Positions 1 to 35,745 of a DNA stretch of 35,745 nt are shown here, piece by piece. The number at the start of each line of letters is the position of its first letter. Position 1 is the stretch's first letter. Where the stretch lies: the NCBI GenBank assembly GCA_027717925.1, contig JALLON010000003.1:1-35745 (forward strand). The letters are read 5' to 3'. Both the position numbers and the translations under genes were made by a program. The notes under the pieces are model-generated. The model was not told where the DNA came from. It made no database searches and worked only from the letters and a program-made list of their open reading frames with translations. Source of the DNA: Acidobacteria bacterium AH-259-G07. GTDB lineage: Bacteria > Acidobacteriota > UBA6911 > RPQK01 > JADFOI01.

Positions 1-69
1 CAGCAATTCGGCGAACAGGAACTTGTAACCAACCCGAGATCCTCCCGAGCCGGCAACCCCGAGCTGAAA

Positions 70-189
70 AGAGAAGGGTTTGATGTGGGCAGCTTCCAGA
101 ACGGAAAAAAAGTGCTCTTGGCTAACTGCTCAAGCACGAGCGTATGCGTCGAGAACCGCAATACGGAAGGTTCCTTGTCCCAGTCGATG
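70..189 (-). pseudogene. HNH endonuclease (HNH_2-type) remnant
   Basis: Manual translation of the minus strand gives HRLGQGTFRIAVLDAYARA*AVSQEHFFSVLEAAHIKPFS. This matches the RLGQGxFR...YxxxCAV...LEAAHIKP motif of putative restriction HNH nucleases, with an in-frame TGA (130-132) at the conserved Cys. Not in the ORF track. Confidence 0.6.
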
Positions 190-277
190 CTCTTTACGTT
201 CTAGCCTTTCTAGCCATTCCTAGTATCGCCACCAGCAGGACTGGACCGTTCAGGAAGAAACGTTAAGTTTCAGGTCA

Positions 278-366
278 GAGCACCCCGGTACCCACAGCAC
301 CAGAGCACCACAGTACCCCAGCACGACGGCACTTCAGCACCATAGCACGACAGCACCGAAACACCA
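278..366. repeat. Degenerate 8-bp tandem repeat, about 11 units, consensus (C/G)AGCAC(C/G)A
   Basis: Units read directly: gagcaccc cggtaccc a cagcacca gagcacca cagtaccc cagcacga cggcactt cagcacca tagcacga cagcaccg aaacacca. Confidence 0.8.
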
Positions 367-373
367 GAACCTT

Positions 374-387
374 TATAATGCTATAAA
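374..387 (+). promoter_or_regulatory. Candidate -10 / extended -10 element for the first propeller operon
   Basis: TATAAT at 374-379 and TGcTATAAA at 379-387 in a local AT-rich patch upstream of the GGAG RBS (406-409); no convincing -35. Confidence 0.3.
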
Positions 388-414
388 ACACTAGGCGAAA
401 CCGACGGAGTAGTG

Positions 415-2619
415 ATGAGAATGCGGTCCAACAGAACTCTACTGGCGTTTGTGCTGGCCTTTAGCACTTTCTTGGCCCAAGCCTCGGACTGGCCAACTTG
501 GCGAGGCCCGGGTCAAAACGGCGTCTCTTCGGAAACCGGCTTGATTTCCAGCTGGTCACTGGAGGGCGAGAACTTGCTTTGGAAATCCGACTTTATTGGC
601 CGTTCCACTCCCGTCATTCTAAATGGCCGCGTTTACGTCATCGGGCGAGCGGGTGAAGGCATCAACAAGCAGGAGCGAGTGGCCTGCTTCGACGCGGAAA
701 GCGGAAAACTGCTGTGGGAACACCGCCTGAATGTGTTCTTGACCACCGTCCCTTTCCCACGCGTGGGATGGGCCAATCTCACGGGAGACCCCGAAACGGG
801 GAATATATATGCCCACGGAGTGGCGGGTTTGTTCGTCTGCTTTGATGGTGATGGCAAGGTGATTTGGCAGCACTCGTTGACCGAGGAATTTGGGCGAATG
901 GCCGGCTATGGTGGCCGAACCCACACACCGGCAGTGGATGGAGATCTGGTGATTCTCAGCCTGATCAATAGCAACTGGGGCGATCAGGCCGCTCCTCGTC
1001 ACCGCTATTTTGCTTTTGACAAGCACAGCGGGGAGGTGATCTGGGTCTCCACGCCTGGAGGTAGACCCTACGACCTGAACACCTATTCCACCCCGGTCAT
1101 AGCCGCCATCAACGGTCAACGCTTGCTCATTGGTGGAAATGCGGATGGAGCTATCTATGCCCTGAAAGTACAAACGGGAGAAAAGGTCTGGGGATTCAAG
1201 TTGAGCAAGCGAGGAATCAATTCGTCCGTCGTGGTTGATGGTACTCGGGTGTACGCCAGCCACAGCGAGGAGAACTTGGATGAGGCGAATATGGGGCGAT
1301 TGGTGTGTATTGACGGAACCGGGAGCGGAGATGTGACCCGGACGCATGAGCTGTGGCGCTACAACCAGCTTAAAGCCGGATTTGCTTCCCCGACCGTGCA
1401 CCAGGGCCGGGTCTATGTGATTGACAACTCGGCCAATCTGCATTGCCTGGACGCCACCAATGGGAAGGTCTATTGGAAATACAACCTGGGAACTGTGGGG
1501 AAGGGTTCTCCAGTCTGGGCGGATGGAAAACTTTATACGACAGAGCTAAATGGCGCCTTTAACATCCTTCGGCCCGGAGCTGCCGAGTGTGAGTCGCTGG
1601 ACGAAGTGATTATTCCGCTGGGCAACCGCACAGCGGAAATTTACAGCTCTCCTGCCATCGCTTACAGGCGCGTGTTTTTCGCCACCGAAGACGGGCTTTA
1701 CTGCCTGGGGAAAAAGGACTCCCCATTTTCGCTCTCTGCTTCTTCCCTGCCCTCTTCTTCTGATTCTAAGCCCGGCCCACAGCAATCCTCACCTGCCCAT
1801 CTGCAGATTGTTCCTGCGGAGGTTATAACGGGCCCGGGGGAAACCGTTCAATTTCGTGTTCGAGCCTACGACACCCAGGCGCGCTTTCTGGGTGAAGTGG
1901 ATGCCAAGTGGTCGCAAAGTGGCTTGAGTGGTCAGCTGGATCAGGCAGGGAGATTTCGCCCAGAGCCGTCAGCGCAGCATCAAGCCGGCAAGGTCTTGGC
2001 CAAGGTGGGAGGTTTGGAGGCCTCGGCTCGCCTTCGGGTGATGCCCGACTTACCCTGGCAGGAGGACTTTGAAATCATGGAGGTTGGGAAGATTCCTACC
2101 CACTGGATTGGAGCGGCTGGTCGCTTTTCCGTACAGCTCAAAGACGGAAACAGGGTCCTTTCCAAACCCTTTGTCAGGAGAGGGATCCAGCGCTCCTATG
2201 TGTACATAGGGCCTTCAGACTTGAAAAACTATACCATGCAAGCCGACTTGATGGGCACCAAGGACGGACGTCGTATCCCTGATATGGGATTGATCGCAAA
2301 CCGGTATGTCCTTGCCTTAATGGGTGCTCGGCAGCAACTTCATGTCCATTCCTGGGCCTCGGAATTACGAATGGCCAGGAGTGCCGATTTTCCATGGCAG
2401 CCCAACATCTGGTACACCATGAAGATGAGAGTCGATGTTGAAGGAAATAAAGCCGTCGTTCGGGGCAAGGTCTGGCCCAAAACAGAAACGGAACCCGAGG
2501 CCTGGAGTATTGTCGTGGAGGACCCTTTGCCGAATCGGGAAGGGACTCCGGGTTTATTCGGGCAATCCTATGCTGAAATCTTTTATGACAACATCAAAGT
2601 AAGCAAGAGTGAACCATGA
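415..2619 (+). CDS. Secreted PQQ-like (BamB-type) beta-propeller protein with C-terminal Ig-like and ConA-like beta-sandwich domains
   Basis: Signal peptide ending AQA-SDWPTWRGP; repeated 'CFDAESGKLLW / ALKVQTGEKVW / CLDATNGKVYW' blades; Ser/Pro linker; then IVPAEV..PGETVQFRV (Ig-like) and WQEDFE..YTMQADL..WYTMKMRV (lectin-like). GGAG at 406-409 favours ATG 415 or 421 over GTG 412. Confidence 0.85.
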   Translation: MRMRSNRTLLAFVLAFSTFLAQASDWPTWRGPGQNGVSSETGLISSWSLEGENLLWKSDFIGRSTPVILNGRVYVIGRAGEGINKQERVACFDAESGKLLWEHRLNVFLTTVPFPRVGWANLTGDPETGNIYAHGVAGLFVCFDGDGKVIWQHSLTEEFGRMAGYGGRTHTPAVDGDLVILSLINSNWGDQAAPRHRYFAFDKHSGEVIWVSTPGGRPYDLNTYSTPVIAAINGQRLLIGGNADGAIYALKVQTGEKVWGFKLSKRGINSSVVVDGTRVYASHSEENLDEANMGRLVCIDGTGSGDVTRTHELWRYNQLKAGFASPTVHQGRVYVIDNSANLHCLDATNGKVYWKYNLGTVGKGSPVWADGKLYTTELNGAFNILRPGAAECESLDEVIIPLGNRTAEIYSSPAIAYRRVFFATEDGLYCLGKKDSPFSLSASSLPSSSDSKPGPQQSSPAHLQIVPAEVITGPGETVQFRVRAYDTQARFLGEVDAKWSQSGLSGQLDQAGRFRPEPSAQHQAGKVLAKVGGLEASARLRVMPDLPWQEDFEIMEVGKIPTHWIGAAGRFSVQLKDGNRVLSKPFVRRGIQRSYVYIGPSDLKNYTMQADLMGTKDGRRIPDMGLIANRYVLALMGARQQLHVHSWASELRMARSADFPWQPNIWYTMKMRVDVEGNKAVVRGKVWPKTETEPEAWSIVVEDPLPNREGTPGLFGQSYAEIFYDNIKVSKSEP

Positions 2620-4070
2620 GACAAACACCGATACCTGATATTCGTATGCTTAAAGTGATCCCGCTAGTCGCCTTGCTGGCAGTGGCAGCTGCGGACACCG
2701 ATAAAGTGGAACGTGCGATGTTCGGTGGATCTCCGTCGCGCAATATGGCTTCCGATGAGAAAGATCTGCCCAACAAGTGGGATCCGGATACCGGAGTAAA
2801 TATCAAGTGGAAGGTAGCCCTGGGTTCGCAAAGTTATGCGGGTCCTGTCATCGCGGGTGGAAAGGTTTTTGTGGGTACCAACAACGAGGGTCTACGCAAT
2901 CCCAAGCTGGCTGGCGATCGTGGGGTGCTGATGGCTTTTCGCGAATCTGACGGCAAATTCCTTTGGCAGGCAGCGCACCCCAAACTGGCGGCGGGTCGAG
3001 TGCATGATTGGCCCCTGCAAGGAGTCTGCTCGACCCCCTATGTGGAAGGTGATCGGCTCTATTACATTTCTAATCGCTGTGAAGTGGTTTGTCTTGATAC
3101 GGAAGGTTTCTTGGACGGTGAAAACGACGGGCCCTTCAAAGATGAAACAGAGACCAGCAAAATCGACGCCGACGTGGTGTGGAAGCTGGACATGATAGCT
3201 GAGCTGGACGTCTTTCCCCATAACCTGGCCGCCAGTTCACCACTGGCTGTTGCGGATCTTCTGTTCACTCTTACCAGCAATGGGGTGGATGAAGACCACG
3301 TCACGATTCCCTCCCCTTTTGCTCCCAGTTTCTTGGCCGTCAATAAAAAGACAGGCAAGGTGGCTTGGGAAGATGGTTCACCCGCGGACCGGATTCTGCA
3401 CGGCCAGTGGTCCAATCCAGCTTATGGGATTATCCAAGGCAAAGCGCAGGTGATTTTCCCGGGAGGTGACGGTTGGCTCTATTCATTTGAGCCTGAGACG
3501 GGCAAGCTGATCTGGAAGTTTGATTGCAATCCCAAGGATTCAGTTTGGATATTGGGCGGCCGGGGGACGCGAAATAATCTCATTGCCGCCCCGGTCATTT
3601 ATGATGACAAGGTTTATATCGGAGTTGGTCAGGATCCGGAGCACGGAGAGGGGATTGGCCATCTGTGGGTCATCGATGGGACCCTGGAAGGCGACGTAAC
3701 TGAGCGAGCGGTGATCTGGCATTTTGGAGATGCCGATTTTAATCGCACCATATCCACGGTAGCTATCCAGGACGGCCTCCTTTATGTAGCTGACCTGAGC
3801 GGATTTCTGTACTGTCTGGATGCCAAAACCGGCAAGCATCACTGGACCTATGATACGTTCGCGGCCGTTTGGGGCTCCGCACTGGTCGCAGATGGGAAAA
3901 TCTATCTCGGTGATGAAGATGGAGACATCGCAGTACTGAGAGCGGGCAAAAAAAAGGAGCTGATCCACGAGGTCAACATGGGAGCGTCCGTGTACACCAC
4001 CCCGGTGGCTAAAAACGGCGTCCTGTACATTGTCAGCCGCACCACCCTCTTCGCCATCGCAGAGAAGTAG
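2616..4070 (+). CDS. Secreted PQQ-like (BamB-type) beta-propeller protein
   Basis: ATGA overlap with the upstream gene; hydrophobic leader; MFGGSPSRNM start motif; blades 'AFRESDGKFLW', 'SFEPETGKLIW', 'CLDAKTGKHHW'. Confidence 0.87.
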   Translation: MRQTPIPDIRMLKVIPLVALLAVAAADTDKVERAMFGGSPSRNMASDEKDLPNKWDPDTGVNIKWKVALGSQSYAGPVIAGGKVFVGTNNEGLRNPKLAGDRGVLMAFRESDGKFLWQAAHPKLAAGRVHDWPLQGVCSTPYVEGDRLYYISNRCEVVCLDTEGFLDGENDGPFKDETETSKIDADVVWKLDMIAELDVFPHNLAASSPLAVADLLFTLTSNGVDEDHVTIPSPFAPSFLAVNKKTGKVAWEDGSPADRILHGQWSNPAYGIIQGKAQVIFPGGDGWLYSFEPETGKLIWKFDCNPKDSVWILGGRGTRNNLIAAPVIYDDKVYIGVGQDPEHGEGIGHLWVIDGTLEGDVTERAVIWHFGDADFNRTISTVAIQDGLLYVADLSGFLYCLDAKTGKHHWTYDTFAAVWGSALVADGKIYLGDEDGDIAVLRAGKKKELIHEVNMGASVYTTPVAKNGVLYIVSRTTLFAIAEK

Positions 4071-4100
4071 GGCCCGTGTCTTTAAAGACACGGCCCCTTC
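4067..4100. repeat. REP-like palindrome (GGCCGTGTC/GACACGGCC type) between convergent genes; possible bidirectional terminator
   Basis: GTAGGGCCCGTGTCTTTAAAGACACGGCCCCTTC; perfect 20-bp palindrome at 4074-4093; contains both stop codons; near-identical arms at 10371-10394. Confidence 0.7.
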
Positions 4101-5509
4101 TGGAAGGCCCGGGCACGGAACAGGAAGTCCACCAGATTGCCCTCATGCGGCTGAAGCCAGTTGAGGTGAATGGTGGGGATCGGCCCCAGATTGAGCCGGT
4201 CAATGTGCGTGCAGTCCAAGAGCGCCCTTAGAAATCCCTCCTCTTGAGTGATTCCCGTAGCGACCAGGGTGCTGCCAATGTGCTTCAGCATTTTCTCCTG
4301 CGGACACTCGACGACGCTGACAAAGGGGAACATGTACTCGGTGTTGGCCAGCCTCCGCTGGGGGGAATCGCACACAACGACCGAGGGGCGCAGATAGGCA
4401 CAGCGCTCCTGGACGATCAGCCGATCGCCCTCTCGGTACTTGGCGCACAGGTCCTCAACACCGGACTCCTGGAGGCCCTGTTCGATCACTGCATTAGTGG
4501 CCTCAGCCTGCCCCGCCACGGTAAAGGCCGCCAGTGCGGCCTCGGGGTCTTCCGGTGGCTTGGGGGCGATGGGCCCCAGACGCTGGGCCAGGGCCTCGGC
4601 GATCTCCCGGCCGTGTCTTGATACCCAGATGCCGGAGCAGCTGATGCAGCTTCGGCCGCTGTTGATCAGCACACTATCCACCATCAGCTCCAGGTGCTGT
4701 TTCCAATCATCCACCTGGTCGTCGCCGAAGAGGATTTTGCTGAACCCCGGGCCGTGCACCTGTAGGCGTGGATTACCCTTGTACTGCTCGACAGTGGCCG
4801 TACCGCCGAAGATCAAGTTGCGTGGGCAGTGCTCCAGCACGGCCGCTCCTACATCGCCCAAACCCGGATACAGCGCCACAGCCTTGCGGGGTACACCGGA
4901 CTGAAAAAAAGCTTCGGTCATCCGGTACGGGGTCCACGGCTCTTGCGGACCCGGCTTGAGCACTAAACCAATCTGTAGCGGTATGACCGGCAGCCACAAA
5001 CCGTGAACGCCCGGGGAGTTCGACGGCAAGACCATGCCCAGTACCGGCGTCGTGGCTTGGTAGCTGCGCATCACCCCGTTTTCTTCACCGTAGCCTCTAC
5101 TCAGGATACCCAGGTCCAACCCGCGGGTAAGCGATCCGAGGATGTTCTCCAGATTTGTCAGCACATAGTGGAGCTTCTCCATGTTCTGGCGGCACATGTG
5201 TTCAGGCAGTCCCGTCGTGGCTGACTGGTACTTAATGAACTCATCAGGCGTCTGGGTTGCTTCACCGGCGGGCAGCTCGGCCCTCATGAAGAGCTCTGCC
5301 GCATTTTTGAGCATGCCGAGAAGTTCGCCGCAAGGGATCTCACGCAAGACATGGCGCGCTCGCTGGGCCTTGCGCATGTCGCGCTGAATCAGCCCGCGGT
5401 TGGCCTGGCTCACCTCGGCCAGCGGCTCCCCGCTGGCAAAGTGGACCACCTTGTCCATGTCCAGACTCTTGTAGGGCTCTCCCCAACGGAGGATCGGAAA
5501 GTGAATCAC
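4082..5509 (-). CDS. ALDH-superfamily protein, EhpG/GriD (LuxC-like) reductase type
   Basis: LPSNSP, LKPG, FGG, catalytic Cys in NSGRSC, EYMFP; HGPGFSK replaces the canonical ELGGK; GTG start with GGAG RBS; immediately downstream of the EhpF-like gene. Confidence 0.85.
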   Translation of the reverse strand: MIHFPILRWGEPYKSLDMDKVVHFASGEPLAEVSQANRGLIQRDMRKAQRARHVLREIPCGELLGMLKNAAELFMRAELPAGEATQTPDEFIKYQSATTGLPEHMCRQNMEKLHYVLTNLENILGSLTRGLDLGILSRGYGEENGVMRSYQATTPVLGMVLPSNSPGVHGLWLPVIPLQIGLVLKPGPQEPWTPYRMTEAFFQSGVPRKAVALYPGLGDVGAAVLEHCPRNLIFGGTATVEQYKGNPRLQVHGPGFSKILFGDDQVDDWKQHLELMVDSVLINSGRSCISCSGIWVSRHGREIAEALAQRLGPIAPKPPEDPEAALAAFTVAGQAEATNAVIEQGLQESGVEDLCAKYREGDRLIVQERCAYLRPSVVVCDSPQRRLANTEYMFPFVSVVECPQEKMLKHIGSTLVATGITQEEGFLRALLDCTHIDRLNLGPIPTIHLNWLQPHEGNLVDFLFRARAFQKGPCL

Positions 5510-5537
5510 AAGAATACTCCCAGGCTGCCCACTCCGC

Positions 5538-6650
5538 TCAATACACCCCTACGGTGGTGGTTGCGGCGAAACGGTGATAAGGGCGGACGCCGCTCACGCC
5601 GTCCCAAGGGTACAGATCGCAGGGCGGCTCGCGCTCTCCCTCATCCCGCTCGACAAAGCGGGGCATGAAAAACTCTTTCGTCAGCGTGCTGAGCATCACC
5701 CGGCCCGTTTGGCCGTAGTCGATCACTTTGTCAGGATCATCAAAGTCGACCACTCCCAGCACGGCCCGTGGCTGGGGAGCATAGTAAATGATCTTGTAGT
5801 TGTCCGCCGGGTCGAACGGTTTGGAGGCGGCTAAGCCCATAAGTGTGTTCCCGTAGGTGGGCGCCATGTAGACACCCTCCAGCAGCTCCTCCATGGCAAA
5901 GCGGTACCACTGCGGCGTAAACTCTGTTCCGCCGGAGAAGATACCCGTGATGCCGGCTTCTTTGATACTCGATCCTTCGGCCTCCAGGTGATTGGCCAGG
6001 GCTTCCAGCAGCTTGGGTGTGGCGAACAGGCATTTAATGTTGTGCCCGGCCGACAGGAGAGTCGCCGCCTGATCGATAACGTGCTGCTGGTAAGCCTTCA
6101 GGTGCTCCATCCACGTTTTTTCGATCAGCTTGATCACCCACCTGGGGTCCAGGTCGACGCAAAAGCAGATCCCGCCGCGGTACTGGGCCAAGTGCTCTAC
6201 CGCCAGGCGCAAGCGCCGCGGGCCAGAGGGCCCCAGCATCAACCAGTTGGCGCCTTTCGGGAAATGCTCCTCGGGCAAGGTCTTCGAGAACATTTCATAG
6301 TCGATCCGGAAGTCCTCGATATTAACCCGCGACTTGGGAATCCCGGTCGTGCCGCCCGTCTCGAAGACGTAGATAGCCCGATCACGGTAAGCCTTGGGGA
6401 CCCAGCGCTGGACCGGTCCGCCCCTCAGCCATTCGTCCTCAAAGTGGCCAAACTTGACGAGGTCATCGAAGCCCTGCACTTCCTCCCGCGGATCCCAACC
6501 TGCCTGCTGCCTCCAGTCGAGCCAGAAGGGGCACCCGGTCTCAGGGTTGAAGTGCCACTCGATGATCTCCCGCACGTGGGCATTCAGTCGCTCCCGCGAG
6601 GCGCGGGCTGTGCCTTCCAGTTGCCCGTTCACTGAACCTGGAAAGGTCAT
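5538..6650 (-). CDS. EhpF/GriC-like short adenylate-forming (AMP-binding) enzyme
   Basis: WHFNPETGCPFWL, ETGGTTGIPK P-loop, GGICFCVDLDPRWV, GGTE, YG, ERD and C-terminal GVY, all motifs I recall from Pantoea EhpF; 370 aa. Confidence 0.8.
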   Translation of the reverse strand: MTFPGSVNGQLEGTARASRERLNAHVREIIEWHFNPETGCPFWLDWRQQAGWDPREEVQGFDDLVKFGHFEDEWLRGGPVQRWVPKAYRDRAIYVFETGGTTGIPKSRVNIEDFRIDYEMFSKTLPEEHFPKGANWLMLGPSGPRRLRLAVEHLAQYRGGICFCVDLDPRWVIKLIEKTWMEHLKAYQQHVIDQAATLLSAGHNIKCLFATPKLLEALANHLEAEGSSIKEAGITGIFSGGTEFTPQWYRFAMEELLEGVYMAPTYGNTLMGLAASKPFDPADNYKIIYYAPQPRAVLGVVDFDDPDKVIDYGQTGRVMLSTLTKEFFMPRFVERDEGEREPPCDLYPWDGVSGVRPYHRFAATTTVGVY

Positions 6651-6744
6651 GATTTCATACGCTCCAAAGGCTGGGGGAAATCAGCCCACAAGTGGAGTGC
6701 ATCCCTGGATAGAAAACAAACCAAAACCACTAATTTCGCGGGAA

Positions 6745-6774
6745 ATTCTATCCCGGTGTGAAAACGGGGGTCAA
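6745..6774 (-). promoter_or_regulatory. Sigma70-like promoter of the EhpF/EhpG-like pair
   Basis: Minus strand TTGACC (6774-6769), 18 bp spacer, TAGAAT (6750-6745); about 95 bp upstream of ATG 6650. Confidence 0.55.
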
Positions 6775-6894
6775 GGAGCATTCAGAGGTGGGCCACTGTG
6801 ATTCGCTCATAGGGAGAAACTAATCAAGAGAATTATCGTATAGTGGTTGTTGATTTAACTTCGAAGGGAGTTTGTAGGCAACCTGCGATTTGGA

Positions 6895-8112
6895 ATGATG
6901 AAACAAGCAGCTGAGGGCAGACAATTGGTTGACCATTCGAGAATTTCACGTTCCACATTTGGCATTCGGCATTCGGTATTCGGTATTTCACATTCGACAT
7001 TCGGCATTCGAAATTCGACATTTCTGGTGCTGCTGATCATTGGGGCAGCTTGGAGTTTCGGCTCCGGATCTTCTGAATCTTGGATCCTGTTCCGAGGCGA
7101 CGCGCAGCTGACAGGGGTTGCGCGAAGCTCTTTACCGGAAAGGCTCAAGGTGGCGTGGACCTTCCCAGCAGGTGATGGGATCGAGTCCACCGCAGCGATC
7201 TCCTCGGGCTCCGTTTATGTCGGCTCTTTCGATAGTTACCTCTACGCCTTAGAACTGGACACCGGACAGCTCAGATGGAAGTACAAAGCCCAAGATGAAA
7301 TTAAGTCCTCCCCATTGGTGGTGAATCAGGTCATCTACTTCGGTGATGAGTCGGGCGTTTTCCATGCTCTAGATGCCCGCACAGGCCAGAGAAAATGGAG
7401 TTTTCAAGCCGATGCTGGAATCACTTCATCGGCCAACTTTGCCCAAGGCCGCGTGCTATTTGGCTCTTACGATCAGTACCTTTACTGCCTCTCAGCTGAT
7501 GATGGATCCCTGCTTTGGAAGCTCGAAACCGGCGGCTACGTTCATGCGACTCCGGCGGTACTTAAACAGGATGTCGCCATAGTGGGGTGTGACGGCTACT
7601 TTCGCCTTCTCCGGATTCAAGACGGGCGGGAAAAAATGAAGTTGGACCTCCGTGCCTATGTAGGTGCCAGCCCCGCTATACGGGACAATCGGGCTTATGT
7701 GGGAACCTTTGAAAGCCAGGTCCTGTGCATCGATGTGGAAAAGGCTCAGACTCTCTGGCAATATGAACACGCGCGACGGCATTTTCCGTTTTACTCCTCG
7801 GCGGCAGTGACGGATGATCTGGTGCTGGTGGGCGGTCGAGATAAGATGCTTCATGCTCTCGACCGCCAAACGGGTGAGAAGATCTGGACCTTCCAGGCCG
7901 GAGCCCGGGTGGACTCTTCCCCGGTCGTTGTCGAGGATCGGGTGGTCTTTGGATCCACAGACGGGCTGATTTATGTGCTGAAGCTGGATTCCGGCCAAGT
8001 CCTCTGGCAATTCGACACTGGCTCCTCGATTCTAGCTTCACCCAGCGTCGCCAGTGGTAAGCTGGTCATCGGTACCGCGGACGGTCTTCTATATTGCTTC
8101 GCCGCAGAATGA
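6895..8112 (+). CDS. Secreted PQQ-like (BamB-type) beta-propeller protein; start uncertain
   Basis: WILFRGDAQLTG, then regular blades (ALELDTGQLRW, ALDARTGQRKW, CLSADDGSLLW, ALDRQTGEKIW, VLKLDSGQVLW); the hydrophobic leader follows a heptamer repeat. Confidence 0.85.
   Translation: MMKQAAEGRQLVDHSRISRSTFGIRHSVFGISHSTFGIRNSTFLVLLIIGAAWSFGSGSSESWILFRGDAQLTGVARSSLPERLKVAWTFPAGDGIESTAAISSGSVYVGSFDSYLYALELDTGQLRWKYKAQDEIKSSPLVVNQVIYFGDESGVFHALDARTGQRKWSFQADAGITSSANFAQGRVLFGSYDQYLYCLSADDGSLLWKLETGGYVHATPAVLKQDVAIVGCDGYFRLLRIQDGREKMKLDLRAYVGASPAIRDNRAYVGTFESQVLCIDVEKAQTLWQYEHARRHFPFYSSAAVTDDLVLVGGRDKMLHALDRQTGEKIWTFQAGARVDSSPVVVEDRVVFGSTDGLIYVLKLDSGQVLWQFDTGSSILASPSVASGKLVIGTADGLLYCFAAE
6934..7025. 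repeat. 7-bp tandem repeat, about 12-13 units, consensus CATTCG(G/A)
   Basis: cattcga g aatttca cgttcca catttgg cattcgg cattcgg tattcgg tatttca cattcga cattcgg cattcga aattcga catttct. Confidence 0.85.
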
Positions 8113-8126
8113 GCAAGAAGTTATCC

Positions 8127-8155
8127 GTAGGGGCGAGCCGGCGGCTCGCCCCTAC
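8127..8155. repeat. GTAG-type REP-like palindrome
   Basis: GTAGGGGCGAGCCG-G-CGGCTCGCCCCTAC, perfect 14-bp inverted repeat; its first 13 bp recur at 13406. Confidence 0.8.
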
Positions 8156-8231
8156 AATCGGCCGCACGAAACATCAACAGACGACACAGCCGGCAATGCA
8201 GCTAAAGCGAATTCCTAAGAAAGCAGACGGC

Positions 8232-10364
8232 ATGCTAAATCTTTTTCGCTTACTGCCGTGGTCCGTGCTTTCATTGACTCTCGTTTTGCCAGCCAGCGTT
8301 TTTGGCCAAGAAGCGAGCGAAAGCAAAGAAGAAGAGGAAGAGAAGAAAACAGAGATTTCCCCGCAGAGCTACGAGGTGGTGGTTGAGGATAGTGTTTCCT
8401 ATAGGCCCTCCCTGAACACTGTAGTCATGAAGCTTCCCATCCCCCTTCAATCCACACCGGCAAGTGTGGGAGTCGTCACCGCACCACTTTTTCAAAATCA
8501 GGATGCCACCATTTTGGGGGATGCGCTCAGAAACGTGAGTGGTGTGCTGGCTCACACAGGCTTCGGGGTTCACGATTTCTTCACCATTCGGGGATTCGAT
8601 TCACTCTCGGGCGGCTTGGTGCTCACCGATTCCGCCCCGGAACCGGAGGTGACCTTTTACCACTTGTACAACGTGGAACGGATCGAGGTCCTGAAAGGCC
8701 CCAGTGCCTTTCTATACGGTGGTAACCCTCTGTCGGGCAGCGTGAATTTGGTCAGAAAGCAGCCTCTGTTTGAAAATTCCCTCCAGCTTGGTGGAGCTTT
8801 CGGCTATTTCGAAACCTATCGCGGCAGCGTCGATCTGAATCGTGTGAGCTCGGATGGCAGCTTCGCCTTCCGTCTGAATGTGTTCGGGCAGGATTCGGAT
8901 AATTATCGGGACGATAAGGATAACCGGCAGTTTGGCGTCAATCCGGCCTTGACCTGGACCTTAGGAGGCAAAAGTTCTCTTGCGGTGAACTTTGAGTACA
9001 TCAACAGTGACTACAAATCCGATTCTGGTCTGCCCTTGGTCAATAATAATCAGATACCTGATGTGGCCCGCACTCGTTCCTATCAGTCACCTTTTGACTT
9101 TTCCGACCAGGAAATCTACCGGGTGCGACTTGATTTCAACACCGTCGTGAATGATTTCCTGACGCTCAGAAACAAATTCTACTTTACCGATTTGGATTGG
9201 CGTTCGGCCGGGACCCTTTTCAGTGGCGTTTTCCCCAACCAGCAAGGCAGCCTGGACGTCTTCCGTTTCCTTTCCCGGCTGGACGATCGCCAGAAGCTGG
9301 TCGGAAATCAATTTGAAGGGCTCTTTTCCATATCGACGGGCACAGTGAGCCACAATCTGCTGGCTGGATTCGAGTTCAACCGTTTGGGAGATGAGTTCAC
9401 TCTGGATGTCGCTTTCTTACCCCCTATTGATCTCTTTAACCCAGTTGAAAGAGCCACGGAGCCGCTCTTCCCTCTGCCCGGTCAATTGCAGGCGGCAGAT
9501 GCGCGAAGTCTGGTCTTTGCTCCTTACCTGGTCGACCAGATTGCTTTGTCCGAACAGGTGCAGCTGTTTTTGGGAGGGCGGCTGGATGTCATTGATTACG
9601 ATGATAAGGCGACGGCGACCTTGCGCAATGACAGCCAGTTTAGCCCTCTTCTGGGACTCGTTTATGCACCCAACCCCCAGCTTTCGTTTTATGTCAACGG
9701 GGGAAAGGCCTTTGCTCCGCCCTCCACTCTAGTCGTTGGAGAGCGCAAACCGGAAGAAAGCACCCAATATGAGGTTGGTGTCAAAAAGCAATTCCAGGGA
9801 GGTAAGATCGACACCACTCTGGCTTTTTATCACTTGGAAAAGAACAACATCGCAATTCCGGATCAAAGCGGTGTGACCCGGCAGACGGGGGATCAACGCT
9901 CCAGGGGTATTGAACTGGACTTTGCGGGTGAACTCGCCCTTGGCTGGTATGTCTTTGCTTCCTATGCTTTTAATGAAGCCGAGCTGACTGATTTCAGCGA
10001 GCGTATTATCATCAGTTTTAATCCTTTCTCTGCGATCACGCTGGATCGCTCCGGAAATCGTGCCGCTTTCGCACCCAAACACCTGTTCAATTTCTGGACC
10101 GTGAAAGAGTTTCGGAACGGAGTCAGCGTGGGTGGGGGAGGCCGCTATATTAGCGATCAGTTCATTGCTGAAGACAATGCCTTTAAGATTGACGGCGTGT
10201 TCACGCTGGATGCTACCCTGGCTTATCGCTTTAACAATTGGCGGTGGAGCCTGAACTTCAAAAACATCACCGATCGTAAATACGAAACTCGAGGCTTTAG
10301 ATCCACCTCTGTCATTCCAGCAAATCCGTTTGCTTTGTATGCCAGGGTCGAACTGGGAATGTGA
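8232..10364 (+). CDS. TonB-dependent outer-membrane receptor (siderophore-receptor-like)
   Basis: Signal peptide from ATG 8232 (MLNLFRLL...VFG-Q); TonB-box-like YEVVV; plug motifs ALRNVSGV, IRGF, VERIEVLKGPSAFLYG, GSVNLVRK; barrel motifs YEVGVK, RSRGIEL, LNFKNITD. Confidence 0.92.
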   Translation: MLNLFRLLPWSVLSLTLVLPASVFGQEASESKEEEEEKKTEISPQSYEVVVEDSVSYRPSLNTVVMKLPIPLQSTPASVGVVTAPLFQNQDATILGDALRNVSGVLAHTGFGVHDFFTIRGFDSLSGGLVLTDSAPEPEVTFYHLYNVERIEVLKGPSAFLYGGNPLSGSVNLVRKQPLFENSLQLGGAFGYFETYRGSVDLNRVSSDGSFAFRLNVFGQDSDNYRDDKDNRQFGVNPALTWTLGGKSSLAVNFEYINSDYKSDSGLPLVNNNQIPDVARTRSYQSPFDFSDQEIYRVRLDFNTVVNDFLTLRNKFYFTDLDWRSAGTLFSGVFPNQQGSLDVFRFLSRLDDRQKLVGNQFEGLFSISTGTVSHNLLAGFEFNRLGDEFTLDVAFLPPIDLFNPVERATEPLFPLPGQLQAADARSLVFAPYLVDQIALSEQVQLFLGGRLDVIDYDDKATATLRNDSQFSPLLGLVYAPNPQLSFYVNGGKAFAPPSTLVVGERKPEESTQYEVGVKKQFQGGKIDTTLAFYHLEKNNIAIPDQSGVTRQTGDQRSRGIELDFAGELALGWYVFASYAFNEAELTDFSERIIISFNPFSAITLDRSGNRAAFAPKHLFNFWTVKEFRNGVSVGGGGRYISDQFIAEDNAFKIDGVFTLDATLAYRFNNWRWSLNFKNITDRKYETRGFRSTSVIPANPFALYARVELGM

Positions 10365-10368
10365 GGAA

Positions 10369-10397
10369 GTGGGGCCGTGTCAAGACACGGCCCCCGC
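10369..10397. repeat. REP-like palindrome (GGCCGTGTC/GACACGGCC type)
   Basis: GGGGCCGTGTC-AA-GACACGGCCCC (10371-10394), perfect 11-bp inverted repeat; same arms as 4067-4100. Confidence 0.75.
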
Positions 10398-10405
10398 ATT
10401 AGAAC

Positions 10406-10633
10406 ATGATGAAAACTTTTCCTCGCTGGATTCTCTACGTAGCAGCGTTTCTCCTCTATGTGCTGCACAATGATCTGTGGTTCTGGAACGATCCTCGATT
10501 AGTGCTGGGCTTGCCGATCGGTCTCCTTTACCATGTTGCATTTTGCCTGGCTGCCTCGGCTTTGATGGTGTTTTTGGTGATCTATGCCTGGCCCGAGAAG
10601 CTCGAGGTTGAAGAAGAGAGAGAAGAGGAATGA
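10406..10633 (+). CDS. Small 2-TM membrane protein (DUF3311-like), symporter accessory subunit
   Basis: Two hydrophobic segments around HNDLWFWNDPRLVLGLP; ATGA overlap with the symporter gene. Confidence 0.75.
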   Translation: MMKTFPRWILYVAAFLLYVLHNDLWFWNDPRLVLGLPIGLLYHVAFCLAASALMVFLVIYAWPEKLEVEEEREEE

Positions 10634-12108
10634 TCACGACAGGGGTCATCTTTGTTTACCTGGTCTTGGTGCTCCTGATTGGGGCCTTTAGTCACAAGTT
10701 GTTTCGGGGCACAGGTGAGGATTATTTTGTCGCCACCAGAACCATCGGCCCCTTCATCCTTCTTATGTCCCTCTTTGGGACCAACATGACTTCCTTTGCC
10801 CTGTTGGGAGCCTCAGGAGAGGCTTATCATCAGGGGATAGGCGTCTTTAGTCTGATGGCTTCGGCCGGTGCCCTGGTAATTCCTTGTGTCTTCTTCTTTG
10901 TTGGACCGCGTGTCTGGTCACTGGGAAAGCGTCACGGTTATCTTACTCAAGTTCAATTGTTCCGCGAACGTTGGGGTTCGGATGGATTTGGTCTGGTCCT
11001 GTTTGTAGTTCTCATCGCTCTCATTATTCCGTACCTGTTAATCGGTATCATGGCCGGAGGGATTACCCTGAATGAAATCACAAATGGCCAGATCCCGGAA
11101 TGGGCTGGTGGACTCACGGTCTGCCTGGTGGTTTTGGCTTATGTTACCTATGGTGGCCTGCGAGGAACGGCTTGGGCCAACACTTTTCAGACTCTGGTCT
11201 TCATGATTCTGGGCGGTGTGACCTTTTACGTCGTGGTGGACCGCTTGGGTGGCTTCTCGGCTGCCCTGGCCCGAGTCGTCAATCAACACCCGGAGTTGCT
11301 CATCCGCGGGGACTCCATCCAACCCTTAAAATTGTTGACCTATACCTTTGTTCTGCTTTCGGTGGGAATGTTTCCCCACATGTTCATGCACTGGCTCTCA
11401 GCCCGCCGGGCGGCAACCTTTCGCTATCCGTTGATGTTTTATCCAGTATGTATTGCCGTGGTTTGGCTCCCCAGCGTGTTGTTGGGAATCCTGGGGAGCG
11501 TGGATTTTCCAGGACTGAAAGGGCCCCAGGCCAACTACATCCTGGTCAAAATGATCGGGCTTCATGCTCCGGAGATCCTGGCGGGCCTTTTGGCAGCGGG
11601 TGTATTGGCAGCCGTCATGTCCTCGCTCGACTCCCAGGTTCTTTCCATCGGAAGCATGTTCACTCAAGACATCGTGAGACATTACGGATTTCACGATCGA
11701 ATGAGCGAAAAACAGCAGGTACTGGTCGGAAGACTCTTTGTCGTGGGTATTCTGGTCGTGACCTATTTGCTCTTTCTCATCTCTAATCGGAGCATCTTCA
11801 GACTGGGGATCTGGTCCTTCAGCGGATTCTCCGCGCTGTTTCCCATAGTCGTTGCAGCGCTGTTTTGGAAGCGAAGCACAAAGTACGGGGCCTTTGCCTC
11901 GGTCTTTAGTGTGGTCGTCTTATGGATCTACTTCTTTCTCCAGGCCGGACGGGCTGAGGATTATACGATCGGCGGTACAGGAGTCATGCCGGTCGCAGTG
12001 ATTTTGGCTGTGTCCACTGCGGCCATGATCCTCTTTTCACTTTTGAGCAAGGCACCCGATCAGGCCGTGATTGAGAAGTTCTTCCCTAGCGGAGGGGGCA
12101 GACCTTGA
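10630..12108 (+). CDS. Sodium:solute symporter (SSS) family protein
   Basis: EDYFVATR, YGGLRGTAWANTFQ, AAVMSSLDSQ, ALFWKRSTKYGA; about 13 hydrophobic segments. Confidence 0.92.
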   Translation: MITTGVIFVYLVLVLLIGAFSHKLFRGTGEDYFVATRTIGPFILLMSLFGTNMTSFALLGASGEAYHQGIGVFSLMASAGALVIPCVFFFVGPRVWSLGKRHGYLTQVQLFRERWGSDGFGLVLFVVLIALIIPYLLIGIMAGGITLNEITNGQIPEWAGGLTVCLVVLAYVTYGGLRGTAWANTFQTLVFMILGGVTFYVVVDRLGGFSAALARVVNQHPELLIRGDSIQPLKLLTYTFVLLSVGMFPHMFMHWLSARRAATFRYPLMFYPVCIAVVWLPSVLLGILGSVDFPGLKGPQANYILVKMIGLHAPEILAGLLAAGVLAAVMSSLDSQVLSIGSMFTQDIVRHYGFHDRMSEKQQVLVGRLFVVGILVVTYLLFLISNRSIFRLGIWSFSGFSALFPIVVAALFWKRSTKYGAFASVFSVVVLWIYFFLQAGRAEDYTIGGTGVMPVAVILAVSTAAMILFSLLSKAPDQAVIEKFFPSGGGRP

Positions 12109-12119
12109 ATTTTTAAATC

Positions 12120-13409
12120 ATGAGAATCGCCTACATCGCCGCTGGAGCCGCCGACATGTACTGCGGCAGTTGTATACACGATAACACGCTAGCGGCCGCA
12201 CTCCAGAAAAAAGGCCACGAGGTGGCTCTCTTGCCCACCTATACACCTCTTCGTACCGACGAGCCGAACGTGAGCATGGACCACATCTTCTATGGGGGAA
12301 TCAATGTTTATCTGCAGCAGAAGTTTGCTCTGTTTCGCCATACCCCCTGGGTTTTGGATTCGTTATTCGATCGACCGATTCTGCTTAACCTGGTCTCGCA
12401 GTTCAGTTCGACAACCAATGCCCGGGATCTGGGAGCCTTGACGGCATCTGTTCTCAAAGGGGAGCGAGGGTATCAGCAAAAGGAGTTGGTCAAATTGGTT
12501 ACCTGGTTGAAAGACTCCGTGCAACCTGAAATTGTCCAGCTCACCAATTCCATGTTCCTTGGCCTCGCCAAACAGATTAAACAAGAGTTGCAGGTCCCCG
12601 TTCTTTGTGCTCTTCAGGGAGAAGATATCTTCATGCAGGATCTTCTTGAGCCGCACAAATCGCAGGTGCTGGAACTCCTTCGAAAACGGGTGCCTGACGT
12701 GGACGGTTTCATCGCCACCAGTGAGTATTACGCCGACTTCATGTCGCAGTATCTCGATATCGCCAGGGAGAAGATCCATGTGGTGAGGTGGGGCCTGAAC
12801 CTGCAAGGTCACGGAAAGCTCCCGAAAAATACCGGCAAGAATTCCTTCGCAATAGGCTACCTGGCCCGCATTTGTCCTGAAAAGGGCCTTCACCTGTTGG
12901 TGGAAGCCTTCCACCGGTTGTGCGAGAGGCCGAACCCTGACCAACTCCAGCTCAAGGTTGCCGGTTACCTCAGCAAGCGAGACAAGCCCTATTTTAATCG
13001 TATTCTCCAGAAAATTTCGCAGTGGGGTCTCGAGGGCCGATTCGACTATTGGGGTGAAGTGGACCGCCGGCAAAAGATCCAGTTTCTCAATACTCTTCAT
13101 GTTCTATCCGTACCGACCACCTATCGGGAACCAAAAGGCTTATACGTTCTGGAGGCACTCGCCAACGGTGTGCCGGTCGTTCAGCCCCGTCACGGGTCCT
13201 TCCCGGAGTTGATCCAAGCGACGGGCGGGGGCGTTCTGGTCAATCCGGACTCGGCAGGCGCTCTGGTCGAAGGAATTCAGTCGTTAGTTGAGGATTCTGA
13301 ACACCGAGACAGGCTTGCCCGGCAGGGAAAGGAGGCGGTTCACCGAGCCTTTAGCGACGAGATGATGGCGGAAGCAACTCTAGCCGTTTATCGGCAGTAT
13401 GTACGGTAG
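12120..13409 (+). CDS. Glycosyltransferase family 4 (GT-B)
   Basis: MRIAYI, GHEV, GYLARICPEKGLHLL and EPKGLYVLEALANGVPVV (EX7E motif). Confidence 0.9.
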   Translation: MRIAYIAAGAADMYCGSCIHDNTLAAALQKKGHEVALLPTYTPLRTDEPNVSMDHIFYGGINVYLQQKFALFRHTPWVLDSLFDRPILLNLVSQFSSTTNARDLGALTASVLKGERGYQQKELVKLVTWLKDSVQPEIVQLTNSMFLGLAKQIKQELQVPVLCALQGEDIFMQDLLEPHKSQVLELLRKRVPDVDGFIATSEYYADFMSQYLDIAREKIHVVRWGLNLQGHGKLPKNTGKNSFAIGYLARICPEKGLHLLVEAFHRLCERPNPDQLQLKVAGYLSKRDKPYFNRILQKISQWGLEGRFDYWGEVDRRQKIQFLNTLHVLSVPTTYREPKGLYVLEALANGVPVVQPRHGSFPELIQATGGGVLVNPDSAGALVEGIQSLVEDSEHRDRLARQGKEAVHRAFSDEMMAEATLAVYRQYVR

Positions 13410-13428
13410 GGGCGAGCCACCGGCTAGC
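13406..13428. repeat. Partial GTAG-type REP-like copy supplying the GT4 stop codon
   Basis: GTAGGGGCGAGCC identical to 8127-8139, followed by a degenerate right arm ACCGGCTAGC. Confidence 0.6.
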
Positions 13429-13476
13429 GGGAATGATTGATGATCAGGCCCTAATGAGATAAATTCATTCTAACCA

Positions 13477-14148
13477 GTGTCACTGAAAGTATCCGACCTG
13501 CAAAAGCACTTTGGCAGTGAGCCCCACCGGGTGGAAGTTCTGCGCGGCATTTCTTTCGAACTGGGCCCGGGAGAATCCCTCGCTATCACCGGGCCCTCGG
13601 GTTCAGGGAAGAGTACACTTCTTCACTGCCTGGGAACTTTGTCCCCACCCTCCTCGGGAAGCATCGAAATCGACGGCAAAAATCCCTTTGCCTTACCGGA
13701 GCCTGAGTTGGCTCGATTCCGGAACCGGGTGATTGGTTTTGTCTTCCAGGCCCATCATCTCCTCCCCCAGTATTCTGTCCTCGAAAATGTGCTGATGCCG
13801 GCCTTGGCATTTCCCGACCTGCGTCAGCACACGGAAAAGTGCGCCCTGGAACTGCTAAAAAAAGTGAGTCTGAATAATCGTTTAGGGCATCTTCCCTCAG
13901 AACTCTCTGGAGGTGAGCGTCAGAGGGTGGCTGTGGCCCGTGCTCTCATTAATCGGCCCAACCTGCTGCTTTGCGATGAGCCTACGGGAAACCTCGACCG
14001 CTCTACCGCTCAATCTGTGGCTGCTCTTTTATTTGAGCTCCACCGGGAAGAGAAGAATATTCTAATCGTCGTCACCCACAGTCTTGAGCTGGCCGACCGC
14101 TTTCCGCGGCGTTTTGAGCTGAAGGAGGGAGCGTGCGTCGCAGTCTGA
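13477..14148 (+). CDS. ABC transporter ATP-binding protein, LolD/MacB-type
   Basis: GPSGSGKST, IGFVFQ, LSGGERQRVAVARAL, LLLCDEPTGNLD, VTH. Confidence 0.93.
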   Translation: MSLKVSDLQKHFGSEPHRVEVLRGISFELGPGESLAITGPSGSGKSTLLHCLGTLSPPSSGSIEIDGKNPFALPEPELARFRNRVIGFVFQAHHLLPQYSVLENVLMPALAFPDLRQHTEKCALELLKKVSLNNRLGHLPSELSGGERQRVAVARALINRPNLLLCDEPTGNLDRSTAQSVAALLFELHREEKNILIVVTHSLELADRFPRRFELKEGACVAV

Positions 14149-17100
14149 TCTATTTCTGGCGAATGAATCTGGCGGTGGCCCTGGGAGCCGCCGTAACCAC
14201 GGCGGTGCTGACCGGGGCTCTTCTGGTGGGCGATTCCGTCCGAGGCAGCCTGCGAGATCTCACGCTGGATCGCCTGGGCGGCATCGACTACTCCCTGGTG
14301 CCCCAAAGGTTCTTCCGTGAAGACTTGGCCGTGGACCTGGCCGAGGACACAGCTTTTAGGGATCATTTTAGGGAGGTGGCTCCTGCCATCCTGCTGGGCG
14401 GCAGCGCCACTCACGCTGGTTCGCAAGCCCGAGCCTCAAAGGTCAGTATTCAGGGAATCGACCAGCGTTTTCTGGAAGTTTTTGGACTTGGCCCGGACGG
14501 CCCTCCTATCGATTTCGATTCAGGCGGTGCAAAAAGGGTCTTCCCTCCCGTGGTGATCAACCAATCGCTTCAAAAGGAGCTCGGTGCAAACATCGGTGAT
14601 CCTATTCTAATCTCGTCGAAAAAACCTACCCAGATTCATCCGGAATTCTTGCTCGGCAGTCGAGATCCTTCAGACCTGCTGGAAACAATTCGACTGAGCC
14701 TGGTCCAGGTTATACCGGACCGCGGAGTGGGAAGATTTGGTCTTGATCCTCACCAGAATCTCCCTTTTAATGCGTACCTTCCTCTATCTGTTCTCCAGAA
14801 GGCCCTCCAGCAGGAGGGACGTGTCAATGCCTTGCTGGTAGCCCAAAGTTCCGGGTCCACCCCAGATAGCGGGACGTCGATACTACAGGAAAGCTTGCGC
14901 CGGGTGCTCCAGCTTCAGGATCTGAACTTAAGGCTGCGAGAAGGCCTGGCCTATTTTGCCCTGGAAAGTCGGGAGATGATTATTCCCCCCTTGATTGAAG
15001 AAGCTGCCGCAGCTGCGGCTGTGGACTTGCAGGCACCTTTCCAGCGTATTTTGACCTACCTGGCCAATGGTATGACTGCCCGCGAACGAGCGATTCCCTA
15101 CTCGACCGTTACAGCCATGGATCCTTCGAAGGGTGATGGCTTTGGCTCTCTGGAGCTGACGAACGGTCAGCCTGCAGCTCCCTTGGGGGAAAACGACATT
15201 CTCCTGAACAAGTGGGCTGCCGACGACTTGAGCGTGAAGGAAGGCGATTTGATTGAGCTCAGCTATTACGTGCTGGGTCCCCGGGAGCAGCTCCTTACCC
15301 AAAAGGCCCGATTTCAATTAACAGGGATCGTGGCCCTGAAGAACCTGGGTGTCGATCGGACTCTCACACCCGAGATTCCAGGTGTTCAAGACGCACAGGA
15401 CATGGCAGCGTGGGATCCTCCCGTTCCCATCGCCCTCGATCGGATCCGGCCCAAGGATGAGGCCTACTGGGATGAATTTGGAGCTGCGCCTAAGGCTTTT
15501 GTGGCTTACGCAGCAGGTCTGAATTTGTGGAGCAGTCGCTTTGGGCGTCTGACCTCGATTCGAGTCGGTGCTGCTAAAGACAGCAATCTGGAGTCGACGC
15601 AAGAGCGGTTTCAAAGGGCCTTGCTGGAGCGAATTAGCCCCATGGGGGTTGGTTTTATCTTCCAGCCGGTCAAGGAGCAAGGCTTAAGGGCATCAGCTGG
15701 AGCCACCGATTTCAGCATGCTTTTTATTTCGTTCAGCTTCTTTCTGATCACCTCGGCGGCCCTTTTGGTCGGGCTTCTGTTTCGCTTGGGTGTGGAGCAG
15801 CGGGCTCGCGAGATCGGCCTTTTACTATCCTTGGGTTATCCGCTGAAGTCCGTGCGCCGGCGCTTCTTGGCTGAGGGAGCTCTTGTGGCTGGAGCAGGCT
15901 CGCTCCTGGGTCTGGCGGGTGCTCTCGCCTATGCATGGCTGTTGATCTTTGGCCTGCGAACCTGGTGGTCGGCGGCTGTAGGATCTCCGTTCCTTTCTTT
16001 CTATGTTACTCGACTAAGTCTGATAGTGGGGTATCTGGTTTCGCTGGCCGTTGTCCTCTTTTCCATTTGGTGGGCCCTACGGAAGCTGGCCCAACTGCCA
16101 ACGCCAGTGCTCCTGGGGGGCGGCACCTCCCACCCTGTGCAAGCCCGAGCGCGCCGATGGGTCAGGGTCTTGGCTCTCGCCAGTCTGGGATTGGCGATGG
16201 TTCTCATGCTCATTGCTGTTCTCACACAGGCTACCTCCTCGGTGGGATTATTTTTTGGAATTGGGACAAGCTTATTGCTGGCCGGTCTGTCTTTTTTCTC
16301 TCTCTGGCTGCGAGCCTCTCGCCGCGTTCCCATTCAGCCCCACAGGCTCGCCCTGCCGGTGCAGATTGCCGCCAGGAACAGCGCCTGGAATCCCGGGCGA
16401 AGTTTGCTTAGCACGGCTCTGGTTGCCAGCGCTTGTTTTGTCATTGTCAGCGTGGGGGCCAATCGCCATGAACCGGGCGAAGAACTCCTTCGCCGGGACT
16501 CAGGCGCGGGAGGGTTTTCCTTGCTGGCCCAATCGGACATTTCTGTGCACCAGGACTTGAACGATCCGGAAGGACGCTTTGATTTGGGCTTCTCTGACAG
16601 CGATTCGGAGAAACTGAGCGAAGTTCGGATCATGCCCTTCCGAGTGCTTCCGGGCGAGGACGTCAGCTGTCTGAACCTGTATCAACCTCAAAAGCCCCGC
16701 ATCTTAGGCGTCCCGCCGGAGCAAATCGCTCGAGGAGGGTTCCAGTTTCAACAGCTGTCTAAGGATGTCGAGAATCCATGGACTTTGCTTGAACAAAGCC
16801 TGGAAGCAGGTGTCATTCCTGCTGTCGGCGATGCCAATTCTGTCCTGTGGATCCTGCATCTAGGGCTGGGTAAGGACTTGATTTTGCAAAACGAAAGAGG
16901 CGAAGAGATCAAGCTTCGCCTGGTGGCTCTTCTGCGAAGCAGCATCTTTCAAAGCGAGCTCTTGATCTCCGAGGCTAATTTCTTAAGACACTTTCCCAGT
17001 CAGAGCGGATATTCTTACTTTTTGATCGAAGCGCCGCTGGAAAAAAGACAGGAAATGGCTTCTCTATTGGAAAGCAATCTAAATCGCCATGGGCTGGACG

Positions 17101-17528
17101 CTACCTCCACCGCTGAGGTACTGGCCAGCTATCTGGCGGTCGAAAACACTTATCTGTCCACATTTCAAACATTGGGGGGTCTGGGCCTGCTGTTGGGCAC
17201 ACTGGGGCTGGGGATTGTTCTGGTGAGAAATGTCCTCGAACGCAGGGGTGAGCTGGCCACGCTTCGCGCTTTTGGCTTTCCCCGATCGAAGCTGGCCTGG
17301 ATGGTCCTGGCCGAAAATGGATTTCTGCTGATGCTTGGCCTGGTGCTCGGTACGGCTTCGGCACTGGTTGCCGTGGCGCCTCATTTGGCTGGCGGCGGCG
17401 CTCCAATTCCCTGGCTGTCGCTTTCTCTAACGCTTCTGGCCGTACTTGTGGTGGGCCTGGCAGCCGGTGCCGCCGCCGTCGTCGCGGCACTGCGGGTCCC
17501 TTTGCTTCCAGCCCTCAAGGCAGAGTGA
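14133..17528 (+). CDS. Large FtsX/MacB-type ABC permease (duplicated architecture)
   Basis: Two FtsX-like modules (EQRAREIGLLLSLG; ERRGELATLRAFGF), each preceded by a large periplasmic domain; overlaps the ATPase gene. Confidence 0.9.
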   Translation: MRRSLIYFWRMNLAVALGAAVTTAVLTGALLVGDSVRGSLRDLTLDRLGGIDYSLVPQRFFREDLAVDLAEDTAFRDHFREVAPAILLGGSATHAGSQARASKVSIQGIDQRFLEVFGLGPDGPPIDFDSGGAKRVFPPVVINQSLQKELGANIGDPILISSKKPTQIHPEFLLGSRDPSDLLETIRLSLVQVIPDRGVGRFGLDPHQNLPFNAYLPLSVLQKALQQEGRVNALLVAQSSGSTPDSGTSILQESLRRVLQLQDLNLRLREGLAYFALESREMIIPPLIEEAAAAAAVDLQAPFQRILTYLANGMTARERAIPYSTVTAMDPSKGDGFGSLELTNGQPAAPLGENDILLNKWAADDLSVKEGDLIELSYYVLGPREQLLTQKARFQLTGIVALKNLGVDRTLTPEIPGVQDAQDMAAWDPPVPIALDRIRPKDEAYWDEFGAAPKAFVAYAAGLNLWSSRFGRLTSIRVGAAKDSNLESTQERFQRALLERISPMGVGFIFQPVKEQGLRASAGATDFSMLFISFSFFLITSAALLVGLLFRLGVEQRAREIGLLLSLGYPLKSVRRRFLAEGALVAGAGSLLGLAGALAYAWLLIFGLRTWWSAAVGSPFLSFYVTRLSLIVGYLVSLAVVLFSIWWALRKLAQLPTPVLLGGGTSHPVQARARRWVRVLALASLGLAMVLMLIAVLTQATSSVGLFFGIGTSLLLAGLSFFSLWLRASRRVPIQPHRLALPVQIAARNSAWNPGRSLLSTALVASACFVIVSVGANRHEPGEELLRRDSGAGGFSLLAQSDISVHQDLNDPEGRFDLGFSDSDSEKLSEVRIMPFRVLPGEDVSCLNLYQPQKPRILGVPPEQIARGGFQFQQLSKDVENPWTLLEQSLEAGVIPAVGDANSVLWILHLGLGKDLILQNERGEEIKLRLVALLRSSIFQSELLISEANFLRHFPSQSGYSYFLIEAPLEKRQEMASLLESNLNRHGLDATSTAEVLASYLAVENTYLSTFQTLGGLGLLLGTLGLGIVLVRNVLERRGELATLRAFGFPRSKLAWMVLAENGFLLMLGLVLGTASALVAVAPHLAGGGAPIPWLSLSLTLLAVLVVGLAAGAAAVVAALRVPLLPALKAE

Positions 17529-17570
17529 TTTACGCAGCTTATCCTGGGAGGGCAAGGATCCAGAGCTCAA

Positions 17571-17762
17571 TTGAACATAAAAAACGTTGAATTAAAAATG
17601 CCTTTGGAATTGGTCGAGCAGATACAGCTGGCAACCTATGCTAGGATTGCAGGGACATTTGAGGAGACACTGATCTATCTTGTCAGAAAAGGTCTATCTG
17701 CGGTTGCGCCGACTATCAAGCAAGGAGTCATGGATCAGTTGAATAGGTTAAACAGTTTGTGA
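17571..17762 (+). CDS. Small hypothetical protein, possibly ribbon-helix-helix-like
   Basis: 63-aa ORF (VELKMPLELVEQI... strand-helix-helix pattern) directly upstream of a TA pair in an AT-richer patch. Confidence 0.3.
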   Translation: MNIKNVELKMPLELVEQIQLATYARIAGTFEETLIYLVRKGLSAVAPTIKQGVMDQLNRLNSL

Positions 17763-17795
17763 AGATCATGGAGTAAGATGTCCGAGGACAAGACA

Positions 17796-18032
17796 ATGGC
17801 AAAGGATATTATCCAGTGTGATCCGAGCATAATGATGGGTAAGCCCGTTGTTGCCGGTACACGTATTACTGTGGAGCTGATACTGGAGAAATTGGCCGCT
17901 GGCGAGACAGTCGAACAACTTCTCCAAGCGCATCCTCGCCTCACAAAGGAAGGCGTACAAGCCGCTTTGGCGTTTGCTGCAAAAGCCTTGAGTTCCGACG
18001 TAGTCTACCCCCTACCGAACAAAACGGCATGA
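17796..18032 (+). CDS. DUF433-family antitoxin
   Basis: DPSIMMGKPVVAGTRITVELILEKLAAG...HPRLT; GAGGA RBS before ATG 17796. Confidence 0.9.
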   Translation: MAKDIIQCDPSIMMGKPVVAGTRITVELILEKLAAGETVEQLLQAHPRLTKEGVQAALAFAAKALSSDVVYPLPNKTA

Positions 18033-18388
18033 ATTTTCTGGTTGATGAAAGCGTCGACCAGCCAATAGTTGACCGGCTTCGGGAGAATGGTCACGATGTA
18101 ATTTATATAGCGGAGATGGATCCCGGGATTTCGGATCAAAGGATTTTGGTACTAGCGAATGAAAAGGCCGCGCTTCTTGTAACGTGTGACAAAGACTTTG
18201 GTGAACTTGTGTTCCGCCAAGGAAGAGTCTCTTATGGGGTCCTGCTTATCCGGTTGGCAGGCCTGCCGGCAAGTGAAAAAGCCCATGTCACTTCCGTTGC
18301 TATTCACGAGCACGGCAGGGAACTCATTCAGCGTTTTAGTGTCGTCACTCCCGGCATGATCCGAATTCGCTCGAAACTTGATGCCTAA
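18029..18388 (+). CDS. DUF5615 (Mut7-C-like) PIN-domain toxin
   Basis: MNFLVDES, GHDV, SDQRIL, LVTCDKDFG; ATGA coupling to the DUF433 gene. Confidence 0.88.
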   Translation: MNFLVDESVDQPIVDRLRENGHDVIYIAEMDPGISDQRILVLANEKAALLVTCDKDFGELVFRQGRVSYGVLLIRLAGLPASEKAHVTSVAIHEHGRELIQRFSVVTPGMIRIRSKLDA

Positions 18389-18535
18389 TTAGGCAATGAA
18401 GAGCCAAGATCTGCAGACTGAGACTTATAGGGGCACCGGTTGCCGTCGCGCCTCACCTGGTTAGCGGCGGCGCTCCATTTCGCTGGCGGACACGCCTTGC
18501 CAGTGGACGGGGTGCTCGTTGCGCAATAATAGAAA

Positions 18536-20296
18536 GTGTCAATGAAAACCTGCTCTAAACTGTTCCCAATTCTCAATGGCAGGTGCATCGGCTGGTTGAT
18601 TTTGATTTCGATCCTGTGCACACCGTTTTTGGCCAGCCGCTCATTTTCCAGGAAGGATACCAACGGGGCCGTGGTGTTGACATTTGATGACGCCGTCAAG
18701 TCGCATCGCACGGTGGTGGCTCCCCTGCTTAAAGAATTGGGGTTTGGAGCCACTTTTTTCGTCACGCACCGATGGATGGCCAATTCCAAAGAGTTTCTCA
18801 CCTGGCGGGAGATCGCGGAAATCCATCGGATGGGTTTTGAAATCGGCAATCACAGCTGGACTCATCCTGACTTCTCCATCCCCAAGAACGCGGCCCGGCT
18901 ACCAGCCGAGCTGGCTTTGGTGGAATACAAGCTCCGCAAGGTGGGTGTTCCCCGGCCCATCAGCTTCGCCTATAGCGGAAACGCGTTCGGTCCTGAGGCG
19001 GTGAAACAGTTGAAGAGGCTGGGCTATAAACTTGCCCGGCGCGGTATGCAGCCTGAAGTACCCTACGGGAAAGCGCAAGTCGGTCCCGTCTTTGATCCCC
19101 AGCGGCATCACCGGCTGCTCGTTCCGAGCACCGGGGATGCCTATCCCAACTGGACGCTCGAACACTTTCGACGCGTAGTCGCGCCCGCTCAGGAAGGCAG
19201 GATCGTACTTCTGCAATTTCACGGCGTTCCCGACCCGGCCCACTCCTGGGTACATACTCCGCCGGAACGTTTTCGAGAGTACATGAATTATCTGAAAGAG
19301 CAGGGCCTTCGGGTGATCGCCCTACGAGATTTGCAAAGATACTTACCTGACATGGATTCCTCCGATCCCCTTCTTGAGGCTCGTTATCCAGAATCCAGGA
19401 AGGGAAAGCTCGAGTTGCCGACCGAGGTGAGAGCCACCCGAGCCGATCTCGCTTACTGGTTAGAGAATATGCTGCGCTACCACCGATATAGCTGGGAGGA
19501 GGCTTCAGAGGCGACCGGCCTGAGTGCGGAAGTGTTGAAAAAACACGTTCGGGAATTGGGCGTAAAGACGAGCCCCTTCCCTCCCCGAGGACGGAGAAAT
19601 CCCCTCCTCTTGCCCTATCCGGGGGGACGCCACCCTCGCATCGGATTTCTGGAGGGCGCCGTCAGCCCTCAGCGGGGTACCAAAGCCAGCCTTTTTCTGC
19701 CTTGGAGTGAATCCGGTTATGCAGTCGTCGATCTTCCGGAGGCTGTTTTCAGTAACCTGGGACTTATTTTTTTGGCCCATACGCACATCCCCACCCTCTG
19801 GCAGAAACAAAATGTCTGGTTGGAAAACGTCGACTGGGAGCGCCACCCGGACGGCAGCTTAAGCGGAAGCCGAGAGCTTCCCAATAAGATTTCTTTTGGA
19901 GCCTCGATTCGCCCCAGCACCGGGCAGGTAGAGATGGAGTTGTGGCTGCACAATGGCTCGAGAGAGCACCTGAGTGCTCTGCGTACCCAGGTCTGCATCA
20001 TGTTGAAAGGGGCGCCGACCTTCGCCACCCAGACCAATGACAACAAGATTTTCCACAGCCCAGTGGCTGCCGTCAGGTCAGCCGAGAAAGAACGCTGGAT
20101 CTTGACAGCCTGGGATCGATGCGGTCGGGTCTGGGGTAACCCGCAGGTTCCCTGTTTTCACTCCGATCCGCTACTGCCTGATTGTGCGCCGGGAGAAACG
20201 GTGCGACTTCGCGGACGGATTTGGTTCTACGAGGGCAGCCATATCGAAGGTGAGATCGAGAGGACAAGAAGACTATTTACCACCCTACCCCCATGA
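18536..20296 (+). CDS. Secreted polysaccharide deacetylase (CE4/NodB) fused to a C-terminal domain of unknown function
   Basis: Hydrophobic leader; LTFDD, ATFFV, EIGNHSWTH, FAY, LQFH; about 300 further aa with no recognised motif. Confidence 0.85.
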   Translation: MSMKTCSKLFPILNGRCIGWLILISILCTPFLASRSFSRKDTNGAVVLTFDDAVKSHRTVVAPLLKELGFGATFFVTHRWMANSKEFLTWREIAEIHRMGFEIGNHSWTHPDFSIPKNAARLPAELALVEYKLRKVGVPRPISFAYSGNAFGPEAVKQLKRLGYKLARRGMQPEVPYGKAQVGPVFDPQRHHRLLVPSTGDAYPNWTLEHFRRVVAPAQEGRIVLLQFHGVPDPAHSWVHTPPERFREYMNYLKEQGLRVIALRDLQRYLPDMDSSDPLLEARYPESRKGKLELPTEVRATRADLAYWLENMLRYHRYSWEEASEATGLSAEVLKKHVRELGVKTSPFPPRGRRNPLLLPYPGGRHPRIGFLEGAVSPQRGTKASLFLPWSESGYAVVDLPEAVFSNLGLIFLAHTHIPTLWQKQNVWLENVDWERHPDGSLSGSRELPNKISFGASIRPSTGQVEMELWLHNGSREHLSALRTQVCIMLKGAPTFATQTNDNKIFHSPVAAVRSAEKERWILTAWDRCGRVWGNPQVPCFHSDPLLPDCAPGETVRLRGRIWFYEGSHIEGEIERTRRLFTTLPP

Positions 20297-21914
20297 CCTC
20301 CTCCGCTATCTGCTGGTAAGCCGACAGTGCTTCGCGAAACTCCTTTAAGGCGTCTTCGGACAGGACCCCCTCATTACGAGCAAGCTGGCTTTTCACCCGC
20401 TGGATCAGATAGTCAATCTGCTCATGCCGAGGGCGCAGCGGTTTGCCGGGTACTTCGATAAAAAACGGTGCCGTATGGGCAAAACGCACTCGCCCCGCCT
20501 CCGTCGGCTCGTAGCAGCGGACGCCAATCCAAGTAGAATCACTGATCTCGAAGCTCACGTCGATGGGGCTCTCGTAACCGCCGCTCGCCATTTCTTGGTT
20601 GACTGGACTTAAAGTGCGAAGGACACTGCCCGCCGAGACGATTTCAATTTTTGATAACGGACGGGCACTCTTTGCCCAGCCAGTGAGGTGGTAGGCTGGT
20701 CGGTCCTGCAGGGCCTGTCTGAAGCTGTAACCGGGCCATCGATCGTTGAGTTTTACCGCCAGCATTGGCCCGGTGGTGACAAAGCTTCGCCCCTGGTCCA
20801 GACCCTTGATCCAGTTGTCATAGGAGAAGCCGTTTTCGAGGTGCACATAAACGCGACCGAAACCAAGCGGCACGGGATGCACCCCTGAGGCCGTGCCGGC
20901 CGTGGGACGCAGCCGCATCCCACAGTTAAGGAGGGCATAGTAGTTCTCAAAGGTGAATTCGATCCAGCCCTTCTCCGTCATGCCGCCCTCATGACGTTCG
21001 ACTTCCATGTAAGGAGGTGGCTCTTCTCCAAAATCGCTGAAGTGGAATTCCGTTCGCCAAATGTGATTGTTGGCCAGTTCGTACAGATCGACCTGCATGA
21101 CCGGCACCAGCATCATCGACCACGGCCAGTTGTGCTTGTCCAATTCCAGCAGTCCTCCCTGTCGATGAACTTGCTGGGCCACCAGGCCCACAGGAGGTGC
21201 TCCGTGCTCCAATACCTGCCTGTGATTGAGCGCAAAGACAGCACCGAGTGTGTGCCGCGTCCCGCCCACGGTAAAAATCTCGTACTCCGTGTTCATGGGA
21301 TAAATGACGTGCATCGGATCCACCCTGATGATTTCTGGCATCACTGGCCGGGAATTCTTGTCTCCACGATCGGGCACTGTGTACGCCTTAGTAACCCAGT
21401 AGGTCAGTGGCAGCGCAACGTTTAGATCCTCAGCCAGCATCAAGTTCGGCAGCTCGTCCAGACTGCGGTGCACGTGCGTTTCGCCCGAGTACCAGCCCAG
21501 GCGTTCCATGTTGATCCAGCGTTTCAGCTTAACGGTAATTGAAACGGGTTCCTCCTTGAGCTCGACACTTTCGCTGTGGGGGAGGTATTCCTTGCCTCGC
21601 TCAACCGTTAGCTTGTACTGGCCTGGCGGCAGCAGAGCGATGAACGGATGAGGCGATAGTGTGGTGTGCATCTCCACGCTTTTTGCGCTGCGCTGTTTGT
21701 GATATTCGACGGCCGAGCCCTCATCATCTGCCGATCGGGCGAAGAAAAAGTGACCGTCGCGTGATTGAATGTAGACTCGGGCCGGCAGGAGCTCGCCCGT
21801 CTTTGCATCCGTGATTGCGCCTCGCAGCATAACCTCTTCGCGGCCTTGTGACAGGGATGCCGTCAGCATTATTCCTGCTAAAAGCAGGGCCTGAGACAAC
21901 TTACCCACCGTCAT
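20277..21914 (-). CDS. Secreted CehA/McbA-like (PHP-fold) metallohydrolase with N-terminal carboxypeptidase-regulatory-like domain
   Basis: Signal peptide; GAITDAKTGELLPARV, PGQYKLTVERGKEY, GWYSGETHVHR, YYALLNCG..PTAGT, GRVYV, GRSFVTTGP. Confidence 0.8.
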   Translation of the reverse strand: MTVGKLSQALLLAGIMLTASLSQGREEVMLRGAITDAKTGELLPARVYIQSRDGHFFFARSADDEGSAVEYHKQRSAKSVEMHTTLSPHPFIALLPPGQYKLTVERGKEYLPHSESVELKEEPVSITVKLKRWINMERLGWYSGETHVHRSLDELPNLMLAEDLNVALPLTYWVTKAYTVPDRGDKNSRPVMPEIIRVDPMHVIYPMNTEYEIFTVGGTRHTLGAVFALNHRQVLEHGAPPVGLVAQQVHRQGGLLELDKHNWPWSMMLVPVMQVDLYELANNHIWRTEFHFSDFGEEPPPYMEVERHEGGMTEKGWIEFTFENYYALLNCGMRLRPTAGTASGVHPVPLGFGRVYVHLENGFSYDNWIKGLDQGRSFVTTGPMLAVKLNDRWPGYSFRQALQDRPAYHLTGWAKSARPLSKIEIVSAGSVLRTLSPVNQEMASGGYESPIDVSFEISDSTWIGVRCYEPTEAGRVRFAHTAPFFIEVPGKPLRPRHEQIDYLIQRVKSQLARNEGVLSEDALKEFREALSAYQQIAEEVMGVGW

Positions 21915-21972
21915 AAAGGAAACCCCGGGGACCACTGCACTCTAGCCCGCTTTGCCGGCTACAAGTCCTTTC

Positions 21973-22743
21973 TCACCATTTTGGGCCGATAAGCCTGCCA
22001 CCATCGCAGACAATGGTTTGGCCGGTGATCATGTCGGAGCCGGTGATGATCCCTAATATTGCGGCGGCAACGTCCTCAGGCCGGCACACTTTTCCCAGAA
22101 CAGCACGGGCTTCCCAAGCCTGTTTGACCGACTCATAATCTGCGCCCAGGCCCTTTTGGGTCCATCTTCCAGCGATGAAACCGGGAGCCACGGAATTCAC
22201 TCGAATCGCCGGGCCCAGTACCCGGGCCAGGGAAATGGTTAAATTGATCTGAGCCGCCTTCGAAGCACAGTAAGGAATGGAACTCCCGGCTGCGGTGATT
22301 CCGGCAACGCTGGTGACGTTGACGACTTCGCCTTCACCAGAGGCCTCCATGTATTTGCGTGCGGCCCTGGTGCACTGGAACGTGCCCTTCAGATTGACGC
22401 CAAGGATACGATTCCAATGCTCGTCGGTGACGTCTTCCAGATGGGAATGAGGGATGAATTTAGTGGTGCCTGCATTGTTCACTAGAATGTCCAACCGACC
22501 AAACTCTTTGGCTGCCACATCCATCATGGCTCGACAGGCGTCGTCCTCAGATACGTCCGCTTGAAAGCTAAAGGCTTGTACACCAAAAGTGCGCGCTTCT
22601 TCTACCGTCTGCTCTGCTTCTTCCCGCGAACGGCTGTAATTCACCAGAACCGCGCAATCGCCTCTGGCCAGAGCGAGGGCCGTCGCCTTTCCAACGCCCC
22701 GGCTTGCTCCCGTGATTATTGCTGCCTTTCCTTTTATGTTCAT
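21973..22743 (-). CDS. Classical SDR oxidoreductase (FabG-like)
   Basis: TGASRGVG, NNAG, YCASK, IRVNSVAPG. Confidence 0.93.
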   Translation of the reverse strand: MNIKGKAAIITGASRGVGKATALALARGDCAVLVNYSRSREEAEQTVEEARTFGVQAFSFQADVSEDDACRAMMDVAAKEFGRLDILVNNAGTTKFIPHSHLEDVTDEHWNRILGVNLKGTFQCTRAARKYMEASGEGEVVNVTSVAGITAAGSSIPYCASKAAQINLTISLARVLGPAIRVNSVAPGFIAGRWTQKGLGADYESVKQAWEARAVLGKVCRPEDVAAAILGIITGSDMITGQTIVCDGGRLIGPKW

Positions 22744-22774
22744 AGCACGCTCAAGAGCGTTTAGACTTGCTCAA

Positions 22775-23671
22775 TTAAAAAGTCCGGGTTCCACGAACTT
22801 TCGTGGCTACGTAGTACACGGACGTTCGCGTAGTGATATAAAGGCCTGTAAAACCGGCACCCCAGGCGCAGTTGCTGGCGCTTTCCGGTGTAACAACCGT
22901 ACCTAGATGTCTTCCGGCGGCGGAAAAGACCCAGACTCCTTCGGGGCCCGCCACATACAGGTTGCCGGCCTCATCAGTGTTGAGGCCGGCAGGACCGCCA
23001 GTGAGATCCGATTCCAGCCGGGCTACCACATGCGCATCGGAGAGTGATCCGTCGCTGCCAATGTGGTAACGCCAGACCTTCCGTCGCCCCGAGTCGGTCA
23101 CGTAGAGGGTCAATTGTTTCGGTCCCAGAGCGACGCCCTTTGGGCGCTCCAAGCGATGCGTGGCCACTCTCACCTCCCCTTCCCGAGTTATCTGATAGAC
23201 CGCTGAAAAATCAGTTCTGCTTGGGTCAGGCGGCGCACTGTGGTCTCGAAGATCTGAGAAATAGATGCTCCCGTCAACGGCGTAAATCAGATCGTTAGGA
23301 GCGTTGAGGAGCTTGCCAGCGAGCTTTTCTGCCAGGACTGTAATCTTACCGTCTTTCTCAGTGCGTATAACCCGTCCGGCGGCTCTCTCACATGCGAGCA
23401 GCCGCCCCTGATGGTCGAAGGTCAGACCGTGAGCACCGTGAGAGTCTCGACGGAAAACAGTGAGCCGGCCACCGGGCGGCCCGGTTTTTCCTGGCTCCGG
23501 CGTCCACTTCATAATTCGCTCCCCTCCAGTGTCACTGAAGAGCAGAAAGCCGATCCGGCTGAAGACCGGGCCGCCGGCAAACCGGAAGCCTGCAGCAACC
23601 CTCTGCAGCCGAGCGTCGGGGTCCACAAGGGTGTGGAAAGCAGGATCAATGGTTTGAATAGCCGATGGCAT
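22775..23671 (-). CDS. SMP-30/gluconolactonase-family propeller with metal ligands apparently substituted
   Basis: LLFSD, GLTFDHQGRL, LNAPNDL, IYFSD, DEAGNLYV, SNCAWG, LYIT; start ATG 23671 or 23692. Confidence 0.85.
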   Translation of the reverse strand: MPSAIQTIDPAFHTLVDPDARLQRVAAGFRFAGGPVFSRIGFLLFSDTGGERIMKWTPEPGKTGPPGGRLTVFRRDSHGAHGLTFDHQGRLLACERAAGRVIRTEKDGKITVLAEKLAGKLLNAPNDLIYAVDGSIYFSDLRDHSAPPDPSRTDFSAVYQITREGEVRVATHRLERPKGVALGPKQLTLYVTDSGRRKVWRYHIGSDGSLSDAHVVARLESDLTGGPAGLNTDEAGNLYVAGPEGVWVFSAAGRHLGTVVTPESASNCAWGAGFTGLYITTRTSVYYVATKVRGTRTF

Positions 23672-23675
23672 CGTA

Positions 23676-24890
23676 TCAGGACCCCGGGCCATGCGCGTAA
23701 TACGATTTCACAGGCGCCTCATATGCGATGTTGAGCATCGGTGTTTCTATTCGCGTGTGTCCCTGATAGCGCGATTCCATCAGAAAAGCCAGGGCACCTG
23801 TGGTCAGCAGAGTGCGCTCCACCGGGTAGTCAGTTTTCCCGCTAATAAAAGTCCGGGCGATGGAATCGACCAAGGGGCTGAAGTTGTTCGAGTTTTCTCT
23901 GGGGATGTAGCAAAGCGTGGAGAGGATGTCGCTTGCCCCTTTGACCCGAAAGGCTGCCAGGTACTCGCTAACCATTCCACCCAGCATCAAGATCGTTGCC
24001 TTCAATCCGTCGTTGTATTCCAGGAAACAGGCTACTGGGTTTTTTACCAGTTCGTCGGGACGCCCCGGAACCACCTTCTGCCCGCGTGCCAGTGCTGCCT
24101 GCATAAGTTCGCGTGACCAGCGACCTTCGTTGGCTGCGCGCCAGACCGCATCTCCCTCGACGTGCTGAACGGCGCGTACACCCGTCTCCCCGCCTCGTCG
24201 CCGCTCCACGAAGCACTGCAAGACCTCGAGATTGTGAAAGATGCCTCCGTCGGCAACCCAGCCACCACCTATTTCCAGCGCTTCCTCGAAGTGCGTCCCC
24301 AGAGGGAAATCCAGCTCGGGACGCCGGAAGGTCACCGAAACCGAGGAGCCGGCCATCAGCGGAAATCCCAATTCGCGGGACTGATCGTACATCCACCGGG
24401 CCTGTCTCCAGTCGTAGGAAAGGTGCTTATCGACAAAGACGGGAACTGCACGGCCCGAACTTCGGAAGACCTCTACCACCTGCTGCATAAACTTGTAACG
24501 GGGATACAACTTTTGCAGCTTGCTGTTGGTGGGATAGTCACCGTGCTCACCGATCAGCAGCACGCCATCGACCGCGAGTTTCCCGGTGCCCAGGGTGAGC
24601 GCGTCAGCGATGGAAGAATAGATCTTGAAACCGTAGGCCATGGAGAGTCGACGGCTGATGTCGGCCGGGTGGATCTGATCCACGGATAGTGAAACAATAT
24701 CGCAGGGTGGCGGGTAGTACTGCTCATTAATCCAGTAGCCCTCAAGGAATCGAGTGATGAAATTGTCGCTGTGTGAGCGCACATGGTAGGTGGTGGAAAG
24801 CGCGGCTATTTTCTTGCGTCCCTTGGACCTGAGAGCCCAAGGAGCAAGCACGGGGACAGCAACCGTTTGCAGAAAGGTTCGCCGCTTCAT
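23676..24890 (-). CDS. Tat-exported conserved hypothetical protein, distant Gfo/Idh/MocA-like
   Basis: MKRRTFLQ Tat-type leader from ATG 24890; VDGVLLIGEHGDY, VFVDKHL, MAGSS. Confidence 0.7.
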   Translation of the reverse strand: MKRRTFLQTVAVPVLAPWALRSKGRKKIAALSTTYHVRSHSDNFITRFLEGYWINEQYYPPPCDIVSLSVDQIHPADISRRLSMAYGFKIYSSIADALTLGTGKLAVDGVLLIGEHGDYPTNSKLQKLYPRYKFMQQVVEVFRSSGRAVPVFVDKHLSYDWRQARWMYDQSRELGFPLMAGSSVSVTFRRPELDFPLGTHFEEALEIGGGWVADGGIFHNLEVLQCFVERRRGGETGVRAVQHVEGDAVWRAANEGRWSRELMQAALARGQKVVPGRPDELVKNPVACFLEYNDGLKATILMLGGMVSEYLAAFRVKGASDILSTLCYIPRENSNNFSPLVDSIARTFISGKTDYPVERTLLTTGALAFLMESRYQGHTRIETPMLNIAYEAPVKSYYAHGPGS

Positions 24891-25081
24891 AGCGTGTTTC
24901 CCCGATCCAATAGCAGAATACTCATGTTTGCAAAACCCGCATCGCCTTTCCTGGAGTCTATCGTAACTCCATTTTCTGTGCCACCTCTGCGGCTTTTTTT
25001 CATCACGCACAGCAGATTCTCTCCCAATGCTTTTGTCGATGTTTGGAAAAACGATAAATTAGGCTAAGGAGTGGGTAATCC

Positions 25082-26188
25082 GTGAAGATCACCAAAATTG
25101 ATACGAGCCTGTACCGCTTTCCGGCTCACCGGAAGATCGTCGATGCCATCCAGGAGTTTACACACATGGAGGTGATCGCGGCCACGATTTATACCGATGA
25201 AGGAACCAGCGGGATGGGCTACTCCTATACGATCGGTCGCGGCGGTAGGGCGACCAAGGTCTTGCTCGACAGCGAAGTGGTTTCCCTCATTCTTGGAGAG
25301 GATCCCGCCGACATCGAGCGCCTCTGGGAGAAAATGTGGTGGTCTCTGCATTGGGTCGGCCGGCAGGGATTAGTGTCGCTCGCCATGGCAGCCATGGATA
25401 TCGCGCTATGGGACCTGAAGGCCAAGCACGCCGGCCTGCCCCTGTACAAACTTCTCGGTGCCGCGCGAGACAAAATGCCGGTCTACGATACCGATTGCGG
25501 GTGGCTTAACCACAGCCAGGAAGAACTCGTCCGCGAAGCGAGTGTTCTGGTCCAGCAGGGATTCACTGGGATCAAGATCAAGGTCGGCAAAGAGAAGCGC
25601 TCCGAGGATGTGGAACGTCTTAGGGTGGTAAGGAAGGCGATTGGTCAGGATACCAAGCTCATGGTGGACGCCAACCTACGCTGGAGCGCCGGCGAGGCCA
25701 TTGCCCGTGCGCAGCTCTTCGAGGAGTTCGATCTTTTCTGGCTCGAGGAACCCATCGAAGCCGATGACGTGCTGGGCCACGAAAAACTGCGTCAGCGTAC
25801 GTCCATTCCAATCGCCGTGGGAGAAAGCCTCTACAACCGGCATGTTTTCAAAGAGTACCTGGCACGCGGGGCTGCCACAATTTTGCAGCCCGATGTGGGC
25901 CGCGTGGGAGGTGTGACCGAATGGCTTCGAATCGCTCATATGGCACACAGCTTCAACGTCTCAGTCTCGCCGCACTTCCTGATGGAGCTGCACATCCACT
26001 TGGCGTGTGCGGTTCCAAATGCCCTTTGGGTCGAACATATTCCGTTTTTGAATCGATTCGTTCAAGAGCCCTTAAGTGTGGAAGAAGGTTACGCTTTCCC
26101 GCCAAATAGACCCGGGCATGGAGTGCTCTTCAACCAGCAGAAGTCCGAGCCACACCTGGTGGAAACGAATTCCTGGCCCTGCGAGTAA
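25082..26188 (+). CDS. Mandelate racemase/muconate-lactonizing enzyme family (acid-sugar dehydratase-like)
   Basis: DIALWDLKAK..GLPLYKLLG, KIK, DAN, EEP, GES, QPD, SPH; GTG start with AAGGAG RBS. Confidence 0.92.
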   Translation: MKITKIDTSLYRFPAHRKIVDAIQEFTHMEVIAATIYTDEGTSGMGYSYTIGRGGRATKVLLDSEVVSLILGEDPADIERLWEKMWWSLHWVGRQGLVSLAMAAMDIALWDLKAKHAGLPLYKLLGAARDKMPVYDTDCGWLNHSQEELVREASVLVQQGFTGIKIKVGKEKRSEDVERLRVVRKAIGQDTKLMVDANLRWSAGEAIARAQLFEEFDLFWLEEPIEADDVLGHEKLRQRTSIPIAVGESLYNRHVFKEYLARGAATILQPDVGRVGGVTEWLRIAHMAHSFNVSVSPHFLMELHIHLACAVPNALWVEHIPFLNRFVQEPLSVEEGYAFPPNRPGHGVLFNQQKSEPHLVETNSWPCE

Positions 26189-26269
26189 GCGGAAAAGCAA
26201 TTTCCTGTTCTTACAAGTTTGTGATATGAGGTAACGACAAGTACGAACCATGACAAGGAAGGTGTTCTT

Positions 26270-26854
26270 ATGCGCATTCTTATTGTTTCCCTTCTCGCCA
26301 CGGCGCTAACGGCCATCGTCGCGGTGGGCTTTACATATCGAGACGAGCCCTCGACTGAGGGAATGACGGTTCCCCAGTACGACGAAGACGGCGCTCTTCT
26401 GCGTCCCAAGGATTTTCACACCTGGGTTTTCGTCGGAGCATCGATCGGTCTGAGCTACTCGGAAGAGAGCAAACGCAGCGGACCAGGGCTGTTCCACAAC
26501 GTCTACATGCAGCCCCAAGCCTACCAATATTACGTCAAAACCGGAAAGTTTCCGAAAAAAACGATGTTCGCCATGGCCGTCTACAAGCCTACGCAGAAGG
26601 CATCGATCAACCGGCAAGGATTCTTCGAAGACGAGTTTGTTTCCTTGGAAGTTGCACTCAAAGACCACGAGCACTTCGATGAGGGCTGGGCCTATTTTGA
26701 CTTCGGCAAGTCCCGCGACCGAGCAACCGCCTTTCCCAAGGAGCGCTGCCATTCATGCCACTCCGCGCACGGCGCTGAGGACAATGTCTTCGTTCAATTC
26801 TATCCCGTTCTGCAGGAGGTGAAGAAGGCAGAGAAAGCCCACGACGAGCAGTAA
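26270..26854 (+). CDS. Cytochrome P460 / c'-beta family c-type cytochrome
   Basis: Signal peptide; LLRPKDFHTWVFVG, FHNVYM, GWAYFDF, C-terminal CHSCH and DNVFVQFYP. Confidence 0.88.
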   Translation: MRILIVSLLATALTAIVAVGFTYRDEPSTEGMTVPQYDEDGALLRPKDFHTWVFVGASIGLSYSEESKRSGPGLFHNVYMQPQAYQYYVKTGKFPKKTMFAMAVYKPTQKASINRQGFFEDEFVSLEVALKDHEHFDEGWAYFDFGKSRDRATAFPKERCHSCHSAHGAEDNVFVQFYPVLQEVKKAEKAHDEQ

Positions 26855-26878
26855 CCCTTAGCCCCACTTAACGCCAGA

Positions 26879-28141
26879 CTAGCCGCGCAGCCGGCCCATC
26901 ACTGACCAGACTGCCTCCACGCGGTTGCCCCGACAAGCGTAAAGCCGGTCATAGAGGTTTACCGACGGGTCGCAGTGGGGAATGATGAATTCCAGCCTAT
27001 CGCCCAGCTTGATCTCACGGCTGGGAGAAGTCAGCGTAAGAATGCCGAATTCGTCCCCTCCCCACCTGTAGGTCACGCCAGTCACGTCCTTGGCCTCAGG
27101 TCCGAAGGAGCGATCAGTGGAGAAAGCCTTTAATCCGGCATCCAGCGTAACCCGGTCCGGGTGATTGGCACTCACCACGGTAGCCATCACGGTCAGTGAA
27201 TGACCAAAATCATTGTAAATTTCTCCATTGCGGCCCCCGATACGGCGGTAGTCCAGGTCCATGAAGATGTAGGATCCAACTTGAAGTTCAGTCAACTCCG
27301 CTAGATCGCTATCAATGTTGTAGGTGCCTGTGCTGGTGCCGGAGAAAATTTCCACCGGTAATCCCTCCTTTGCCAGCTTTTTCCGAGTCTCGGCGGCCTG
27401 GGTCATGGCCGCAAGCGAATGCGCCTTACGATTTTCAAAACCGACCACGTGGGACGAGCCTCCGGAATAGGCCTGCAATCCTCGAAGCTTCAAGTTCTTT
27501 GACCGACTCACGTGCAAGGCCAGATCCAGGGCCGGCTGACCCGGCAAGACACCTGTTCTGCGGTCGCCCACATTCAGATCCACCACCACGTTGAGGGTTC
27601 GGCCTTGAGCTGCCGCTGCTGCCTGAAAAAGTTCAACTTGCCGAGGATGGTCCACAACCACCATAAGATCTGCAGCCTTAGCGGCCAGGCGCACCATGCG
27701 CTCGATCTTGTTGGGACTGGTGATCGGTGAGGTCAGGAGCACACCGCGAACTTTCCCGGCCACCATCATCTCGGCCTCTGGAACCGTCGCCACGCACACG
27801 CCCAGCGCTCCCGCCTCCAATTGTCGCCGGGCCACCTCGACGCATTTGTGCGTCTTGGCATGCGGTCTCAGGGCCTTACCGTTGGAGCTTGCGTGTTTGG
27901 CCATCTTTTTTAGATTGGCTTCGAAAATGTCCAGGTCCAAAAGTAAGGCCGGCGTGGGCAGATCCTCTTTTGTCAAGCCCTTTGTTTTGCCCTCGCGAGA
28001 AATCAAGCGGTTCACCTCCTCCGTGTGGCCCCTCTTGCCGGCAGTCAATCCTTGAGCCAGTACTTGACTGGCCCGTGAACTCTCTAAGGCCACTCCGGTG
28101 GTCACGGTTGTTTGAATGAATTGTCGTCTCGTAGTTTTCAC
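26879..28141 (-). CDS. DSD1/D-threonine aldolase-like fold-type III PLP enzyme with Tat-like leader
   Basis: LPTPALLLD, LRPHAKTHK (PLP Lys), RRTGV, GLQAYSG, ELQVGSYIFMD, DAGLK, PHCDPSVNL; GTG 28141 gives (M)KTTRRQFIQ. Confidence 0.88.
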   Translation of the reverse strand: MKTTRRQFIQTTVTTGVALESSRASQVLAQGLTAGKRGHTEEVNRLISREGKTKGLTKEDLPTPALLLDLDIFEANLKKMAKHASSNGKALRPHAKTHKCVEVARRQLEAGALGVCVATVPEAEMMVAGKVRGVLLTSPITSPNKIERMVRLAAKAADLMVVVDHPRQVELFQAAAAAQGRTLNVVVDLNVGDRRTGVLPGQPALDLALHVSRSKNLKLRGLQAYSGGSSHVVGFENRKAHSLAAMTQAAETRKKLAKEGLPVEIFSGTSTGTYNIDSDLAELTELQVGSYIFMDLDYRRIGGRNGEIYNDFGHSLTVMATVVSANHPDRVTLDAGLKAFSTDRSFGPEAKDVTGVTYRWGGDEFGILTLTSPSREIKLGDRLEFIIPHCDPSVNLYDRLYACRGNRVEAVWSVMGRLRG

Positions 28142-28199
28142 CTCAAATCCCCCTTTTGAGGGTTCATAGCACGAAAACGAAAACAAAACAAGCCGGGGT

Positions 28200-28209
28200 G
28201 GGGTCTGAC
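28200..28209. repeat. IS target-site duplication, left copy (GGGGTCTGAC)
   Basis: Identical 10-mer at 30238-30247; each copy abuts a terminal inverted repeat. Confidence 0.85.
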
Positions 28210-30237
28210 CACGGTACCGGCAAAGTCAGGATAAGCGCTGGACAATGCGAAGATTGTAAGTGCCACTGGTGGGCGGGCGGAAGGAGTTCGGATCACGAGA
28301 TGGGTCAAAAGAGGTGTTGCGGGGGTGTTGAAGGCAGAGGTCGATGTGGGCGAGAGGGAAGAGGTTTCTCTGGTTGGGCTCGGGCTAGGGTGCGGTTAAA
28401 TACGGATGAGGCCCAGAGCAAGATGGGGTCGAGCGGCGAGTTCGCGTAGCGCTGAAGCGATGTTGTGGTAATGGGCAAGCCGCAGCACACTAATGGCGAA
28501 GTTGCGTAAGCAAGCCATGGTGAGAGGACCGTTGCCGGTGCGGATTTGCGAGCGGTCTTCATCGTAGGTTACATCGCGCACCCAGTGCAGTCGGTTCTCG
28601 ATCTCCCAGTGGCCGCGGTTCAGTTCCAGCAGACTTTCCGGTCCGGCTTGGTGGGGGGTGAGGCTGGTGATGACGTAGGCGGTCTCCTGCCTGGTTTTTC
28701 CCGATTTCAGCTCCTGGCTGAACCGCTCGATGACGGCCACCTGCCCGCAATGAGGAAACTCCACGTAGTCGTTCAGTGCGGTACTGGTCCAGATTTTGCG
28801 GATTTCCAAACGACCGTGGCCTTTCTCCGTGCTTTCATGCTGAGGGGGGAAAAGCCTCGCTCAGGCCGAGGTCGGCGATGTCTTCTTTCAGCTGGGGTTG
28901 GTTGTCTTTGACCGTGAACACATAGTCGGCCTGTTTGTCTTCCACCAGGAAACGGGCCAACTCTTTTTGGGTATGCATCGCATCGGCCGTCACCACTTTG
29001 CCGGCCAGATCCAGGGGCCGCAGCAACGGTTTGGCGGCCGGAATTTCGTTGCTCTTGGTTTCCACCTGCTGCTGTGCCAGCGTGATCCCTTGCTGATGAA
29101 CAAAGGCACTGAGCAGGTGAATTTGACGGCCCTTCTCCTGCCGGGCCCCGCGCAGGGTCTTGCCGTCCAAAGCGATGGCCTGCTGCGGAGCCGACTTCAG
29201 GCTCGTTAACCATCCGAGCAGGGCGCGGTCCACCGCCTCCACGTCGACCTCCTGCAGGAAGCGGCGAATCGCCGACTCACTGGGAGGCTGGTAGCGCGCC
29301 GTGCCAGGCTTCTTGCGGCAGCGCAGACGCTTGAGCATCTTCTGCGAACAACGCCCGGCCCACTCGCCGATAGCAGGTAGGAGCGGGCTCCGCTTAAGAC
29401 CGCGCAGATCGACACCGCCAGAATGCTCAGTCTCTGGTGGCGGATGCCGCGCCGTTTGCGGGGCTCCGGTACCACCCGCAAACACGCCATCAGATCATCG
29501 CTTTGTGGGATCGAGAGTTTCATCTGAAAAATCCTCCGAGTCAGTTGTGGATCGGGACGGGGGTCGGCTAAGCGCTGGCACGCCCCCTTTTCTAAAGGGC
29601 GCACCCAAACCCGCTTCGGGGCCCCGTGTTCCACGTAATGGGCTCCCCGCTTGCCAAACCCTCTCGTCTTTCCCAGTTCCCGCCAACCCGCGGCTCGGTA
29701 GCAAGTCCCCTGAAAACGACGCGGGTCGACAAACGTTTCCGCCAGCAAAATCGGGTGACCGTAATGACGCTGCCAATCCGAGCAGAGTCGCTTCACGTTT
29801 AAGCCCAACACGCGCGAGGCTAAATTGCGCCTGGCTCCTGGCGCCAGGATTAAAAAACGGGAGTTATTGGCAATCAGGTGCAAGCGTTGCCACTGCAGCG
29901 CCCGGGGCCAGCCGATCCACTCATCCCGCACCCCGCACTTGAGCGCCGCTGACGACCAGCTCAGCAGCGCCACCCACTCCCCTCTCCAGAGCGCCACATA
30001 GCGAATCGACTCCCCCATCAAGGCATGAAAACCCAGGTAGTGATGGCGCTTCATCAGTTCTTCCCAGCGCTTCCGCTCCCTCCAATCAATCGGTCGCACC
30101 ACCACCTCGCCCAGCCCAGGCCAGACCTCCATATCCTGCGCCATACCTCCTTTTTACCAGAGCACTCTGGGAAAGTCCAGTAGTTTCTGTTAAACCTGTA
30201 CTCGTAGGAACTTACGCATTACTTTGATTTAGCCCTG
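28210..30237 (-). mobile_element. ISAs1-family insertion sequence, 2028 bp, carrying a DUF4338 domain
   Basis: Terminal IRs CAGGGCTAAATCAAAGT / CACGGTACCGGCAAAGT (10/17 identical); 10-bp direct repeat; ISAs1 transposase motifs inside. Confidence 0.9.
28396..30144 (-). pseudogene. DUF4338-ISAs1 transposase fusion split over three ORFs by two frameshifts
   Basis: DUF4338: HHYLG, IANNSRFLIL, NLASRVL, LAETFVD, GTCYRAAGW..LGKTRG. ISAs1: EPRKRRGIRH, PSES, IALDGKTLRG, KSNEI, VTADAMHTQ, VKDNQ, KGHGRLEIR, RGHWEIENRLHWVRDV. Shifts at about 29374 (one base missing) and 28844-28853 (one base extra). Confidence 0.85.
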
Positions 30238-30247
30238 GGGGTCTGAC
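30238..30247. repeat. IS target-site duplication, right copy (GGGGTCTGAC)
   Basis: Identical to 28200-28209. Confidence 0.85.
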
Positions 30248-30273
30248 CCACAACCCGGCTCCACAAAGCTCGT

Positions 30274-31416
30274 TCAAACATTATCGGTCAGCACCCACGG
30301 TTGCCGATATGCCCGGCTGAGGTAGCCATTCGCTTCCTTGTCATCGACAAAGCTCTCAGTCTTGCTATTGAAGTGGAGCTTGCGATCCACTCGCATTGCG
30401 ATGTTGCCAATGTGAACCAGCACTGTGGAGAGATAACCAATCTCGATGTCACAAACCGGTCGTTGGCGGGTGCGGACGCATTCGACGAAGTTGCGATAGT
30501 GCGCATCGGGAAGGTCAACCGCGTTCAAGTTGGGACCTGGGTGATTGTCTCTTGTGTACACTTTCCAACCTTGCTGGTCCAAAATCATGTACCCCTCCGA
30601 GCCGTAGACAGCAACGCCGTTGTCAGCCCCTTCTATCTTGTAGGGTGCCCAGATCCGCATCTCGAAGAGGAGCATCTTATCAGGATATTCGAAAGCCGCG
30701 ATCTGGGTGTCAGGGGTTTCCTGATCGTCGTCGAAGAAGAGCTTTGCGCCGGAACAGCCGGCAGCCTGAGGATAATCAACGTCCAACGCCCACCGGGCAA
30801 TGTCCAGCTGGTGTACCCCGTCGTTACCCATATCACCGGTGCCATAATCCCAGATCCAGTGCCAGTTGTAGTGAAAACGGTTCGGGTTAAAGGGGCGTTT
30901 CGGGGCCGGTCCCAGCCACATGTCATAGTCGACCCCGTGTGGAACCGCGCCGTCCGATTTGCGGCCGATGTTCTTGCGTCGCTGGCTATTCCACGCCTTG
31001 GCCATGAGAATCCTTCCGAGTTGACCCGAGCGGGCAAACTCGATCCCGGCCTGAACCGTGGCACGGCTGCGGTTCTGTGTACCCACCTGGACGACCCGGT
31101 TGTACTTGCGAGCTGCCTGGACCATCAGCCGGCCTTCTCGAAGGTTATGCGAGATGGGCTTTTCCACATAGACATCTTTCCCCGCCTGACAAGCGAGGAT
31201 GGTCGCCGGTGCATGCCAATGATCGGGAGTGGCTACGACCAGAGCATTCACCGCCGGATCGTCCAGAATTCGACGAAAGTCTCCCACCACCTCGGGTTTC
31301 TTCCCTTTGGCCTGCTCTACAATCCGGAGGGCGGGAGCAACCACGTTTTGATCGACATCGCAAATGTAGGCGACCTCGACATCAGACAGAGCCGCAAACT
31401 CCCGGGCCAGCTCAGT
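30274..31416 (-). pseudogene. Gfo/Idh/MocA oxidoreductase lacking its 5' end
   Basis: VATPDHWH, GKDVYVEKP, VQVGTQNRS, WLGPAP, GDMGNDGVHQLD. The frame extends upstream (TELAREFAALSDVEVAYICDVD) but meets an octamer repeat and a TGA (31449-31447) with no GxGxxG motif and no ATG/RBS. Confidence 0.7.
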
Positions 31417-31452
31417 ACGAGAGCACGACAGCGCGAAAGCACGAAGTCACGA
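31413..31452. repeat. 8-bp tandem repeat, 5 units, consensus NAGCACGA
   Basis: cagtacga gagcacga cagcgcga aagcacga agtcacga. Confidence 0.75.
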
Positions 31453-31456
31453 ACGC

Positions 31457-32596
31457 TTATGCCAGCTCTACGGGCCTGCCAGTCGCTGCCGAATGGTAAG
31501 CCGCCAAGAGCACCTTCAGAATTTCAGCCCCCTCAGCCGCACTCATGTCACTTTCTCGCCCTGTCTCCAGGCAATCGACGAAAAAGGATGGGTCAGACTG
31601 AGTGGCAGCCTGCATCGTAGTCCAAGTAAATTTCCTGACACCTCCCATGATTTCGGTGGTACTCCTCCAGAATCCCATAGGGTCTTCCGGATGAGGTGGT
31701 CCGGGGCGCCATGCGGGCGCATCGCCGTAAACTTCTAAGCGGGGCCGGGAGGCATCTACGAGCTGCGACGCCCGGGTGCCGATCAGGTACAGCCGCATGG
31801 GTCCGGAAGCGGGATGGCTCAGCCATCCGATCCGTCCCCCGCTGAGGGTTCCGACCAATCCTCCTTCAAATTCGAGGGTCACGGCGGCAAAGTCTTCCAC
31901 GTCATTTCTCTGGTGCTCCCGAAAAAAGTAGTTGGCAGTCCGGGCATATACCCGCCGCACCGGCCGGCCGCCGAGCCCGCGCATGAGTCCAATCGAGTAG
32001 ACTCCTGTGGTGAACAGCTCGCGTTTAGAATCCAGAAACGTGAAGCGTCGCGGTGGGAAGTGCTCTTTCCGAAGCCGGTTCAGATCCGCAGTCCCTGAGC
32101 GCCCCTTGGCAAAGTGGAGATCACAGTGGATACCCACCAGGTCACCCAGTTGTCCACTGGCAACCAGGCGTTTCGCGCCCTGGACCCAGGGCATTCGCAG
32201 CATGCTATACATCTGGCTGTTGACCTTGGCCCGGTGGACAGCGGCAACCAGCCGGGCCGCTTGTTCGTTTGTCGTGGCAAGCGGCTTATCCAGATATAGG
32301 TGTTTTCCTGCATTGGCACACCGTATTGCGACCCGGGCTCGACGCTCGAATTCGACACAAACGCTGGCTATGTGAACATCCGCGCGTGTGAGAGACTGGT
32401 CAAGGTCGGGCAAAAGCGGTACTCCGAGTCGCTCAGCCAGTTCCTGATTCCAGCCGGCCCGCCGAGGTTCAACATCAGCCTCGTCAGTCACTGCAATGAG
32501 CTCACACCGAGGATCAGTTGCAAACTGCACGGCGTAGTTTTCCTGATGGGTTCGGCCCCCACCCACCAGCAAGATACCGTATTTCGAACTCATCAA
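31457..32596 (-). CDS. Gfo/Idh/MocA-family oxidoreductase
   Basis: ILLVGGG, AGKHLYLDKPLA, SGQLGDL, VEDFA, C-terminal AAYHSAATGRPV. Confidence 0.88.
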   Translation of the reverse strand: MMSSKYGILLVGGGRTHQENYAVQFATDPRCELIAVTDEADVEPRRAGWNQELAERLGVPLLPDLDQSLTRADVHIASVCVEFERRARVAIRCANAGKHLYLDKPLATTNEQAARLVAAVHRAKVNSQMYSMLRMPWVQGAKRLVASGQLGDLVGIHCDLHFAKGRSGTADLNRLRKEHFPPRRFTFLDSKRELFTTGVYSIGLMRGLGGRPVRRVYARTANYFFREHQRNDVEDFAAVTLEFEGGLVGTLSGGRIGWLSHPASGPMRLYLIGTRASQLVDASRPRLEVYGDAPAWRPGPPHPEDPMGFWRSTTEIMGGVRKFTWTTMQAATQSDPSFFVDCLETGRESDMSAAEGAEILKVLLAAYHSAATGRPVELA

Positions 32597-33102
32597 TCAG
32601 CTCCCTTGACCACAGATACGGGTTCTCCTTTGCTTAGAGATTGCCGCACCGCTTCTTGGGCATGCTGGCCTGTTGTGGTCACCTTAAAGAATTGAAAGCC
32701 GGGGACATCGACAAACTGCTGGTTCAAAGCCTTTTCATTGTTCTCATGATACAGTGTTCCGTGATTACCTATTACAAGCAAGTCGACGCGGGGCAGCTCG
32801 TGGCGCAGCATTGCCACGGTCACCAGTGCAGTTTGCCCTGCCTCCAGCTCCACCTGGACAGCCAAATGCCCGCTCTTGACACTTCCCCGGGCATAGACCC
32901 TCTGGACCTGCGCTCGCAGTACCTCCCCCGCTAGAGCTACACCTTCTCCAGCAGCAGGCAGCAGGTGTCCGTGGTCGGCCGAGACTGCCAAAACCAGACG
33001 AGCAAAAACGGGTTCCCCCAGATGTCCGGAGGAGATCTTTTCTAATACCGCCTCACGCAGACGTCTTAAATAACTCACTGAAGCGGCTTCCGGAATCTTC
33101 AC
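32593..33102 (-). CDS. Hypothetical protein resembling a stand-alone Gfo/Idh/MocA C-terminal domain
   Basis: ISSGHLGEPVFAR, VQRVYARG, LLVIGNHGTLY, AVRQSLSKGEPV; 4-nt overlaps with both neighbours. Confidence 0.6.
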   Translation of the reverse strand: MKIPEAASVSYLRRLREAVLEKISSGHLGEPVFARLVLAVSADHGHLLPAAGEGVALAGEVLRAQVQRVYARGSVKSGHLAVQVELEAGQTALVTVAMLRHELPRVDLLVIGNHGTLYHENNEKALNQQFVDVPGFQFFKVTTTGQHAQEAVRQSLSKGEPVSVVKGAD

Positions 33103-33488
33103 ACCACCTCGTATAAAATGGCCGTGTACTTCCCGCCTGTGAGAGTGTTCCGGATGGTGGGCCAGACACGCTGGTGTTCATCCGTCGCTACCCACTGCTT
33201 GCGTTGATCCTCAGTTGCAAAGCTGATCAGGAGGCGATACTTGCGATTGGCAGGACCTGGACCGGCAAGCGTTTCACGAAGTTTCAGCAATTTCACCCCC
33301 CCGAAGCCGGGCTGCTTGCTGATAGCTGGACGGAAAATCTTGTGGTAGTTTTCCACCATTTCTTTTTCTCGCGAAGGGTCAACTTCAAGGTCTAGGTGAA
33401 GCTGAATCGCGTTTCCTGCCGCCCACAAGCGCCGATTCGAGAGAATTCCCATTCCTAAAAGAGTCAGTAGACATTTTCGACGATTCAT
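33099..33488 (-). CDS. Exported ABM-like (dimeric alpha+beta barrel) protein
   Basis: MNRRKCLL...LWA leader from ATG 33488; FRPAISKQPGFGGVKLL, ISFATEDQRKQWVATDEHQ. Confidence 0.7.
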   Translation of the reverse strand: MNRRKCLLTLLGMGILSNRRLWAAGNAIQLHLDLEVDPSREKEMVENYHKIFRPAISKQPGFGGVKLLKLRETLAGPGPANRKYRLLISFATEDQRKQWVATDEHQRVWPTIRNTLTGGKYTAILYEVV

Positions 33489-33633
33489 GACACTGATTGT
33501 ACAGCCAGGTTCGCCGAGGGAGAAACAAATTTTATGACCACCGATTCCACTCCTGAACGGACGACGGATCTTTGGTGTTTTCGTGCCCTCGTGCTCTGGT
33601 CGTAGTGCGGAAGCAGAGGGATGAAGCCTGAAA

Positions 33634-33738
33634 CTAATTCCACCAAACGACATCTGAATGAGCCAGAAAGACTTCTCCCATTCCTGCCTCGCCGAGCTTC
33701 TCCAGAATCTTGTAATGGCTGATGCTCTCACCGACCAC
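33634..33738 (-). pseudogene. N-terminal stub of a Hanks-type Ser/Thr protein kinase
   Basis: Manual translation (M)VGESISHYKILEKLGEAGMGEVFLAHSDVVWWN* corresponds to subdomain I (GxGGMGxV); GAAGGGGG RBS upstream; not in the ORF track. Confidence 0.75.
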
Positions 33739-33948
33739 GCTCGCCCCCCTTCTCAATTTGTGCAAAGGGGTTTTGCCTAAATGTTACGCCTTTGGTGTAT
33801 TACAAGGCAATCTCAACTGGAGTGAGGTAAGATCTTTAATCATTCAATTAAGGACCTAACTTAACTTGGCGTTGGAGCGGACGCAATGACGCACGCCTTT
33901 GGTGGACAATGGTTCTATACCCTCGATGAACGGTGATAGAGGGGAGTG

Positions 33949-34224
33949 TTATGCCACCTTCGAAATTTCTTTCGCCTCATATTCCGGAAACATGATGATG
34001 GCAGGGTGAACCCCGAAAGCCTTGGCGAGTTGGAGTGCGCGCTTTTTCCCAATGTCAACACGATCGTTCTCAAGCAGGCTGATGTTAGTGGCAGAGATCT
34101 TGGAACGCTTGGCCAGCTCCGCCTGGGTCCACTCCTTCAGTTCCCGGAGCAGGCGAATAACCTCTCCGGTTGTAAGGGTGGCGTGCTGCTGTGCCGGAAC
34201 AAACCGGCCTGACTTTTTTAACAT
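33949..34224 (-). CDS. higA: XRE-family HTH antitoxin (HigA-like)
   Basis: IRLLRELKEWTQAELAKRSKISATNISLLEND; GGAGGT RBS; downstream of a RelE-like gene. Confidence 0.8.
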   Translation of the reverse strand: MLKKSGRFVPAQQHATLTTGEVIRLLRELKEWTQAELAKRSKISATNISLLENDRVDIGKKRALQLAKAFGVHPAIIMFPEYEAKEISKVA

Positions 34225-34237
34225 TTTGACGTACCTC

Positions 34238-34510
34238 CTAATAGTCGTGTGGCGTAATTCCGAGCACGTATACGGTCACTTCACTCCGTTCGACTTTGTA
34301 AATAACTCGATACTGTAGGCTCAGCCGGGACGATCTTTGACCGGCCCGCTTTCCTGTCAGCTTTTCGTCGCCGAACCCTGGAAAGCTCCTGATGATCTCG
34401 GGGCCATGGCGGAAGACAAGGGCCTTCCAGAGTTCGTATTTCTTGGTCACCTGCTTTGGGAGTTTCCTGCAGATCTTTGCCATGTTCGGTGCTTCTTTGA
34501 CACGCCACAG
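34238..34510 (-). CDS. higB: RelE-superfamily mRNA interferase toxin (HigB/YoeB-like)
   Basis: DEKLTG...RSSRLSLQYRVIY...ITPHDY; frame open back to CTG 34510 ((M)WRVKE); the track start is ATG 34483. Confidence 0.78.
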   Translation of the reverse strand: MWRVKEAPNMAKICRKLPKQVTKKYELWKALVFRHGPEIIRSFPGFGDEKLTGKRAGQRSSRLSLQYRVIYKVERSEVTVYVLGITPHDY

Positions 34511-34552
34511 TAGGTTATTAGAAATAATAACCTATTATAAACGATGAGTCAA
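34511..34552 (-). promoter_or_regulatory. Sigma70 promoter with overlapping palindromic operator of the TA module
   Basis: TTGACT (34552-34547), 17 bp spacer, TATTAT (34529-34524); perfect IR TAGGTTATTA-GAAA-TAATAACCTA (34511-34534). Confidence 0.8.
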
Positions 34553-34599
34553 GGTGCGATCGAAATGTCCGGTCGAAGGGAATGCATAGGAATGGGTGC

Positions 34600-34799
34600 C
34601 CCGCTGCGGTGATGTCCTTGCGCGTCCATTTTCGCTTCAGGGTGCCCAGTGCTTCAGCGAGACACAGCAGCGTCGCACAAAAGTTCGTATTCGAATTGAA
34701 GAACTGGCGTATTGGACCGCAGTCGCCTTCGTTGACCACCAGCTTTACCAACGCCGAAGCATCGAGATAGTGAGTCCTCACCCATTCAAAACCAGCCAT
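34600..34799 (-). pseudogene. Truncated PIN-domain (VapC-like) gene
   Basis: YLDASALVKLVVNE and LCLAEALGTLKRK, then apparent loss of similarity; the C-terminal acidic residues of PIN are absent. Confidence 0.6.
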
Positions 34800-34904
34800 C
34801 CATTTTTTCTCCCAGCGTCCCTATTCCACGTCCACAGAGCCCGCGCCCGCCGCCGCAGGCATTGGGCGGTCTAACGCTGCGCACCATTGCCGAGAGGTGG
34901 GTCG

Positions 34905-35609
34905 TCATGGTTGCTCCCCGGCGTTTCCGCTATCGGCGTTATGCCATCCGCCAGTCGTTTGAAATGAATCTTCGCCGAAAATCTGCCCGTACACGTCTTC
35001 AACCTGCGCTGTTTCGTCCTGCGTCAGCGCGGCAAACTCCTTCTTACGAGCCCGCTTTGACAAATGCCCCTGATTCTGGTGAAGGAAGCGAAACAATAAG
35101 TCGACCGTCCGGTCCGGCATATCGATCATGGATTTAACGCGGCTTCTAAACCGGTCATACCGCCGCAGAAATTCTGTCTCATACGGCAAATCCTGTTCGA
35201 TCGTCCACCTCACGCACTCATACAGAAACTCGGCGTGCGGTGTCGCATCAAAGAAGCAGTAATAGTCGCCGCTATCATTCAGTACGCGCACATTGCCGTC
35301 CTCGGTCGGCTGCCACTCGACAAGCAGCAGAAGACGCGCAGAATAGTCCTGCAGAACCTGCCGATATTCGTCGATCCGGTCCAAAATGGCGGGCCCGTGG
35401 TCGAACGCGATCATGCCTTCCATCAGAGAGGGAAGATCCTCGGGCCGCGCGCTGATGTGATCTGGCCGGGGCGCGCGCGTTTCGCGATCGTGTTCGCCGA
35501 CAAAGCCGTCTTCCTCTCGAAGGCCAAGGCGCACAAAACGCGCATCGCCAATGACGCGGCCCCATCGCTGGATACGATTCTGCGGAGGATGCTCCCCTTC
35601 AATGGCATA
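34905..35609 (-). pseudogene. Fic-family protein remnant (5'-truncated, internally deleted)
   Basis: YAIEGEHPP, GFVGEHDR, PDHISARPEDL, FFDATPHAEFLY, DMPDRTVDLLFRFLHQNQGHLSKRAR resemble a long Fic subfamily (from memory); the HPFxDGNGR motif is absent. Confidence 0.65.
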
Positions 35610-35745
35610 CTCATCTTCGACAGTTTCAAAATGTAAGCTTCGCCTTACCAATGAGTTAGAGGCGCGGCTTTAGGGCTTGGCACTACGTTCCTCTGTTTGT
35701 GAAGGTGGGCTTTGCCTCATGGCCGATCCGCTTCCACTTTTCTGA

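Follow-up and report, generated by a model that had tools for sequence, protein, structure and literature searches.

Eleven genes lie between positions 412 and 17528 of the window (the whole stretch of DNA that was analysed, 35,745 nucleotides), and their open reading frames and matches in Pfam and NCBIfam confirmed the composition listed in the first-pass annotation (Table 1). The P1 and P2 genes, and likewise the DUF3311 and SSS genes, overlap by 4 bases, the ABC ATPase and FtsX permease genes overlap by 16 bases, and the remaining same-strand gaps are 12 to 68 bases, except for that between P3 and TBDR. The longest ORFs of P3 and TBDR share 19 bases; since a signal-like sequence begins further downstream, the later TBDR start given in Table 1 is likely, and with it the two genes would be separated by ca. 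84 to 120 bases. The EhpF-like and ALDH-like genes are transcribed divergently from P3, with an intervening gap of 244 bases. As all members except TBDR scored under the NCBIfam equivalog cut-offs, no function was transferred directly.

Table 1 Genes of the cluster and their positions in the window
Gene	Position	Strand	Product length	Remark
P1, PQQ_2/BamB-like propeller	412-2619	+	735 aa	
P2, beta-propeller	2616-4070	+	484 aa	
ALDH-like	4082-5509	-	475 aa	
EhpF-like	5538-6650	-	370 aa	
P3, beta-propeller	6895-8112	+	405 aa	
TBDR	8094-10364 (longest ORF)	+		likely start ~8196-8232
DUF3311 protein	10406-10633	+	75 aa	
SSS	10630-12108	+	492 aa	
GT4	12120-13409	+	429 aa	
ABC ATPase	13477-14148	+	223 aa	
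FtsX permease	14133-17528	+	1131 aa	

All three propellers matched PQQ_2 of Pfam (P1, 109 bits; P2, 86 bits; P3, 142 bits), and P3 is of the Beta-prop_ACSF4/PQQ_2 type (Beta-prop_ACSF4, 233 bits; cut-off, 133). The propeller of P1 (approximately residues 60-430) is followed by a C-terminal extension of ca. 300 aa, for which a Pfam search gave no match. The N-termini of P1, P2 and P3 were judged by eye to be signal-like and hydrophobic, and a hydropathy scan flagged only that of P2 (residues 8-26).

The product of the EhpF-like gene is predicted to be an EhpF/GriC-like truncated ANL adenylating enzyme devoid of the C-terminal subdomain. It aligned with EhpF in the PDB (3l2k; E = 1.6e-40, residues 21-358), and no model was matched in the NCBIfam search. 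In its P-loop (T98-K106), seven positions were invariant among 76 sequences, T101 and I104 being variable. At least 589 relatives were found among genome contigs, the best 80 of which share 64-82% identity, and the identity within the family across phyla (54-82%) is far higher than is usual for secondary-metabolite enzymes. The ALDH-like protein matched Aldedh of Pfam (73 bits), and its alignment with PDB 4go3 indicated that Cys288 and Asn164 are retained and that His252 occupies the position of the general-base Glu. His252 and Cys288 were kept in 58/58 sequences of the family (57 orthologues from the loci described below and the window's own) and Asn164 in 57/58, with one gap. This protein is proposed to be the acyl-enzyme reductase partner of the EhpF-like enzyme. 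Similar two-component carboxylate reductases are GriC/GriD of the grixazone pathway in Streptomyces griseus and EhpF/EhpG of the phenazine AGA pathway in Pantoea, in which, as in the window, an ANL enzyme of ca. 370 aa without the C-terminal subdomain stands beside an ALDH-superfamily protein. According to the respective papers, GriC makes an acyl-AMP that GriD reduces to the aldehyde (PMC10179220), and the EhpF and EhpG genes adjoin in phenazine clusters (PMC11278526). Unlike these systems, the window has no genes for a phenazine or 3,4-AHBA scaffold, and pairs of its type co-occur with importers, GT4, a type VII ABC transporter and secreted propellers.

Both the TonB barrel and the plug were found in TBDR, which scored 291 bits on TIGR01783 (cut-off, 223.5) and is probably an outer-membrane importer of the siderophore-receptor subfamily. 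The DUF3311 protein, a putative small membrane-bound partner of the symporter, exceeded its Pfam cut-off (31.6 versus 30 bits), and SSS, a predicted sodium:solute symporter that would serve as importer at the inner membrane, matched SSF (138 bits). In a study on Sinorhizobium fredii (PMC9100948), the RpuS/R locus is depicted with a DUF3311 gene next to a monocarboxylate permease, and the rpuS mutant shows suppression of a DUF3311 gene as well as of one for a sodium:solute symporter. As with this MctP-type permease, DUF3311 lies immediately 5' of SSS in the window, but SSS scored only 52.5 bits on the MctP model (cut-off, 625); the PutP and PanF models outscored MctP, yet stayed far under their own cut-offs.

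GT4 matched Glycos_transf_1 (101 bits, Pfam), no NCBIfam equivalog reaching its cut-off, and at its N-terminus C15-x-x-C18 was invariant and D21-N22 conserved among 19 sequences. The ABC ATPase matched ABC_tran (120 bits), LolD (260 bits; cut-off, 307.75), YbbA (203 bits; cut-off, 336) and DevA (172 bits), and is thus assigned, by sequence, to the LolD/YbbA/FtsE/MacB kind. The permease has two FtsX domains and a MacB_PCD match in Pfam, weakly matched LolC/E and DevC in NCBIfam, and appears to be of the duplicated type VII kind; the YbbP permease is also a single duplicated polypeptide. A hydropathy scan gave nine hydrophobic segments, about ten membrane segments being predicted in all, and two large periplasmic loops were delimited (approximately residues 33-529 and 777-1012). 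With its first loop of ca. 497 aa, this permease is presumably larger than the solved type VII members. Its sequence matched nothing in the PDB at E ≤ 0.01, and a profile of 15 orthologues gave weak matches to YtrF, MacB, LolF and LolE, YbbP not being among them.

The same genes were found in one-strand order in six other genomes of the phylum (G081, G120, G041, G057, G054 and G093), in clusters of 14-17 genes each: P1, P2, EhpF, ALDH, Fe-ADH, P3, radical SAM, (propeller), (TBDR), (halogenase-like), DUF3311, SSS, GT4, (c36), 4HBT, ABC and FtsX. The window has this order, but with the EhpF/ALDH pair inverted and five accessory genes absent, namely those for an Fe-ADH, a HemN-like radical SAM enzyme, a halogenase-like flavoprotein, a thioesterase and a small protein without an assigned family; with 11 genes, it is a reduced, partly inverted copy of a conserved system. 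The first four of these were not found in the genome of the window, which is 66% complete. The accessory genes of the fuller clusters had been missed in the first-pass annotation. P1 orthologues (44-58% identity) stand immediately 5' of P2 in the collinear clusters, P3 orthologues (49-56%) stand between the Fe-ADH and radical SAM genes in all six, and P2, at 63-71% identity across the six, is the best conserved of the three propellers. Portions of the cluster recur in loci of Planctomycetota and Opitutaceae. Among 80 EhpF-like loci (±10 kb of EhpF; at least 35% identity and 80% coverage), an ALDH orthologue adjoined the EhpF-like gene in 58, and ABC was present in 28, GT4 in 22, FtsX in 18, P2 in 16 and P1 in 13, with EhpF-ALDH-GT4-ABC-FtsX and P1-P2-EhpF-ALDH as recurrent operon orders. 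Of the 80 loci, 10 had Fe-ADH adjoining the reductase pair, as did the six full clusters.

Co-occurrence extended beyond these clusters. Among 301 genomes of the phylum, the EhpF-like gene was found in 81, P2 in 87, FtsX in 88 and GT4 in 86; 78 genomes had all four, 90 had any and 211 had none, figures that overstate the independent support since the counted genomes are mutually related. FtsX was present in 85 of the 86 GT4-positive genomes, and the 87 P2-positive genomes included 80 with the EhpF-like gene and 86 with FtsX. The genes are often megabases apart, for example in the complete genomes G088 and G148. In Planctomycetota (161 genomes), the EhpF-like gene was found in 31, FtsX in 49 and P2 in 29; EhpF and FtsX occurred together in 30, EhpF and P2 in 28, and all three in 27. 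Homologues of these genes therefore both co-occur and co-localise, and the earlier claim that they form one conserved unit held, in that the order is the same in six more genomes and the genes accompany each other even where scattered. We are close to certain that the eleven genes constitute one system. The reductase does not seem to be strictly required, since seven of the 301 genomes had P2 without the EhpF-like gene (FtsX in 7/7 and GT4 in 5/7; 4/7 were at least 93% complete); in Planctomycetota, 19 of the 49 FtsX-positive genomes had no EhpF-like gene.

TBDR, DUF3311 and SSS were each found within ±10 kb of the EhpF-like gene in 1/80 loci, and their membership in the system is based on the six to seven fuller clusters and the distribution of SSS. 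TBDR orthologues (45-61% identity) lie inside the clusters of G120, G041, G093, G081, G057 and G180, and another (54%) is present in L003; DUF3311 sits 5' of SSS in G120, G041, G081, G054 and G057. Of the 301 genomes, 61 had an SSS orthologue (E ≤ 1e-100), all 61 of them system-bearing (60 with FtsX and 60 with GT4), and in many it is directly 5' of GT4. Since the SSS orthologue was found only in system-bearing genomes, the import step gains support. In G093, no SSS orthologue was found in this search, and a TRAP-TAXI transporter is located upstream of P1. On the haloarchaeal Halalkalicoccus plasmid NC_014299, SSS (32% identity), EhpF-like (38%) and ALDH (25%) genes follow one another in an operon.

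Based on these results, the system probably takes up and modifies a small acid, which it also handles within the cell envelope, as the assigned families suggest. We favour, with a little less than even confidence, a reading that comprises import, reduction, glycosylation by GT4, and handling by the type VII transporter and the propellers; as regards the chemistry and what the propellers do, this is our best guess. A small carboxylic acid would enter through TBDR at the outer membrane and DUF3311/SSS at the inner membrane, as suggested by the gene families and their co-occurrence; that it is probably aromatic is a guess from two characterised relatives and the kinds of accessory enzymes. The EhpF/GriC-like enzyme would adenylate the acid, and the acyl group would be transferred to Cys288 of the ALDH-like protein and reduced to the aldehyde at the expense of NAD(P)H, in the manner of GriC/GriD and EhpF/EhpG, chemistry that we infer from the observed homology and active-site residues. 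In the fuller clusters, Fe-ADH may turn the aldehyde into an alcohol, and the HemN-like radical SAM enzyme, halogenase-like flavoprotein and thioesterase may tailor the product, which GT4 would then glycosylate. The course of import, reduction and glycosylation put forward in the first-pass annotation is thus plausible, with the restriction of SSS (61/61) in favour of import and the EhpF match together with an ALDH with the catalytic Cys and with His at the general-base Glu position in favour of reduction; glycosylation we infer.

Finally, the LolD-like ATPase and the FtsX permease would act periplasmically with the secreted P1-P3 as partners, and together these may pass on, bind or process the compound or its target. 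This step is suggested by their near-identical phyletic pattern and by the workings of YbbAP-TesA, LolCDE-LolA and FtsEX-EnvC, which, like MacAB-TolC, combine a LolD/YbbA-like ATPase with a permease of the FtsX/MacB fold that has large periplasmic domains. No type VII transporter is known to us to carry a cytoplasmic glycoside across the inner membrane, so that this crossing is not explained by the cluster. The earlier proposal that the FtsX transporter delivers the product across the inner membrane was not borne out, since type VII ABC transporters are described as acting on the periplasmic side (PMC12646458). The same paper describes the four systems above as working with a periplasmic partner, for which YbbAP-TesA provides a precedent, and YbbAP as pulling hydrophobic molecules out of the membrane (PMC12646458). 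The cluster differs from them in having no membrane-fusion protein and no LolA, TesA or EnvC homologue, its candidate partners being beta-propellers; no pairing of a type VII transporter with beta-propellers was found in the literature searched.

An alternative is that P1-P3, without PQQ, are the real enzymes, and that the cytoplasmic enzymes build an organic redox cofactor or prosthetic group for them from a salvaged precursor. This had been a variant in the first-pass annotation, the idea that the propellers bind the product as a cofactor being speculative and without support here, and it parallels the pqq genes with their quinoproteins and the qhp and lod maturation genes. The propellers have PQQ-type repeats, yet scored only 38-113 bits on the PQQ-dehydrogenase model TIGR03075 (cut-off, 480), and P2 is unusually conserved and co-occurs tightly with the cytoplasmic genes. 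The flavoprotein of the fuller clusters resembles QhpG (134 bits), LodB (115 bits) and GoxB (81 bits), without reaching any of the cut-offs; these proteins mature protein-derived quinone cofactors, and two of the three NCBIfam models bear the name maturase. As in the qhp operon, its companions include a radical SAM enzyme and an ABC transporter, so that with the periplasmic propeller four parts resemble those of the qhp and LodA/LodB operons. However, the best match of the flavoprotein was CmlS (230 bits), and it contains WxWxIP, which we take to be the motif of halogenases; the radical SAM enzyme is HemN/ChuW-like, presumably not the kind of the qhp operon; and neither a precursor-peptide gene, a cytochrome c partner nor a small or haem subunit was seen in the cluster. 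Since the window has neither the flavoprotein nor the radical SAM enzyme, and G041 and G057 also have no flavoprotein, these are not essential to the propellers. A glycosyltransferase would also be unexpected in cofactor synthesis, and we consider this explanation unlikely.

The product may instead be an envelope glycolipid: the reductase pair and Fe-ADH would make a fatty or isoprenoid alcohol, GT4 would glycosylate it, the Lol-like type VII transporter would extract it from the inner membrane, and the propellers would carry it to the outer membrane, as with DevBCA and heterocyst glycolipids or LolCDE-LolA. The LolD and DevA scores of the ATPase, the weak LolC/E and DevC matches of the permease and the extraction of hydrophobic molecules by YbbAP fit this explanation, as do the YbgC-type thioesterase gene conserved immediately 5' of ABC and the score of the flavoprotein on the geranylgeranyl-reductase family (137-141 bits; cut-off, 158.8). 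Against it, the characterised proteins closest to the adenylating enzyme use aromatic, not fatty, acids, LuxC and LuxE were both absent from the Pfam matches at E ≤ 0.01, the cluster contains no acyl carrier protein or acyltransferase, and a dedicated TBDR and solute symporter suit the import of a soluble compound rather than a lipid made by the cell. It has only a small chance of being correct.

An oxidative, catabolic role, in which TBDR imports a substrate, the propellers act on it, SSS takes up the product, Fe-ADH and ALDH oxidise the alcohol to the acid and the ANL enzyme activates the acid, is quite improbable. TBDR, periplasmic proteins, a symporter and cytoplasmic enzymes are the usual layout of an uptake locus, Fe-ADH and ALDH are a common oxidation pair, and the best NCBIfam match of Fe-ADH was ErcA of the PQQ-ethanol system (226 bits; cut-off, 550). 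However, the invariant His of the ALDH-like protein replaces the general-base Glu used for hydrolysis, which speaks against a free acid being released, the ANL enzyme has no C-terminal domain, which is required for CoA thioester formation, and GT4, the halogenase-like enzyme, the radical SAM enzyme and the type VII ABC transporter would be out of place in catabolism. That unrelated operons (TBDR, symporter, glycosyltransferase, ABC transporter and propellers) merely lie side by side would agree with the commonness of every family and its many paralogues in these phyla, with promoter-like and terminator-like sites no commoner than in shuffled sequence and with the rarity of the importers near EhpF-like genes, but is contradicted by the co-occurrence, the collinear clusters, the replication in a second phylum and the confinement of SSS to system-bearing genomes, and is extremely improbable.

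No description of the cluster was found in a literature search, and the statement in the first-pass annotation that no characterised pathway has such a composition agrees with this; the large cluster seems to be undescribed to date. The system, with its probable import, modification and envelope handling of a small acid, spans three phyla, being found in Acidobacteriota, Planctomycetota and Opitutaceae, and its carriers are soil and water bacteria.

ORF calls and searches against Pfam and NCBIfam confirmed the eleven tightly packed genes reported by the first-pass annotation, each at the position first assigned to it. The genes were separated by overlapping ends or by gaps of 12 to 68 bases, save at the junction between P3 and TBDR, which was uncertain. 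The source genome (2.99 Mb in 451 contigs) was 66% complete, and the window was the entire contig C223. Promoter-like and terminator-like sites in the window were no more frequent than in shuffled sequence.

Genes of the cluster and of its downstream flank in the window
Feature	Position	Size	Assignment
Eleven-gene cluster	412-17528		
P1 / P2 / P3		735 / 484 / 405 aa	PQQ_2/BamB-like propellers (Pfam, NCBIfam)
EhpF-like protein		370 aa	Weak AMP-binding match; without NCBIfam model
ALDH-superfamily protein			Aldedh, 73 bits
TBDR			TonB-dependent receptor, siderophore-receptor subfamily; 291.3 bits (TIGR01783 cut-off 223.5)
DUF3311 + sodium:solute symporter (SSS)			Pfam/NCBIfam matches
GT4 glycosyltransferase			Family match; no NCBIfam equivalog matched
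ABC ATPase			LolD-like; 260 bits, under cut-off 307.75
FtsX permease		1131 aa	Two FtsX domains and MacB periplasmic domain
DUF433 gene + DUF5615 gene	17778-18388	84 aa + 119 aa	Directly after FtsX; 4-base overlap
Deacetylase-domain protein	18536-20296	586 aa	N-terminal polysaccharide-deacetylase domain; about 400 aa unmatched
Downstream gene run	20277-28186		CehA/McbA metallohydrolase, SDR, SMP-30/gluconolactonase-like protein, unmatched 444-aa protein, mandelate racemase/muconate lactonizing-type enzyme, cytochrome P460, D-serine-dehydratase-like protein
DDE transposase	28396-30144	137 aa, 216 aa	Two pieces; an overlapping ORF has a DruA-like stretch

Relatives of the EhpF-like protein were collected from one genome per species. 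At least 589 were found, and the best 80 loci (64 to 82% identity), which came from Acidobacteriota, Planctomycetota, and Opitutaceae, were examined. Neighbours were counted by tblastn of the window proteins within 10 kb on either side of the EhpF-like gene (at least 35% identity and at least 80% coverage); 51 of the 80 loci were full-length. Under these conditions, ALDH was found at 58 loci, the ABC ATPase at 28, GT4 at 22, FtsX at 18, P2 at 16, P1 at 13, and P3 at 6, and the orders EhpF>ALDH>GT4>ABC>FtsX and P1>P2>EhpF>ALDH recurred on a single strand. TBDR, DUF3311, and SSS were each found at only one locus of the 80. The reading of these three genes as unrelated bystanders was overturned by larger stretches from seven genomes and by the SSS profile described below; they were missed in the first pass because of the 10-kb span and the selection of the best 80 loci. 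Longest-ORF calling lost the EhpF-like gene to antisense ORFs in 30 of the 80 loci, and a GC3-weighted choice recovered it in 75. Since the latter failed on genomes G041 and G057, full clusters were mapped by tblastn with a protein panel.

In six genomes (G081, G120, G041, G057, G054, and G093), a collinear single-strand cluster was found in stretches chosen where the probe genes lay close. Its order was P1 > P2 > EhpF-like > ALDH > Fe-ADH > P3 > HemN/ChuW-like radical SAM enzyme > (further propeller) > TBDR > (halogenase-like flavoprotein) > DUF3311 > SSS > GT4 > (c36, a small protein) > YbgC-type thioesterase > ABC > FtsX. TBDR was missing from G054, the flavoprotein from G041 and G057, and DUF3311/SSS from G093. 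The gene order of the window matches this except that the EhpF/ALDH pair is inverted, and Fe-ADH, the radical SAM enzyme, the flavoprotein, the thioesterase, and c36 are absent. The eleven genes thus make up a genuine unit in reduced form. The co-localisation of homologues in other genomes, on which the import-reduce-glycosylate-export system of the first-pass annotation was staked, was thereby observed. The G057 cluster (L093 and L094; G057:C2:708000-738000), otherwise complete, looks decayed: its EhpF-like gene has one TGA and one TAG in the match and is split in two, and P2 is fragmented.

Other lineages carried the parts in different arrangements. In G180, the nearest sampled relative, EhpF/ALDH and a TBDR of 61% identity were divergently arranged, and GT4-ABC-FtsX lay on a separate contig. 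The Gemmatales locus L048 read PaaK-like>P1>P2>EhpF>ALDH>Fe-ADH>P3>radical SAM, of which locus L037 had the first five, and a flavoprotein>GT4 pair and an ABC>FtsX pair were each sited elsewhere. In the Opitutaceae, the genes opposite EhpF/ALDH were ABC, a PaaK-like ligase, c36, the thioesterase, GT4, the radical SAM enzyme, P3, and Fe-ADH; P3 was an ORF call in L030 and a tblastn match in L031, where P2 and P1 come next. Vicinamibacterales loci (L005-L023) had a DUF4399 protein between EhpF-like and ALDH in 14 cases. The flanking genes in this order encoded a pterin-4a-carbinolamine dehydratase, a MOSC-domain protein, and DUF6526 on the upstream side, and an enoyl-CoA hydratase and a tricorn-like protease on the downstream side. 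A Vut_1 transporter preceded EhpF-like in seven Blastocatellia loci.

Phyletic profiles were made with EhpF-like, P2, FtsX, GT4, and SSS as probes on a single fixed set of 301 genomes from the phylum of the window. EhpF-like was found in 81 genomes, P2 in 87, FtsX in 88, and GT4 in 86; all four were present in 78 genomes, at least one in 90, and none in 211. These tallies include two unpublished genomes, G049 (EhpF, P2, FtsX, and GT4) and G152 (the same and SSS), without which all four were present in 76 of 299; nothing outside these tallies depends on the two. Of the 89 genomes having P2 or FtsX, 86 had both. G026 was an exception in which only a 33%-identical EhpF paralogue was found, and a few incomplete genomes missed one probe gene. 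Seven genomes, four of them at least 93% complete, had P2 without EhpF-like; FtsX was present in all seven and GT4 in five. The distribution was patchy by family (0 of 20 in f28 and 11 of 11 in f30). The probe genes can be megabases apart in complete genomes (G088, G148, and G073), so the link between them is more than synteny. Of 161 Planctomycetota genomes, 31 had EhpF-like, 49 FtsX, and 29 P2; EhpF was accompanied by FtsX in 30 and by P2 in 28, and all three were present in 27. The co-occurrence of homologues anticipated by the first-pass annotation was therefore borne out, with 78 of the 90 genomes that had any probe having all four and a repetition in Planctomycetota, figures that overstate the support because the sampled genomes are related and not independent. 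The pattern over families and two phyla is nevertheless difficult to account for otherwise. Taken together, the results support a single conserved system beyond what the first, sequence-only view allowed.

The EhpF-like protein was aligned to residues 19-353 of 366 of the EhpF crystal structure (E 1.6e-40). Seven of the nine positions of the ANL P-loop were invariant among 76 sequences of its family, and the C-terminal subdomain of ANL enzymes was absent, as in the adenylating component of two-component carboxylate reductases. The protein retained 54 to 82% identity across phyla, and its relatives, where named, were annotated as "hypothetical" or "PaaK-like". ALDH, adjacent to EhpF-like in 58 of 80 loci as would be the partner in such a reductase, had an invariant catalytic Cys288 (58 of 58 sequences), Asn164 in 57 of 58, and an invariant His252 at the position of the general-base Glu in aldehyde-oxidising enzymes. 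This replacement suits an enzyme that reduces a bound acyl group better than one that hydrolyses it to an acid. The pair shares its arrangement with GriC/GriD, in which GriC makes the acyl-AMP, which is reduced by GriD to the aldehyde (PMC10179220), and with EhpF/EhpG as listed in the gene table of PMC11278526. The presence of Fe-ADH beside the reductase pair in the fuller clusters suggests an onward step to the alcohol. Fifteen longer proteins were found: nine combined EhpF-like and ALDH portions (in one case together with a portion of Fe-ADH), three combined a propeller and EhpF-like, and three were others. All were singletons and many had truncated domains; they were read as merged gene calls and not as gene fusions, and are thus evidence for adjacency. 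ALDH matches on a Streptomyces plasmid were rejected as a lead; they lay in a phenazine-like cluster, but the adjoining 366-aa protein was not EhpF-like.

With regard to import, TBDR matched the plug and barrel domains with 68 and 169 bits, respectively, and reached no specific receptor equivalog of NCBIfam. Of the 301 genomes of the phylum, 61 had an SSS orthologue (E at most 1e-100); all 61 bear the system, and the orthologue often lay directly upstream of GT4. On plasmid 2 of Halalkalicoccus jeotgali B3 (L101, NC_014299.1 251925-267304), a compact row of SSS (32% identity), EhpF-like (38%), and ALDH (25%) was found, annotated as a symporter, a hypothetical protein, and an aldehyde dehydrogenase. 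This trio, from a different domain of life, is an import-plus-reduce module in minimal form, and it connects import with reduction on grounds separate from the other genes. A DUF3311 gene is drawn next to the monocarboxylate permease at the RpuS/R locus of S. fredii, and a DUF3311 gene and an SSS gene are both down in the rpuS mutant (PMC9100948). In G093, the sole full cluster without DUF3311/SSS, a TAXI-family TRAP solute-binding protein and a fused permease lay directly upstream of P1 (L087 1999-5071); this looks like the swap of one importer for another. About 12 SSS matches contained a single in-frame TGA or TAG (e.g. G094, G255, G194, G185, G124, and G196).

GT4 had an invariant cysteine pair near its N-terminus (C15 and C18) and a conserved D21-N22. 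The halogenase-like flavoprotein of the fuller clusters, which is absent from the window, carried GxGxxG and WxWxIP in all five sequences examined. It scored highest with the CmlS halogenase (199 to 230 bits, cut-off 900), followed by the geranylgeranyl-reductase family, QhpG, and LodB, all under cut-offs. Fe-ADH, the radical SAM enzyme, the halogenase-like flavoprotein, the thioesterase, and the PaaK-like ligase gave no tblastn match in the source genome at its 66% completeness, and a c36-like stretch of 67 to 72 aa (39% identity) was found on its contig C330.

The FtsX permease contained two FtsX domains (83.8 bits) and MacB_PCD (29.5 bits, cut-off 27), in keeping with a type VII ABC transporter. 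Its hydropathy profile showed 9 to 10 hydrophobic segments and two large loops, spanning roughly residues 33-529 and 777-1012. Its PDB profile matches were weak (YtrF, 1e-7; MacB, 8e-4), and it is of the FtsX/MacB fold, though only weakly like the solved members. The ABC gene overlaps that of FtsX, and its product scored after LolD with YbbA (203 bits), FtsE (176), and MacB (169), all under equivalog cut-offs, as a cognate ATPase of the LolD/FtsE/MacB type. Characterised type VII ABC systems act with a periplasmic partner (PMC12646458). The propellers P1, P2, and P3 have signal-like N-termini by eye. They scored 38, 44, and 113 bits with TIGR03075 (cut-off 480), well short of PQQ-dependent dehydrogenases, and their best-scoring stretches covered only about 35 to 100 residues of the 595-position Pfam PQQ model. 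With TIGR03300 (BamB), they scored 73, 67, and 209 bits (cut-off 285.2), and no cysteine followed their signal-like N-termini, so they lack the lipoprotein signal of BamB. Residues found invariant in P2 were N43, the stretch G87-T88-N89-N90, T220, N222, G223, D285, D354, D402, D426, and K428. A second P1-like/P2-like pair was found in the source genome (G000:C216:1459-3481), its P2-like part being 60% identical and ended by the contig edge.

Downstream of the cluster, the DUF433/DUF5615 pair looks like a toxin-antitoxin-type insertion that separates the cluster from the next gene, that of the deacetylase-domain protein. In the Planctomycetaceae locus L035, a stretch beside EhpF-like was 52% identical to this protein, covering 47% of it, and in Blastocatellia, an FmdA/AmdA-type amidase followed GT4. 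A deacylation step may be part of the system. The genes further downstream look like sugar-acid or amino-acid catabolism and were not conserved beside the cluster in the EhpF-like loci compared, and the DDE transposase pieces are probably a broken insertion element.

In the scheme that we propose, an imported small carboxylic acid would be reduced by the two-protein reductase, and the product would be tailored in the fuller versions and then glycosylated by GT4; this import-reduce-glycosylate order is plausible from the gene content. On the periplasmic side, the type VII ABC transporter would then act jointly with the secreted propellers, since the distributions of P2 and FtsX nearly coincide and characterised type VII systems use a periplasmic partner (PMC12646458). 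Weak points of this scheme are that there is no evident inner-membrane route for the cytoplasmic product and that some genomes retain P2, FtsX, and GT4 without the reductase. The rival readings are that the cytoplasmic genes supply a cofactor for the propellers, that the genes make an envelope glycolipid, or that the locus is an oxidative catabolic route, against which His252 speaks. Chance neighbours are excluded by the co-occurrence over two phyla. The most far-reaching version of the proposed scheme strikes us as improbable: an envelope machine common to Acidobacteriota, Planctomycetota, and Verrucomicrobiota, in which a giant type VII ABC transporter has the propellers as periplasmic partners and is fed by a salvage-and-tailoring pathway (uptake by TBDR/SSS, two-component carboxylate reduction, methylation, halogenation, and glycosylation), the product being a new ligand or cofactor for PQQ-less propellers, a role already raised as a possibility by the first-pass annotation.

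A literature search found no paper combining the families and phyla of the cluster; the search was made without subscription journals and supplements, where a description is possible. To our knowledge, no characterised system has such a composition, though every part belongs to a known family. Members of Acidobacteriota, Planctomycetota, and Verrucomicrobiota abound in soil, sediment, and water, and roles have yet to be assigned to most of their conserved genes. The full probe sets (four genes in Acidobacteriota and three in Planctomycetota) occur in about one in four of the former (78 of 301 sampled) and about one in six of the latter (27 of 161 sampled), and a conserved system of 11 to 17 genes is a large, well-defined target that is widespread in three little-understood phyla. 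If the proposed scheme is true, the system would be a natural acid-to-alcohol-to-glycoside route based on a two-protein carboxylate reductase, would extend the partners of type VII ABC transporters by a new class, and would for the first time assign a function to part of the large set of PQQ-like "empty" propellers of these phyla. Should the mechanism prove wrong, the co-occurrence would still define a set of genes that are expected to share knockout phenotypes.

Follow-up and report, generated by a model that had tools for sequence, protein, structure and literature searches.

We propose that two adjacent genes in the window, by which we mean the whole 35,745-nucleotide stretch of DNA analysed here, encode a two-protein, carrier-protein-independent carboxylic acid reductase, which is located alongside envelope genes and lies outside the phenazine and grixazone pathways. 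We give this reading a probability of about 0.7. The enzyme type itself is a known one, and what is new here is most likely its occurrence in an uncharacterised clade and in an envelope-gene context. To our knowledge, two-protein carboxylic acid reductases have been described in no more than a handful of pathways to antibiotics and pigments. The clade that carries the present pair is very large and strongly conserved, in hard-to-culture bacteria of soil, sediment and water. The acid substrate, once found, would annotate thousands of genes and could also reveal the role of an operon for β-propellers, a GT4 glycosyltransferase and a MacB-like transporter, and the pair is a compact candidate biocatalyst that would need no phosphopantetheine carrier.

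In the proposed reaction, the adenylating protein, here called F, would convert a carboxylic acid and ATP into the acyl-adenylate. Normal ANL enzymes use their C-terminal domain for the second half-reaction, and since F is devoid of this domain, the aldehyde dehydrogenase (ALDH)-fold partner, here called G, would dock on F instead, so that Cys288 of G may receive the acyl group as a thioester. This thioester would escape hydrolysis because G has a His where the general-base Glu would stand, and NAD(P)H would reduce it to the aldehyde, which the neighbouring Fe-alcohol dehydrogenase (Fe-ADH) of relatives probably converts into the alcohol. The two genes may form a portable unit, placed alongside the propellers, the GT4 glycosyltransferase and the MacB-like ABC exporter. 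The observations behind this proposal are the homology, the conserved residues, the co-occurrence and synteny of the two genes and a supportive model of their complex, from which the chemistry and its direction, the acyl transfer to Cys288 and the connection with the envelope genes are inferred.

The gene pair and the adenylating protein F

The 370-aa and 475-aa open reading frames described by the first-pass annotation were recovered at 5538..6650 (F) and 4082..5509 (G), both on the reverse strand. The sequence motifs that it had listed for F, WHFNPETGCPFWL, ETGGTTGIPK, DLDPRWV and the C-terminal GVY, were all present, and most of their residues were invariant in an alignment of 31 clade members. 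In the same 31 sequences, the P-loop residues T98, G99, G100, T102, G103, P105 and K106 and the residues Y266, G267 and N268 of the YGxT/YGNT motif were also invariant.

F is an EhpF-type adenylating enzyme that consists of the ANL N-terminal domain only. The chains of EhpF were its sequence matches in the PDB (E 1.6e-40), followed by matches with E 0.8. The comparison by structure gave the same answer, with EhpF ranking first in the Foldseek search (E 1e-26 to 1e-28, TM 0.77-0.83), ahead of the PaaK-type aryl-acid ligases (E 1e-15). EhpF from Pantoea agglomerans (3HGU, 3HGV and 3L2K) indeed resembles F in both its length and its truncated ANL fold: F has 370 residues and the EhpF chains 366-369, versus 423-433 for the PaaK chains. 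The Pfam AMP-binding domain matched F partially and below the cut-off (23 bits), AMP-binding_C was absent in the Pfam search, and NCBIfam gave no match for F. The nearest solved relatives from the fold search, EhpF, PaaK, ClxA and NatL2, all activate aryl or aromatic acids, and F would likewise be expected to activate a carboxylic acid with ATP. We counted against the reductase reading that F does not possess the lysine of the C-terminal domain used for adenylation, and that it shares no more than 30-38% identity with EhpF-like and GriC-like proteins.

F and G are separated by 28 nt on the same strand, and a GGGAG sequence lies 7 nt upstream of the GTG start of G, making their co-transcription plausible. 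A promoter TTGACC-18-TAGAAT had been assigned to the pair. The site exists at 6745..6774 on the reverse strand, about 95 nt upstream of the ATG of F and inside the 244-nt divergent intergenic region, but a scan of positions 3900-7000 found this single site where 0.9 were expected from shuffled sequences, and the motif by itself is therefore no evidence for a promoter. The same scan detected one terminator-like site against 2.8 expected, and the window gave no match in Rfam.

The ALDH-fold partner G and its association with F

The assignment of an ALDH fold to the second gene was borne out by both the Pfam Aldedh model (73 bits against a cut-off of 23) and the predicted structure (pLDDT 91.9, TM 0.73-0.79 to ALDH structures). 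We mapped the catalytic residues by alignment to PDB 4go3. Cys288, Asn164 and Glu391, the last being the Glu that binds the NAD ribose, were each retained in 61 of 61 clade members, and the position equivalent to the general base Glu268 was occupied by His252, again in 61 of 61. On an E. coli plasmid, an ehp-like cluster has an ALDH gene next after its EhpF-like gene. G aligned end to end with the product of this ALDH gene, a sequence distinct from the Pantoea EhpG itself (residues 27-473 versus 35-444, 23% identity, E 9e-26). The sequence and fold matches of F together with this alignment of G thus agree with the proposal of the first-pass annotation that the pair is EhpF/EhpG-like.

On sequence grounds G could also be an ordinary aldehyde-oxidising dehydrogenase, with F an unrelated ligase and their adjacency incidental. 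G shows the full ALDH fold including the Cys, the Asn and the Glu for the NAD ribose, it matches ordinary ALDHs best among named proteins, and His252 could in principle serve as the catalytic base, which would still allow an oxidative role. We nevertheless regard this reading as very improbable, since every one of the 61 G sequences has His in place of the general-base Glu, the NCBIfam ALDH models reach at most 33 bits with G, far below their cut-off, and the two genes occur in the same genomes, as described below.

F and G indeed showed an identical distribution, occurring in the same 45 of the 137 genomes of the class, with zero genomes containing just one of them. Of 80 loci, 61 had G no more than 8 kb away from F, and the two genes shared a strand in 59 of the 61; among the 53 loci for which at least 16 kb of sequence was available, 46 had G at this distance. 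The gap between the two genes in 60 same-strand pairs, which include the plasmid loci L082 and L085, ranged from -1 to 5789 nt and was shorter than 220 nt in 35. Furthermore, a model of the F-G complex scored 0.67, as compared with 0.00 for the best control, with at least 86% contact agreement between runs and a pLDDT of at least 90 for the partners. Of 157 solved complexes, 116 reach the mark used for such models, as do 2 of 215 mismatched pairs; these counts are only roughly valid here because our own alignments were used. As a caveat, the modelled interface is small, comprising 22-28 contacts, and on the G side it is formed by the N-terminal strands (residues 15-17 and 35-43). The model supports the binding of F to G and argues against an incidental adjacency.

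We also looked for natural fusions of F and G. Fifteen long proteins were found, seven of them with an ALDH domain with or without AMP-binding, and one of these seven with an additional Fe-ADH. All were singletons, and the three examined contained out-of-frame stretches rich in Arg, Ala and Pro. We therefore regard these proteins as frameshift artefacts and do not take them as evidence of fusion.

Known two-protein reductases and the origin of the pair

The absence of phz and gri genes from the window was confirmed by a Pfam analysis of its 27 open reading frames. Searches for PhzA/B, PhzF and GriH-type genes (PF03284, PF02567 and PF01959) also gave zero matches in the pair's own genome, which is 66% complete, and PF03284 and PF01959 were found in none of five complete single-contig genomes that carry the F-G pair. 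As a positive control, the PhzA/B search with PF03284 yielded matches on the ehp-like plasmid. Within the scope of these searches, the pair does not belong to a phenazine or grixazone pathway.

The EhpF-like protein of the ehp-like plasmid cluster shares with F the motifs WHF..ETG.PFWL, GGTTG.PK, DLDPRW and ERD and the terminal GVY, and its gene is directly followed by the ALDH-fold gene whose product is alignable with G. The two systems are nevertheless set apart by long branches and by low identities, about 30-35% between the F-type and 23% between the G-type proteins. They also differ in context: EhpF and EhpG serve antibiotic biosynthesis (D-alanylgriseoluteic acid, a phenazine), whereas F and G lie among envelope genes, without phz genes. 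We take the substrate of EhpF to be phenazine-1,6-dicarboxylate, following the first-pass annotation and the PDB titles.

Two further systems are comparable. LuxE and LuxC, the fatty acid reductase of luminescent bacteria, are an adenylating protein of about 370 aa and an ALDH-superfamily reductase of about 480 aa, in which a Cys accepts the acyl group. Type I carboxylic acid reductases (A-PCP-R), known from Nocardia and Mycobacterium, combine a phosphopantetheine carrier and a reductase domain of the SDR type in one multidomain protein. They have in common with the proposed F-G reaction the conversion of acid, ATP and NADPH into aldehyde, but their PP-binding and NAD_binding_4 domains were absent from both F and G in the Pfam search.

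On the grixazone side, the statements of PMC10179220 on these enzymes, citing Suzuki 2007, are that GriC forms the acyl-AMP of 3,4-AHBA and that GriD reduces this acyl-AMP to the aldehyde. The logic of GriC and GriD in Streptomyces griseus, as far as these statements describe it, is the same as that proposed here and does without a carrier protein (PMC10179220). The idea of a carrier-protein-independent reductase, which had been put forward in the first-pass annotation, is accordingly already in print in that part of the source. Our comparison was made with Streptomyces-plasmid proteins annotated as 'arylcarboxylate reductase', which are distinct from the GriC and GriD sequences themselves, and these showed 32-34% identity over 91-95% of the length of F. 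An ALDH neighbour was absent at the two Streptomyces plasmid loci inspected. The grixazone cluster differs from the F-G loci by its GriH-type gene, which was found neither in the pair's own genome nor in the five complete F-G genomes.

The first-pass annotation had also called the pair an orphan. This holds for the missing phz and gri genes, but not for the pair as such, which belongs to a very large conserved clade and stands beside usual companions. The clade is tight and nameless, and covers thousands of database clusters from Acidobacteriota, Planctomycetota and Verrucomicrobiota, with 53-82% identity among its F proteins across the three phyla. In a quick tree, long branches separated the F clade from the EhpF-like and GriC-like proteins. 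F has no curated family model, and our literature searches found no biochemistry on any member of the F-G clade.

In the window, the GC3 of F and G (0.76-0.77) exceeds that of the neighbouring genes (0.58-0.69), and the other 14 genomes of the family do not contain the pair. This foreign composition together with the absence from relatives suggests that the pair is a transferred two-gene cassette. We considered two other causes of the GC3 step. An assembly chimera was rejected, since contigs of two other studies, with about 95% identity, bridge the junctions of G with the 484-aa propeller described below, of G with F, and of F with the BamB-like propeller, and thereby span both GC3 borders; the gene arrangement is genuine. 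High expression or a gene-intrinsic bias is unlikely, since F and G have the same GC3 as their neighbours in 49 other loci (mean difference +0.011).

The envelope genes around the pair

Two exported PQQ-repeat β-propellers are encoded on the forward strand, convergent with G. The first (412..2619, 735 aa) has a signal-peptide-like N-terminus, an extra C-terminal domain and a Pfam PQQ_2 match of 109 bits, and 23 of 80 loci have a relative of it at most 8 kb from F. The second (2616..4070) has 484 aa; the end of its gene and that of G are 11 nt apart, and an independent contig spans this junction. Beyond the intergenic region upstream of F, again on the forward strand, follow a BamB-like propeller divergent from F (6895..8112), a TonB-dependent siderophore-type receptor (8094..10364; TIGR01783, 291 bits against a cut-off of 223.5), a transporter of the sodium:solute symporter family (SSF; 10630..12108, Pfam SSF 138 bits), the GT4 glycosyltransferase (12120..13409, Glycos_transf_1 101 bits), a LolD/DevA/MacB-like ABC ATPase (13477..14148; ABC_tran 120 bits, LolD 260 bits and thus below the cut-off of 307.75) and a 1131-aa permease with a MacB-like periplasmic domain (14133..17528; Pfam FtsX in two stretches, MacB_PCD). 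The operon of exported propeller, GT4 and MacB-like ABC genes was present in 80 of the 137 genomes of the class and in 44 of the 45 that carry F and G, and the 484-aa propeller and the permease each showed these same counts. The GT4 and BamB-like genes are members of this core operon in loci L086-L089.

Given this neighbourhood, F and G, together with the Fe-ADH where it is present, may feed an aldehyde or alcohol building block to an envelope pathway, as yet undescribed, in Acidobacteriota, Planctomycetota and Verrucomicrobiota. GT4 would glycosylate the block, the MacB-like ABC 'extractor' would deliver the conjugate to the propellers, and F-G, as an optional and horizontally mobile addition, would alter the product of the core operon. 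We put this forward as a tentative idea with a low probability.

A related possibility is that F and G form a lipid-type reductase, similar to LuxE/LuxC, which converts a fatty or aliphatic acid via the aldehyde into an alcohol that serves as the aglycone for GT4; the MacB-like exporter would then pass the product to the propellers, as in heterocyst-glycolipid export by DevBCA. The frequent presence of GT4, ATPase and permease genes within 8 kb of F (21, 33 and 27 of 80 loci, respectively), the permease in 44 of 45 F-bearing genomes, and the Fe-ADH near F in 12 of 80 loci as well as in L089 are consistent with this scheme, as are the match of the ATPase to DevA (172 bits, below the cut-off) and the weak match of the permease to DevC. 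We consider it unlikely, since the Pfam models LuxE (PF04443) and LuxC (PF05893) matched neither F nor G at E up to 0.01, and the solved relatives nearest to F are activators of aryl or aromatic acids. Moreover, F-G lies far from the operon in many complete genomes, and the operon stands without F-G in 36 of the 92 F-less genomes, so that it is independent of a supply from F-G. Pfam detected neither a luciferase nor a LuxD gene in the window.

It is quite improbable, in our estimate, that an exogenous and probably aromatic acid enters through the TonB receptor and the SSF symporter and is reduced by F-G, and by the Fe-ADH when there is one, so as to be assimilated, detoxified or conjugated. 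The receptor and symporter genes share the locus with F-G both in the window and in genome G029 (locus L089, where the symporter copy is 80% identical), an SSF gene is located immediately before the F homologue and its ALDH on a Halalkalicoccus plasmid, another is located before F in L036, and aromatic acids are the substrates of F relatives. However, a relative of the receptor stands near F in just 2 of 80 loci, and the same count applies to the symporter; an acid reduction that costs ATP is unusual in catabolism, and no ring-cleavage or other catabolic genes were found in the window by Pfam. The two-protein reductase described at the outset thus remains our preferred reading of the pair.

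We also considered the propellers as real PQQ enzymes and rejected this possibility. Their sequence matches in the PDB were limited to designer 'Cake' propellers, BamB and weak, partial quinoproteins, and the propellers accordingly receive no enzyme assignment. An orthologue of the Fe-ADH was not found in the pair's own, incomplete genome.

Several neighbourhoods of F homologues prompted guesses at the substrate. In 8 of 80 loci, a gene for a Vut_1 transporter lies upstream of F, which led us to 7-carboxy-7-deazaguanine, and an F homologue inside an mqn cluster led us to a naphthoate; PQQ-like tricarboxylates and catecholate acids were considered as well, and we claim none of them. Finally, the BamB-like propeller is 405 aa long as called and matches Beta-prop_ACSF4 (233 bits), PQQ_2 (142 bits) and, below the cut-off of 285.2, TIGR03300 (208.6 bits). 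The 5' end of its gene contains a heptamer repeat, and its true start probably lies further downstream than called.

The probable adenylating enzyme F and its ALDH-fold partner G

We examined the 370-aa probable adenylating enzyme F (5538-6650, minus strand) and the 475-aa ALDH-fold protein G (4082-5509, minus strand, GTG start), whose genes lie 28 nt apart on a common strand, with GGGAG 7 nt ahead of the GTG of G. The first-pass annotation had proposed an orphan carboxylic acid reductase of the EhpF/GriC plus EhpG/GriD type, and all of the F motifs that it named were found in the protein. Its TTGACC-18-TAGAAT promoter indeed exists at 6774..6745 (minus strand), but one such site in the region scanned is the level of shuffled sequence (0.9 expected). 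The gene order is real and no assembly chimera, since contigs from sequencing runs of two further studies cross the junctions propeller/G (3979-4980), G/F (5043-5567), and F/BamB-like gene (5266-8119) at ~95% identity.

Among PDB sequences, F aligned with the EhpF chains 3L2K and 3HGU over residues 21-358 (E 1.6e-40), with the next sequences at E 0.8. The fold comparison suggested earlier agreed, as EhpF was the top match of the AlphaFold model of F (pLDDT 84.9; E 1e-26 to 1e-28, TM 0.77-0.83), followed by PaaK-type aryl-acid ligases (E about 1e-15). Pfam gave only a partial, sub-threshold AMP-binding match and no C-terminal domain, and the NCBIfam search returned zero matches. The P-loop residues T98, G99, G100, T102, G103, P105, and K106 are invariant in 31 clade members, as are Y266-G267-N268 and E334-R335-D336.

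The ALDH fold of G was recognized by Pfam (73 bits), and its structure model (pLDDT 91.9) matched many ALDHs at TM 0.73-0.79 and 13-19% identity. As located by alignment to 4go3, the catalytic Cys288, the oxyanion Asn164, and the NAD-ribose Glu391 are each present in 61/61 clade members, and all 61 carry His252 in place of the general-base Glu, a position occupied by Gln in the ehp-like ALDH and by Tyr in a haloarchaeal ALDH. The ALDH encoded after the EhpF-like gene of the ehp-like cluster on an E. coli plasmid aligns end to end with G (23% identity, E 9e-26), and the Pfam LuxE and LuxC models did not match the pair. F occurs in 45 of the 137 genomes of the class (36/88 among those of high quality), and G in exactly the same 45, with none holding just one of the two; these counts take in one unpublished genome, G080, and become 44/136 without it. 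That G is an ordinary ALDH, as its many fold matches might suggest, and F an unrelated ligase alongside it, is highly improbable beside this shared distribution.

Complex prediction scored F-G at 0.67 against 0.00 for the best control, with at least 86% contact agreement between runs and partner pLDDT of at least 90; the mark used is passed by 116/157 solved complexes and 2/215 mismatched pairs, counts that apply only approximately here because the alignments were our own. The predicted interface is small, with F residues 216, 220, 245-251, 255, and 284-285 facing G residues 15-17 and 35-43.

We thus favor, with a probability of about two in three, an acid reductase in which F would adenylate an acid and G would reduce it to the aldehyde. 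In this scheme, G would dock where the ANL C-terminal domain is missing from F, the acyl group would move onto Cys288, and, since G lacks the hydrolytic Glu, the thioester is proposed to be reduced to the aldehyde with NAD(P)H. This follows the published GriC/GriD logic (PMC10179220). The earlier observation of an EhpF/GriC-type pair is confirmed, and its interpretation partly supported.

The genome search for phenazine and grixazone genes bore out the earlier expectation: PhzA/B, PhzF, and GriH-type genes were absent from the 66%-complete source genome, and PhzA/B and GriH-type genes from five complete genomes bearing F-G. As a positive control, the PhzA/B model did detect the ehp-like plasmid. 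This E. coli O170:H18 IncFIB plasmid carries a complete ehp/phz-like phenazine cluster (4132-17173; PhzA/B, isochorismatase, anthranilate-synthase-like, PhzF, EhpF-like, ALDH, and NRPS genes) adjoining a clbA-type phosphopantetheinyl transferase gene. A futalosine-type mqn set (MqnD-like, MqnE, and MqnC) on a plasmid of Streptomyces angustmyceticus (4823-11044) encloses an F homologue named 'arylcarboxylate reductase', which has no adjoining ALDH gene.

A widespread clade in envelope-gene company

The pair is no orphan, as F belongs to a very large clade. The best 120 clusters of at least 8000 scored candidates in a large protein search showed 76-95% identity to F, and a species-level genome scan gave at least 600 stretches, with at least 590 confirmed as relatives. 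The 80 retained (53-82% identity) come from Vicinamibacterales and other Acidobacteriota, Blastocatellia, Planctomycetota, and Opitutaceae and other Verrucomicrobiota. In a quick tree, they formed a single group with the window's F (SH-aLRT 99), set off by long branches from EhpF-like, 'arylcarboxylate reductase', and haloarchaeal homologues, with Planctomycetota and Opitutaceae placed within Acidobacteriota. Plasmid-borne homologues (29 records) were all below 40% identity, and we found no paper on the clade. F-G is a known enzyme type from a new, very widespread, and uncharacterized clade, in a distinct, envelope-linked context; the window itself adds the co-occurrence, the nesting in an operon's range, the complex model, and the transfer results.

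The distance between F and G is at most 8 kb in 61/80 loci (46/53 of those covering at least 16 kb), and 59 of these 61 have both genes on one strand. The genes surrounding the pair, namely two exported PQQ-repeat propellers (412-2619 and 2616-4070), a BamB-like propeller (6895-8112), and a TonB-dependent receptor, SSF symporter, GT4 glycosyltransferase, ABC ATPase, and 1131-aa double-FtsX permease (8094-17528), are the usual companions of F. Within 8 kb of F in the 80 loci, we found relatives of the ABC ATPase (33), the permease (27), the 735-aa propeller (23), GT4 (21), the 484-aa propeller (18), DUF4399 (16), Fe-ADH (12), and a HemN-like radical SAM protein (8). A complete genome, G029, holds the window's gene set plus Fe-ADH, all divergent from F-G.

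The 484-aa propeller/BamB-like/GT4/ABC/FtsX operon also forms a tight unit without F-G in three loci (L086-L088), a new observation. Permease and 484-aa propeller are each encoded in 80/137 class genomes (77 with both), in 44/45 F genomes (all 45 have at least one of the two), and in 36/92 genomes without F, indicating that F-G is nested inside the operon's distribution and not the reverse; because the genomes share ancestry and do not count as independent cases, we read this as a pattern and attach no statistic to it. A lipid-type reductase supplying the GT4/ABC system would suit these neighbors, but is unlikely given the EhpF-like fold and the missing LuxE/LuxC matches. That the pair processes an acid, probably aromatic, taken up from outside would suit the receptor and symporter, but is quite unlikely, as relatives of these two occur near F in just 2/80 loci each.

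In two Planctomycetota loci (L060, 13435-17113; L066, 11613-15302), the F-G/Fe-ADH/propeller set is followed by the HemN-like gene, whose best match, ChuW/HutW, fell under the cut-off. L060 then continues with GcvH-like, DGC-domain, and Rieske genes, and L066 with a gene of FAD halogenase/hydroxylase-like type and one for a 4HBT thioesterase. A CATTCGG-like heptamer tandem repeat (~9.6 copies, 6934-7024) falls inside the 5' end of the BamB-like gene as called, although translation probably begins further downstream. The depth of metagenome contigs peaks sharply over the repeat, where several of them stop or change strand.

Origin of the window's copy

The window's F-G copy looks transferred. 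GC3 is 0.774 for F and 0.756 for G, against 0.576-0.688 for the 18 other window genes, changing sharply at either end of the pair, whereas in 49 other loci F/G match their neighbors (mean difference +0.011). The family to which the window belongs is represented by 14 other genomes, all of them without F, G, permease, or 484-aa propeller, and five also without the BamB-like protein. The right end (30290-35609) shares 95-99% DNA identity with a same-genus genome, and pieces of a transposase occupy 28396-30144. Most simply, this would be an accessory region inside a native contig, with F-G of yet another origin, which fits a self-contained two-gene cassette.

The stretch at 28396-30144 comprises DDE transposase pieces (two adjacent ORFs with a split DDE_Tnp_1) plus a further ORF that matches DruA-like and DDE_Tnp_1_assoc domains, and marks the boundary between the part without a match in relatives and the same-genus-matching part from 30290 onward. 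Short sequences at ~33659-33819 and 31413-31456 turn up dozens of times in genomes from the same family (75-90% identity), and are probably a small dispersed repeat. At 34887-35609, DNA identity reaches 88-90% with two genomes from a different genus in this family, unusually high conservation for a 248-aa ORF without a Pfam match; the stretch gave no Rfam match either.
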